Origin: Carcharhinus longimanus
Lineage: Eukaryota
Reading direction: 5' to 3'
NCBI GenBank assembly: GCA_030264375.1
Contig: JASCQW010000119.1
Location: 10,414,781-10,478,780 of the forward strand
DNA length: 64,000 nt
Part shown: positions 1 to 64,000 of the stretch, in pieces
Position numbering within the stretch: position 1 is the stretch's first letter
How the letters are laid out: each line of letters opens with the position of its first letter
The notes under the pieces: model-generated
What the model saw: only the letters and a program-made list of their open reading frames with translations
The model's database searches: none
What the model was told of the DNA's origin: nothing
Position numbers and translations under genes: made by a program

Positions 1-673
1 GTAGAGGAGACAAATGGGACAGGTAAAATGGGTGCTTGGTCAATGTTTGGGTGGACTTTGTGTCTTCAGCTCAGGGGGGGCCTCGCTCTCAGTCAAACGG
101 TGATGCTCCCGCATGCAGGTGATGAACACGCCTTCCACAATCTCGTCCAACAAGCAACAAACATAAAACGAACGGGGAGCAACCCCAAACTCATTCCGAC
201 TGCCCTCACCACCCTGAAATCAGTGAGAATTTCGAGAATCCAGGCTTCAAATCGCTTTGTTTTAGGTCTCTCTCTCTCCAAGCGGCAAACGTCATTTTCA
301 AGTAGCTCAACTCTCACTGTGGTACCAGCAGCAAATTCCGTGAATGATAATCTATCACGAGGTGGTGCTTAATGAGAATGTATCACTAAGACCACTGTAC
401 ATGCTGTTCCATGACTAATAGAGATTTGATATTTAATTTAAAACGACCATTCAAGGTAGATTCTTTGGCTAAATTGAACACTACCTCGAGCATCGGACAC
501 ACAATTACCAGCATTGTTTAAATCCGGTGAACACATATTGAAGGTTTCGTTTGATAAATCGCTGATGAAAGTAACGCACCGTTTCTGCACTACAGAGCTA
601 ACTGCTTGCAAGGCGTCCATGAAAGAGTTAGGTAAACGATAAAACTTTGTTTTGATGTTTTAAAAGTAAGGAA

Positions 674-698
674 TCTCTCTCTCTCTCTCTCTCTCTCT
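674..698. repeat. (TC)n microsatellite
   Basis: Direct reading: tctctctctctctctctctctctct. Confidence 0.95.
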
Positions 699-2699
699 GC
701 ACCATTGGACAACGTGTTCACATCGAAATCGAGTATACAATCTTCATTTAACCATCTGTCTCCAAGCGGTTTAACTGTCTTCCTCTGAAACCCTGATTAA
801 TATGTATGGCTTTCTATCTTGGCATCATTCTGCTAAAGGTGAGCTCTATTTCCTTAAGAACCTTTATAATATTGTTGCAGGCGATGGTCACAGTTGCTCA
901 CCAGAACGGCAATAAAATTGAACGAGGCATTTATGAAACTGTTGAATAATGCGCACATAAAATTATATCAAACTCTTCATGTTTCAAAGGTTGATGTTCC
1001 GGTATTTTTCGTAATTAAATCACTTGCCCTTTCACAGAGGACATGTGGGAATCAAAGGATGAAGGTGATTTTTGTTTTGCATGTTGTGACGGCATGAAAA
1101 CATCGTATATATTCGATTGTTTATGTACCCAACAAAACAAAACCCTTGGGAATGTATGAAGATATGGTTCAGTGGATCTTTGGCCTCTGCAACCGCATAA
1201 ATTAAACATCATATCTCATAATCCGGACTAGAATCCACTGCAATTATGCAGCGTTTTTTTTTCAGATCGACTGTCACATATATGAGTCTTTAATGCAATC
1301 TCTCCCGGTTGCGTTAACCACCACATATCCCATAATCAACATAATATCAAAAAATAAAATACATCATGTTATGTTAAATGTTGCTTGTTGAGCCGTTTTG
1401 TCCGAAACATTATCTTTGGAATATCTGAAGAACATTCACATCAGGAATGGCATTTGAATTTCATGAGGTTCTCGGAAAACTGCTTTCACTTCTTTGAAAA
1501 AAAATCTTTTGGCCAATTGACACTGGTATTATATTTATTTTAACGAGAAACAACCTACCATGGATTTAAAATTATCACGTGATCCTACCTCAATAGATAT
1601 TTACATACGCAATTCCTAATTAGTTTGTTGGAGAGTTTGCATCAACTTGATTATGTTGCCTAAGCAAGTAAATTACGTGACATAAAGCTTTGTTGTTTCT
1701 CTTCGTATTTTGTGTAATCTGGATAACGTGCATGTCAAGTTATATATTGCGACATGTACACTAGATACTTTTATTTTATTTTCCGCAATTTAGTTCCATG
1801 ATTGCATTCCGCATCAGGCGAATATCGCACTCCAATCCGCTCAACATCAATGCAACCAATATTAAGGTGTAGTTGTAAAATAACTTGTTCCATTGGTAGT
1901 CTAACCAGCGATTAGAATAACACATACACAAGCCACAGCCCAATGCACTTAACTGGGTTATTAAATATTGAAAACAACTTACAGTTTTTCAAACAACGTG
2001 TACATTGGTTTATGGTTGGGAAGGTGCCCGAAAAATGTTTTTTATTTCCCCTCCAAAATTAACTTTGCTTTCGATGAATCCTAGAAAATATGCATGACAT
2101 GCATTCTGCTAAAGTATTGAAAATTGAAATTAAATAATTCAAGGTATTTTATGTTGTTGTTTGCCAAACTGCAGAACAAGAGGCAAGGAATAGGCTTCAT
2201 GACAGATCATAGCGGATAGTTTCCGAGGGACAAAAAATCTCCGCAGAATATTTGAAATGCAACGCACTCTCTCGAAACACCATCACTTGCTAATTTCTAT
2301 GTTGTTGTCAAAACATTCTCCTACCTTTTTTTTCCTTGGGATATGTATTTTTTGCCCCCCTCTCCCACCCTGGCCCTCTATTTTAATACACTTTGACATC
2401 GAAAAATCATTGTCAGTAACATTTAAAAGGAGTAACAAACTGAGTTTCAATCCCGCCACTGAGACCGGAGTGAGAAAGGAAAGATTTGAACACAAAAGTC
2501 CGGCTGTGTCGATAGATTTTCTGATAAAATAGGAAAACGATGGTGATTGAACATGCAAGGAAAAACGACTAAATGGTATCCGAAGATGAAAATGAAGCAC
2601 GTAAGCAGAACTCATAATCATGTTCATTGCCTCAAAAATACCCTGTGCAAGAGAACGTGGACATGATTTCATCTGCCAATCTTTTCCATTCCACATTTC

Positions 2700-3240
2700 G
2701 GAGGAACGTAAGAAATAAGAGCAGGAGTAGGCCATCTAGCCCTTCGCGCCTGCCCCGCCAATCAATAAGATCATGACTGATCTGAAGTGGATCAACTCCA
2801 CCTTCCCACTTTCCCCCCATAACCCATAATGCCCNNNNNNNNNNNNNNNNNNNNNNNNNNNNNNNNNNNNNNNNNNNNNNNNNNNNNNNNNNNNNNNNNN
2901 NNNNNNNNNNNNNNNNNNNNNNNNNNNNNNNNNNACTTTCTGCTCTTTGGTTCCTATATCATCCCTTGCTACCACCCTGATGCTATCCTTAATCAGCAGA
3001 GCTACGCCCCCTCCTTTTTCCTCTCGCATGTCCTTCCTAAACACTTGATACCCCTGGACATTCAGCTCCCAGTCCATGTCACCCTCTAACCACGTTTCCG
3101 TCATGACAAATAGATCATATCCATTCCTGCTGATTTGCGCCATCACCTGATTCACTTTGTTCCGAATGCTTCGTGCATTCAGGTAAAGTGTCTTCATACC
3201 AGCCGTTATCTGGACCTTATTTGTAGAAACGCTACTAACC
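2700..3240 (-). mobile_element. CR1 LINE remnant spanning an assembly gap (AP-endonuclease start plus 3' tail)
   Basis: Minus ORF 2736..3350 contains LYLNARSIRNK..YDLFVMTETWL..YQVFRKD..KGGGVALLIKD, the CR1 APE motifs. 2700-2834 is a reverse-oriented CR1 3' tail (gaacgtaagaaataagagcaggagtaggccat...). Confidence 0.9.
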
Positions 3241-4499
3241 TCTGTCCTGCCCCTTACTCCTTTTATTCGGCAGAATATCTGCTTCATTTTGATAGGGTAC
3301 GTTGAAAAATACACAAAGGTGAATCTGCATAATTCACGAGAGACGAACACAAATAGACGTATTGAAATACGAAAACTTATAAGATTGTCTTCCGTGCCAG
3401 CAACGCCCTAAGCAAAAAGAGAACGCATTTCAGTGCGTTGTTTTTTGTCTTGGCACATGACAATCGGGCCATCTATGTCAAGGGCACATTCTTCGATAAA
3501 CATAGTATCCGGGGAGTAAGTGCACCACGTCGATCCACACAAGAGTGCACACGCAGGAGGAAATGAAATTGGCCTCCAAAAATGAAAAAGATTGTGGAAT
3601 AATGGTCCGACATAGAATTTGCACACAATTCGCGATGTTTCTAAACAGACTCGTTAACCATGTTTGAGTGACATGACGAGCGTAAATCACTGCAACTAAA
3701 TGAAACATCGGGGAACCGGTGCCACCGAGTGAAACATTAGTCAATTTTAATGTCAAGAAAAACGAAGAGTCATGTTTTTGGCAGGAGATATGCTGAGTCA
3801 GGAGATGAAAATGCTTCGTTACTAAGTTGGAAGGAAGCCATTTTCATAATAGAGTGTATGTAATGTCACGGTATCAGGATATGGTAAACTTTTAAAAGGA
3901 ATGCCAACATTTTCAGTCGTCAGTTAATTAATCGAGGCTCAGGTATCTGTGACTAGTCGGCTGATTCCAAATTATTATTTGAAACTTAACGGTAGGTCCT
4001 ACATCTTTCACCTTTATATAGTATTTTCTGGAAAGGCGAAAACGAAAATACGATCACATGTCATACAAATTAGAAGCAAGATTGCGCCAGTCGAGCCCCT
4101 CACACCATTCAGAAAGATTATTCGCGAACTGTTTGCATCTTGGCTATCACACCTCTGCCTGCTGCTTATCAGCTTTCACAAGCGTGTTCCTGCCTTCAGG
4201 ACCTTAAAATCTTCGAACGATAAAGTAACAAAGCAAAAACTTGTTTCCACAAAAATGCATTGATAACTTATTTAATCATTCCTTTCTAAGTCGTTTGTAT
4301 CAATCTTACCTGATCGCTACTCGAATTATCATAAACTCTTAAATGCGTTTAACAATTAAACGTTGAGCATTGTCTTCATCCATGGATGTCAAAGTACATG
4401 CGGCAAAGGCGAGAAAAAGTGGTTTTCAGCTTAATTCTGGATACTGGCAGCCAAGTTCATCTTCATTATTTAATTAATTTATTTGCCGTTTTGCTGAAG

Positions 4500-4523
4500 A
4501 TGAACCACGCAAGATCAATGAAG
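4500..4523 (+). CDS. Candidate 24-nt phase-1 micro-exon (DEPRKINE), possibly part of the coiled-coil gene
   Basis: ttttgctgaag|ATGAACCACGCAAGATCAATGAAG|gtaagg: strong donor, length a multiple of 3, ends in G like the other micro-exons. Confidence 0.5.
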
Positions 4524-6975
4524 GTAAGGACATCATTTTATTTTGAAACAGCTTTGTTTTTCTAGGGGGGCATTTTGAATTGTTGCCTTTGACAAATATA
4601 AGAGCAGCTGAAATAGTTTGGGGGATGGAGGTGAATGCGAATTACATATTGTTTGACAATCTTGTCAGCGCAATTTCGCTGTTAACGAACTAATTTCTCA
4701 GTCACAATGCAAACTTGAATCTGGCGATTTGTTCAGTTAATTTATGTAACCACGTTGCTCTGCGGCACTGAGGAGTATTTTGCTCTCAGGTTGTTCCCTC
4801 CAGACTTGCAAAGTGGTGGGTTCGATCAAAAAAAGGCAATATTCTATTTTAATGACTCATTGAGAAACAGAATTTTCGCCGCTGAAAGTGCTACTTAAAG
4901 TTTTCCCTTTCCAATTTGAACTTTCCAAGTCTGTTCGGACGACATAGATCATAGGGACAAGATGAAACCTGTTAACAACAACCTGAGCAAATTTGATCCA
5001 CAGTCAAACTCGTAACCAATTGAAAGGCCAGCAGCTTGTTAGTTTTCACATGCATTCTCCCAAAACCAGTTCCACCAGCATTCTTGTCATGCAATGTTTC
5101 CACACTATACATGACTTTAAACAACTCCTGCATCTTTTTCTTGCGAAAGGCCACCATTTTCTTCGCTCGTTCTTGCTGCAAAGAACTTTGGTTAAAGCTA
5201 AAACAATTGCTCGATATTCAAGTTCACGGGCTCTAAGTTCCCCACACCCTTCAGAAAACTTGGAAGCCACATTGAGGTATGAACTCCATATTAACGTCGA
5301 AACTTAAGTGTATGAAATTCCACAATCTATTTTACCCGAGTTTATTTACACCTGCGATCCAGGTATGTTAACAGTTACGTCTTTCATCTTGTGTTGTTAC
5401 ACGTAAAGCTGTCTGATCTTTCACCCTCCATATAATTGTCACAATCTTACAATTGTTTCATTTTGTACTTCTATGGCCTAAAATAAATTAGCCGATCGTA
5501 TGTCAATTTAGTTTCACCCGCGTCATACGCACCAATTGCAGAAAACCCTGTCTTTCCTCATATGGTCCAGATTTTGGAGTATTTGTACGTGTTGAAATCG
5601 TGCCTTGGACACCCAAGTACAGGAAACGCTGTGGTATAAATTCAACCAGTCCGAAAAAAAAGTTTGTCATTCAATATCTGTCCACGACACTCGCCTACCT
5701 TGCGATGCAATGAGCCGATATTAATGTTGATGTACTTCCACCATTTTTTTCTGATAACACATAAGATTTTGGAAAACTTATTTTCAGGTCTGTTATCAAG
5801 TCAAAGTAGAAAGAAAAATTGCTTGAACATACTTCGGGCTCTAAATAATTTTATTGTCATTCCTGAATTAACCTGATAAACGGCAGAACAAATCGACTCA
5901 ATCTGCCAGTATCCAGAATTGAGCAGAACATCAATAGTTAATATTTCATCTGGCAAATGGCAATGTTTTGTGTTCCGAGTACGTTTCACTGACGGATTCT
6001 ACTTGGGGTAATGTTCTAAGGCACGGGAATGGTGCCTGCCTGGATTGTGGTGGATGCGGTCTCGATGGGCCGACTGACCTTGCTCTCACTGTGGGTATTC
6101 TTCGCATGCTATTAATATAATGTCGTTCCTGTTACTGTGTGCTAATGTTTGCTTTTCAGATGATCGTTCGATATAAATGAGGATCGGAATTTGAATGGCC
6201 CCCATCTCATACTTGTGGGAATTGTCGTGGTTCCCCAATACGACAACTTATTTAACCCGATTGAAACAGAGAGTCTGAGTCGTAAACCTCCAAGCAGTAG
6301 ACTTCATTTTCCAGCACAAAAGAATAAAGCCGGGATGTCCGGAACACTCCAATGAATCATTCTGCTTACAGTCTTTTTATGCACATTACAGCTCCATNNN
6401 NNNNNNNNNNNNNNNNNNNNNNNNNNNNNNNNNNNNNNNNNNNNNNNNNNNNNNNNNNNNNNNNNNNNNNNNNNNNNNNNNNNNNNNNNNNNNNNNNNNN
6501 NNNNNNNNNNNNNNNNNNNNNNNNNNNNNNNNNNNNNNNNNNNNNNNNNNNNNNNNNNNNNNNNNNNNNNNNNNNNNNNNNNNNNNNNNNNNNNNNNNNN
6601 NNNNNNNNNNNNNNNNNNNNNNNNNNNNNNNNNNNNNNNNNNNNNNNNNNNNNNNNNNNNNNNNNNNNNNNNNNNNNNNNNNNNNNNNNNNNNNNNNNNN
6701 NNNNNNNNNNNNNNNNNNNNNNNNNNNNNNNNNNNNNNNNNNNNNNNNNNNNNNNNNNNNNNNNNNNNNNNNNNNNNNNNNNNNNNNNNNNNNNNNNNNN
6801 NNNNNNNNNNNNNNNNNNNNNNNNNNNNNNNNNNNNNNNNNNNNNNNNNNNNNNNNNNNNNNNNNNNNNNNNNNNNNNNNNNNNNNNNNNNNNNNNNNNN
6901 NNNNNNNNNNNNNNNNNNNNNNNNNNNNNNNNNNNNNNNNNNNNNNNNNNNNNNNNNNNNNNNNNNNNNNNNNNN

Positions 6976-7145
6976 CAGTTGTAGATGCGCCAAGTTTGGG
7001 GGCGTTTAAGAGGTCCGTGGATAGGTTTATGGATGGAAAGGGAATGGTTTAGATTCGAGGGTCATTGCTTTTTTTCTTAATTGGTCGGCGCAACATCGAG
7101 GGCCGAAGGGCCTCTTCTGCGCTGTAACGTTCTATGTTCTATGAT
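6976..7145 (+). mobile_element. CR1 LINE 3' end
   Basis: ggtcggcgcaacatcgagggccgaagggcct...ttctatgttctatg terminal motif, directly after a gap. Confidence 0.85.
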
Positions 7146-7199
7146 ATTCTGCGGATCGCCATTCACTCCTGCCATACCACTTTTAATTACTCCGCACCA

Positions 7200-7370
7200 A
7201 AATTAGCAAACTGACCAGCAGGGTACCCAGACAGAGCTCCTCGCTCTGTCTGGGTACAGCCCGTTACGTTTAACTAGATCCAACATTCCCCAGTGGCTGA
7301 AGAATGTGTATCCATCTCGGCCACACTGGTTCTGCAGCCATGTGATGAGTTTCACTATCTCTCGCCACCA
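7200..7370 (-). mobile_element. CR1 ORF1 esterase (SGNH-like) fragment
   Basis: Minus translation REIVKLITWLQNQCGRDGYTFFSHW..LVKRNGLYPD resembles the CR1 ORF1 motif W..G F.F..HW...DGLH.N. Confidence 0.6.
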
Positions 7371-7459
7371 CCAACCCTCCCCACCACCCCCCACCACCCT
7401 CCCACCTGCTTATTAATGTTCTGGCCAGCACGGAAAACTGTGAATGAACGTAAGATTGC

Positions 7460-8640
7460 CTTTGATTTAATTTGATTTGATTTATTGTCAGATGTATAAT
7501 GTGTGAAAGGTCTGGTCTCATGCGCACCATGCAGACAAATGAAACGATTCATACTGTGCATAAAGAAGGAAGAAAGGAGAGGGTGTTGACTCACTTGTTA
7601 TAGTTATACGTATCCCGCAGGCGAAAATCAGTTTAATATATCATATATCTAACAAAACTGTGATGGCAACAGAGAACAATGTATAGTTGAGTCGCTTGGC
7701 GTTTTTAACATTGTGTAGCTTTTTTTTTCCCATGGAATTAGGTGCAAGAGAGTGTCTCCGGGGTGTGCATGGTCCTTGATAACGCTGCTTGCTTTTCGAA
7801 GGCAGCGAGAAGTATAGATAGACTCAATGGATGGGAGGTCTTGGTCAGATAAGGAAGCAGACAAAGCTGAAATGCATCCAGAAATCATGTTTTCTGTTGT
7901 GTATCTGTAAAAACGCTGGGAGTCGCAGCGATCATAAGGTATTTACTCAGCTACCTGAGAAGTTATACGCCGTGATGGAGTTTCCGAACCATAGCGTTGA
8001 TGTGGAGGGAACACGGATATGATGTTTGTGATCTGAACATCTAGAAACTTGAAGCTGTCAATCATTTCAACTTGATTATCGTTGCTGTGGACAGGGACGT
8101 GTCATCAATTACGTTTCCTGAAGTAAATGGCAACCTGTTTTGTATTACGGAAATTGACGGAGAGATTATTGTTGCATCATTTCAACAAATTTTTCACCTC
8201 TTTCTTATATGTCTGCGCCCCGTTGTTTTAGATACAAAAAATTACAAGGGTGTAATCAGTAAGCTTGACGTTGGAGTTGGAGCAGGTATTTGCCACATGA
8301 TGATAAGTGTATAAAATGTAACGGGGTTAGGACACAGCCTTGCGGGACAATGTAAAGGAAAATCTTGGATGAGGTGTCTCCTTTTTTCTCTCCTTCTGAA
8401 ATACGATATGTTGGGAAATTTAGTCAAGAGACGAAAGACCTGAGCCTGTGTGCACGTGTTTACAGTTGAGTATTAATGGAAGAACGGTGTTGAAAGCTGA
8501 GTTCCAGTCAGTAAATTAAAATCAGGCATTTATCCTTCCTATTAGTGTGTTCCAGGGTGAGTAAAAGCGTCTGCTCTAGTTTTGTTGCGGCGATAGTGAC
8601 CATGAAATCTAGGAGACGGGAGATGACGCGTGGCATGACT
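7460..8640 (-). mobile_element. Rex1/Babar-type LINE, decayed 3' part
   Basis: Minus ORF 7649..7888 LPSIESIYTSRCLRKASSVIKDHAHPGDTLLHLIP is typical of the Rex1 C-terminus. A (TTTGA)n tail lies at ~7460-7485 and RT remnants extend to ~8600. Confidence 0.7.
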
Positions 8641-9419
8641 TGACTTTTAATTTATCTCCTGATTTCCTGCACTCAACTAGATACTATGCTTCCCTTTGTT
8701 TAAGTATATATTTAATACCACTGCACAGCATGATTACTGGATTTTCACTGACCCTCTCAGATTTTTTTCCCGAGTCATTCCATGACGTTCCAAAATCTTG
8801 CATCAGCGAAGCAACTGTACCCTTCCTGATTCATATTTGCGACCACAGTAATATTTTTCTGTGTCTATTACAATTCAGTTGCCTTTTTCTATAACCCAAT
8901 AATTCGTTTTCCTTAGGCAAATCTAGAAATCAGTACGGTGAACCTGGCTGAATCTCTATTCAGTGGGAGGTTCCCTCCTCAACATTTTCCAAATGGTTGC
9001 GTCTTTTTGAGATGGGGTGAGTACAGGGGATTCTGCAACACCATCCTGAGTCTTTTACTATTCCTGATGGTCACCCCTTCCATTTTTGCCCGTCCAATCT
9101 TCATTTGCAGGGTGATCAACATGCTAATCTTGCTGTCCCCGACTTGGTCAACACCGCGGATTCTCCATTGTGAGTCCACCACAGAGACAGCTCTGAAATC
9201 TGTTTAGCTATGAGCAACATTTGAACACACCTTCTACAAATATGGTCAAGCGGGAAGCAGGACAGACATTGTGCAGAAGGCGGGTATCACGGAACTCAGG
9301 TCTCCTGCCGTGACGTTCCTCTCGATGCATCAAGTCACCATTTAGCAATGTCCTTTTGCTAGGGGGAACTTTTACACGAATTAGGAACGTTGTTTTTTTT
9401 TTGTGCGTCGTTTCAATGT

Positions 9420-9905
9420 TATTATCTCACGTTGATTCGTAGCATGGCAGGGCTGGTATTCGAGGAGAGTTTAGGTCTGTTAAGATGACATTCATTGGAG
9501 TACAGAGAGTGATTGGGGAATGTCAGAGAAATTTTGCAAATTTTAAAGGGGTTAGAAAGGGACATAATAAGAACAAATGTTTCCCATGGCTGGAGAATCC
9601 AGGCAAAGGGGTAATAATTGGAGGATTGGACAAAGAACGATTAGGCCTGAAGGGAGGAGAAGTTAGTTCACCCCAGAGAGTGGTGGATTTGAGTCATTCA
9701 TTGCAGCCAAATGTAGATGAGACCAAAACATTGTGGGATTTCAAGAAGAAATTAGATACAGCTATTTGGGCTAAAGTGATAAAGGGATATTTTAGGCAGT
9801 TGCCTTCTTGATATTGAATATGGTGGTCAGCCATGATAATGAGTTTCGGCAGAGCAGTCTCGAAGTGTCGAATGGTTTACATCTGCATTTTTGTTTCTGT
9901 GTTTT
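9420..9905 (+). mobile_element. CR1 LINE 3' fragment, decayed
   Basis: cagagagtggtggattt..., tgggctaaagtgataaagggata, gatggtcagccatgat-like and gaatggtttacatctgc tail motifs. Confidence 0.75.
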
Positions 9906-10399
9906 TTATGTGTCAATATTTGATTCCAATCAAACACTTTAATTATAATTGTACAGTTCTACATTTTTAGTCCTCCATTTTTCTTCAACTGCATGTAAAT
10001 TGTTAAGAAAAAAATCCAAACTCTCTTTGGCATTCCTATGGTCAAGGAAGAACGTGATAGGAACAGTTCTCCAAGGAGTCAAGGAAATTTCTGGCGCAGA
10101 ATGAAATACTTTGCAGTCAGGACAAATATTCAAGCAAGGTCATGCGTGGAAGAGGGAACTCACAATGTTAAAATGGCGGCGCGGGCTCGTTGGGCCGAAG
10201 GGTCTGTTTCTTGTGCTGTGTTGTTCTTTGTTCTTTGTTCTTTAACTTATCGAATCATATTGAAGGAACATCAAAATACTTCCAATGCAATATTGTGTGA
10301 GTTTGTTGGAACACGTATTGGACTGGTTGCCTATTTATTCGTACGTCAGGCGCGTTTAATTAATTCAACTAATCATTTTGGAAAACATTATTTATTAGT

Positions 10400-10665
10400 C
10401 TCACAACTAGGCTTACATTAACACTCCCGTGAAATTACTGTGAAAGTTGTTTTGTTGCAAAACTCTAGCGCCTTTCCAAGAACATTGAAGTTGAATTTAG
10501 CATGGCGGATGCATGCGTCGTTCGGACTGTGGGACGGAAAGAGAGCACCCACAGGAAACCCACGCTGTCACGTGGAGAACGTATAGACTCCTCATGGAAA
10601 GTGATCCAGTCCGGGAATTGAACACCATCCCCTGACACTGCAAGGTAGCACTGCTATCATTAGGA
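10400..10665 (-). mobile_element. tRNA-derived SINE (HE1-related core)
   Basis: ttcggactgtgggacggaaagagagcacccacaggaaacccacgc...gggaattgaac is the reverse of the V-SINE core and B-box. Confidence 0.75.
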
Positions 10666-10757
10666 CCTGGAAGGGTTGCGGCTGTGTAGATTTTACTCGT
10701 CGCCCTGGTGAGATTAGAGCATTGGGAATTTTTACGAATTTTGGATTGTGAGCCTGT

Positions 10758-13577
10758 TGCGAAATTGAGTTTTTTAAGATGTCAGGAATGTTTGTAAAGG
10801 TATTGAAATTTGTAAAAAAAAAATAGACGGAAATAAAAGAGTATGGTCCCTTTAGGGGCCGTTTTGAGTTACGCCATGAAATGCAGAATCCACAGACTCC
10901 ATGTTGCAGCAGTTTTATGAGAAAGACCAAGAGCATCAAGGTTGCTTTTGCCACTGGCTCTGCAAGTTTTTGCATTTTTTTTTAGCCCATGATTTTACAT
11001 AAAACACCAAATTCTTAACAGCCTAACAGGATTGAATGTGATATTGTTGACAAAATCAAACCAAACCAGGAGTTAGTATATTTTGAGGTCATAGCAAGTA
11101 CAAATGTCAAAATAACAGCGATTTGAGAGAAGAATTTCTTGGAAGGACATTTCCCGGAGAAAGAGCAACCAGACAAAGATCAAGCAGGCATCTCTGGAGC
11201 CTCTCTTCACCCTGCCAAATAGCTATAAAGGGAATTATCTAGCTATCTAACAGAAGGATACCAGGTCAGAAAGAGCGTACAGACAGCGTACAACTGCAGA
11301 ATAACTCCAAGCCTGCCGAACACGAGCAGGTATGGTTATATATTTTGAGAAACTAAAATTCTAGCATTACTCTGTTGCGAATTAACGCGTACTGTACTCT
11401 TCGTACTGCGTTTCAGTCGAAAAGTGTTCCTTGTTTTCTCAAACTTCCTGGTTATTTAAATGAAACATTTCTTTTTATTTATTTGCTTAAAGCGAATGGC
11501 AGGCCTTTATGTTAATGAATCTTAACTAAAACAGTTAACACGTTCCATAATATTTTAACTGATTACAGCATGAAGTAAGGTGAATTAACGCCTGTGGTGT
11601 AATAGACTATCGGCTAAAGTCCTGATTTGAACATTTCGAAAGGGATATGCACGGTAGCGAACAGGATTTCAATAGTCCTAAACGAGATCTGAGCAGTCCG
11701 AAGCATTTAAGTGAACCCTAAGGGAGGAATCTGAAATTCCTTAAATCTTTCAGCTACACCTCAGAGGCGAGATTGATCTGAACATTTTGAAAGATGGTTT
11801 GGGTGTCAACAAGGCTTCATACGTTTGTCAAGAAACTTGAGAGAAACAGAAACAGATTATACTTGTAGAAGTAACAAACAAGCAAAAAGTATGTGTCACC
11901 TGGAAGAATAAGAACAGTTGAATTATAATGGAGTTAGTTCCACAATTGTGTCCAGCAGAGAAACAGGCAAGTGCAGTGAAGATCAAATTGCAACTGAAAA
12001 AAAATATAAAAAAGCTGGAGTTAGAGAATGAGGAAAAAGTAAAGGGAAGCGTCAGAGAACGGGAAAAAAAAAGAAGGACCCGGCAGATGAAAGGGATAAC
12101 GAGAGGGAAAAGAAAGAGAAAGCGAAAGAGAAAGGTTATTTGAGTTTGAAAAGAGAAAGTTGGAATTCGAGATAAAATACTTCAAATGACAGCACAAAGA
12201 GTAATAGATAGAATCTCAGGTAGCAGTGATAGTTAACAATTTCAGCATAGTCAATTGCCTAATATATGAATATGCAAATATGTGTAGGCACTGCTAAAAG
12301 TACTTGAGAAGGATGCAGAAGCATTTCTTCATATCCTTTGAAAAATGGCTACACGAAGGAAACGGCCAGAGGAGTTGTGGTAACATTAGTTCAAACTAAA
12401 TGTGTAGGCAGTACTAGTGGTCAGAGGAGGTGGTTGTAAAGTTTGCACGTGTTCCTCGTGTCTGCGTGGGTTTCCTCCGGGTGCTCCGGTTTCCTCCCAC
12501 AGTCCAGAACTGTGTGGGTTAGGTTGATTGGCCATGCTAAAATTGCCCCTTAGTGTCCTAACATCCTTAGGTTAGAGGGATTAATGAGTAATAATATGTA
12601 GGAAATTAAATTGCAAAGTGACTAAATTACAAAACAAATTTAAAGCATCTTCTCAAGTTAATGGTTCACATTTTTTCGTAGGGCGTAGTACTGCGAAGCT
12701 GAGACTGTAAGGATGTGAAGAATGTCTATGAAAATGTAAAACATGCTAGCGGGAAAGAAAACAGCGCTGGTTCCCTTAAAAATCGGGTTCTATCTATGTA
12801 CTGAAGTGTACATGAGCAGTCTCCAAGTTCCAATAATTGTTTCAAAATTACCAAATACATCAAGTGTCCGCAGGATTTTGCATTTTCTTCGCCTATGAGC
12901 TGAAAGAGGATATTGAACTGCTAGCCTACGAGTTTACAGAAGACACTCAACTATTAAGAACCCATGGGATTTTAACTTGAATGTTAACAAAATCAAATTT
13001 ATTGTGATCTAAGAAATTTGCGAGGGCACACCAGGTAAAAAAAAACGCAGAAGTATCAACCAATTCAGGGAAGAAAATCTTGGAAGACTTTTTCCAGAGG
13101 CTAGGGCAGCCAGTCAAAGAAGTCGGCATTCACTTCCAGAGCAGCTTTCCCCCAGACCTCTCCCCGGCAGTTTAAATAGCTCTTAACATAATTATCCGGC
13201 TATCTAACAGAAATGAAGTAAGTCAAAACGGCCTTACAGATAGATGACAACGAATGAAAAACTCCGAAATTCCCGAAGGCTACAAACTAAGTTTTAGAAA
13301 TATTGTTTTCTGAAGGACTTTCATTTCGTTATTACTATTTTAGTAATGAATATTCTCTTTATTAATCGAACAGCATTTAAGTTTCAACGTATTTTGCTAA
13401 ATACGTTAATTGCTAATTAAATTTCCTGGTTATTTACATAAATTACCTTGTTAATTAATCACTTAAAGCGAGTGCCAAGTCTTAATGATAATAAATCTAA
13501 AAGTGATTTACAAAAAAAAAGTTTTTTTTTACCAGATTATGCCGCAAGGTAAAGGAGATTAGCCGCTGTGTCATAAG
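10758..13577 (+). mobile_element. Internally deleted Gypsy LTR retrotransposon with two diverged LTRs (~10758-11604 and ~12692-13577) and a gag remnant
   Basis: Colinear similarity between the LTRs: tgcgaa..gag starts, tcttggaag..ac..tt.cc.gag, attatc..gctatctaacagaa, ttcctggttattta, cttaaagcga.tg. Internal 11790-12420 encodes a charged coiled region plus EKDAEAF..FEKMATRRKRPEELW.TLVQTKCVG (frameshifted), resembling fish/shark Gypsy gag. Confidence 0.75.
12430..12602 (+). mobile_element. 5'-truncated HE1-type SINE inserted in the Gypsy element
   Basis: gtctgcgtgggtttcctccgggtgctccggtttcctcccacagtcc...ggccatgctaaaattgcccctt core. Confidence 0.9.
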
Positions 13578-15009
13578 AGTGCAAATTCTGATTTTTTTTT
13601 TAATTTCTCTGAATGATATCGAGTTCCCAGACTGCTGTGGTGGTTGCAATAATGCACAGAACTGAACATTATCTCCACGCTCTCCTGACAAGCGTCTGGG
13701 TAATGCTTGCCAGGTTGCCGTAGGTCAGTTGCTGACTTCCATAAATCAGAAATCACAAAACAAAGCCCGTCATTGGAGGTGCAGTGCTGGTACAGATGGC
13801 CCAATTCTGGTAAACTGTAAGCTCTATTGATTTCGTAGTGTTTTTGCAATAACTGTTTTACAAAGAAAAGTCAGGAGAAAATAACTTCAGTTCTGCGGAA
13901 GTGTTCCAGTAGGGTTCTATGATTCTATTTCAAAAAAAAAGAAATAAATATGAATTGCTGCTAAACAGGTTTACCTCTTGTGTTCATGTAGCTCAAGGCT
14001 CTTTTTACCATTATACGTAAATATTTCCACACCAAGTTATTTGCTAATTGCATTTCGAAGATCATAGAGGAAACTCCTTCCAATGCACAGCAACAGCGAG
14101 ATCTGCACGAAAGTTTTACTTTATGTTTTCACTCATGCTGATTTTCTTTATTTTGCAAATAACCATAAATTACTGACATCTGGTCCTAGTAACTTCCATG
14201 AGTTCGAAGAGCCTCCCAACATCTCCCCTGCCGTTCGTTCATGGAACTGAATATATCTTCAAATGTTCATCCTAAAGCCTGTTCTGCAAAGAGGGCAAAA
14301 AAAATTCTGAAATTTGTGGTCCAAATTCAGGTCGCTATTTTTGTAACAACTGACATTACTCGTGAAATGCACAAAATACTTAATGTCTCAGAGGTTAATC
14401 CACTTGAAGCGTGCTTGTTTCTTAAAGTAAAACTTAATATGTTAATATGACCTTGATGGGCAACTTTTCTCGCCCGAGTTGTGCACGTTGTTTCAGTGTG
14501 CGTGCATCCGCCAAGTCGCCTCTGCACTGCTACAAGGACGGCTCCCTGAGCACCAAAACAAATTCAAATTTCAAAACATATGATTAAGCAATGCATTCTG
14601 TTGATTCGCAGTAACAGGTGTGTTCTATACATGCATGGATACGTTGAAATGGCGCAGTTTTGAAACAATTTAAAAAAAAAATGATTCACCTGACATCAAG
14701 CCTTCAGTCTGAATAAAAAAGCCTGCATGCATTTGTACAGTGCATTTTCCTTGTGCCAAATGGTACCCCGTCTCCAGTCCTTTCCAGCAACGCAGAGATT
14801 CTTGCGTCAACCACATATCCGAGGCCTCCTTTACAAATTCATGACACGTTCGCAGATTGATACAAACATTTCTTTTTCGATGTTGCCTACATGCTTTGGA
14901 GTCTTTGTTCCAATATCCATAGTACTGCAGGATTACATAACAGTTTTCCTATCTATAGAAGATGGAAAGTCATAAGGAAACAATTAACGTTTGTTTTCCT
15001 TTATTTCAG

Positions 15010-15045
15010 ATCTTCTGGACACCAATAAAGTGTTGAAAGAAACAG
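15010..15045 (+). CDS. 36-nt coiled-coil micro-exon (DLLDTNKVLKET)
   Basis: ttttcctttatttcag|ATCTT...GAAACAG|gtctga; phase 1-1, open, same length as paralogous exons; weak donor. Confidence 0.65.
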
Positions 15046-16399
15046 GTCTGATGATACATATTGCCTTTTGAAACATCTACCCTACCAATTCACGACGTTT
15101 TCAGCGTTCTATGTTTACAGCTCGTAGAAAACTTAAACATCTTCTATATAGGAACTCAGGGTGTTAATTAGCGATCTTGACGAACAACTGTGATGAAGAA
15201 ACTGTAAGCACATTATTGTATTTACTGTTGAAAGGCTTAGCCTTCTCAATGCAATCATTCTGAATCAGAACGTATGATAACTCCAAACTTAAAGTTTGTT
15301 TATGGTTGAAAAAATGAATGGACACACTCCAGAGGCAAGTCTGGTCTGCTTTCCAATAAAAAGGCACGACGAAATAGGAAACTTTAGTTGTATGCATGTG
15401 TTTGATTGGATTGAAGCCCGATGCATAAAACATAACATATTGAACGTACGAATAAGCTTTTACGCAAATCCATCATTTTCTGCCGTCTGATAAATTCATG
15501 ACCAGTTTGATTTTTGCCTCAGTCTCAGTGATACGAATATCCCTTGATTCACGTATCTGTCAAAAATATATCGAAATTTGTCTTAAAATAGGCTAACACA
15601 TTTTATAAACAATAAATTGTGCAATGTCATTCAACAGAATGGTTCCGCTATGCGAGAAACATCATTAGTTTCTCTATATCTCATATGTGTTTTGCTTCTG
15701 CTGAGTAGTTGCCCGGTCCCAGTCTCTTCCAACAACGCAGAGGTTCTTGCTTCATCCACAAATCCGAGGCCCACGAGCTGCTTAGAATTTTCCAGTGCAT
15801 AATGACTTATTGTCGGGGAAACACTTTCTCGCAGCCCAACCTTGTCCTATCCATCTACCGGTGCAATGATCCCTTTGAAAACTTCTTGTAACGGAAGTTA
15901 CATTGCAAAAGCAAAGTACATAGTAAATGGAAGAGCCCTTAGAAATGTCAGCATACAAAAGGATTTACGGGTGCAAATCCAGAGCCGTAACGCTGGTTGA
16001 AGCGTTTCAAATAAAGGTCGAATTTATCTCCTCTCGAGTGAAACTATGTCCTGCCATAGCCTTGTTAGAAATGCTGCACGTAACACTCTCACCGTGGCTT
16101 GCAGACAGCTCCATGTAGCTCCTTATAATATTTATATGTTATTCTATGTCTCGTCTATGAATGGAATCTGTATTATACGCGTTGAGAACCACTGTGGCTG
16201 CCTGTCATGCTGTCTTCAATAATTTGTCGCCCGGTACCCCTCGATCCCTCTGTGATCATGTATTTCTAGCATTCTACCATTCACTAAGCTATCAATTGAA
16301 TTCTCATTGAACAATGTTCGGAGAACACATCCATTTGCCATTGCCCACATTACTGTTATCATCCTGCTATCTGAGGCTTTGTTCCTCTCTATTTATAAA

Positions 16400-16712
16400 A
16401 ATCGTGGAATCCCTACAGTGCAGAAAGAGGCCATTTCGCCAATCACCCCTGCACCAACAACAATCCCACACGGGCCCTATCCCTACAACCACAGGTATGT
16501 GCCCTGATAATCTGCAGACGTTAAGCGGCAATTTAACATGACCAGTCAACCTAACCTGCACATCTTTGGATTGTGGGGGTAATTGAAGCACCCGGACGAA
16601 ACCCACACAGGCACAGGGAGAACGTGCAAACTCCGCGCAGAGAGCGACCCAAGACTGGAATTGAACCTGTGTCTCGGCAGCTGCGAGGCAGCAATGCTAA
16701 AAACTGCCACCG
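16400..16712 (-). mobile_element. HE1-type SINE, near full length
   Basis: Reverse tail (gaatccctacagtgcagaaagaggccatt), core (ctttggattgtggg..gaaacccacac) and tRNA head (ggaattgaacc..gcagcaatgcta). Confidence 0.9.
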
Positions 16713-17014
16713 GGGAAAATTAGCACAATCCCAATGTTAATTTCATCTGCACACTGTCTGATCCTACCTAACATCTTCTCTTCCAGATTTTTTTGTCAAA
16801 TGCCTACAGCATGAGCCGCAGCAACTTTCACTGCAGAACACGATTGAACTCATGTTTTCAGTAATTAAAAAAAAAACTGGTTACCACCCTCTGCCACTAA
16901 GGCAATTTAGCAAATTGCACGGCTTCCATGTCCCAACACTAGTTTATTTCAGCGAAAGTCCGAATGCAGTCCATGTAGGCCAGATGAACAACATTGTGCT
17001 TATTTAAACAAATT

Positions 17015-17234
17015 CAGTATGCCAATGCCTCGAATCAGTTGGGTAATTGTAAATCCCGTGTTGCCTGTCATGTTACACTCCATGTCTACTTAGTTGACTC
17101 GGTATCAAATTATAGCTGTCTCTGCCTCAGGATGGAGTCAAAAAAAAAAGTCAGATAAGCAGATGTTGAACTTCGAGTCAGATTTGGCTATTGCACGGCG
17201 GGAAAATAAGTCAAAGCCTCAGAGCTGTGTAATG
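17015..17234 (+). repeat. Copy 1 of a ~220-bp diverged local duplication (copy 2 at ~18800-19020)
   Basis: tgccaatg.ctcga.tcagttg...cccgtgttgcctg...tatcaaattatagc.gtctct...gttgaacttcga.tca.attt...agcctcaga.ctg..taatg is shared by both copies. Confidence 0.9.
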
Positions 17235-17675
17235 NNNNNNNNNNNNGGGGGGGGGGGGGGGGGAGGCAACAACAACCTTTTTTTTACGTCGTCAATCCGA
17301 CATATTGGGCGTGATTTCGTATTGGCAGATCTCTGCAGAATACCGTTGAATGATCCTCACCTCTTCAATCCAGCTGCAGATTATTGCATTCATGATTAGT
17401 CCCTCAGCCTTCACTTTGGTTACAAGACCCATATTTTCTTCTATGCAGCTGCACCGACATTACTGGCAACGTGTCTACAAATCACTCCCAGAAATGTCAG
17501 ATTAAGATTATCATGTCATATTCCTATCAACAGCAACACAATCTTCACCATTGGAAGTATGGTTATGTACTTTATTTTTAATAATTTCTACGTACTTCAT
17601 GGACTCGTCTCATCGTCTTACTGTAATATCGTGTCATTCCAAATTGTCGCATAGTTTTGACATTTTGTGTCCAAC

Positions 17676-17900
17676 GGGTGGAGCGATGTCGCAGCCCTCA
17701 GCACGGCTACCTCACAGGGTGAGAGGCCCGGGCTTAAATCCGGCCTCGGGTGAGGTCTGTACGGTGTGCGCACGTTGTCCGTGTGTCTGCGTCTGTTTTC
17801 TCCAGGTTCTCCGGTTTCTACCTACAGTCCAAAAATGTGCGGGCTAGATTAATTGGTCATGCCAAATTGACCCTTAATTTCAGGGGATTTTGCAGGACTA
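17676..17900 (+). mobile_element. HE1-type SINE, decayed
   Basis: tRNA-like head (ccgggcttaaatccggcctcgggtga) and core (tgtgtctgcgt...ccggtttctacctacagtccaaaaatgtgcgg). Confidence 0.8.
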
Positions 17901-18799
17901 TTATGGCGCAGGGTATGGATGCGTTTGTTGCTGGTGACACCGTTTTCGTTTTCGTTTTGTGCTATAGAGTTTATATGTTGCACATCATATATGATCTGTG
18001 AAATCACTATGAGATCGTGTGTATGTGCTTCCATCTGAAGTTCACTTTTATTTATGTTCAAATGATTGCAGGTGAAATTCAGATGCAGATATCATTACTT
18101 TTGCAACTTTTTTTTTGCCACCTGCCCGCCAGGTCTATTCTTTGTTCATTTCAGCTGGTACAATAAGACTGCATGTGCCAAGTTATAATGACAAATACAC
18201 TTTTTGGTCCAACTATATATGGTTTTACCAAAATTGTCTTAAATTCATGACTCTTTCTCTAACTTGTCGCATCATTCCAAATACTAATATAAAAATGTAT
18301 TAATATCCGACTCATCAGAATACGTCCAAGGAGGGTCCATGTGAAGACCGTCCTGGTGGTGCATCTTATACCACATTTAATGTCCATAAATTGGAAATTA
18401 TTAACCACACCCATGAATTGAAATAGCCCCATCGTACTTAATCTTTATAGATTTGCATGAGATTTTAGAAGTCAACGCTGAACTGTTGCGCTTGAGGTGC
18501 AGCTTTTTTTCAATGAAGTTATTCATTTCATAGACTGTCAAAATAATTTGAACTTTCTAGCCTTACATGTATTATTTGATACATGCATTCACATGGTAAA
18601 TGTATCCTTCTGCGCCAATAGAAATTGTGCCCCCAGCCCAGAGCAATCATCCTCACCATTGTTATCCGGCAGTCCACAAGTCATTCTGGGCAATAGCTCG
18701 CCTATGTACCTCCCTAAATGTGCTCGATCAAAACGATCATTCCTCAGAATGGATTTTCATCAATGGTTACCCAATCAACGATCCCCAAGCATTCCCTTC

Positions 18800-19020
18800 A
18801 ATCTGCCAATGTCTCGATTCAGTTGAGCAATTGGAATTCCCGTGTTGCCTGCCATACTACACTCTGTGTCCACTTACTTGGCTCGCTATCAAATTATAGC
18901 CGTCTCTACCTAAGGATGGAACGGACAAAAATACCAAATAAGCGGGTGTTGAACTTCGAATCAAATTTACCAGCTGGATGGCGAGAACATAGTTCAAAAG
19001 CCTCAGAACTGCATAATGGG
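18800..19020 (+). repeat. Copy 2 of the ~220-bp local duplication
   Basis: Colinear similarity to 17015-17234. Confidence 0.9.
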
Positions 19021-19031
19021 CAGTCAAGATG

Positions 19032-19109
19032 CCATTCACCTGCTCCCAGTGTGGGAAAGGATTTACTTGTTCATCTCACCTGGTGAGACACCAGCGACTT
19101 CACAGGTGA
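19032..19109 (+). pseudogene. Isolated terminal C2H2 zinc finger plus stop codon (truncated ZNF gene copy)
   Basis: Translates [25 protein letters not shown], a perfect Kruppel-type finger. No further fingers upstream; followed by a UTR-like tract with AATAAA at ~19185. Confidence 0.8.
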
Positions 19110-19384
19110 CGGCAGAGAGTGGATTTTCTGTTACCACAAGCAACAACTATTCTTTACATCGTGAATCCAAATGATACCAATAGGAATAAATTATATTTCT
19201 CGACGATCGTTGATGAAAATATCTTGTAAAGCAGTATTCTGAATGCTTTAAAAATGTAATCGTACAAACCAAATTATTGTTGACAAATGACTTTAGAGTT
19301 TTGTACAGTTCATCTTTAAAAAAAATACTGTGAGGTAAATTGTGTACAGTTTATATTTATGCATTTTTGTCTTCTTTTGAGCAG

Positions 19385-19411
19385 AGGAGGAGCTGAGAAC
19401 AAAAGAAGATG
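19385..19411 (+). CDS. 27-nt coiled-coil micro-exon (EEELRTKED)
   Basis: ttttgtcttcttttgagcag|AGGAGGAGCTGAGAACAAAAGAAGATG|gtatct; phase 1-1. Confidence 0.75.
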
Positions 19412-22400
19412 GTATCTAATATCCAATAAGTTTTGAACGAGTGGATACAAAAAGAATACGTAGCTACTGCTTAGGGAATGTTCAGTTATTAAAACGTCAA
19501 TTGAGAACTCACTCAGAGACATCAGGAAGACAAATAGCCCAAGAATCTAAGTAATCTTCCGTGGAAGCTGTCTACTTTCCAAGCAGCAGAGTTATTATTG
19601 CGGCTTAAATCCATCGTTTCATCTATTTTGCCACCTATGAGCAAAACATCTCATGCCACATTTTTGGGAATTCCATTTTCTCCAGATACACTATCCAGTT
19701 ACCAACCAGATGAAACTGTGACTAATGTTATTAGTTTCTTCAAATGGCATTTCATTAGCTTTTCTAGTGTACGCTCAGAATCAGGAGACAAAATCATATC
19801 AGAGACAAATTATTAGATTGCTTCCAGTCAAACATTGTGAATGTTGACAACGGCAGCTGCTGATTGTGGACGAAATTAAAGGGTAGTGCTCGGCAAAGAT
19901 CATTGACCATGATTATTTAAAAGGGCACAAGTTATCCTGCACGCGTATCTATTTTTTATCTGACCACATTCAACGTATTGCGTGCAAGGGTCGTCGCCAC
20001 TTAATGATTACGTCACATAGAAAGTTTGCAGAACAGCTTCATGTGGAGAATATGTGATATCTGTGCATTTGAAGGTCCGGCAATGATTCACCATTTGGTT
20101 CAGCGGATTGAAGGATGACTGGGTAACTGTATTTACATCGATGATAAGGCCATACTAATCAACTGAGAAGTATCCACTGCAAACACAGATATTCTCCTTG
20201 GTACGCGACCTGAAAGTGAAATAGCAACACTCAGGCAGCTGAAGGAAAATTTTGACAATGGTCTGCAAGTATTCGGCAAACGTTGATTCAATTTATTACA
20301 TGTTTGCTGCAGATTCAATAATTCGTTGTTAGTTTTATCTCTCCAGAGTCGAATAGGAGGACCCTATTAAAGTCGGCGGAAGTGATAAATGTGGAATTCT
20401 TACAAGACGTTTTGAGTAAAAACGCAACAATAGGAATGAGTCATAGGGAATTTGCGTTCAATTACTGGAATTTTCTGAACAGCGCCAATCAAAAGAGCCG
20501 CGGTAACATCAACCCTTCTGGAAATTACATTGAATTTATGTATTGATATTATTCTGGCCTGCTGAGTCTTTTTTTCCGTCGCCACATCTTAATTTTGAAT
20601 GGGATAAATGATCTTCTGTCTTTTCCTTTTAACGTGATCCCGATTCTGTACAGCGGCTCCATTCATACGATGCTCCAATTACGAACATTCAAACTTTGAG
20701 AAACATGCTGCCGTGTCCTCATATACATAAGCTGTCCCTGGAAAACTTTTTATATCTGAAGCAAGTTCAGATATCGAATGCTCAGAGATCAAATGAAATA
20801 AAATCAGTTACTTACGAAGAGGTGCTATGGAGTTCGACTAGAATAAATTGCTGCACAAAGTCTCATCGGGTGAAAAACTTGAAAAAAGTGTCAAGGATCA
20901 AAGATGCGACTGCAAGGAACATTCAGACTATTGTTTAACATTGTGCACATAGTACTCAAATCGTGGGAAACCACGGTTAGCTCCCAAGCGGTGAAAATAA
21001 CTTCGAACGTGAGATGTTCAACGGGTCGAAGAATGCTTACGTTTGGAAGGAAGCCCTGTTTCGGCTCGGGAGGTGTGTGCTTAGCACGCTCTTCAGTATT
21101 TCAGGGAGGCATATATCTGATTTACCTGAAAAGCAACATTGAATCTATGCTCTGAACTGCACGCAATTTATTTTTTGTTTGTTTCATTAGTATTCAATTG
21201 GTGGCAATTCTGGTTAATCTTCAACAAAAACTATATATAGTAGCTTTATTGTGTTGGAAAACGTGTGCACGCATTAACTGTTTAACATCATGGCATGAAC
21301 TAATTTAAGCTGGAACTAAATATCCGCCTAAGAGTGAAACGTAGCAAGTGAGAAATATTGAAAGATGTAAAAAATGTATAATGAAGTATACGTATCTTTT
21401 TTTTTGGAAAGTAATATATTTTTGGGCTCCACCACGTGTATATATTGGGGAAAAAACACGTAATGTTGTAGGAATCACATGGCCATATGCGTTTTTATTA
21501 ACTCCTTCGATATTAATGTGTAAGGGTTCCACTTTGATGCATTAGACTGAGGAACCAATATTTGCTTTCGACATTATGAGGAATGATGCGACAAAATAGT
21601 CCTGATTTTTATTTGGGCAATTAGTGAAGAATAACTAGTGAAGTAAAATAAAATATGAGAAAGAAACAACAAGAAATACTGAGTAAACAATAACACATAA
21701 TGATATGAATGATTAAATTTCACGGTGCCTCTGAAATTATGTATCATTCAGAAAGTGTATCCACGTTTTTTGAACTCATAGAACAACATTTTGTTTCCAA
21801 ACAACATCGACATTTTTAAATCTATAAGTCAAATACATCACATTGCTCCCGCACGCTATTACTATAATGACGTGGCCTGGACTATATCTAAATATGGGTT
21901 GTTCAGCGAAGATGTGCAATTGTATTTCGAAAAGGAGGATATCAGCAATATGTATTAGCTCTGAAAGATGGCTGAACTGATTTCTCAGCAGATTTGACCT
22001 GTCTGGCACTTAATTAGTAATGGAAACCAGCCGCTCAGGCTGTCGGACGAGCTGCTCCACGTCGCTCTATATTTGCAGATAATTATTCCTTTTAGCCACT
22101 TCGATATTTCCGTTTCTGAATTACATCATTCGTTTCTCTGAAATTCCTCATATCAAACAATTATCATACTACTACCTTCACTGATCTGTCGGTTCTCTAG
22201 GGAATCTCTGTCTACGGTGGGGCAATTTGCACCATTTTTGTCTAGATTCCTGCTGACCTTGTTATTGAACAAATCGTATCCTTTCCTCATAATTGAATGT
22301 CGCCTGGTTTTATCACTACTTAAGTTTCCACTAGTTGGTCAAGATTATTTTTAAATTAATGATATTGTTTTTGCTAGGAAAGCAAGCAACATTACACAAA

Positions 22401-23706
22401 TTAAACCTTTTTGCGTTTAATTAACCAGCTCTTGAGAAATGCAAAGAGGCATTAAAAGAATTGGGTGAGAAAATATGTGTTTCTTTATTTATTTTCTTCC
22501 AACGTATTCAAATCATTGGGGAATTGTTTCAGATTGTGTTGTCAGATCTATTGTGACACTGAATTGTGCAGTAACGACAACACATCTTACATGAAATAAC
22601 TTAGTGAATGTTTTAATTAATCATATCATGTTCCCAAATAGAAAACCACAGTTCCAGCCAAAAAAACTTTCTGGAATTCCATATATAAATTCTCTCATGG
22701 TTAAACACAAACATATTCAAACAAATTGAAATTGCAGGAGGATTTTTGAGCCCGCGGTGTCAAAAATCAGGAGATGTTCAGCCTCATCACAGTTTCTCGC
22801 GCATGACCCATTCCCTTGGTGGCAAATGTATAATAAACAAATATTCAATTAGCATTAAATGTTTGGGGTTGTAATCATGTTGCATCTTACTTGAAGAGTT
22901 GGTGTCCAATTAGATAGCACACTCTCATTGAAACCGTGGCTCCTTTTTTTTTCTCTTCGTCAATTCATCTATTTAAATCCTGAAAACAAAACAGCTTTTA
23001 CGGATCCCTGGAGATTGAGTAACATGATGTCCGAACTTTTGTTTTCTAAACTTTCATATTTCTATCCATTTCAGCCATATATCTGATCGAGAAAAATAAA
23101 CAATTTCTATTCAATGTCTGCATTACACGAAAACCGACAAATTGGTGACGCCCTTCTCATCGCGCTTTAACCGGAGAAGCAATAGTCTATGACGTTTCTC
23201 TTAATGTCCCTATCTTGGAAAAGCAAACTTCTTCTATTTGTATGGTATATTATTATATCGATTCAAGGCATTTCATGAAGTTCATGCAGAAAAATACTGT
23301 TTGTTTGCTCTAAATGGGACAAACAATCGCATGTTTGCCGTATGTTCTCTTCGTCTCAACAACGGTTTACAACAAATTTATTTGCATTAATTTTCATCTG
23401 TCACAATTTATTTGTTTCTTCACAATTTATTTTGTCTTTCCTTATGTATTTCTTTCTTCCTTCCTTCACATTTTTTCTTTCCTTATTTCTTTCCTTATGT
23501 GTTTTCTTCTTTTTCTTTTTTTTCTGTCGTAAATATATCGACCGATGCTTACACCTTTAATGGTGCAATCTGTTTTTCCTTCATGAATGTGAATAAACAA
23601 TTTTAAAACTGATCAAAAAAATCATGCTACGTGAAGAAAAGCGCAGCACAGTCGAAATGTTTCGAGTTAGTTGACATCTGCGGGCTGATGTGTTCTTCCA
23701 CGACAG

Positions 23707-23733
23707 AAGGAAAATATAACGCAAAAGAGAAAG
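23707..23733 (+). CDS. 27-nt coiled-coil micro-exon (EGKYNAKEK)
   Basis: ttcttccacgacag|AAGGAAAATATAACGCAAAAGAGAAAG|gtgagc. Confidence 0.8.
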
Positions 23734-24576
23734 GTGAGCATTTGGTCACGAAGCCAAATATATTTTTCACAGCACAATAATATTGTAGAAAATCACTGTT
23801 TTGCAAAGTAAATTGAATACATTATCATGAACTTTCAGAAGACGTTGTTACTATCTGTTTTTAATTGCGTAGACGTGAAATGAATATGTTTCTTGCCGTA
23901 CAAAGATATGTTGCGTCTTCAAAACAATGACGATAAACTACGTAGTACTGATTCTAAAATTATATCCAGCTGATAGCATTTAAAAAGAGAGCGGACGGAA
24001 TGCGTATCTCGTTTACCAGTGGAGAATTATTTGCCGAACACACATTGCTTCAAGTGGATATATTGGTATATTGATGAAAGAGGAAAGCACCGAACGTACA
24101 TTTTTTTTTTAAGTTGCGCTGTATGTTATGGTGGAGGTGATATGTCTTGAATCTTATACTCGTGTGGAACATTAACCACAATTGTAGAATTTCAGTGAAA
24201 TGTTCGAAATGTGTTTCATAGTGTGCTCGGGTCAATCGACGGAATGTTGACATGAATCGATTGACTTCAAGTTAGATATTTTGCTTGCAATGAAAAACAG
24301 AATTGTGTTGGTGTGACAAGTAATTGGATTTAAATTAATTTAGATAGGTGAAAACTACATATTAACACCCCTTCAGAGTTTTCTTTTTTAGTTAGCAATT
24401 ATGGTATCACGTTTATCATTCAGATTTTTTTTTAACTTTCATGTGGTTTGTTGAATTGACATTTCACTATGTGCTGTGGATGGATACGAATTAAGGTAAT
24501 TCGAGCAATACCCTGACTCATCAATTTACGGTGCCATTACGTTGTACTATGAATTGTCTATGTTTTTGAATTTTAG

Positions 24577-24612
24577 AGCGAACCGACTACAAAGAATCTT
24601 TAGAAAATTTAG
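24577..24612 (+). CDS. 36-nt coiled-coil micro-exon (ERTDYKESLENL)
   Basis: tttttgaattttag|AGCGAACC...GAAAATTTAG|gtgagc. Confidence 0.82.
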
Positions 24613-25023
24613 GTGAGCAAAACGTTTGTCTTCCCAACATTTAGAACAAATGTATGCTATAGTCAACATATTTTGCAGATTTATGCGATTTTCATAACGC
24701 GGGTAATGGCAATGCTTACATTCCTTACAAATTGAAATGTCTTAAAGTATTTCCATGGACTTTTCTAAAAAAAACTTCATTCGAGTGGAAAGGAGCAAGA
24801 CCATCTTATTGGTTTGTTGCTGAATATACCTTCTGTAAACAACATGATCCTAGAATATTCATAATTGTGGTTATACCCCTCTTCTCCGAAGAATCATACA
24901 CTATTCATTACGTCCATTTCGATTTGAATGGCAACATGACCGTAGCAAAAAAAAAATCCTTCACACAAACGTTCAGTTAATGCCAGAATATGTTTTTTTT
25001 GTTTCTTAATCGATCCGCAACAG

Positions 25024-25050
25024 AAGTGAAACTAAACTCCACAGAAAAAG
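25024..25050 (+). CDS. 27-nt coiled-coil micro-exon (EVKLNSTEK)
   Basis: ccgcaacag|AAGTGAAACTAAACTCCACAGAAAAAG|gtagtt. Confidence 0.8.
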
Positions 25051-25624
25051 GTAGTTGTTAAAACGATGCGTTTAAAAGTAACACAGGTTTAACAGGTGGT
25101 CGCTTATGAATTTTACGTTAGTCTCAACGTCATATTTGTTAAAAAAAATCACAAAATGAAGTGGATACCGGGAGATTAAAGCATAACCAAAACAGGTCTG
25201 ACAACATCTCTAGAGAGATAGAAGGCGTTATTTCCATGAGATTTCAACATTATCGAAATTCGAGGATGAGTTTTTTTCTCTCTCTCTCTTTGCGCATGCT
25301 GCCCGACTTGTCGAATTGCCTGGCGTTTTATTCCTGCCATTGACGGGACTGGTTTCTTTAAGATGTTTGAGTGTGTATTAAACGTCAGCCTATTCGCTGT
25401 GGCCAAACAAGTTGAGACCGGTTGATTTCATCCCAATCGGCTATTTTTCTTTGCGTGTGAATTACGGTGTCATTGATGGTCAATTTAAAATTCAGGTGTT
25501 AACTTACGTTCAGATTGTACGTGTGTGTGGTTAATTTCCATCATGTTTCATCGCAGCGGTAAACTTGCTCTCCACGTCCTGTACTCCAATGTAATATTAT
25601 GTATTGCCCATTTTCTGCACTTAG

Positions 25625-25660
25625 AAAAAAACAACCTTAAGGGCGCACTGGAAGATTTAG
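25625..25660 (+). CDS. 36-nt coiled-coil micro-exon (EKNNLKGALEDL)
   Basis: ttttctgcacttag|AAAAAAAC...GAAGATTTAG|gtgagc. Confidence 0.82.
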   Translation, partial: KKTTLRAHWKI

Positions 25661-26057
25661 GTGAGCAAACAGCTTGTGTTGCCTATATTTTGGATTCAGA
25701 ATGTCTTGCATTTATGTTTTGCTATCAAATGCAAACTGGAGAATTGTCAAATGGACGCCAATTATGTGATAACAGATCATGAAGGTTTCAATTGACTTCA
25801 CAAAAAAAAGTTGCGTTCGGATGAAAGATGCTCAATCTAAAATATTTATAGGATCAAGAGAAACCAGAGTGAATGTGACGAGCGCTAAATAAGATGATTT
25901 CTGTAGAATCAAATTGTGAATTCCATTGAATTCCTCCCGAAAATAATGCAGCGTTCGTCATATCCGGGTCGGTTTGATGAATGAAAAGTATCAAAAATTG
26001 CCGTTGGCGACAATTTAAGATAATTGCACATTTTGTGTATGTTCTTTTTTGCGACAG

Positions 26058-26084
26058 AACGGAAACTAAAATTAACAGAAGAAG
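26058..26084 (+). CDS. 27-nt coiled-coil micro-exon (ERKLKLTEE)
   Basis: ttttttgcgacag|AACGGAAACTAAAATTAACAGAAGAAG|gtagac. Confidence 0.8.
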
Positions 26085-29000
26085 GTAGACGATTTACCAA
26101 TGTGGCGATTTAAAGTGTAAAAAAAAAGTTTCACAAGAGATGTTTCATATACTAGATTGTATGCTTTATGTTCTGATGAAGGAAATATTTTGAAAACTAT
26201 CTTATCCCTGATTTCATTGAAGGGGTATGTTTATGGATGCTTGAAATAATAATAAAAAAATGCCTGGGAGCGATTTTGGAGGTAGAAACAAAATATGATA
26301 GCCTACTGATGCCAAAACCAGCCAAGAAATCCCCTTGAACTCGAAGGATACCAGCTGTTTTTTTTTGTTTGTTTTCTCTTCACATAGTCTGCCCGACCTG
26401 CTGATTTGTTAAGATGCATTCCTTCTTTTGCCAACATTTATGCCAACCGTTAGCCCAAGAAAAACCTATGAAACGTTTTTGATAATTTAGATGTTAACAG
26501 AAATCTGTTCCACATTGGTGAATGGAAAGCTCATCAAGAGTAATGACTAATTTATTGTCTCCCACATTAAAACATATTTCCATTAATACTTTACTACCAA
26601 AAGAGTTATTACGATCAACTAGCCTCAGCAGAGCGGCTTTTGATGAGTCAATGTGGTAGAAATATTTTATCATGTGTTATCCATGTGGAGGATTAAGGAA
26701 CATATATTTCTCTTGCCCGAATGGTGTGACGAGAATGGGTAAATTCCGTGTACTACCATTGACACACATTAGAAAGAATTTGCACAAACCCTTTCAATCA
26801 GTTTGTGCTTATTAATTTTAAATGAATAAATGGCAAAATTTAGATTACACAATGTGTTCGAGATTGGACGTGCGCGATAATGCTGAAACATTTTTTTTAT
26901 ATCAGTTAACAATGGAGCCAAAGTGTCCTTTACGAGCTGAATCGCGAAATGGTCCTGCCGAACATGTCACTTTGTGCAGGCGTAAGGCTCCTCAGTTGTC
27001 TTTGATTAATCAAGCGCCAGACATGTTAGAAGCAAATACGTTAAAGGAACACTATGGTTGATGTTACTCTGGAACGAGTAATCCCATTTGCTGAAATCAA
27101 TACCAGTATTATAGGTATGCAAATCAGAGAAGAGCGCTTCGAAAGTATACAATGATTTGACGTCAATTGTTTATGGTGACATGAAAGTATACACGCTTAA
27201 AGCGTGAATAATTTCTGATTATTCAATAGACACTGTAGTGCCATGTTTTTGATCTTATGATATTGATTAAAAGGAGATAAACACATGCTGTTCAAATTGG
27301 AATCTCAGGGTTTACCAGTGTAGCCATAAACATAACAAAAATACAGTTAAAGAGTTTTACTGGTGGCCCGATTGATGTCAGCTCTGTTATGTTATCCATT
27401 CTATACAATTATCAATTTAGGAGGACTTGATCTTATGCTACAAAACAGAACATTCTAATACGCCAATGTAGAACTTGTTCTCTGCACCCTGTACTGTAGA
27501 CTCCATATGAGAGTAATGCATGTCCCCTTCTTTAAAAAGAATATCTACTTCAAAAAATAATTCAAGTATTCCATTATGTAAATGAATTACATCGGTGCAA
27601 GAAAAAAAAACAATTCGTGTGCACATTTGGGATTTTCACATAGCAAAAAGAGGGATGAATTCCTGTAAGAGGCAACTTTAATATCCAAATGCCAGATTTC
27701 AGAGGATGTATCACAAACAGCACGCCAGCATTACTTAGAGCAAACTATCACCCTCCAATCTGTCAAAGATTTACGAACAGAGATGCAGAAAAATCGCAGA
27801 GATGTGCAAATATTACAGAGTGTGAGTATTGGAGACTTCAGTAGCAAATATATTGATTGGCATCATCCTGCAGACAACGTTAATGGAGGGTCCACAATTG
27901 ATAACGTGTTAAGGAAAATTTACTTGACTTGAATTAACAGTTCAGTGAAAATTGACATCTTACACCATTCTCTATTAAAAGGCATCATTGTGACATGAGG
28001 TAAATTGTGACCATAACATCACAAAGTAGTAAAAGCTGAGAATGTTTATTGCAAACAAACAACATGGAAACTAGAGAAGCATAATGGAATGAAGACAGAC
28101 CTAACTTGGATGCAAATTGAATAAGTTGTTTAATGGAAATCATACATATAACATGGAATGGCATTGAAATTATAATAATAATAAATGTTTCATATGTTAT
28201 AAGGCAAATTGAAACAGGGCAAATTGTAAGAGATCATTTGTTTGGGGCCAGATCAGAAACTCCACGGTATAGTAAGAAGTTAGCATACACCCCCAGTTTT
28301 AATTGATGTTTCACATTAATATGTTCATAAAGAACTCTCTTCCAAGCATGATTCAGCAGGCAACTTTTGTTAAAACAAACTNNNNNNNNNNNNNNNNNNN
28401 NNNNNNNNNNNNNNNNNNNNNNNNNNNNNNNNNNNNNNNNNNNNNNNNNNNNNNNNNNNNNNNNNNNNNNNNNNNNNNNNNAAATCACATTAGTATACAG
28501 TTAACCAATTTAAATACGCAAGCATTGTGTGGTATAAATAACAACAACTATGTAATTCTATATATCTAATTTAAGCAACAACCCCACACACTTAAATTCT
28601 TCTTCAGAATCAATTAACAAACAGATATGGGCATGGTCATGCCAGATTTCCCTTGGGTAACTTCTTTGGGTAGTTGTAGCATGTCAACTGTCACCTAACT
28701 CCCATTCAACAATCTCACAAAATGCCGCATCCTATATCAACAGAATTTTAGGCAAAGGCACCTGTTTTCTGGCAGATCTACTTCCCCAGTATCTAGTGAC
28801 AGAATGAGAGACAATTTTATCTGGCTTGATTTATCTGTGCAAGTCTTGCCCGGCCAGGTCACATTACTTTACCTGTCAGTCAAACTAATCAGGTCCCATT
28901 CTGGAAAAAAATACTAAAAACAAGTGTGGTTGGCATAATTATATCTAACGATCAGTAATTAGGCACAATTCTGATCATGCAGTATTGTTGGTTGTAGAGA

Positions 29001-29399
29001 AATATACAACACAAATGCATAATACTAACTGCTAAGAACAATTGGTGACAGAAACATGACGCAAATGTATTTGTTTTAATGGCACAGTAATGTCACATAT
29101 TGGGTTACGTTGATAAACCATGGCCAAAGTAAACACACACACACACACATATTTTTGCAGAAGTGCAGACCAGAAATACATACATTAAATTGTAAAGGAA
29201 AAGAACAACAAAAAACACAACACCGGGACTTTGAGAACACAAAAAAAATGGACTGCAAAAATTAAACTCAAGCCAAATATTTTCCATCTAGAACTCAGCA
29301 GTAGTTACGAAATAGGGAAAACAAATGGATTAGAGTTAGGGCATGCAGGCTATTTTCTTTTCCTTCGACGTACAGAATAAGGACATACTATTTCATGCG

Positions 29400-30790
29400 T
29401 TTTTTCATCATTGAAACGTTCTCAGGAATAAGAATTTGACCTCACATTGGGATCAGCTGAAATGCGGCAACTATGGATGATATTGAAGTGATTACAACGT
29501 TTTTGGAATTGGATGGATATGTTTTGCTAAATAACCTCTGGCTTAGCACACATCTTGCGAAAGAACGTTCAGATGCTTTGCTACAATCTTTTGCATTAAT
29601 CATTGAATATTCTCCAGATATTAACGCTATGCAAGAAGATAGAACGTGGTGCATGTTACGCTTTTATTTCAGGAATTATGCATGAACATTTCTAATAACT
29701 ACACTACAGTTAGGCTGGCAAAATATAAGATTCAGGTTTGAACCCGTGATAATAGCAGCACACATGTCTCTGCTTACTGTGACTTTTAGCTTAAGAGGTG
29801 AGAGTATGAACTTAAAAAAAAACAGTCACTCTCTCTTAATGCAACTGACAATTTTAGATTGCCCAAGAAATACAGTTTTCAATGCAACGGATTCGACTTT
29901 ATTTATGGTCATTCCAACAAAATGCTTGTCGTCCGCTCGCATAAAGCAGTTACATTCATGCGGGAGGTACCATTTGAAGCCAATTAAGTTTAACAAAGTT
30001 TAATTCCGCGCAAAATGTCGAGATGATTTTTAGAGAAATCCGATTGGCTTTGTAAATATCCAAAGAATGACTTAAAAAAAGGTGGAAATGAACAAGGTGG
30101 ATGAGATCTTTATCAGTTTTCAGAAAAAAAAATCGACAGCTGTCTATCCCTAGTCCAGCGATCGCGGTTTTGGCCTAGTTTCGGGATAACGGGTTGAACA
30201 ACGTAAATGACGAGACATAAAGATGTGAAGAGCCCTTGCACTTTAAACCATTTCTCTACAAATGCCGCATCAAAACTCAGCATGATTTTGAAAACAAAAT
30301 CGGAATGCATTTCAGGATTCTTTTAATTACAACTTCACCATTCCTACCGCCGTTAAAAAAAATTCCCTCATCCTTTGAATCGCTCTCTGAAACGTTTAGA
30401 CAAAAATACATTTTATGATAGTTTCCTTCTTTAATGAAATGAACATCAATTGAAACAGTACTCAAATAAGTGGAAATGCTTTCTAAAAGTGGTGCCATAA
30501 CTTCATTGCATATTTTGCAATGTTTATCTACATAGGAATCTTGCAAAGCTTAATACTTTTTTTTGTGAAACAAGGGTTACAATTTTGCACCTTTGTCCAG
30601 AAATATATCTAGGTGGTCTCTTCAGCGACTGAATACACAATTCAACCAGCCATTATCCATTGTCTTTTCATGAGACTTCTAAAATCCATTGTTTAACAAT
30701 GTTCTTCCCCGAATTTCCTCAAATATGCCAAGCTCTCTGATGTTGCTACAATCCCGTAACAATTCGTTAACTATACATTAGGAATGTGCA
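29400..30790 (-). mobile_element. Highly decayed hAT (ZMYM1/Tip100-like) transposase
   Basis: Minus-strand fragments in the expected order: F-(stop)-KSHEKTMDNG (cf. FRGHDE..N.GNF), VSIDVHFIKEG..KMYFCL...DEGIF (cf. LSI.VRFV...E.FL.F), and KASERSFAR..SQRL (hAT dimerisation motif ERSFS). Confidence 0.55.
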
Positions 30791-31138
30791 TGCGTTTGAA
30801 GACTGGATGTTGTGTAGCTGAAAATGTGTTTCCTATCCCAGACTGATCATGGAGTAAGTGACTTTCTAGGCCATTGCAGAGATCATTTTGAGATTTAATC
30901 ACTTAGCCAAGGTCAGAAAAGTTAAGCAAGACAGCTGCTAACCCTGGTGGCTTATCATGTCATCTATTAAAGTTCTATCTCCCAAATTATGCACATTAAC
31001 TCACAATATTAAGCAGAATTCATTTTAAACAGCATCCATAGTTTGCACCTGAAAGCGGCTTACTCGTGCTTTACGGTGTCTCACCGTGTCCCTGTGCAAT
31101 GAAGCTTTATTATGCATTGTCTATGTTCTGATGTGCAG

Positions 31139-31174
31139 AAAACAATGGTAGAAAAACAGTTCTCGAAGGTTTAG
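31139..31174 (+). CDS. 36-nt coiled-coil micro-exon (ENNGRKTVLEGL)
   Basis: atgttctgatgtgcag|AAAACAAT...GAAGGTTTAG|gtaagc; flanks resemble those of the 24577 and 25625 exons. Confidence 0.82.
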   Translation, partial: KTMVEKQFSKV

Positions 31175-31763
31175 GTAAGCAAATCGCCCCTCTTTGCAAT
31201 ACTTAGTAAGTGCATCTTACATTTCGTTCAAATTGCAATTTCAAATAATTTGTATGACTTAATAGTTGACAATACCGACACTCATTGTAGAAAGGCAAGT
31301 GATAAATTGTTTTAGTAGAAAGCAAAAATGATGTATTCGAATATAAAGGGGCCTGAGCACCAACTGGTGCTTTTGGTAACAATTCTTTGCTGAAACCATC
31401 AGCAGTCCTGCCAGTCAAGATTATGAATCGACCTGTTCTACAGCCATTTGTGTTCGAATTATTATTTCTTCCACCTCAATCTGATTCGCAATGTTGAACG
31501 AGCAGTACAGAACACTGTCCCTCGTGGAAATGAAAAGTTCGATGAATTTCATGATTCTGATTGCTAATTTCTCCCCAACAGAAAATAAACTAAAATCAAA
31601 AGAAAAAGTAATCAATTTCACGATCACACAATCTAAAGTGACCGCTGTCTAACACCTGAGCCTTCATGCCCTGCATGTTATGAATACAAATTTGCTAAAG
31701 TATTTTCTTACAAATTAATGGCCGAGAAAAAAAAAGGCTCAAGATAGGTCTTATCGCAAGCAG

Positions 31764-31786
31764 CAGAGCGAGCTAGAGGGAGAAAG
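31764..31786 (+). pseudogene. Frameshifted paralog of the 27-nt exon
   Basis: cgcaagcag|CAGAGCGAGCTAGAGGGAGAAAG|gtaaat keeps GAGCTA and the GAGAAAG|gt end. The three possible acceptors give 26, 23 or 20 nt. Confidence 0.55.
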
Positions 31787-33399
31787 GTAAATTTTTCTAT
31801 TTCCGATTCTAATATGTCTAGAAGTACAAAGGTGAATCTTATTGAACTGAAAACATTTGACCTTTTTTATTTCACTTCAGCTGACCAACCCTCTGAGTTA
31901 TTCTGGCAGTCATTTTCATTGATTTATTTATTCGCTAACGGAGCGTGGGTTCGCTGGCTTGGCGGAGACCTATTGCCCTTCATTGTTTCCCCTTGTTGAC
32001 ATATCATTTATTAGGAAACATCAGTGATGACTGACTAGAGTAATATGTTTATCGCAAGAATTAACAACAGCAGAGTTCCCCCCTTAAAGAATAAAAAGTG
32101 AGCCAGAACGGCCTTTTTTCTGTCCAAATCTACATTTTTACAAGCAGATCCAAAAAATTAATTGCTTGGATTTTCCAGTCCACATTTACAATTTATGAGT
32201 TAAAAGGTGACCATCAGTAAGGGGGATTCGGGCCTAATTGCGTTAAGCATTTGTTTGTGTTTGCAGTTTATTACTCCAGTGAAGCTACGATTGCACGACT
32301 GACTCCAGTATTGCCAATATTTCTTTGTGTCTTCAGTTAGCGAAAGTACTCAGTTTGTTTAGTCAGCCAAAATGACTGCAGTTGCGCGGAGGGCGGCGGG
32401 TGGCGGGGGTGGTGGTAGACGGAGGGAAGTGAGTGTTGGGGGGAGGCGGGGCGCGGCGGTGTTGATCCTGACAAGCTTGCGGAGGTATTTTTTGGAAGAA
32501 ACACAGAGATGACTTTAGTTCGGCGAATGAAAAATATCAATTTATAACGTCTGCGGGCCATCATGCATTCAATTAATAAACAAGTGCGCAACATTTTCCA
32601 GGTTTTTGGTTTCCTTATTTTAAATCAGTAAATGACGCAGTTCCAATATTATGAGCACCTCATGAATTGTATTTGTTTGGGATTCGTGAGATGAATTGAG
32701 CCACGATGCATTACCATTACAAATGGAATTGGACATTGTTAACAGATGGAATTACGGAAACGTGCCATAGAACAATTTAATGCTGCAGTTGTAAGGCTAT
32801 TCAGTTCTCTTATATACATCCAGCAGAGACTTTTTTTTAAGCCAAATACATGAAACATTGTTATTGAGGTTACTACGGAATAAATGACCTATTTTGCGGG
32901 AAAAAAGAACATTATATTAACTGTGGCATATAAATGGGAGAAGAGTGTTTCGAACAGGTACTGTGATAGGAATTCGTACACTGATATGGAACATTCAAAC
33001 AGTCATTGAATTTTCGAAACCTGACGTATTGCACAAACTAAACAGGGTTCATTTTTTTCTTCATATTGTGATATTGCCTCAGATATAGAAGACAAATATA
33101 GCTGAATGTACACCTCTGAATGCTATGCCGCCGATCGTTGTAAAACTAATCGAAAAATTGGTACAAAACTCGATGGATGCCCAGTTCAAGTCACTTCATT
33201 TATGTTATCAGTGCCAATTAACATTTTATCAACTTAGAATCTCTAAACATAATAGAGTGCACAAGCCAGCAATAAATTTCAGGTTCATAAAGAATTTGTT
33301 CAACAAATTAAATGATCCACATGAGAGTTATGCATTCTTATATCAGCAAAACTGTTTCCATAACGCTAAGAAATGCACCTAATACAAATATGTGACATT

Positions 33400-34920
33400 G
33401 AAGCTGCATCACATCTTTGCTAAATACTCCATTGATCCATTCAGAATTCGATGAATTCCTAATCTCACATGACGAACCTTACAATAAAAAAAAGTTTTCA
33501 TATGCCTACCTCAAAGTAGAAAAAAAAGGACTTCTTGCTGCATTATAGCTACTCCAGATCTGTGAGGTAGAATTAGGAGCAAAACTGGAATGAAATCGTT
33601 GAGATGCGCTGGAAAGCAGATTGAAGATGATTTGGGGAATGAAAACAAATATATCGATTGCAATGGTGCGGCAGCAAAAGCTAAGTAGAGAGAGCAATTT
33701 ATAACATCCATTCAAGAAAAAAAAAACTTCACTAGAATTTCCCCTACTCAACGGGAAAATTTGTGCTTCAAAAACAACATTGAAAATAAAACTGGTTGAG
33801 CAGTAAAGCAAGTAATGGTCTGAAATGTGGCAATAATTGGTTATTGCAACGGAAAGTTTAGATTAGTAGTAGAAAAGTGACCAGACAATTTATTGTAACA
33901 TATTCAGAAGCTGGCAAAATATAATGGGACGGAAACAGGCAACAGGAATGAAATTGTACAAAACACCGACCAGCGATAGCATCAACGATTGACACTTCAA
34001 TGAGATAAACTGCAGAACCGGTGAAGCAAATTCCAACATGGCAAAATGTAAGGGATCGTTGGAATACAAAAAATATATAAGAATTATGATGAAAGTTTTT
34101 TTTTTAAGTGAAGTATACAAATGAATGCGAGGTGAACTTCAGAAATGAGAACATTAAAAAAAAGGTTTGATTGAACGGAGGATCGAAAAAGAAAACAGGA
34201 CTGGTAATGCGATCATGTCAAATTAAATGCAATTTAAAATAAAAGTAAAGCAATGCATGTTCCAGCGGACTTGAACAGTGATCGGTAAATACGAGATAAA
34301 TAGATTAGCTTTGCAAATAGAAGCCGGTCTGTTCTTCGATGTACAAAACAGATCGGATGCATAATTCGTTTTTTTGCATGTTGTCTGTGCTAATGACAAC
34401 AAATCTGAACAAATCCCTGCAGCAACAGAAATGTTGAACTGACCGATGTTTCGAAATCGAAAAAAAATGGTTTCCGAAAATGGAGCTAAATGTTTCAATA
34501 GATAAGCCCTCGAAAGTACTTGTCTCCAAAATTGCTGAAGATCAAAGAAATGATTTAGCAGATTGTACTGAATTAATCGTTCAATATCCTTTCCCTATAT
34601 GTGGACACTTTGACAGATGAAATAACCTAGACAATAAAACCGCTGAATTCGAGAAATGAATAACAGTCCTAACATCTGTAGCCGAGTTAGGTAGCAAGCG
34701 GGGAAGGTGTGAATTATTTTCTATGAGCATGTGGAAACTTCTCTCTATGAATAGGCCAGCTTTTGGTTTAAGATTTTTTTTTGCTTTTAATGAGAAAAGT
34801 CACAGTTTCTATTCAATGATGCTATTATGTTATACAAGGGGTAAGTTGTCCAAAAGCCATGCGCTGAAATTTGTACATTGGGATTGTGACAACATCATTG
34901 TTAAACTCTCACATGACGCC
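33400..34920 (+). mobile_element. Very decayed CR1-like LINE ORF2 fragment
   Basis: A-rich remnant with aaagtttttttt..aagt..at, gcagaaatgttgaac-like and gataagccc..g motifs in CR1 order. Confidence 0.5.
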
Positions 34921-35321
34921 NNNNNNNNNNCATGTTGTGTATGGACTTAAACCGAGTGGAAGGAAAGCGGATTAAACCAATCCCAAATATTTTGAAAAGC
35001 GTCAGGACGTTAGCTTAACTTTAATGGGTGTTTTCAATTGTGCAGGTGGAAATTTGGGTGATAATTTTACAAATCGTCAAGTTGGGCGAGAGCTTTTTTT
35101 TTGTTTCCCCCTGCTCTTTGTTGTTAATTGTCAGCGGCTGTATTTTTGTTGTCCAACGGGAATACAGGCTCGATCGGAATCACAGAATGTTATAGTATAT
35201 AAAGAAGCCCATCGAGTCTGCNNNNNNNNNNNNNNNNNNNNNNNNNNNNNNNNNNNNNNNNNNNNNNNNNNNNNNNNNNNNNNNNNNNNNNNNNNNNNNN
35301 NNNNNNNNNNNNNNNNNNNNN

Positions 35322-35415
35322 AACTCCACACAGACAGTGACCCGAGCCAGGAATTGAACCCAGGACCCTGGAGCTGTGAAGCAGCAGTGCTAACCACTCG
35401 GCTACCATGCCGCCC
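35322..35415 (-). mobile_element. HE1-type SINE 5' head (rest in gap)
   Basis: actccacacagacagtgacccgagccaggaattgaacccagg...gcagcagtgctaaccac...gccgccc. Confidence 0.9.
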
Positions 35416-35489
35416 AATTTGTTCGTCATTCGCTGGAGTGCTAATAATGCTAACATATTTTTCCTTTGCTGTTGGGACCAAATGATTCA

Positions 35490-36530
35490 TAGTATTCCAG
35501 TGCGTTGTAGCAAGTGATTTGTTTGTTTTAGCAACACCTTCTTATTGTTTATGCTCCTTTCCAGGTAAAACAACCGCGAAATTAAACGTGTCAGCACTAG
35601 CACTTGCTGAATATCCTTGCCAGTTCTTTGTTGTTTGATGCACCAGGGACAAGAATATTCCTGAGTTGTAGAGTGTTGTAGTATTTCTCCATTATAATAA
35701 AGTTCAGCTTGTTCATTTTTTCTATCAAGCCTATAACTTAACATGTCCCTCATTATGCTCGAATTTCCAAGCTTCGCTCAATCATTTACACTGTCCTTAT
35801 CACTCTGCAAACCCTTCATGCCATCTTCATCACTTGCCCTCCAGTCTATTTTAGTGTCACCCTCAAACTTAGCAATAGTACATTCATTTCCGTCGTCCAA
35901 GCCATCACAAAATGATATAAATAGTTATGGTTCCAACACTGGTACAATATCGTGCAAATCATTATGATTTCATTATTGATTTGTTTGCCGTTACACGGAT
36001 TACAGGCAACCATCCTGAAAGTGCCACTTTAACTCGATTCGCAGATTATTAACATGAGCCAATCTTCTGTCGAAAATTACCTACTACCCCAAAACCATAC
36101 CTAAATTTCACACTAAAAAATAATGCTTTCTGTGGTACCTTATTGGAAGTCATTTGTAAATAAAAGTTCATACCAGTTACTGGTTCCCGTTCGCCTGATC
36201 GTTACCATATCAATGATTTCTCAAAACACTGTCAGTTATAATTTCCTATCATGACGCCATGCTGACTCAGCTTGTTCACATCAAACATTTCTACAAACAC
36301 TGATATTGCATTTTTAAAATTACATCTAAAATATTGCCAATGCAAGGGAGAAGCAACTTGGTCTAGAGATACTTGTTTTTTATTTTCCTTTTTGAATATG
36401 ATTTTGGCATTTGATCATTTCCTACCCTCTGAGATATATCCAAAATTTTAGAATTCTTGAATGATTACAATCAGCATTTCCGTAATTATTGGCTTTAATC
36501 TCCTGTGATGCAACACGTTTGTTCCATATA
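35490..36530 (-). mobile_element. Decayed CR1 RT fragment
   Basis: tttagtgtcaccctcaaacttagcaat (KF.DDTK-like on the minus strand) and gccatgctgact motifs. Confidence 0.65.
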
Positions 36531-37344
36531 AATAGAACGGTGTAGAAACAAGTTAGAAGTTATGAGTCTTGAGCTGATTAACTCACACCCAGAGGCTGTA
36601 ATTTAGTCACCCATCCAAATGTCCAAGTCTGGAATGTGATTAATTTCTGTTTACTTGTCTGAGTGAGTAGAGCTCTTACAACATTTAAGAAGATAGTCAC
36701 TTCTACGGAAAATTCACTCTGCTTAATTTGCACCGCAGAAACTGTCATTCACTCTTATCATAACTGAACGAACCAAAACCACATGTGTAACATTCAGAGG
36801 ATTCAGTATACAAATTCACAAATTCTGCTTTTTGGTACATTTTAAACGAAGGTGTGGGAAGTTCTAGCAAACACCATGAATGTTGACATGTTTTTCTTTT
36901 GTTTTGTTATTCTGATTTGCAGCCAAAATGAAGGAAGTTGGTGAACATATAAAACAGTGGTGTACTCCCAAACGTTAGGGTTGAGTTGTCATCTTATTCC
37001 CTCTGCAGCAACATTGGCAACTGCTTCAAGGCATAAAACAAGGACCATGTATTTATGCCATATGTGTGGAAACGGAAAATGGTGAGGTCTCCAGTTGGAA
37101 ATAATTACAGCAAGTTTATTACACAGCACTAATGTGCAACTCTCCACTGTCTGATATCAGGCCTGGAATCTAGCCCTTAGCTGATTGTTTAACTTTATAT
37201 ATTAATAAGCCATACACAAATTCTTACAGATTCCGTGTAAAAAAAATAATGAACATCTGCAATGACCTCAGACAACAGTTACTATCTGCCATGAATGCAA
37301 CATGTTTATTGTCCAGCTATCAAGTTGTCGTCTACGTTCGGTGG

Positions 37345-38224
37345 TGTTACGAAGGGGTGGGTAATCTCCTGTCTGAGAACTAACACGCAACCACTCAAAG
37401 ATAAGTCAATCTCTTTTATAGCATTTAAAATAAAAGTGAGAAATGGTAAAATCTGCTTACAGCAACGTTTAGAGATTAAATCAAAAATAACTCCATGAGA
37501 CAGTTCTTCAAAGAAACAAGTTAAGCATTACTTTCTAAACAACAGTGAACATGTCAGATAAACTATTAACAAACAATAAAATACTATTTCATTGGAATAC
37601 TATTTAGATAATTACAACTCATATTTATTGACAAATAGAAAAAATACATAATTTTTACAGTCACTCTCAAATATCAATCAGGTTTGTAGTCTCCTTGGAG
37701 CATTCTTTCAACTGTGCTGCTGTGTTTGTTCCCTTCTGAAATAGAATTAGGTTTTCTTCAAATGTGGGTTTTACACTGGCTACAGAGTTGTCTGTCTGTA
37801 TCTCTCTGTCTAGCTGTTAGATGTGCCAAGCTGCTGGAAAGCAGCCTTCTTGTGGTTTTGCGGCCATGGATTTAAGAGTGGTTTAATATTCCCCTTGACA
37901 TATGAAGAGCCCCCACTAAAGGATTGGTTTACAGGTACACAAATCAATAAATGCAAATTTGATCGGCTGGTGAGGTTCAAAAGTTTACTTTAAATTGAAT
38001 GTTTAATATTCAAAAATATGTTTGGATTCAAATGCTCAGCAAACAGCAAACCTGTTGGTTTTCCTCCCAAAACAATGATTTAATCTGTACTGGATTTTTT
38101 TTTTTACTTGCAGTTTCCCAGCGCACAGAGAAAGCAAGAAAAAAAAACCAGATTTTTTTGCAACTTTTAGCATTTTAGCAATATGTATTATGGTTATAAT
38201 TTTACAAACAACAACTTGACAACA
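37345..38224. mobile_element. Probable solo LTR (~880 bp)
   Basis: Begins TGTTACG and ends ACAACA, flanked by gtgg/gtga (near-perfect 4-bp TSD); non-coding interior. Confidence 0.5.
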
Positions 38225-38723
38225 GTGAGACTGTGAGAAGTTTTGTTGTGTTTTTTTTCTGTCTCCTGTTATTTGGCCTTACACTGCCTCACCATCTTAC
38301 CTCGAAGATTTGGTATATGTCTGGCGCCCTATGACTGACATGGCACCCTCTGTGTCAACATCAATCAGATGCATCTGTGCCTGAGGATGTATATTGTATT
38401 TTTTTAATGGTTCTATTTGAATAATTGTCTATTAGGCATCTCCACATCGTATCGTATCATCATGTCTGTATGCACTTGTGCAATAGTATTTTGTCGTGTA
38501 CCCGTGTCTTCAGTTCGTGATGCAGATACTGCATTTTTCGACAGAGACTTAACACTCTACACAATTTTGCTGCTGTGTTGCTGCTGAGAAATCAAATTCC
38601 TGCTTTTGATTTGGATATGATAAATTTCCATCCAGAAAGCGATGGGAGGGTGTGGGGGGGGGGGGGGGTGGGGGAGGGCAAATACTCATCCCATCCCCCA
38701 TCCCGCCCTGTCGAGTGCAACTA

Positions 38724-38771
<48 letters not shown>

Positions 38772-38772
38772 A
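38724..38772. repeat. Compound (CT)n(CA)n microsatellite
   Basis: Direct reading; a poly-G tract precedes it at ~38654-38668. Confidence 0.95.
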
Positions 38773-38999
38773 CGCATTTGGCAGTTGGGTATAAAGACTT
38801 TCTGTGTTGTGACATGATGATTGAGTATGATGCTTCAGAAAATTCATTTGTAGAATAACACCTCAGATGAGTTCCACTGAGCTTCCTGGAGGTCCGTGTT
38901 GTGGACAGCAGGATTCAGCGTAGTGTGGGCAAGACGTTTCTTGAATTTCTCCACAAGCCCCATTGTCCTCAATTTTGGGGACTGTTTTCAGATACGATG

Positions 39000-41250
39000 A
39001 TTCCAGGTAACCCAAATGTGTGCCTTTCGTAAAAAGCAAAAAAAAACGTTGTCTGTGTCCTTGATCTGGCGAAGGGAGGGGAATGCACACTTTTGGTTGT
39101 TTAGCAAGATATAAAATATCATTGGCTAAGTTTGACAATGGAACAGTTTGGATTTAATGTGCGAACAGCAGTGCTCAATCCTGTTGGCATCTGGCAAAAT
39201 TACCTAGCTGTGGCAATATGCTAATGCCCTTGTCAAAAACCCACAAGACTCTCTGACATGGTCATATTCCACCGTGTACATAGATAAGCATGGTCTGACG
39301 TATTGCATAAGTGGTCAGGACTTCCTCAGATTTCAGATTTTAATGTTCATTGAACATGCCCATTTCTTCTTTCTGTTACGATAACAACTGGGTAGTTTCG
39401 TGAACATCCTTTAGGTGATCGGGCAAGCCAGTAGTTTGAATTTCTTTCAGTTGTGGTACGGGCAAATCTTCTTGTCAGGGTGACTAATGTTTATTATTAT
39501 TATTTTATTTCCTCCTTATAATGTCCAAAATCGACAACGTCTACATGGACTTGACCTTTCACTTGGAAATGTGTTTTGACCACTTGCAAGTCGAGGGTGA
39601 CTCCGTCGCTGTCGGTATCCGAGTCAGAACGTGAGAGGTGACAATTTTAATGAAAGTTTGAAAGAGTGTATCAGGATCATGACTTAATGGGGAAGAATAG
39701 ACGCTGGATCCAAGAAGCGGAGAGTTTGGTTAAACTTCTCCAAACGTTTTTGATCTTTGTAAGTCATGAAGCACAATCCCCTCAGGTTCGGATGTGAAGC
39801 GTTAATGCAAAACATTAATGCAACGGTTTCGTTTTCATTGTTAACGTAAATGGTTCGTGCAGAATTTATAACACCTGAGGGAAAAGCTACCAGCTCATCG
39901 ACCATTAGCAAGAATTGATACATTTCTGTGATGCCTTCACCATGGTCGGAAACAGTGTTCTTGGATGGGTCAATGGTTTGCAAGACACAGCGGCTCGCAA
40001 ACGTTGGAAAATGTGCTGGAGATCTTCCTCGCACAAGTAGAGCATATTCTTTTGAGGATGTACCAGAACTTGGAAACTTCAGCTGAACATCATATGTTGT
40101 ATGGAGATAGAGAGTTAATGGTTCGTAAATTGCCTTGGACGACGTTTGTATAAATGATCGGCAAATTATGTGCATCGTGCACGTTAGTTGAATCCGGCTA
40201 AATGCCTCAAACTGTATAAATGCCATAAACAATTATACCTTCCTCGCATTGCATAGGAACTTGGCACTATTGAAAACATGAGTATAGCTACTACCCACCA
40301 GAAAGGCCATGGTCAGTTTGCTTGTCTGCTTTGTATCCATTTTCGTAACACACGTAGTGGCTGTCACGATGCGGCCAACAGTGGCTATGCCTTTCATTGT
40401 GTGTTTCCAGTGTTCCTAAAACAAATCTCGATATATCGAGCGCTGAAAATGCTGCAGAGCAAACAAGCCTATCCACGCGGCATGTGAACATGATGCTGCC
40501 AGGCGTGCAGAAATTTTCCAGCATTTTCTCTTTTGATTTCAGATTCCAGCATCCACAGTAATTTGTTTTCATCCCCTTTGGCTGAGGTTCCCATGAATGC
40601 CTGAAGTATTTTGCCTGCAGGCTGTCCTTCTCTTCAATAGCCTCAAATATATTTGAATAACTGGAAATTCGATTGCTGACGTTGCTGTCATAGTGTTTTT
40701 TTCTCTTCTGTCTTGCCAACTTCAGGAATTCCCTCCGCTGTTCTGAGATGATTGGAAGTGACGACTGCTGGCAGACATGTTCTGCTGCCTTACGCTCTGC
40801 TGCCACCAAACATGTTCGTCTTCTCTCTCGACTACATGGGGAACATGGCTGTCATATCTTTCGAAGGAAGATGTCGAGAATGACTCAGGTTTTTGTGAAA
40901 CATAATGACCTAAAGTTACATGTCAACAATGATAATATACAGTTTGGAGCAACCTTCGATTTAATCGTGAAAATGACATTGACAGAGGGTTAAACAGCGA
41001 GCACGGGCATAATTACTTGACTACTGGTCTGACACAAAAGGATTAGAAGAATCCTTACTGACACAGAGGCCGTGGAATGAAAATCTGCAACGCAGGTAGT
41101 AATAATCGTTCATCATGAGTTCAATGACTTGTACCGCAAGTTTAAAACGAGCATACACTTGCAGTTCTTCAAGCAAAAATGTAGTTGTCTGCGTTGGCAT
41201 GCATGCAATATCACAGTAGGGTGGATAGTGAATATGTTAAAGTCATATAA
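39000..41250 (+). mobile_element. Decayed DNA transposase, probably Academ superfamily
   Basis: Frameshifted + strand motifs in the order expected for the large Academ-type protein: LR...F.EH, TCKSR(G)DSVAVGIRVR, IVNVNG, GQWFARHSGSQTLENVL...NLETSA, CRL..SSI, LHV...FDLIVKMTL...TGII. Confidence 0.5.
40480..40572 (+). mobile_element. Penelope-related short repeat inserted into the transposase remnant
   Basis: gatgctgcc...ttttccagcattttctcttttgatttcagattccagcatccacagta, a common shark repeat motif. Confidence 0.6.
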
Positions 41251-41424
41251 ACTTAATTTATCTTTTTTTTTCCTTCATGTCGTACTTTTCACCGTTACGT
41301 GCTGATACACAGTTGGCCTGATGAATCTACAAACATACATTATTATAAGCTGCTACTATAAGCAGGACGTATGCTTCACGTATGTATATTATAAAATCTG
41401 CTTGAGCCTCACATTGGAATCTTT

Positions 41425-41735
41425 CGGGAACGGCACACTTGCTTTGTGGTTAGCACTTCTGGCTTAAACCGCCAGGCATCTGAATTCGATTCCCGATTTG
41501 GGTCACTGTTCGTCTGGAGTTTGCACTTGCTTTTCGTACCTGTGTGGGTACCCTCTGGATGCTACGGATTACCCCCACGGTCTGAAAGGCGGCTGATTAG
41601 ACACATTGAGCATGCTAAGTTCTCCGTCGATGTATCTGAGTGGGCGCGGGAATATAGCAAATGGAAGATTTTCAAAGTAGTTTCATTGCAGACGTAATGT
41701 CAGCCGACTTGTTATGTTAAGAAATAAATAAACTC
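41425..41735 (+). mobile_element. tRNA-derived SINE
   Basis: gtggttagcact..ttcgattcccgatttgggtcactg..ggagtttgcac head and core, aataaataaact tail. Confidence 0.8.
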
Positions 41736-42210
41736 ATTAGTTCAATTAATGAAGCCCATTTTCTAACACCGTATAGTGTCGGTGTAAATGGGCTCGCTGG
41801 TAAACAGTGCTTTCTGATGATAATACATAGAACGTCCAGTCAGTAAAAAAAAAGTAGCTGTTTATTTTCTCCGTCACCATTTGAAACACCAGCTTACTAT
41901 GTGACCGCCAAACCTTGTGCTCTTTAGATCAATGTGAGATTTTGTAAGATGTATCACGAAATAACAGTTAAAATAAATTAAAATTGTTCGGGGGGAATTT
42001 ACGGCCTCGGTGCATCCCAGGCCAGGAATTGCGGCCCAAGCTCAACGAACCTTCCCATTGCCCACCCCTTGCCCACTGCGCTTCCCATGGCGAGGTATGG
42101 GGTGGCGGGGGCCGCGGGGGAGGGGAGGAGTGTTCGTGCTGCATAATTCTGGCGAATGTGCAATCAACATTTCATATTGTAACTTAGGTTGAGACTTTAC
42201 TCCTTTGCAG

Positions 42211-42246
42211 AGCTGGCCAGTTGCCAGAAAGCACTTTTTGAACTAG
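42211..42246 (+). CDS. 36-nt coiled-coil micro-exon (ELASCQKALFEL)
   Basis: tttactcctttgcag|AGCTGGCC...TTTGAACTAG|gtgagt; consensus splice sites. Confidence 0.85.
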   Translation, partial: SWPVARKHFLN

Positions 42247-42901
42247 GTGAGTAATCGCCCACTTACAAGCTATAACATTTGCTGGCGATAAAGGCTTTTC
42301 GGAAATTAAGTGAATTTGAACTATATAATTAGACAGTTTGTCATATGCAAATCATTTGAACATTTGATCAATGCGAAAACGAAAATTGGGAGTTGAAATG
42401 TCCAAACAATGTATCCTTGCTGATATCTACATGCCCATGTTGGTACTACTGCCNNNNNNNNNNGCGTTCCGATTTGCAGGTAAGGTGGAATGGTGATACT
42501 AACCTTGAATAGGCTTCGCCCTCTGCATCTTCTCAGTTTGGCTTAAAACGTTTGAAAAATGCACGTTGAATATCCTCGAAGTGTTGCCAACATTTATCAT
42601 GCAATGATGCAAACATATTGTCGCTGTCTGATTGTTGCTTGAGAGCTTGCTTCACAACAATAGGGCACAATATTACGTAAAATAATGATTAGACTTTAAA
42701 TATCTTGAATGTTAGACATTGTGTGGTTGCATTTTACAATGAGAGGTGCCATCGAATTCAATGACCCATGAAAAATAATAATCATATTTTCTATTTGAAC
42801 AAAATCAATTATTTCATATTTTCTGTTTGAAAACAGCTTGCAAAACGTAATTGTTTCATGTATTTGTCACCTATCATTCTATTTTTCTCTCTCTCCGGTA
42901 G

Positions 42902-42928
42902 AACAAAAGCTAAAGTCCAAAGAGAAAG
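42902..42928 (+). CDS. 27-nt coiled-coil micro-exon (EQKLKSKEK)
   Basis: tttttctctctctccggtag|AACAAAAGCTAAAGTCCAAAGAGAAAG|gtattc. Confidence 0.82.
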
Positions 42929-43029
42929 GTATTCTCATGAACAGGTTATTACTTTTCAAGATGTGTGACCAATTTCATCATTCCATCGTATCCACAACAA
43001 GCCCGAGAAAGATTTTACATATGCAATTA

Positions 43030-45620
43030 TCAATATTTTGAGTTTAATCCACACTGCTGTTAAGAAGATATTCCAGGATATCGGCCCAGCAATAGGTCAG
43101 CAGCAAAACTGAACTTCTATATCCGAATATCAGAATGAGTTGCAGTGGACTACACAAATGTAGGTGTTCCCCGATATCTGTTGTCTTTTCGATCCAGATG
43201 GTCGTGGTAGTGATTGGAAGATTATGCCAAAACAACTTTGGGATATCCTGTAGTGCCTTTGTATAGATTGCATACGGCTGCCTTTTGATATGTGCGAGAG
43301 AGTGATATTTGTGTAAGTTGTATCATTCAAGCAGGTTGTTTCGTACTGGATGATTTTTTTTTCTTGCCTAATTTATACACGACTTATTTTTGAAAATTCC
43401 GCCACTTACCGACGGATTTCGACCCCCACTTTTAAAATCACATTTCTCGACTGCAGATAGGGTTTGGGTAATCAGCTGGTGAATTAACTGTGGTAGTTTA
43501 CCCAGCCTTTGCCCCGGTCTGAAAGCCAACCACTGTGTATGCTTAGTAAAGTTCAATACCTGGTCAAAAGTTATACCCAATATTGTGGTAGCGTAAAATC
43601 CAGCGGAGGAAATGTCAAAACATGTCAAAAGTGTACATTAAGTCAACTCTGGTTGTAGATGTTCATTGACTGGACAAAACTGGGGCGCGAATTGAGCTTG
43701 CCACTACTCAGCTCAATCTGGATATTCTCCATGACATTGGCTGCAGCTGGAGGTGGACTGTTTCAGTATCTAGATAATCACATATGATATTGAACATTGT
43801 ACGTTCATCAGAGAACATCACATACGGACATTTTGATTGAAGTAACGTTATCGATGAGGGATTTGATGATTATTGCGTCCCTGACTATAACCTGGAGCAG
43901 ATTTGATGCTCGCCGATCACGAAAACTATTTACCTTCATGCCAGATATGAGTCCTTGAGATAGGAATGATCCCCCCGCCCCCCCAATTCCCCCTTCCCCA
44001 CCCCTCCGCCCCTCCGTCCCGCCACTCTCCAGTTCGAATTCAGTGCTTGTTTTCTGGGGTTCATGACATGAAGACTGGATCAAATGCTGCCCGAATATCA
44101 TGGCATAACATTCGCGCTTCACCTTCAGTATTCAGCTTGTTTGTACATGTTTAACCAAAGGCTTGAATGGTGTTGGTACTGGGCGGCGGTAGACAAAACC
44201 AAACTCAGCGTCACAGAGCAGGTTATTACTAATTAAACTTCCGTCATAGCCCTGCTGTTAGCCGTTCGCATCAATTTATTGACGGTCGCCAGTAGACGGA
44301 TGGTTCAGTAATTCAGAGGCGTGAATTGTGTCCTGTCTCGTGTGTGTAGGGCAAGCCTGTGCGAGTTTCCACCTTTCCGGATTGATGCCAATATCGTAGC
44401 TGTCCTAAAACAACTTGGATTGGGCCGCCTACAATTATTCAGTACTGTTGCTGGGACATCATCAAAACCTTTAATGGTTTACGTATCTCTTGTTTTTTGG
44501 ACGTTTTGTTTTGCAGTCACATAGAATAAATCAAAAATGTCTGAAAAATAGCATTTGTGATTCCGCGGACGAACAGAGGAGGCCAAGATAAATTATGCAC
44601 TCTGAATTTTCTTGCTGAAAAATTCTCCGGATGCATCAGCCTGAACTTTTTACATGAAATGTTGAACACCTCCACTAAGGAACACACGCAAATTTGTAGA
44701 AATTGCTCCTCAATAGTTGTTTCTGTATCTAACACCATTGATAGCTAGCTGCGGGAGGACTGCAAAGCTTAGACCTGTTCCATTGTTTGTGATATTGCTC
44801 AGATGGGTATCGTAATTACTGCTTAGCTTTTATCGCTATTTCTTGCAGTTTCACTTGGTTAACGCATCGTTTTCACTTTTCTCGTGTTGTTCTTGACATT
44901 CCCTTGATTATTTCTTTTTAATATTTAGATTGGCAAAGTCAACTACACCAGCCACTTTTAGGTAGGATGAGGTCACAACCTTTTTGTTTTCTGTCTAATT
45001 GTTTCCCCATCCAGTTTGTGCAGTTGCAGTTCAGTTTTAAGAGCTGGAGATCTCGGAATATGCTGGGAATGCCGAGCCACTCATGTTCATGTATAATAAA
45101 GTTTGTGCCCCGTCCCCCTTCCTCCCCCGCCTCGCGTATATTCCGTACTGATGCCACCTTCAGTCCTTCCCCCACGTGCTGTTCAAAATGGAAGAGAGCT
45201 GATTTACCAGAGGAAATTGGGTGCTAAGTGATAATAAGCAGAAGGTTATTTTGAGCGTTTTTGACCAATTGTCATGCAAGTTCCTGGAATCCAGAGTCGA
45301 TGTCCAGGACTCCAGGTGCTCGTCCAGCCCACTGCAGACCACTGTGCAATCATGTCCGCTGGTTAGGTCCTCTCCTTCGTGGGGCAGGGCATAATAAATA
45401 ATGACAATTGTGACGTTTGTGTAATTACATGTGAAGTGCGATTTACTGAGCATTTCTATGTGAAGCTGCCCGTTTACCAGAACGTCACATGGTTCTCCGA
45501 ATTTTGTCACAAAACTCAAATGTCATTAGGGCGAAATATTTACGGCAGAGCTGAATATGCGGTTGCCAACTGCTATCCTTCCTCTGAACATATTTAGGGG
45601 CAACATTATCAGATAACATA
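43030..45620 (-). mobile_element. Decayed CR1-group LINE (endonuclease to 3' region)
   Basis: Minus remnants: NFIIHEHEWLG (cf. GDFN.HH.EWL), CDLILP (cf. LDLILT), TILGITFDQVLNFTKH. Confidence 0.65.
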
Positions 45621-45639
45621 TAACTTTCTTTTCAAGTGT

Positions 45640-46545
45640 CTTTGCCTTTTCGTCAGCACTAAATAAAGAAAAAACGCGTTAGATACTTAATATACCAGGA
45701 GAGATATACAGTTAGCGATCTATGCGACCTGGGAGAATTGCACCAAAGTTCCAACAAACTGAAAGAACAAGGCAAAAATGATTGGTATTTCTGAGGGTTA
45801 TTTCACAGAAACATAAAATGCGTGGGGTTGTAAAAAAAAGTTAAGTCGTGCATCACAGTTCAAAATTTCACTTGTTGAGTTCCGAGGGCTGAAAATGGCG
45901 AACTGAACCATGAGCTAATGCTCCTTTATTTTGCATTTGGGTTCATTGAGGCAGTGCTGCAGGCCAAATATGACAACAAAGAGTTGGCTTGAAACCGCAA
46001 GCGACGATATAGTTGGGCTCATGCTTTCTAGCTGAGTAACGCTTGTCAACAAAACATACATGTAATCTCTGGTAACTCTAATTAGTACACAGCATTAAAA
46101 AAAAATGCTGGGTGCAGCGAATACAGTTGCCGAATTCCAGAAGATACACCTGAAACGCGACTTAACCAGAAAATTGTTTGTGCTGCTTCTCATGGCGAGG
46201 ATGGAAGATTTAAAAGGGATCAATGTTTCACATTACATGCTTGATAGGTACATTATCCTGATATAGCGATAATGAACTGGGTCGCATGGAAGACTGCATC
46301 TATATTTCAGGACAATATGAATTGAAACCTTCTCAGAATTCATGCCCATCTTATATTCGGTGATATCGAACTGTTTGATATGACAGCAAAGTTAAAAACA
46401 TTGCATTCAAAATCGCTAATGCTGTAAGAGGGGATCGAGTGATCGAAGAGGATTGTGGCCATCCGAGTTGAAGATGACAGGTATAACACTAGGGTTAAAG
46501 CAGGGAGCAATTCAGAACTTAAACCTAAATACATCTTATAACCAT
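45640..46545 (-). mobile_element. Penelope-like element remnant (RT C-terminus/GIY-YIG region)
   Basis: Minus LTLVLYLSSSTRMATILFDH resembles the Penelope motif PLVLTYHP..IQ.II.RH. The 3' part resembles the C.....R...E.HLIF.LGT..P.G.N tail. Confidence 0.5.
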
Positions 46546-47719
46546 TGACAAATATGATTAGGTGCTGGAGGCCCTGGTTTTAACTTTTTCACGGCTGTCA
46601 GTGAACAATGATGAAATAATAGTCAGTCGCCCATTAATTGTTTTACATTAGCTGTGAAAGTAAATCTTACTTTTGCTATTAGTATTTGTGAAGATTTTGT
46701 CAGTCCCTGAAACTGCAAGAGAGGAACTAAGGATTAAAATGTAGTGTAGCAGCATTGGCTCGTATCTAAGATACAAAGGGGGAAATCAATTAGATTTCCT
46801 GTAAAAGTTCGTGGAGATTCAAGTGGAGCGTGAACTTTAGAACTGTCTCGGTCAAATAAATGCAAATTTATGGCTTGAAATGTGACGCAATCCACTGCAA
46901 TTCAGAGGCAGCATGAGTAGCTTGATTCAGAATATTCCTAATTCTTTTTATGTTCATTCCATCCATTAAAGAAATATAGAATGAATCCAATTCGTGGTAC
47001 CTATGACAGAGTCAAACAAGACTAAACTGACAACATGAGTCATTGTACCCATTTCTGACGTGATCTGAGAGACATGGTCCAATCTAACAAGATAATGCAC
47101 CAAACCTCATGTCGGGCTTGACCTGACGCTTTACCTTAAATAAAAGACCGGGAGGGCTTTGAAAAATTGCATCAGACGAGCCATCCGTTAAAGGCCATTG
47201 ATGGTTGACTCTGCTCTAGCTAAGGAAATCAAGCTGCCTGGATTTTCATGAAATCAATGAGGCTAAGGGTCGGTCAACAACTGCCTTGTCATTTAGAAAC
47301 ATGATTATTGTAATACGAGAGTCAAGTAATGTATATCAATTCAACTGAATACACTTCCAGTATTTCAGATTCCTGCCCTTGATGGACCAGAGTTTTGACA
47401 ATTTGACTTGCAGTTCTGATTTTCTTAAATGATGCATTGTGTTGCTCCAATCTTCCATATGCCTAATATGGCTATCATTTTACACGTCGAAACTTTGAAG
47501 AAATATATATGATTTTGTTTTGAATGTGATGACCTTCAGATCAGTTGCAGTGAGTAAGGCAGAAATGGCACCACGAATGTTCTCAACTTTTCACTATGAT
47601 TGCTTAAAATATATTTCTGTTGTTGGCGGGAACGTAGGCCAGATTCTCTGTTTAATCTGTTGCATCTTGCCAGTGCCATGTAACAACTATCTCTAAATGG
47701 TATATATCTACTTTAGGAA

Positions 47720-48364
47720 GACATCCGGATTTCATCCAGGGATGATAATCCCTAAACATCTCATTTTATGTCTGACATTGTGACCCCCTGCATCACCACC
47801 CCAAGATAGATCTGTTAAGATCTAAATTGGTCATCACCGAAGCTCAACGGTGTTAGATGATAGTTTTTTTTTCCTTCTTATGGGACAGCAAAGGCAGCAA
47901 AGGAGCTGATCAATATAGCATCAGCTCTCGAGAAAACAGCTAATGATACTGCGGAAGAATTAGAGGATGTACGCCGCTCTATCTTCGAAGTTTCAGCTGA
48001 AGTCGTAGATATACGGACGGTGGCACTCCAAAATCGAATGACTTTATGTTACTTGTTGGCAGCAACAGGAGTTGCTTGTGCCGTAATATGCTCTGAGTGT
48101 TGCACATACATTCCAGACTCCTCGGATAATATCACTGATTTAGCTGAGCATATTAAAAAGGCGGCTGCGAAAATTAGGGCTGAAGGGCAACACTTTAATA
48201 ACTACAATCCTCCTGGCTGGTGGCCTTTTGGTAACCTCTTTGGAGACTGGAGAGGGGTGCTCATGCACATGGGAGCCATTATCCTGGTAGTTTACTTACT
48301 GCTAGGCTTGCCTAAGGGTGCGTGCCAACGTCTAGCATATCATAGAGCACAAGGTCCCTCCTAA
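47720..48364 (+). mobile_element. env: Endogenous retrovirus env, transmembrane subunit remnant (gamma-type env)
   Basis: PSYGTAKAAKELINIASALEKTANDTA...VALQNRMTLCYLLAATGVACAVICSECCTYIPDSS...WWPF...AIILVVYLLL: fusion region, ISD, CX6CC and TM helix. Confidence 0.92.
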
Positions 48365-48402
48365 AGAGGTTAATGTTATCATGGAATGATAAAAGGAGGG
48401 AA

Positions 48403-49139
48403 TGAGATATAAGGGGTTAGCATCCCATTAATCTCCTGTGATCTTGGCCATTTGTGAAAAAGAAAGTTTTGCGAGCTGAAATCTTGCAAAATTGCAAATG
48501 CAGCTGGTTGCTTTAAAATAAAGAGAAAAGTCTCCATTAGCTAAAAGCTGTGATTAACTGCATCTTGCTTGAAACAATCTGCGCTGATAGTCCCGATTCT
48601 GAATTGTCAGCCTGGCCTTGTAAATAACGAAATATTACGAAACTTTTGCTTTATTAACTCAGTCTAGGCTGGACTTGGCTAAATGATGTCCTTAGTTTGA
48701 AGGAGATAATATTTTATGGCAAAGTAACGTCGCAAGATATATATGAGAACGGTTTCTATCTCACACTGGAGCAATGGTGGACGTGCAGCTTCGACGACAA
48801 CCGGGGGTGGATTTTCGACATATTTTTACTCACATACTGTATTTGTACTTACTTTTGCAGCGAATCTGGGTGAAGTTATACTGTGTTGCGTGACTAATTG
48901 TTGTGAGAAGAGAACAAAGGAGGTAAACCCTCCACCCCCCCACCCCGCCGTTCGAGGGAGAATCGCTCGGCTAAACTCAGAAAACAGTGTTGAGTTAGTA
49001 TACTCAGTAAAGCGTTAGAAAAGCGATTCTCCAAGAGAGCTTGTACTTGCTTGAGAATAACGGACCGGGTTTCCTGATGCAGATCAGTGTCTTGTTCTTG
49101 CATCAAGTACATAAGGGTCTCTGAAAAACGAACCTGACA
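48403..49139 (+). mobile_element. ERV 3' LTR
   Basis: Polypurine tract AAAAGGAGGGAA (48391-48402) directly before TG, TATA-like box at ~48737, AGTAAA at ~49006, probable end ...CCTGACA. Confidence 0.75.
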
Positions 49140-49465
49140 ATCCGAAGGGAAGACCGCATTATATAAATTCCAAATTTGCTACACAAGACCTGATTTATTT
49201 TTGGGGGAGCCAAATGAGCACCTGCATATTATGGAATAACTGAGGGTTCTCAGTTTATTTAACTGTGCATGAAATGTGCCGCATATCAATAATGAGCACA
49301 GTGTGCGATTTGATAATCAAGTATAAAATTACTGTTAATCATTTCATGAATTCACTGATACTGCACTAGTTTGTCACCAAGAGCATAGCCAAAGACAAAA
49401 GGATTACGAGAGACAAACGATTATATGAAGGGTAGCGATGCGTTCGATAGCAGGACAGACATTCC

Positions 49466-50743
49466 GGGGCGATTCTCCGAAAAGTGCTGAATTGGCGAGA
49501 AAACTGGTCTAGATCACGATGTTTTATCAGTGCAACTTCCAACCCAATTCTCCCCAATCTCGGCAATGCAGCAATCACAATCGTGGATATCTTTTTAAAA
49601 AAGGGGGCTATTATCGCCAGAGCCGAAAGCTCTCAAACTCTGCGCATGCGCAGTGATATGGCAGTCTCCCCGTTTCCTGGTCTGCTCGATCACTGGCCAA
49701 TCCGCGACCCCCGCAGTCCTGCCCCTCCAGCCCCACCACACCACATCCCCTATGTTCAGATCGCGCCCTCCGCAACAATTTCAGGGTCAGCCCGGTTCTC
49801 CCCAACCCCGGGGCCGCCAACGCACCCAGCAGTGGCGATTCACCACCCTCCTCACCCCGGGAGATCTGCCTCCTCCCCTGCCCTTCCCCCCACCTCCCCC
49901 CCAGACGGGGAACCACTCCTCGGAGGCAGACCCCCGACAGGCGCAGATTCTCCGGGAGACAGATACCCCCAGCAGACCACCTAACCGTTCCAGCCCGCCC
50001 CGATAGTTGACCAGACAGAGAGACCCAATGCAGGAAGCGGAACTCACCAATCGCCCCCTACCTCCCGAGTACAGTAGGCTCCGCTCCCCTCGGCACTGCC
50101 GTTTCCCGATGAACAATGTCAAGGTGTCCCGTGGGCATGAGCACTTTGCCAGTTGGACAGTGCCTGGGGGCACAGGCTGGCAATGTCAATGTGAGACGTC
50201 TCACAACACCAGGATAAAGTCCAACTGGTTTATTTGGCAGCATAAGCTTCACTGCCACATACAACTGTTGGGATAGAACATACTGTTGTGACTCTTCTTA
50301 CTGTGCTTACCCCAGTCTAACACCGTCAGTGTGCCCATACTGCCCGATCCCAAAGGGAGGCCCGATTGTCCCCCCCTCCTCCCCACGACTTCCGTTTTTA
50401 CTCCGCTGGTGTGTCCCGCAAATTCCCTCAATGTGGATAGCTACTCTAAACCCTGACAGAGTGAAAGACTTCTGAGGTGCGATCGAGCCCCGCACGTTCC
50501 GTGCAGAGACGGTAATTACATTTAAATCAATAAAAACAATTCAAAACGCTTTCTTCTCTCCCCGACGGTTCCTAGCGCGGCCTAGACTGCGACTGCTCTC
50601 TGATTACGAAAGATCTGCATGCGTCTGGAATGCACGCACAAATCCCTCGAAATGACCGGTACGCGCATCTCCCGACCCGTCAGAAAATGTGTGGGCCAGG
50701 ATATGAGCATTGCCCCCTACATTGCTGACAAAGAATCGTGCCA
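49466..50743. mobile_element. GC-rich non-autonomous DNA transposon (Harbinger-like) with short TIRs
   Basis: Starts ggggcgattctc and ends agaatcgtgcc (imperfect inverted repeat). The interior is GC/CpG-rich with low-complexity Pro-rich ORFs. Confidence 0.55.
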
Positions 50744-51840
50744 AATATGTTTAAGTGCAACCTAGTTTCTGAGTACTGAAAACTGATGAGTGATTAAATA
50801 CAATGTTACGGTTTTTAGATATTGAAAGTTTCAGCACTCAATATATTTGCACATTGGCGGGGGCAGCGGCGGTTGGAGGGNNNNNNNNNNNNNNNNNNNN
50901 NNNNNNNNNNNNNNNNNNNNNNNNNNNNNNNNNNNNNNNNNNNNNNNNNNNNNNNNNNNNNNNNNNNNNNNNNNNNNNNNCATAATAAAGGGTTTTCAGT
51001 ACGTCATTTGCGACCTGAAATTGCCTTTGGGATTTGGTTTTGAACTTGGCTCATTCACCTCCACGTTTATATCACTAAACATTCATTTATTCATTAAGAT
51101 GCATTGTTCCTGTAACATGAAAACTATTGAGCTTTTCCACTAAATCTTGGAGAAATCAACCTCGAGAAAACTGTTGTTGGTGAAGTACAATATCGATATC
51201 TTGCTTCCGAATTGGAAAATCTCTCGTCCATTGTTTTTGGCTGCATTTAAACTCAACACATCTGGTGTCAACTGATACAATCACACGAAAACTCAACTCT
51301 GTACTGCTTGTTTAGTGGTGCCATGCTGTACGTGAGAAACTTCAATGGAATATTAAGCTGACATAGCCAGTTACAGTAGGGTAGAATTGCAGCATATTTG
51401 CCATTTCAATATTTGCGAAAATATGTCAAATGATGACAGCACTCAGGAATGACCAGGAGTGTTATAAACAGAGAAAAAAAAGTAACTTTTTTTTTCTTGT
51501 TATTATTTGCCTCAATATGACTTGTGAATAATATCATTCAAACAAGACATTTTTCGCATATCTACTTTCGCTTCCAGGGAATGATGTTTGGAAATTTGTT
51601 GTTACCAACAAAACATGTGTGATTGAAACTCAAGGTCAAAACAAGGACTGGGTATTTCCTCAGGAATTATGGTGCACAACTGAAACTCCTACACTCAGTT
51701 GTTTTAGATGTCACAGTTAAGCAGACTACATACAAGGAACATTAAAGTTGTGTCATCAGTATTTGCAACAAACTTTCAGTACTACATTGAAATTGTTAGC
51801 ATAAGTATATTGTTGTGTGTTTCTTTTTGCTTTTCTTTAG

Positions 51841-51867
51841 ACCCCGCCCAGAAGGCGAAAGAATCAG
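51841..51867 (+). CDS. Candidate 27-nt micro-exon (DPAQKAKES)
   Basis: ttctttttgcttttctttag|ACCCCGCCCAGAAGGCGAAAGAATCAG|gttcgc; excellent acceptor, weak donor, phase 1-1. Confidence 0.6.
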
Positions 51868-52441
51868 GTTCGCAAAAGAATAAATCCCATTCAAAACGAT
51901 TATTTTTGTGTAAAGTATTCAAAGTGTTATGCAATACAAATAAGATATTTAAACCATCTATTGTGCAGCATTTTCATGCCACTCTTAGCTTCAGCTGGCG
52001 GAAAACATGTGCAAGACCATGTAATATTGGGTTGAAAAGAAAATTCAATAAACGCATTTGCCCGACATGTTTTGTGTGAGGCTACGTTTCAGACGGAATG
52101 CTTGACGTTGGGTTTGGATGTGTGTGGCAGTGACCAGAATTGATCCCTGGAAATGACCATGAGACAAACACCTGAAATTTGAAATTTCACTCCTCTGTCA
52201 ACACTCAGCCTTCTTAGCGCTAAGGAAAACATCCCCAACCTATTGATTGGTCGACCCATGTTGAACACGGTGGGCTCGAGGAGGAGTTCTTGGAATGCTG
52301 CCGGGATAATTTCCTTGAACAGTGTGTGTTGGAGCCGACGANNNNNNNNNNNNNNNNNNNNNNNNNNNNNNNNNNNNNNNNNNNNNNNNNNNNNNNNNNN
52401 NNNNNNNNNNNNNNNNNNNNNNNNNNNNNNNNNNNNNNNNN

Positions 52442-52600
52442 TTGATAAGAGAGGGGATTAAGGGTTATGGGGAGAGGGCCGGAAAGTGGAACTGAGCCAC
52501 GACAGATCAGCCATGATCATATTGAATGGCGGGGCAGGCTCGAAGGGCTATATGGCCTACTCCTGCTCCTATTTCTTATGTTCTTATGTTGTTATGTTCT
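52442..52600 (+). mobile_element. CR1 LINE 3' tail
   Basis: gatcagccatgatcatattgaatggcggggcaggctcgaaggg...ggcctactcctgctcctatttcttatgttcttatg. Confidence 0.9.
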
Positions 52601-55069
52601 AATAGCTACACTACCTAACCCAGCATCATTATTGTAAACTTATTTGCACTCTCACAAGAGCAACTAGCTTCTTGATATAATATTGTGACTCAAAACTGCA
52701 ATCAATACTCCATTTGTGTCCTCACCAGCGTTCCATATAATTCCAAATTGGTGAATTTATTTTCATATTCTAAAAGCCTAACATTTCCCTGCCTTCTTTA
52801 TGAAGTTATCTACATGAATTTTCTCTAGCCTCTCTGAACATACATTTACCCTGAAAATGTTACATCAGAACAGCCATCTAATTCCGTGCTCCAAATCGAA
52901 ATTCTCAAAGTCCTACCATCAATGTAATATGAGGATGGTAAGAGGAAAATACCTAATGGTTTAGTGAAGATGTTTAAACCGGTACTCATTAAAATATTGA
53001 CAAGATTGCCAGCATCAGGTAAATGACTTTCAAACACATATATAACCCAATATTAAAGAAATGTACTTACATCTGAAATCCAGTTAAAGATTTAAACACG
53101 TCATTATGATATTAAAAAAAAACAATATGCTGACATTCTGCATGTATTCTTGTACTCCATGTATCATTGTTCCATTTACCCAAAGGCAGTTTGCTGCAAT
53201 GCATCATGGAAAAGGGAATATTACAGCGTTGGAAATATGTAAGTTTTATCAGTAGAGTTTCTAAAGGAAAGAACATTCAAAACACTTCATCAAATTTCCA
53301 GAATATGTTTTGGTCACTCTGCAGATTGAATGGATGCAGGAATGGAGTCATGTGTTAATCTGGCTTGGCAGCGACCTATACGGGAATTCATGAGAACTTT
53401 GACCGTTGCGGCTGGCGTCTGATTAATATGGCATGCAGAATGCTAAGCTGCTAAAGCGGGAGGGAAAGTCCAGATTCTACGCAACAATGGAATGCCATTA
53501 TACAAATGGTAAAATGTGACTTACTAAGGTTTATGCCAGCTATGATTGTTGAGTTACGTACAACACAGGTGATTCACTTGAATATAATGAATGGCAGGAG
53601 TAATTGAAGCAAAAATCTATAATTGATCTGTTTTGAACTTTATTTGTCAGAATTATTTGTAGAGATCAGGCTGCCCCATCTCGGGAATTGCCCCGACTCT
53701 TTGATGATTTCGTCTAGCGGCCGCAGGTCATTATTTTGAGGTTTTCACTGAGTCACTGGCTTCATGATTCTTGTATTGTCAAAAATTTCTCATGGTACCA
53801 GGCCACCTCAAAACAAAAACACCAACTGCCTTTTGGCGATGAGAGTCAGGATAGAGTCACCAGAATCTGACGGAGAGCCATGCCTCTTTCGATCCGAGTT
53901 AGGCAGAAGGAGCAACACGTTAAGTTGTCAGAAACTGAAGTTGACCTATCTGGACCTTGTTAGGGGTTGTGAAGACAGTGTCACTGAGTCAGGAAACAAC
54001 GCTTCAAGCAGGGGGTCGATAGAGGAATTTCGGCACTAATCTGATATCAAGCCACAGAGCCGTGCATTAGGATAAGATGCAAAATTGTTAGGGATGGGAG
54101 AGTAGTGGCGGTTGGAGTTATTGGGGTAGAAAAATCAGTAATTGGTCTCCAGTAAGGATAACTTAAGAGCCAAGTGTCGCTCTTGGCGGGGAGCTGACAG
54201 GCTTCGGCCCAGAAAATACCCAGAGAGGTGCATGAGGAATCAGAATTATTAAGACGGAAATCTCCCCAACAGTAGGGAGTTGGAAACTCCGGTTCAAAAC
54301 ATACTATGATGAAATCCTCCAGTGGAGGGAGAGGAGCAACAACTATATCAACTAAGGAGCCACCGTTATCGGCGACTGAGAAGAAGATGCTTATGGATTA
54401 GGCGCGTTGCAACGTAAATTACAAAATTTGGATTTCTGGGAAATCTTGCATAAGTTAAAACAGGTTCATAACTTGACTTTGGATGACAAAGAACAAAGAG
54501 AACAAAGAACAACCCAGCACAGGAAACAGGCCCTTTGGCCCAACGAGCCCGCGCTGCCGCATCACCCTACACCTATTCTACCCTGCGTGTCTACGAATGG
54601 AACCCCTAACTTAGCCAGAATACATCCATTATTTTGCAGCAATTAAATCTAAGGATCCAGGCCACCAAGTTGAGAAAACTTATCAGCTTTCATTTTTATC
54701 TTTTCTGTAATGATAGTAATTGTTTTAAATTTCCCCCTCTCTTTTGCCTTCTTTACTTTTAGCTATTCTTGGGATTTTTTTATTATGTCTTCTGATGTGA
54801 AGATGGATACAAAATACTTGTTCAAAGCTTCAGCCACTTATCATTATTAATTCCCCAGTCTCCCAGCCTAAGGGAATAATGCTCATATATATACTTGTAG
54901 AAATTTTTACTGCCTTTTAAAATTTTTTTAAATCATACTCCAGTTTCTCCTTTGCTTTTAGTCATCCTTTGCTGGTTTCTGAACCTTCAATCTTCTGACC
55001 TACCACTAATCTCTTCAACATAAGATGTCTCATCTTTCAATTTGGTGCCGTCCTTAACTTTTTGCCAGG

Positions 55070-55350
55070 ATAAAGCACTCTGACCCACCACTACACAGTG
55101 GCTGCAGTGTGTACTATATACAAGGTCTATTGCAACAATTCACATAGACTCCTCCTATAGCACCTTCCAAACCTGTGGCTCTCCCCCAAAGGGGAAGGGC
55201 AACAGGTGCATGGGGACACCGATGTCTGCAAGTTCCCCTCCAAGGCACATACCGTCTTGACTTGGAAATATATCATCATTCCTTCATAATTGCTGAGTCA
55301 AAATCCTGGAACTCCCTGCCTAATACCACTGTGGGTGGACCTACCTTCAT
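55070..55350 (+). mobile_element. CR1-group LINE 3' fragment
   Basis: cagtggctgcagtgtgtac..gcaccttccaaacc..caagttcccctccaag..gtcaaaatcctggaactccct motif series. Confidence 0.7.
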
Positions 55351-55505
55351 ATTAAGTTGATCTTTCTCTACACCTTAGCTATGACTGTAACATGACTCTG
55401 GCGTGNNNNNNNNNNNNNNNNNNNNNNNNNNNNNNNNNNNNNNNNNNNNNNNNNNNNNNNNNNNNNNNNNNNNNNNNNNNNNNNNNNNNNNNNNNNNNNN
55501 NNNNN

Positions 55506-58500
55506 AAAAGCGGTTTTCAATTTAAATCAGGCACTCACCACAGCCACAGCCACCAGGTTCAATGCTCCGGAGAACAATGAGAACAATGACATGAGAATTT
55601 TAGTAAAGGGAACGTTAGACCAGAGTTGCAAATGTTACTTGAGTATTCGGAAGGAGAGGTTGGATCTTTGCAACAGAAAATGGTGAGGACCAACGACATG
55701 AATAGTTTAAATGGACAATCTGAGGAGCTGGAGCTGAAGGACGGGCCAATTGGATGAAGGTAACTTTATCATAGAATCCCTATAGTGCAGAGGGAGGCCA
55801 TTTGTCCTATCGAGACTGCACTGGCCAATGCCCTTCCAGGACCTACTCCCGCAAAGCCACATATTTACCGTGATAATCTCTCTGACACTAAGGGACAATT
55901 TCGTATGTCCAATCAACCTAACCCGCACATCGTTAGACTATGGGAGGAAACAGGAGCACCGGAAGGAAACGCGGACATACATGGGGAGAGCTTGTAAACT
56001 CCACACAGACAGTGACTGGGGGTTGTAGTTGAACATGGGTCACTGGCGCTGAGGCAGCAGTGCTAACCACTGTACCACCCTGCTGCCTTTAATGAAACAG
56101 GATACTAAATAATCTGCAGAAGAATAAGGAGAAAAAACATTGAGATCTTATGTAGTAAATGGAGGGGTCAAATACTATTTTGGGATGAGGATATATTTTT
56201 CAGCTTGCTCAAAGTTGGGCTCAGTCAGCTCTGACTCGAATCATAGACATGGGTATTCCAAGAGGAAATACTTATCCAGATGTCATGATTTGGGCTACAA
56301 AAACAGGTTCAACATACCATAAAAATCTCAAAATCACTTCAATGCAGGTTGATCGTCACAGCCTAAGCACAAAACATGTTTTGCATGGAGATGGAAAAAG
56401 TCTAATGGCAGCGATTGCGGAAGCACATCCACAGAAAAATAACCAGGTTAACAAAAAAACAATGCAGCAACAGCCGTAAGATAGGTCATGATGTGAAAGA
56501 CTGCTGGGTGAAAGGGGTGTGGGGAGGGGTGGAGGAGGTTCCAACCAGGGCGAAATCATCCACCAAGGTCCAACCTCAAAATCATGTAGGAACACAGCAA
56601 ATTCTCCTGCCAACTTTTCAGATGACAGCAGTTGAGTTGCAGAAGCGTTTAGGTCTGAAATATAAATTAGAAGCTCTTAAAACTGCATGCTGAGGTTCCC
56701 GAACGTTTATAGAAACAGTGTTAGGAAGGCAATCTTGTGTCATGTTTATACATACCGGACTATCTATGCGTATAGCAGATTTAATTTTACCCAGAATTGA
56801 TCAGATAATACGATTGAAAGAGCCTTATGGTACTTACGACCGCGTTGTTGAGTGAATCGACAATACTGGAGATTGAGGGTAAAGACAAACAGTTCGAAAG
56901 ATGCAAATGTTCAACAGAGCAAGGAAGGATTTTCGCGATATTTTGTGAGCACAATTGGGAGCTATAATCGGTGTCGTGGCAGGGAACATAATGTGGCTTA
57001 CGTTGTACAATTGAATTCGACGATGTAGGGAAACAAATATATTGTACTAACTACATGAAAGCAGAGTTGCGACAAATTATCAGACAGTCTCAGCTTGGGG
57101 AATTTGGCTGCACAGTAACCTTAGGTTTTGGCCGGACACAGGCAGGATTGTGGACATTCAGATGTACCTCCGGAAAGAATTTACAGACTCGTTCTCATTC
57201 CACAATATCAGCTTAAAGCAGATGCAACAAAGGCGGTTAAAAACAACATTCTAAACTTAGGAAAACTACAGTTAATAATGAAGGTCTCTTATAAGGCTAA
57301 TTCGCATATTTGGTCTGTAAGAAACATGGATGACAGTTTTTTCTTAAAAAATCGAAAACACAGTTTTCAATCACTACGCGACTTGCAAACATTCCATCGT
57401 AGCAAATTCATCTAGCATCCTGAACACCACTGAAATAAAGCAGAATATATTTTAAGAACTAGACCAGCTAAATGATTTTGGTCAAAAGTTGCAGGTGGGA
57501 AACAGCAATATTGGCATTCACAATCGGCAATTAGGAATACACTTCGACCTGTCTGTCATAGGGATTACATAACAGTCCAGCGATTTTTAACAAACACATA
57601 GCACAGATAATAGAGCCTTTAGATTGTGCAAGAGCAAAAATTTTGCAGTATGTGAAGACATTCTGACAGTATCGGACAGTTCAAAGCACAATTGCTGAGC
57701 CACACACAAAATCATTCAAACAAATCAGGCAGCCGGTCTTAAGCTCAACCCCTCGCAAAGAGCAGTCGGGTCAGGAATAGTTGTCATCCTTTGGAAATGT
57801 TATATACCAAGATAAAAAAAAATCCAGAAGTGCGAAAAAGAAATGATGCTTACAGTAAAAGGGATGTAGCAAGCATTATGAATTTTTAATTATTGCAATA
57901 ATTTTGGGGAAGATGCTGCAGTGTTTGCAAATCTTACAGGATTTGATAAAGGGAAGAAGGTCTTTGCAACGAAGAAAATAGAATGGGGATAAAAGGAGTT
58001 GCCTTCGTTCTCGGATTTAAAGAACGCTATGGTAAACGTTCCTGCATTAGGAGTACCGAACTCACTAATCCATTTCCCATTTTCTGTCAACGGAATGATG
58101 CATGTGGTAGCCCAACTATATGAGAACAAATTAAGATAAATTGGATATTACATTACCCAACTAGATTCATTGACAGAGGTAGGCTTGCGTGAGAGCATAG
58201 CATGTGTCTTATGAGCAATAAGTGTTTCAGAGCCACTCACCCTGGTGGGAAATAAAAAGACTACGCAGTCTTCAGTCAATCATTCAGCTTTTAGAAGCTG
58301 GGAGATTGAAAGGCGTTTCTGATGGGAAACAAAACATCAAAATGGGAAGCAAATCTCCTGCCACATGACAGGCATGTAGACATGAGCAAGAATGTAAGGG
58401 AAACTTGTGCAGGAAGATTGACAGTGCAAGACACGGAACATGTTGTGCTGCAGAAGTGAATGAGTAGCCGGAGCAAAAAATTATTTCAATGATGAGCCTC

Positions 58501-60230
58501 GTACAACCTGGGTAGACCTCATGATAAACGAACCATTAAGTGAGGAGAGAAAAAAAATCCCAGGGAGCAAATCAGTGGAAATAGCAGAGTTGTAGCATTA
58601 ACTGAGGTTTTGGAATGGACAAAGAAACAGGAATTAAGGTTTAAGCAGGCCTTCGATAAGCTTTTGGGGTACTTCATGATTACATGGCAGCATGGGCAGG
58701 CTGTGGCGTTGATACATCATGCGTGGGACATGTACAGCATGAGAGTATGATTAGAGATCTGATCCAAGCAGCCCGTCGCCTCTTACAAGCACTTGTAATC
58801 AAAGTTTAAACCCATAAGAAGACATAGAGACAGGCACAATAGAGAAACAGTCATGTGGACAATGCAACAAAAGATTTGTTAGGAGAAAATTTAGAAGGGA
58901 AACAAACAGCAGCTGTTCCATGTAAGTGACATTACAGCTATTAAAATGAAGGAAGTATAGGAAGAGAAGCAGAAATGGAAAAAAAAGGGGAACAAATGGT
59001 TAAAATGGCGTACGGGGAAGGGAGGGAACAGATAGCATCAGTAGCCGTACAGCAACGTTTGGTGCACTATGGATTATCTCATACAAGCATACAATCATAC
59101 AGATGTAATATGGTCAATTAACTTGAAAATTGTTGGTGGGATGCCACATAGTCAAATTTTGTTCGAGATGCCTACAGTGGAACAAGGACGACATTGCAGG
59201 CTTAAGGTGGGGAACCAGCCAATATCCACGGGAATATTTGCAAATGGATTTCACGGGACTATTAGCTGGAGCAAGAAGGAAGACGTATGATTTAGCAATT
59301 ATTTACAATGCACTCGATGGATTGAAGCATCTCCATGAAAAAAATGCTACAGACAAATATTGATCTTTAATGTTGGTGAATATGACAACACATTTTTGGG
59401 GAATTCCTCTGTATTTAGACTCAAGCCAGGGAACTCGCTTCACAGGAAGAGTTTTAAGAGAAACCTGCAGTTTGTTAATGATAAAACAAAGGTTTCACAC
59501 ACCGTATCATGTACAGACTTCAGGAATGGTATCAAAATGAATGAATATTCAAATGAATCGAACACTGAGGAATAGTTTAGCCTTAGCTATTTCAGAACAA
59601 CAAAAAGAAATGTGTGCAGATATTGCCAGCAATTTGCGAAAACTACTCCTGCTGGAGGAACAGAATTCACTCCTTCTCAACTGAACAATGGTAGCGTTTC
59701 TGCTCCCCAGAAGATGTAACAGGGGGCGGAGAATCTGAAGATGGCCGAAAAGTATTTCACTGTATGAATGATTTGACAGATCGTTCATATTCCCTCAAGG
59801 AGTAGGTACCACTCAACAGCAGCACGGGGAATGGTGCAATTAGCAGAAGGTAACACAACAAATTTACATACACCATGGTATAAGGGAATGGTGAAACTCA
59901 TGACAAATGAGAATGGCCAGGGGGTCCGCTGTGTGCGGCCTATTAACATGATTGTCATGGGGCAAACATATGCCCTAATTAATGAAACCTGGTGTTGTGA
60001 GAAGAGTTGTGATGAAAGGTGCAGTCACCGATGGTGAAACTGGACAGATCCGAAACGATACGCTGATGAGTGACCATTGATAACGAAAGTGTCCCAAGTG
60101 GGTGGACAAAGCAGTAGAACAGGTGATCCGCATAGCTTTTATAACCACAGTACATATCTTAGAGATAATTTAGATTTGCAGACGAGGTACTAAATTATTA
60201 TAAATAATTGCACAGGGATATCGGGGCAGT
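55506..60230 (+). mobile_element. Decayed endogenous retrovirus gag-pro-pol (with possible env start)
   Basis: Ordered, frameshifted motifs: Cys/His gag end (~56480), protease-like MFIHTG (~56740), RT AFT..EYT..GLHNSPAIF (~57510-57590), RNase H IAEL.AL and HDY.AAW (~58580-58700), integrase EYLQMDFTG and NRTLRN (~59230-59580). Confidence 0.8.
55768..56088 (-). mobile_element. HE1-type SINE inserted in ERV gag
   Basis: Reverse tail, core and tRNA head are all recognisable. Confidence 0.9.
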
Positions 60231-60241
60231 ATTAGAACAAA

Positions 60242-60571
60242 GGGCGGCACGGTAGCACAGTGGTTAGCACTGCTGCTTCACAGCTCCAGGATCCTGGATT
60301 CGATTCCTGGCTCGGGTCACTGTCTGTGTGGAGGTTGCACGTTCTCCTCGTGCCTGCGTGGGTTTCCTCTGGTTTCCTCCCACAATCCAAAGATGTCCAG
60401 GTTAGGTTGATTGACCATGCTAAGAAATTGTCCCTTAGTTTGTAGGGATGCATAGATTAGAGGGATTACTGGGTATAATATGTAGGGATATCGGGGTAGG
60501 GCTTGGGTTAACTGTGTTCGGTGCAGACTCGATGGGCCGAAAGGCCTCTTTCTGCACTGTACGGTTCTATC
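60242..60571 (+). mobile_element. Full-length HE1-type SINE with near-perfect TSD
   Basis: gggcggcacggtagcacagtggttagcactgctgc head, core and gatgggccgaaaggcct tail, flanked by tagaacaaa/tagaataaa. Confidence 0.93.
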
Positions 60572-60789
60572 TAGAATAAAGGAAATTAAAACAAAATGTT
60601 CAGTCAATGTGAGACGAACTTAATTGCTGGAAAGCATCTTGTTTACGTTTACATATTTGAACAAAAGTGCCAAGAGAGCTCCGAGGTCAAGGAGAGACAA
60701 CCACAAACTGTGAAATCCCAGGACTGATTGTCAAGTGCCAGGCGTGAAATTGAAGGTATTATGATTGTTGTGCAGATCTGTAAATGAGT

Positions 60790-61100
60790 TTTTTTTTATT
60801 ATTGACAGATGGCTGAGAGATATAAGTTATATTTATCAGTCACAATATTAAAACTGCAATGAACTTAATGTGAACATCCCTTTGTTACCACAATCCACAG
60901 CAAGTACGAGTACACTGAGTTGAATTTAGCATGGCCAATGCACATGACCAGCAGTTGATTTGGACTGTGGGAATAAACCGGAGAAACGGAAGAAACCCAC
61001 GCAGACATTGGCAAAACTTGCAAACTCATAAGATCCAATTCGGGAACCGAATCCTCGACATTGTGAGGCAGTAGTGCTCACCTTATGTAACATTCCTGCC
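60790..61100 (-). mobile_element. tRNA-derived SINE
   Basis: ttggactgtgggaataaaccggag...gaaacccacgcagaca...gtgaggcagtagtgct. Confidence 0.8.
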
Positions 61101-61209
61101 CCAAAAGAAAATATAGACATTGTCTGTTGATACACATCAAATGTTTTTTTTATGTTGAATTTACTACTTTTGACACAGGAAAGTAGCAAGCATAACCAAA
61201 TTAATTTCA

Positions 61210-62625
61210 CGCTGGTGAGTCTTACGCCAGTGGTCAATAAATTAATGGACATGATTCTTCGAGGCAGGATTCACTCGTCACTTGCAAATAAGTGGCCGTA
61301 TTAGCGAGAGGCAGCATGATTTTGTAAAAGGGAATTAGTGTCCAACTAACCTGATGGAGTTTTTCGAGGAGGTGACAAAGATGATTGATGAATGTAGGGC
61401 AGTGGATATTTTCTACATGGACTTCACTCAGGCCTTTGACAAGATCCTTCTTGGCAGACTGGTACATAAGGTGAAATTGTCCTTCTTCAGAGCTTAGTTG
61501 GCAAGATGGATATACAACTGGCTCAGTTATAGGTGACAGTGGAAGGGTGTTTTTCTAAATGGAGGACTGTGAATAGTGGCATTTGGATCAAAATGGAACT
61601 GTTTTGATTCGTAACTGTTTGGATAACACGAAGGTTGATACAATTGCGGACAGTGATGGAGACTGCCAGAAGATACAGCAGGATCGTTGGAGACCTGGAT
61701 GGAGAGATGGCAAATGGAGTTTAATCCGGACAAATGCGAAGCAATGCACTTTGGAAGAACCATTGCAGATGGAAAATATACGATAAAAGGCAGAACCCTT
61801 ACGAATATTCAGAGACATATGGGTCTGGGTGTACAAATACACATGTTACTGGNNNNNNNNNNNNNNNNNNNNNNNNNNNNNNNNNNNNNNNNNNNNNNNN
61901 NNNNNNNNNNNNNNNNNNNNNNNNNNNNNNNNNNNNNNNNNNNNNNNNNNNNACTGGACGTGGCAACACAGGTGCAGAATGCAGTCCAGAACCCATATGG
62001 TCTTCATTGGCCGGAGCACCGAGTTTACAAATTGGCAAGACATGTTGCAACTTTATAAAATGTTAGTTGAATCACACTTGGAATATAGTGTTCAATTCTT
62101 TTCGCAAGTCTACCAGGAACATGTGGAGGCTTTGGAGGCAGTACAGAAAAGATTTCCTAAAACGTTTCCCGGTATGCAGGGTATTTCAATGATGAGATTT
62201 TGCAGAAATTTGATGTGATCTCACTGGAACGACGGCTGTTGAGGGCCGACCTGACAGAGGTATACACTGTTATGAGGGACATGAGCAATGTGGATAGTCA
62301 GAAGCTTGCGCGGAGGTGGAAGAGTCAATTAACAGAGGCTTAGATTTAAGGTGCGAGGGACAAGATTTAAAGGAGATGTACGAGACTTTTTTTTACACAG
62401 AAATTAGTGCGTGCCTGGAACTTGCTGCTGAGGAAGGTCGTACAAGAAAATATAATATTAACGTTTAAGGGGCGTCTTGACGAATACATGGATAGAAAGG
62501 GAATAGAGGAATATATTCCTCGGAGGTCTAAGGGATTTAGCCGGGCAACATGCTTGGTGCAAGCTTGAAGGGCCGAAAGGTTTGTTACTATGCTGCATTT
62601 GGTTTTACTTCATTTGTACTTTGTT
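61210..62625 (+). mobile_element. CR1 LINE RT and 3' end, decayed
   Basis: SQHDFVKG..CPTNLMEFFEEVT..VDIFYMDF..AFDK, WQMEFNPDKCEAMHFGR, LYKMLVESHLEYSVQF, and the terminal gggccgaaagg. Confidence 0.92.
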
Positions 62626-62749
62626 GCTTCCCACATTGTTTCAAGGGGCAACACACGTATCCAAACCTCAACGGCATGTGTTGGGATTGTTAAAACAAGT
62701 CATACCCAGAGTTACGTGTTAGATAGATGGGTTCATGTTACACTAAAAC

Positions 62750-64000
62750 GTTAAAACATAATAGATAGGAACAACAGGAGGCCTTTTCACCCTTCAACCC
62801 TGTTCCACCATTAATTACGGTCATGGTGGATCATCCAACTCAATACTCTAATCCTGCTTTTCCCCAAACCTTCTGATCACATTCGCCCCAACTGCTATTT
62901 CTAGCCGTCTCTTGAACACATTCCGTGTTTTTCTCATCAACTAATTCTTGTGGCATTGAATTCCACAGGCTAACCATTCTTTATGTGAAGAAATATCTCC
63001 TCACCTCCATCCTAAATGGCGAACCATGAATCTTCGGACTGTGACTCTGGTTCTGGACTCCCCCACCATCGGGAATACCCTCCATTCATCCACCTTGTCG
63101 AGTCAAGTTAGTATTTTCTAAGTCGCTATGTGATCTCCCTCATTCGTCTGAACTCTAGCGAAAAGAATCCTAAATTCCTCAATCTCTTATGATACATCAA
63201 TCCCGCCATCCCCGGAGTCAGCCTAATAAAACTTTGCTGCGCTCCCTTGACAGCAAGAACACCCTTCCTCACAAAAGGAGACCAAAAATGGTCACAACAC
63301 TCTAGGTGTGCCTTCATTTGCCTTCTTTACCGCCTGCAGCGAGATGTCATTTGCCTTCTTTACCGCCTGCAGCGCCTGCACGATTACCTTCTGTGACTGG
63401 TGCACAAGGATACCAGGTCCCGCTGCACATTCCCCTCTCCCAATTTACAGCCATTGATGTAGTCTGTTTTTGTTTCCAAACTGAATAGCCTCACAATTAT
63501 CCAAATTATACTGCATTGGCCATTGATTTGCCAAATCAGTCAATGTGTCGAGATCATTCTGAAGGATCTCGGCATCCTCGTAACAGTTCACCCACCCAAC
63601 TCGGTATCATCTGCAAACTTTGTGAAGTTACATCTTGTTCCCTCATCCAAGTCATTGTGAATAGCTAGGCTTCCAGCACCGAATCCTGTGGGATCGCACA
63701 ATTTTTGCCTGCCAATTGTAAAATCCCCATTAACTCCTAGTGGTCGTTTCCTCCCTTGCCAACCAGTTTTGTGACCATCTCAATACACTTTCCCCAATCT
63801 CATGCACTTTAATCTTGAATGTTAATCTCCTATGCTGTTCTTTATCAAACATTTTCTGAAGTATGCAACTCTGTCTGGCTCCCTGCTTCTCAACTCTACT
63901 CGTTACATCTTCAAAGAATTCCAACAGATTGTCAAGCATGACTTCCCCTTCATAAACCCTTGCTGACTCTGCCTGCTCCTGCCACTTTTTCTAAATGCTC
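62750..64000 (-). mobile_element. CR1 LINE RT and 3' end, tail-to-tail with the previous copy
   Basis: Minus ORFs LDNLLEFFEDVTSRV..FDK..HRRL..KIKVHEI and HLECCDHFWSP..FIRLTPGM..LGFFSLEFRRMR. Confidence 0.92.

Follow-up and report, generated by a model that had tools for sequence, protein, structure and literature searches.

In butyrophilin genes a B30.2 exon comes after heptad exons of very small size, as described in parts of PMC6790196 and PMC4046983, and the butyrophilin B30.2 domain is placed in the cytosol (PMC6790196, same part). Butyrophilins are present in cartilaginous fish, some of them MHC-linked (PMC12841164, in part). In chicken BG genes and the zipper protein a long coiled-coil tail is encoded by 13-36 tandem micro-exons of 21 or 24 nt, variable in number, and the tail can act alone on actin-myosin (excerpts of PMC4046983 and PMC8813856). 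The principle of heptad micro-exons before a B30.2 domain is already known from butyrophilins and BG genes.

We analysed a 64-kb stretch of Carcharhinus longimanus DNA (the window, positions 1..64000, plus strand), for which a sequence-only reading had proposed a hidden gene made of at least 11 plus-strand segments, each bounded by AG and GT, 27 or 36 nt long, ending in G and open in phase 1. All 11 are present with these properties, and the window holds 14 such rod exons, one of the three additional ones lying within the interval already covered (Table 1). With these three added, the two lengths alternate in 11 of 13 neighbouring pairs, and over 1.46 Mb in 169 of 235 steps (10,000 shuffles gave a mean of 117 and a maximum of 146; the catalogue used here came from a matrix trained on stop-free seeds). 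The proposed extent of ~37 kb underestimated the scale about 25-fold: the whole window is interior to an array of ~1 Mb, which extends past both window ends and has at least 185 such exons, 98 called ones of 27 nt and 87 of 36 nt. A decayed exon duplicate was also seen at ~2,175 of the window. We think it likely, with a probability of roughly 0.55, that the array is one gene, which would encode a very long coiled-coil rod with a ligand-binding B30.2 domain at its tip.

Table 1. Features of the micro-exon array. Positions outside the window are extended window coordinates (window position 1 is its first letter).
Feature	Position	Strand	Remark
Micro-exon array	-729,734 to +259,154 (contig C119 about 9.685-10.674 Mb)	+	185 called exons, 1,926 codons
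Candidate first coding exon (putative)	-720,066 to -719,922	+	signal-like
Weak 108-nt hydrophobic phase-1 candidate (putative TM)	-638,134	+	no paralog
Block of eight 21-nt exons	-617,848 to -587,779	+	within array
36-nt phase-1 rod exon	596..631	+	not in sequence-only reading
27-nt phase-1 rod exon	1038..1064	+	not in sequence-only reading; tandem duplicate of exon 14 kb upstream
36-nt rod exon	15010..15045	+	
27-nt rod exon	19385..19411	+	
36-nt rod exon	22429..22464	+	overlooked in sequence-only reading; restores alternation
27-nt rod exon	23707..23733	+	
36-nt rod exon	24577..24612	+	
27-nt rod exon	25024..25050	+	
36-nt rod exon	25625..25660	+	
27-nt rod exon	26058..26084	+	
36-nt rod exon	31139..31174	+	
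36-nt rod exon	42211..42246	+	
27-nt rod exon	42902..42928	+	
27-nt exon	51841..51867	+	weakest of 14 (matrix score 20); then 28 kb without called exon
Last 27-nt exon	+259,128 to +259,154	+	3' end of array
Terminal B30.2 (PRY-SPRY) exon	+266,298 to +266,818	+	intact, phase-1 acceptor, 172 open codons, then stop

The 27- and 36-nt segments are real and more numerous than chance allows. An untrained splice-site score, applied without filtering for stops or composition, picked out five segments of 27 nt and five of 36 nt on the window's plus strand, against an average of 0.2 (maximum 2) for other lengths of 15-69 nt, and the minus strand yielded none of 27 nt and one of 36 nt. Over the 997-kb span the same unfiltered score gave 35 and 54 segments on the plus strand (mean of other lengths, 3.6), whereas the minus strand had 3 and 2. 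Phase-1 stops interrupt 4 of these 89 unfiltered segments, compared with 64 in phase 0 and 38 in phase 2, and 30 of the 84 segments of other lengths divisible by three have stops in phase 1. The idea of hidden coding micro-exons is supported. So is the modular coiled coil: among 40 pairs of 36- and 27-nt exons lying close together, 75-95% have hydrophobic residues at unit positions 2, 5, 9, 12 and 16, as anticipated, but the sixth predicted position, 19, is hydrophobic in only 7% and is mostly lysine. Core cysteines occur in 26 of 78 36-mers; the cysteine at position 5 is nearly confined to the interval between -450 kb and +50 kb and is absent beyond it. N-glycosylation sequons (3 counted, 8 expected) were judged uninformative. 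Four 36-nt look-alikes (-195,648; 61,179; 71,666; 309,420) were set aside for a shared LINE-like motif, which we take to be that of LINE reverse transcriptase; the one at -195,648 was excluded before the matrix was retrained.

All exons begin and end in phase 1 and have lengths that are multiples of three; therefore any of them can be lost, skipped or duplicated and the reading frame is kept. The rod grew via tandem duplication of 4-40-kb segments, some copies of which decayed, in keeping with the length-variable segment that had been suggested. Introns of duplicated segments are mostly 64-80% identical, and by sequence the duplications are old. Exon identity within them is 0.85, compared with 0.77 in the flanks (exon above flank in 12 of 15 pairs), and dN/dS of duplicated exons is about 0.55, from pairs that are not independent. 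In 9 of 24 duplicate comparisons the partner was uncalled, several of these having lost splice sites or acquired stops. One sequencing run, which looks genomic and possibly comes from the source sample, contained no exon joints; its depth over 14.9-32 kb is flat, near 9 outside repeats, and this region is therefore not an assembly duplication. Alternatively, only a short 3' part would be expressed, and most upstream exons, the window's included, would be copies abandoned recently. Decayed duplicates do exist, among them the one in the window, most models of related proteins (below) are shorter than 500 aa, and the dN/dS value denotes weak constraint. We nevertheless find this account very improbable, because the duplications are old and yet phase-1 stops affect only 2 of 236 called exons and the 4 unfiltered segments mentioned above, and splice sites persist.

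The array is followed, 7 kb past its last micro-exon, by a B30.2 exon in matching phase; such an exon had been suggested as something to look for in the downstream flank, and it lies intact at +266.3 kb. A second B30.2 exon was not found by tblastn in 1.46 Mb. The negative results given here for SPRY, Ig and lectin exons rest on probe searches, as scanning by motif overlooked this B30.2 exon. Six related B30.2 exons were found on C119, and every one of them has array-type exons upstream on its own strand; 32 unscored SPRY candidates could hold more outside the analysed span. A further family member lies on a second contig, C81, near the MHC. Five consecutive micro-exons of this paralog match catshark XP_038672306 residues 218-270 end to end, and a sixth matches residues 278-286, which immediately precede the B30.2. 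Among solved structures, the array's B30.2 is most similar to BTN3A1 (81 bits; TRIM21, 74), and in the alignment a serine takes the place of the histidine in the BTN3A1 phosphoantigen pocket.

Relatives were recovered by a full HMMER search; homolog searches that used a word index, with the B30.2 as query, did not detect them. The array's B30.2 exons and these proteins, which are chondrichthyan RefSeq entries and bear out the cartilaginous-fish context, make up one distinct B30.2 branch: in quick unrooted trees, 13-14 family rows fell on one side of the branch (SH-aLRT 99-100), and 13 stood apart from all nine butyrophilin-type rows (SH-aLRT 99). The relatives' proteins tile with the same 12- and 9-residue modules. 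Callorhinchus milii XP_042192744.1 (1,697 aa), a single model with rod and family B30.2, has a tiling score of 354 versus 96±21 in 60 shuffles; three more relatives scored above every shuffle, and two control B30.2 proteins did not. In catshark, Narcine and Callorhinchus, blocks of 9 or 6 residues distinguish the RefSeq isoforms from one another. From these predicted models we infer splicing of the array's own exons. A two-copy fold prediction of the skate protein scored 0.01. The claim that annotation would miss such genes was only partly right. RefSeq holds models of relatives that are truncated or misnamed, the 1,697-aa one, called 'nuclear-pore anchor-like', among them. Five of the six relatives' models are short (230-460 aa). 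The chimaera model and the short ones in Leucoraja, Scyliorhinus and Narcine are automatic, with names borrowed from unrelated proteins; TRIM39-, TRIM58-, TRIM69- and A33-like names occur among the relatives. No published description of a rod-B30.2 family or of XP_042192744.1 was found in the literature searched, mainly openly readable main texts.

The single-gene reading is favoured by several lines: the length, strand and phase specificity of the exons, the phase-matched B30.2, the layout recurring on C119, the B30.2 branch, the module tiling, the exon match between C81 and catshark, the isoform blocks, the higher identity of exons than of flanks, and the hydrophobic starts of two relatives. 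Continuity over 1 Mb and the N-terminus are unproven, and we weighed against the reading the N gaps (98.7 kb or ~10% of the array span; 162 gaps, 70 of exactly 100 N), the decayed duplicates and three intervals, of 28, 42 and 96 kb, in which no 27/36-nt exon was called; the 96-kb interval contains the 21-nt block. The change to cysteine-free 36-mers just after the window could be a gene boundary. The locus would then be a tandem row of at least two genes, only the last with a B30.2, and the window would be the 3' part of a rod-only gene, its product a coiled coil, either soluble or anchored, comparable to the zipper protein derived from BG. The confinement of the position-5 cysteine, the 28 kb past 51,867 and the 21-nt block in the 96-kb break fit such a row, which we regard as unlikely, since those stretches yielded neither a first nor a last exon, all exons share a single phase and strand, and in the chimaera model modules with and without cysteine precede the same B30.2.

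As one gene, the array would encode ~2,000 residues and, from the general rise per residue, an unbroken rod near 290 nm. By arithmetic, a 36+27 pair would add three heptads and keep the helical register, and a lone exon would shift it; in the database models, annotated isoforms of relatives skip single 9-residue blocks. The product would be a cytoplasmic dimeric spacer, probably membrane-anchored via a short hydrophobic N-terminus (a putative anchor), and would hold B30.2 domains at a tunable distance. It would work like the butyrophilin heptad tail with its B30.2 and like the chicken BG tail, without an Ig ectodomain.

The donor motif of the candidate first exon at -720 kb is at background frequency in the span, with four occurrences on the plus strand and seven on the minus strand. 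This candidate is preceded, 10 kb upstream, by a good 36-nt exon, and a paralog search of the genome with its 5' half returned only itself. Comparison of five presumed 5' intervals gave repeat-derived matches only. Two of the six relatives' models start with a short hydrophobic stretch, which could be intron read-through; the start of skate XP_055510696 is signal-like, and in the chimaera model a basic cluster follows the hydrophobic start, an order that favours a cytosol-facing anchor. The signal-like starts in the skate and at -720 kb, together with the core cysteines, would suit a secreted protein with a cleaved signal peptide, a disulfide-linked extracellular rod and the B30.2 outside the cell. 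The chimaera start and the background frequency of the candidate exon make this distinctly unlikely, as does the cytosolic B30.2 of butyrophilins (PMC6790196, in the part cited above).

The sequence-only reading had raised the possibility of an immune receptor and suggested looking for IgV/IgC and TM exons upstream and a B30.2 or CTLD exon downstream. The locus yielded no IgV, IgC or lectin exon, no credible RING or B-box exon and, for TM, no more than the weak 108-nt candidate, and the receptor reading is therefore unsupported. Ig probes from eight Pfam-verified butyrophilin-type proteins, a chimaera butyrophilin included, found no Ig exon in 1.46 Mb of C119 (~10% N) or on C81 in the interval that separates two members of the family; their sole hit in the 1.46 Mb was an overrun into the B30.2 exon, and the best HMM E was 0.57. 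Six lectin probes gave no match at E < 0.5 in the region, and none of 37 Lectin_C matches lay on C119; no array accompanies the lectin cluster at 90.3 Mb or the lectin exon at 91.18 Mb of C81. A butyrophilin- or BG-type receptor could have its signal, IgV, IgC and TM exons in assembly gaps ahead of the 21-nt block. Consistent with this, the eight 21-nt heptad exons are preceded by gaps of 6.5 and 2.5 kb and the weak 108-nt candidate, the best solved B30.2 match is BTN3A1, and the C81 member is MHC-linked. We consider such a receptor very unlikely: besides the missing Ig hits, none of the six relatives' models has an Ig domain, the B30.2 branch excludes all nine butyrophilin-type rows, and the 108-nt candidate has no paralog and has rod exons upstream of it too. 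A 21-nt exon pattern matched two exons of this array and a single exon elsewhere, on a small contig. At -752 kb, what looked like a convincing TM exon proved to be a dispersed repeat with 146 matches in the genome, the majority of them containing stops; a homolog search with it found no homologs. Tetherin, TMCC(aT) and PLVAP are recognized by a locus beside PLVAP and a TM-coiled coil-GPI topology (synteny from part of PMC10617486); here PLVAP is on C150 and the array ends in B30.2, and the tetherin idea, which was built on the -752-kb exon, failed on synteny. With 47 RING and B-box probes there was no HMM hit, and tblastn gave weak hits only, one in the next gene that contains a stop (E 1e-4) and one within the span (E 0.03); as the six relatives scanned also have neither domain, their E3-ligase names are unsupported.

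More tentatively, at somewhat less than even odds for the whole taken jointly, cartilaginous fish would have an ancient unnamed B30.2 family predating the chimaera-shark split, with megabase genes of at least 200 micro-exons encoding intracellular rulers of up to ~300 nm. Ruler length and register would be set exon by exon, through duplication and splicing, and would determine where in the cell's interior a binding domain is placed. Such genes would be among the most exon-rich of vertebrates and a third branch beside butyrophilins and TRIMs. If the array is one gene, a large, old, multi-gene B30.2 family has been truncated and misnamed by annotation; it would offer a natural test of symmetric micro-exons letting a coiled coil vary in length and register, and would bear on the origin of the heptad exons of butyrophilins and of the BG tail. 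The papers searched contain no description of an array on this scale, of a 36+27 unit with three heptads, of the separate B30.2 branch or of the apparent absence of Ig, RING and B-box domains.

The array shares with TRIM-B30.2 proteins a coiled coil followed by PRY-SPRY, whereas their RING and B-box were not found here. Enterophilins of guinea pig combine a long heptad region with B30.2 and lack Ig; they are linked to sorting-nexin-1 and EGFR, are far shorter than the array product, and serve as an analogy of architecture only. With butyrophilins (BTN/BTNL) the array has in common short heptad exons and then a terminal B30.2 exon, but butyrophilins have a few such exons and the array ~190, with no IgV or IgC exon found, one weak TM candidate and its B30.2 on a branch of its own. 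Chicken BG genes have, like the array, a long tail of tandem heptad micro-exons in variable number; they carry IgV and TM and no B30.2, in contrast to the array, where B30.2 is present and IgV was not found. The BG unit is one heptad per exon, whereas the main unit of the array spreads three heptads over two exons of 36 and 27 nt, and the array has at least five times more exons than BG, over ~1 Mb.

All 11 micro-exon segments of the sequence-only reading were recovered in the window by de novo scans, together with three further segments of the same kind. Using an untrained splice score, with neither stop nor composition filter, we found 5 segments of 27 nt and 5 of 36 nt on the plus strand of the window with 0.2 segments on average for any other length; in the 997-kb span of contig C119 around the array, the plus-strand counts were 35 and 54 versus a mean of 3.6. 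The excess was confined to the plus strand and, in the window, to 27 and 36 nt; in the span, 21 nt was also enriched (n=16). Of these 89 unfiltered 27- and 36-nt segments, 4 contain a stop when read in phase 1; in the two remaining phases 64 and 38 do. The exons are symmetric and their pairs keep register. Hydrophobic residues occupy positions 2, 5, 9, 12 and 16 of the proposed 21-residue unit in 75–95% of 40 close pairs, while position 19, also named initially, holds them in only 7%. Sequencing depth (genomic run) was flat across the covered part of the window. Separately, a 24-nt candidate exon in the window has a 30-nt duplicate near -10.6 kb whose acceptor lies 6 nt further upstream, which suggests an acceptor shift in the window copy (negative and plus positions lie up- and downstream of the window on C119).

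The window occupies C119:10,414,781-10,478,780. We extended it by 800 kb on its upstream and 600 kb on its downstream side and then called exons with a matrix trained on seed exons. Between -729.7 kb and +660 kb, 236 exons were called on the plus strand, 127 with 27 nt and 109 with 36 nt. The minus strand yielded 6, of which three fall in a neighbouring inverted array. The alternation of lengths noted earlier extends to this set (169 of 235 steps; maximum 146 in 10,000 shuffles). Median introns were 4.9–6.3 kb between same-length neighbours versus 2.2–2.4 kb otherwise, suggesting that some exons between the former were missed.

The array grew and decayed by duplication. Self-comparison revealed tandem duplications of 4–40 kb, mostly 64–80% identical and a few near 90%. 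Identity of the exon pairs inside them was 0.85 in exons versus 0.77 in flanks (exons higher in 12 of 15), with dN/dS near 0.55 for these 15 pairs. In nine further duplicate comparisons the partner exon was uncalled, often through lost splice sites. A decay so wide that only a short 3' part is still expressed is quite unlikely.

The B30.2 exon proposed downstream is present at +266,298, terminal and in phase 1. It matches Pfam SPRY (E 4e-17); among solved structures it scores highest against BTN3A1 (81 bits) and TRIM21 (74 bits). Of the called exons, 185 (1,926 codons) precede it and the other 51 form the next array. By tblastn, no other B30.2 exon was found within the 1.46 Mb of C119 analysed. 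Array and exon probably form one transcript; a row of genes along the span is unlikely. A SPRY search gave 141 matches (150 of 182 candidates scored), and all six SPRY exons that it placed on C119 have array-type exons upstream on the same strand. Against the window-array B30.2, the five C119 paralogs scored 124–167 bits, one at 94.27 Mb of contig C81 110 bits and the rest <90; identity to its nearest paralogs was only 37–45%.

Positions of the B30.2 exons and other features on C119 and C81
Feature	Position	Strand	Remarks
B30.2 exon	C119 6.33 Mb	-	SPRY search
B30.2 exon	C119 8.53 Mb	+	SPRY search
B30.2 exon	C119 9.02 Mb	+	SPRY search
B30.2 exon	C119 9.09 Mb	-	SPRY search
B30.2 exon of the window's array	C119 10.68 Mb, starts window +266,298 (fetched locus L061:2300-2815)	+	phase-1 acceptor, 172 open codons, stop; cysteine-free, loop strongly basic
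B30.2 exon	C119 11.29 Mb	+	SPRY search
Inverted neighbouring family member	C119 9.09-9.66 Mb	-	head-to-head orientation relative to the array of the window
Cluster of eight 21-nt exons	-618 to -588 kb		
Mostly 24-nt phase-1 exons with glycine/proline	+408.9 to +425.5 kb (C119 10.82-10.84 Mb)	+	within the next array
24-nt candidate exon	window 4500-4523	+	strong donor
Decayed copy of the exon at -12,084 (36 nt)	window ~2175	+	acceptor retained, body rearranged, donor gone
Open stretch of 166 codons	window 47864-48364	+	intronic; presumably similar to a retroviral envelope transmembrane subunit
Second MHC-linked array (L180-L195)	C81 94.06-94.21 Mb	-	~35 exons, starting 55 kb past the neighbour's B30.2 exon
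Five tandem C-type lectin domains (L170-L176)	C81 90.30-90.35 Mb	-	single-exon, close to MHC; several with a linker-like exon of 105-117 nt nearby
Lone lectin exon (L162)	C81 91.18 Mb	-	14 kb from the GABA-B receptor 1 exon; CD209/CLEC4-like in appearance

The family is conserved in cartilaginous fish. From a full HMMER search we looked up 8 of 150 listed hits; the single-domain ones were chondrichthyan RefSeq models, named TRIM69-like (Leucoraja), TRIM39-like (two Scyliorhinus genes), A33-like (Narcine), and TRIM58 and nuclear-pore anchor-like (Callorhinchus, the latter 1,697 aa). SPRY/PRY were the sole Pfam domains above noise in the six relatives scanned. Tiling with 12- and 9-residue module profiles beat all 60 shuffles in 4 of 4 relatives tested; two control B30.2 proteins did not. 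Between annotated isoforms (database models), the differences are 9-residue blocks in three species and a 6-residue block in one of the species. Exons of 33, 24, 27, 27 and 48 nt at the C81 94.27-Mb paralog correspond, free of gaps and overlaps, to residues 218–270 of catshark XP_038672306, and a further 27-nt exon to residues 278–286, immediately preceding B30.2; no exon was called there for residues 271–277. No other evidence speaks as strongly for phase-1 splicing of such micro-exons and for their conservation across species. Two quick unrooted trees set the family apart by a long, well-supported branch (SH-aLRT 100 with 14 of 43 rows in the first, 99 with 13 of 40 rows in the second), with nine butyrophilin-type rows outside in the second. 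Because chimaera members fall within it, the family probably predates the chimaera-elasmobranch split. The B30.2 of the inverted neighbour pairs with a catshark protein (SH-aLRT 99–100); its first exon was not found in 9.09–9.66 Mb. The glycine/proline block may be a non-helical hinge; a chimaera protein carries a comparable 9-residue low-complexity repeat.

The C81 family members at 92–94.3 Mb are MHC-linked, since that contig bears 12 of 22 MHC class I matches (84.5–88.9 Mb), a GABA-B receptor 1 exon (91.17 Mb) and dozens of SPRY exons. Among the SPRY matches listed, none lies between 92.0 and 94.2 Mb. On C119 MHC class I matches were absent, and PLVAP maps to contig C150.

Probes from 47 RING-bearing proteins and from eight butyrophilin-type proteins verified by Pfam, including a chimaera one, gave no credible exon in the 1.46 Mb of C119 or in a 200-kb stretch of C81 that covers most of the gap separating two family members. 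The IgV/IgC exons sought upstream were not found there with the butyrophilin-type probes, nor did lectin probes detect the alternative downstream CTLD exon. N makes up about 10% of the span; a receptor concealed in such gaps is quite unlikely. No Ig or TM exon was found between the second MHC-linked array and its neighbour's B30.2 exon. One TM candidate exon was rejected as a repeat, and no paralog of a second was found. At -720 kb, a candidate exon with an ATG resembles a signal or anchor sequence, but its splice motif is no commoner than background and there is a rod exon further upstream. The models of two relatives open with a short hydrophobic segment that is possibly, though not certainly, genuine. 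A secreted form is quite unlikely; we favour a cytosolic protein with an N-terminal anchor.

The product would be a dimeric coiled coil up to ~290 nm long, perhaps serving, by analogy, as a spacer of tunable length for a binding domain. By the criteria tested, the array is not a butyrophilin, BG, TRIM, lectin receptor or tetherin, and no published description of the family was found in the literature searched. Its working principle is already known: the proposed mechanism has analogues in butyrophilins, with heptad exons and B30.2 (PMC6790196, PMC12841164), and in the tail of BG proteins and the zipper protein (PMC4046983, PMC8813856).

What the first reader, a model, noticed from the sequence alone, without database searches (positions are those of the whole stretch)
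23280..31800. Exon pair multiplied by tandem duplication of ~1-kb genomic units
Seen: intron flanks are paralogous. After the 36-nt exons come gtgagcaaaacgtttgtc (24613), gtgagcaaacagcttgtg (25661) and gtaagcaaatcgcc (31175). Before them come attgtctatgtt (~24553, ~31116) and attgcccattt (~25603). The 27-nt acceptors share cg(a/ca)acag-like sequence, and ttttctct...ctgcccgac.tg recurs at ~25275-25310 and ~26372-26400. The 36-to-27 spacing is ~400 bp in two units. Inference: the coiled coil grew in three-heptad steps by unequal crossing-over. The exons are now strongly divergent in amino acids while keeping length and heptad leucines.
Basis: partly seen in the sequence, partly recalled or inferred. 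Interest (0 to 1): 0.7.

Follow-up and report, generated by a model that had tools for sequence, protein, structure and literature searches.

The report
Ancient tandem-duplicated micro-exon pairs
Three neighbouring pairs of tiny exons in what looks like a shark gene are old copies of one another, introns included, which shows a long coiled-coil rod growing 21 amino acids at a time by a process already known from chicken BG genes; the third copy has since lost one base.

Summary
Largely confirmed, with corrections. Three 36+27-nt phase-1 exon pairs (U1 24577, U2 25625, U3 31139) share intron sequence well beyond splice signals (blastn 57-64%, E 4e-7 to 3e-15); no other copy of those introns lies in the window. 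Only U1 is a ~1-kb unit: U2 and U3 lie 5.5 kb apart and share a long intron out to ~29,880/34,850. Intron divergence is ~0.6-0.8 substitutions per site, so the duplications are ancient, not live copy-number variation. The 27-nt exon and the end of the 36-nt exon are conserved above intron level; the first 24 nt of the 36-nt exon are not. The third 27-nt exon is only 26 nt (frameshift; same letters in a raw-read contig), so U3 is probably skipped or dead. The pairs belong to an array of seven strictly alternating pairs across the window. The scan noted this gene type before on other DNA (giant shark coiled-coil/B30.2 gene); I could not test the B30.2 end here. Unequal crossing-over is inferred; chicken BG1 is the published precedent.

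The parts
24577..24612 (+). U1 36-nt exon (A1), phase 1-1, 12 codons
   Evidence: AG/GT flanks, open frame; leave-one-out profile score 34.3 against best minus-strand control 7.7
25024..25050 (+). U1 27-nt exon (B1), 9 codons
   Evidence: leave-one-out 33.8 against control 11.4
25625..25660 (+). U2 36-nt exon (A2)
   Evidence: leave-one-out 20.2
26058..26084 (+). U2 27-nt exon (B2)
   Evidence: leave-one-out 34.7
31139..31174 (+). U3 36-nt exon (A3); splice sites intact, open; core positions 2 and 5 are Asn and Arg
31582..31607 (+). U3 27-nt-type exon (B3), only 26 nt before GT: shifts the frame if spliced in
   Evidence: profile score 32.8 as a non-training hit; none of 10 GT/GC donors within 130 nt gives an open in-frame exon; an X1 contig over 30616-32383 has 0 other letters and 0 gaps
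24400..25440 (+). Duplication unit U1 (~1.05 kb; edges approximate)
   Evidence: blastn and tile diagonals at offset +1043 to +1088 to U2 and about +6560 to U3
25445..29880 (+). Duplication unit U2 as far as homology to U3 is seen (period 5514 bp; contains an assembly gap at 28382-28481 and ~0.85 kb without counterpart in U3)
   Evidence: offsets 5513, 5524, ~5800, then ~4970 to U3
30960..34850 (+). Duplication unit U3 as far as homology to U1/U2 is seen
22429..22464 (+).
   Evidence: intron similarity to U3 at most marginal
23707..23733 (+). Older 27-nt exon (B23)
   Evidence: no flank homology to U1-U3 downstream
596..631 (+). 36-nt exon A0 of the same array
1038..1064 (+). 27-nt exon B0
15010..15045 (+). 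36-nt exon A15 (weak donor gtctga)
   Evidence: best non-training hit, 14.2 against control 7.7
19385..19411 (+). 27-nt exon B19
42211..42246 (+). 36-nt exon A4
42902..42928 (+). 27-nt exon B4

Best explanation
The window is the middle of a large vertebrate gene, most likely of a cartilaginous fish, whose product has a long heptad coiled coil written in alternating 36-nt and 27-nt exons, all phase 1-1 (12 + 9 = 21 residues, three heptads; core positions 2, 5, 9, 12, 16, 19). Shown: U1, U2 and U3 descend from one exon pair by two head-to-tail genomic duplications that carried their introns along, one of ~1.05 kb and one of ~4.7-5.5 kb. Shown: U1 and U2 stayed under purifying selection. Inferred: because both exons are symmetric and add up to three heptads, each added pair lengthens the rod without disturbing frame or register, which is why whole pairs are kept. 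Inferred: the duplications arose by unequal crossing-over or a similar misaligned repair, some hundreds of millions of years ago, and the copies are now too unlike to recombine. Inferred: U3 worked for much of its history and then lost one base at the end of its 27-nt exon; it is now most likely skipped (the pair drops out with frame and register intact) or yields a truncated, decay-prone transcript. From earlier notes of the scan, untested here: the rod ends in a B30.2 (PRY-SPRY) domain and acts as a spacer and dimerisation stalk, as in butyrophilin and BG tails.
For: Intron homology beyond splice sites. Profiles of the shared intron segments hit only the three (or two) training copies, best other hit E 0.23; blastn of the units against the rest of the window gave 0 hits. 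Seven 36-nt and seven 27-nt-type exons alternate strictly on the + strand. 27-nt exon plus last 12 nt of the 36-nt exon: 30, 29, 30 of 38 identical, P 0.004-0.011 against 57% intron identity. A unit evolving neutrally for 0.3-0.35 substitutions per site keeps both AG, both GT, frame and no stop in 0.15-0.95% of 4000 runs. pN below pS in all 15 unit pairs. Precedent: BG1 tail varies by a four-exon repeat, probably by unequal crossing-over (PMC5043582, passages).
Against: No transcript was seen, so the exons are predictions. Breakpoints were not found; edges fade into noise. U2 and U3 share the long intron yet are the least alike pair near the exons (45.7% against 51.2% and 51.6%; A2-A3 and B2-B3 intron segments not above shuffles), so a simple two-step history is not resolved. 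Part of the conserved exon ends may reflect splice signals, not protein. One depth bin inside U2 (25658-26254, depth 268 against ~9) holds a high-copy piece, so some shared intron sequence may be old repeat relics. No protein relative was retrieved.
Confidence: 0.75

Rival explanations
1. The duplicated pairs are alternative (cassette or mutually exclusive) modules, so the gene makes rods of different length or surface, not one longer rod.
For: All exons are symmetric phase 1, so skipping keeps the frame; several donors are weak (gtagtt, gtagac, gtctga); tandem exon duplications are linked to mutually exclusive choice (PMC9013439, search listing only); BG0 shows skipped exons in its three-exon repeat (PMC5043582).
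Against: Introns of 397-574 bp between U1 and U2 leave room for normal splicing; strict A-B alternation over seven pairs fits constitutive reading; no RNA data either way.
Confidence: 0.12
2. The 26-nt exon is constitutive, so the whole gene is a recent pseudogene (or truncated) in this species; the other exons look intact only because the lesion is young.
For: No in-frame donor rescues B3; A3 and B3 keep good acceptors; the laid run shows no second allele with the missing base (contigs drop rare variants and the run may be the source of the window).
Against: Thirteen other 36/27-nt exons over 43 kb are open with AG/GT ends; A3 has lost hydrophobic residues at core positions 2 and 5, though U3 shows no more amino-acid change than U1.
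Confidence: 0.2
3. The intron similarity comes from independent insertions of the same old interspersed repeats, not from duplication of the unit.
For: High-copy pieces lie in bins 25658-26254 and 28046-28642; the ttttctct...ctgcccgac stretch resembles a common shark palindromic repeat (recalled, not shown: fold z +0.64 to +0.66).
Against: Blocks are colinear, in one orientation and at matching distances from paralogous exons over ~4 kb; no other copy in the 64-kb window; most shared bins have depth 6-10.
Confidence: 0.04
4. U3 is not an internal duplicate but a fragment of a neighbouring gene copy in a tandem gene cluster.
For: A 5.5-kb period with a long shared intron is also what a partial gene duplication leaves; butyrophilin-type genes occur in arrays (PMC4046983, passages).
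Against: No domain, signal or membrane exon was found between or around the units; the array continues in the same order on both sides.
Confidence: 0.06
5. The rod is the neck of a type II C-type lectin (CD23/CD209-like, 21-residue repeats; recalled), not the tail of a B30.2 protein.
For: 63 nt per repeat matches the recalled CD23 stalk exon size; nothing in this window names the family.
Against: Four earlier notes of the scan tie alternating 36/27-nt arrays in sharks to a B30.2 end (unchecked here); no lectin exon motif in the 21 kb downstream of B4.
Confidence: 0.1

Closest known systems
Chicken BG1 and BG0 cytoplasmic tails (butyrophilin family; PMC5043582, PMC4046983, PMC5938342, passages read)
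   Same: Heptad coiled coil written in many tiny exons; length changed by gain or loss of a multi-exon repeat (four exons in BG1, a three-exon repeat in BG0), ascribed to unequal crossing-over; skipped exons and truncated forms occur.
   Different: BG exons are 21 (18, 24) nt, one heptad each; here 36+27 nt make three heptads together. BG1 variation is between living haplotypes; here copies are ~0.6-0.8 substitutions per site apart. No IgV or membrane exon is seen in this window.
Giant micro-exon coiled-coil/B30.2 gene of sharks, noted four times by this scan on other DNA (e1-8029465, e1-8029509, e1-8029436, e1-8029743; AI notes, unchecked)
   Same: Alternating 36/27-nt phase-1 exons, possible 18-nt exons, long introns, heptad product.
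   Different: The short notes I saw do not mention paralogous introns or a broken unit; no sequence link to this window was found; the B30.2 end lies outside anything I could read.
Tandem exon duplication in animal genes (PMC9013439, PMC8373072, PMC9741552; search listing only)
   Same: Adjacent homologous exons made by intragenic duplication, often ancient.
   Different: Those papers centre on single exons used in mutually exclusive fashion; here the unit is a two-exon module that appears additive.

Membership tests
Intragenic tandem exon duplication | Adjacent homologous exons in one orientation with homologous flanking introns | tested here: met
Intragenic tandem exon duplication | Similarity not due to splice consensus or to repeats seen elsewhere | tested here: met
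   splice signals trimmed; no other copy in the window; a genome-wide repeat library was not available
Intragenic tandem exon duplication | Frame-preserving (symmetric) module | tested here: met
   phase 1-1, 36 and 27 nt in U1 and U2; broken in U3 (26 nt)
Intragenic tandem exon duplication | Origin by unequal crossing-over (breakpoint inside a shared repeat) | tested here: inconclusive
   edges fade below shuffle level; no junction found
Intragenic tandem exon duplication | Copies are spliced into mRNA | not testable with these tools
   no RNA holder listed
Chicken BG / butyrophilin family | Heptad repeats encoded by short exons | tested here: met
   hydrophobic at positions 9, 12, 16 in nearly all of 7 pairs
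Chicken BG / butyrophilin family | 21-nt (18/24-nt) exon as the basic repeat | tested here: not met
   basic repeat is 36+27 nt; only one 21-nt candidate passed the + strand scan, same as the minus-strand control
Chicken BG / butyrophilin family | N-terminal IgV domain and membrane exon | not testable with these tools
   none in 145 + strand ORFs or by motif; the gene runs off the window and no genome is held
Scan's giant shark coiled-coil/B30.2 gene | Alternating 36/27-nt phase-1 exon array | tested here: met
   7 pairs in strict alternation
Scan's giant shark coiled-coil/B30.2 gene | Occasional 18-nt exons | tested here: inconclusive
   candidates at 5-22, 8232-8249, 36923-36940; counts not clearly above the minus strand
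Scan's giant shark coiled-coil/B30.2 gene | C-terminal B30.2 (PRY-SPRY) exon | not testable with these tools
   not in the window; exon-peptide searches retrieved no relative

The most novel reading that the evidence does not exclude
A giant, unannotated shark immune-type rod protein is tuned by birth and death of 21-residue two-exon modules: new modules arise by genomic duplication, the first eight residues of each then diversify faster than neighbouring intron DNA (8-10 of 24 nt identical against ~55%), the core leucines stay, and a module that loses a base is kept as a poison or truncation switch that yields a short form without the terminal domain, much as intron read-through truncates chicken BG tails.
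Probability: 0.12. Interest if true: 0.7.

Novelty: new member of a known kind. Interest (0 to 1): 0.38.

Why it matters
It gives direct genomic evidence for how a micro-exon coiled-coil array grows: the unit is the exon pair, copied with kilobases of intron, and slow shark-like evolution has kept the intron record readable long after the events. It also catches one module after it broke, which makes testable whether such arrays shed modules by skipping. The process itself is known from chicken BG genes; the host gene type was not found in print in my searches.

Tried and rejected
Whole-genome context: none held. RNA: no RNA holder listed, which says nothing about expression. Family identification: Pfam on 145 of 194 filtered + strand ORFs (of 499 of 35 aa or more) gave no domain for this gene; minus-strand ORFs were not scanned against Pfam. 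A 14-row exon-peptide alignment found 836 word candidates, none at E 10 or better. A 6-row profile against 1.84 billion representatives gave one hit, P0001, which matched the intronic read-through part of the first row (profile positions 31-42) and is spurious. The open frame at 27703-27819 looked like a longer exon but its U3 counterpart has no acceptor and has indels, and it has no relative (5 candidates, none scoring; only 'hypothetical' clusters near 0.9): rejected as an exon. Older pairs (A0/B0, A22/B23, A4/B4, B19) as part of the same duplications: intron similarity not above shuffles except one marginal value. Hairpin or RNA element at the ttttctct...ctgcccgac motif: folding no better than shuffles (146-151 of 200 as good); Rfam gave two chance-level rows. 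Positive selection on the first 24 nt of the 36-nt exon: P 0.13, 0.027, 0.13 for three non-independent pairs, window chosen after looking: not established. Order of the two duplications: not resolved. Look-ups of earlier notes by place and sequence were empty. One stray row (a record joining 31856 to 25196) was not taken as evidence of a further copy.
Full report
Setting. The window is vertebrate DNA of 32-47% GC with dispersed SINE-like copies and assembly gaps. The SINE and LINE ends and a high-copy zinc-finger-like piece at 19030-19105 look like those of cartilaginous fishes; that assignment is recalled and inferred, not a tool result. No genome is held and no RNA holder was listed.

Observation. 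The exons are A1 24577-24612, B1 25024-25050, A2 25625-25660, B2 26058-26084, A3 31139-31174 and B3 from 31582. Low-stringency self-alignment of 15000-46000 gave, among 11 off-diagonal rows, five strong ones inside the units: 24431-25094 vs 25484-26135 (57%, E 1.4e-10), 24501-25050 vs 31064-31608 (58%, 2.7e-15), 26975-27419 vs 32784-33228 (59%, 2.7e-12), 27753-27935 vs 33552-33739 (64%, 3.9e-7) and 29158-29721 vs 34140-34697 (59%, 1.9e-14). With splice signals trimmed, 7 of 12 U1/U2/U3 segment comparisons were reached by at most 1 of 60 shuffles; the misses were all three upstream-of-A pairs and both U2-U3 comparisons in the A-B intron. Only 1 of 74 comparisons with other exon pairs did so. 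Two of the segment kinds overlap, so these counts are not independent.

Unit size. U1 to U2 is 1048 bp, but U2 to U3 is 5514 bp. Tiles show one colinear diagonal from the U2 exons to ~29,880 against U3 to ~34,850, with offsets 5513, 5524, ~5800 and then ~4970 after a ~0.85-kb stretch present only in U2. So there were two duplications of different size, not a run of 1-kb units. The A-B introns are 411, 397 and 407 bp.

Is it only repeats? blastn of each unit against the window with 24300-35000 masked gave 0 hits. Six profiles built from the shared intron segments hit only their own copies; the best other row had E 0.23. Contig depth of run X1 is 6-10 over most shared bins, but 15 at 25061-25657, 268 at 25658-26254 and 317 at 28046-28642, so high-copy pieces do sit inside U2. 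The ttttctct...ctgcccgac stretch may be the arm of an old palindromic repeat (weak self-complementarity in U1 and U3; recalled likeness to a common shark element), but folding was no better than shuffles. If so it was in place before the duplications, since it lies at the same spot in all three. A genome-wide repeat library was not available.

Age. Aligned intron identity is 337/658 (U1-U2), 364/705 (U1-U3) and 298/652 (U2-U3); unrelated shuffles give 40 +/- 5% with the same aligner, and simulation maps these values to about 0.6-0.8 substitutions per site. The long shared intron gives 730/1401 and 392/710. Whale shark and zebra shark differ by dS 0.061-0.111 over ~50 million years (PMC13100897, passages). 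My arithmetic on that clock gives 270 million years or more; the species and local rate are unknown, so read this as 'ancient', perhaps 100-200 million years if the lineage is two to three times faster. At such divergence unequal exchange between the copies is not expected today (general knowledge). The tree is near star-like and U2-U3 is the least alike pair although they share the long intron (site patterns 79, 73, 49 in the A-B intron); the order of events, or a chimeric U3, is not resolved.

Selection. Units are 10-11 of 21 residues identical. pS/pN are 0.55/0.29 (U1-U2), 0.45/0.38 (U1-U3), 0.57/0.29 (U2-U3) on ~13 synonymous and ~50 non-synonymous sites; corrected by hand these give dN/dS of about 0.37, 0.77 and 0.34, with wide error. 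The 27-nt exon plus the last 12 nt of the 36-nt exon are 29-30 of 38 identical (P 0.004-0.011 against 57%), while the first 24 nt of the 36-nt exon are 8-10 of 24 (P 0.03-0.13 against 55%; chosen after looking). A neutral unit would stay intact in 0.15-0.95% of 4000 runs, so U1 and U2 are constrained. Leucine is kept at positions 9, 12 and 16 in 3 of 3 units; position 5 is Tyr, Leu, Arg.

The broken copy. B3 has 26 nt before GT: one G of the exon-donor GG is missing. None of 10 GT/GC donors within 130 nt gives an open in-frame exon. An X1 contig spanning 30616-32383 has the same letters with no gap; X1 may be the source of the window, so this speaks against an assembly slip but is not a second individual. 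One lesion where about five to six are expected under neutrality since birth (my estimate, P roughly 0.01-0.05), and B3 being as like B1 and B2 as they are to each other (20 of 26 each), suggest U3 was functional for much of its history.

The host gene. Profiles found seven 36-nt and seven 27-nt-type exons in strict alternation from 596 to 42928, all on the + strand; leave-one-out scores of the 12 training exons were 12.7-34.7 against best minus-strand controls of 7.7 and 11.4. No domain exon was found in 145 of 194 filtered + strand ORFs, and searches with exon peptides retrieved nothing real. Four earlier notes of this scan, on other DNA, describe shark genes of 300-500 kb built from such 36/27/18-nt exons and ending in B30.2. 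The exon pattern here matches; the B30.2 end is their claim and I could not test it.

Known comparisons. [quoted passage not shown] Butyrophilins with variable heptad numbers are reported in cartilaginous fishes (PMC12841164, passages). Searches for a shark 36/27-nt or micro-exon B30.2 gene gave no paper on it (0 papers; 5 listed; 15 listed, none with the word microexons; listings only except where passages are cited). No supplements were read; they could hold shark gene models.

Verdict. It is an ancient instance of a known process in a little-described gene, with unequal unit sizes and one broken copy. New member of a known kind; interest 0.38.

Noticed in passing
window 10758-11605 vs 12692-13579: A second old direct duplication (59% over 912 columns, E 5e-42) inside the long intron before A15; no exon-like segment scored in it.
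   Followed up: partly
window 4497-4523: A 27-nt B-like segment with a strong donor but CTG in place of an acceptor; an AG three bases on would give an in-frame 24-nt exon. It would break the A-B alternation.
   Followed up: partly
window 5-22, 36923-36940, 8232-8249: Candidate 18-nt phase-1 exons; the first two lie just before the Cys-bearing 36-nt exons at 596 and 42211.
   Followed up: partly
window 51841-51867: 27-nt candidate with a good acceptor and weak donor, score 11.4, equal to the best control.
   Followed up: partly
window 47864-48364: 166-aa open frame matching retroviral env (Pfam TLV_coat, E 7.9e-7): an endogenous retrovirus remnant in the intron after B4.
   Followed up: no
window 59364-59537: Weak integrase-core match (rve, E 0.0098, below cut-off) in a purine-rich, decayed stretch of about 56-60 kb.
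   Followed up: no
window 19030-19105: Short C2H2 zinc-finger-like remnant that draws very high contig depth (about 1958 in its bin), i.e. a piece of a large repeat family.
   Followed up: no
window 17013-17234 vs 18797-19018: Direct repeat of 223 columns at 78%, younger than U1-U3.
   Followed up: no
window 27669-27932: 87-aa open frame with coiled-coil look inside the U2 long intron; not kept in the U3 copy, no relative found.
   Followed up: yes
window 31777-31786: A 10-nt AG...GT segment 169 nt after B3 would restore the frame (26+10) but has no pyrimidine tract; probably chance.
   Followed up: no
window 596-1064: The A0-B0 intron is 406 bp, like U1-U3 (397-411), yet shows no sequence similarity to them: perhaps a trace of a still older duplication.
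   Followed up: partly
window 14745-14826 vs 15690-15771: 82-nt direct repeat at 78% on either side of exon A15.
   Followed up: no
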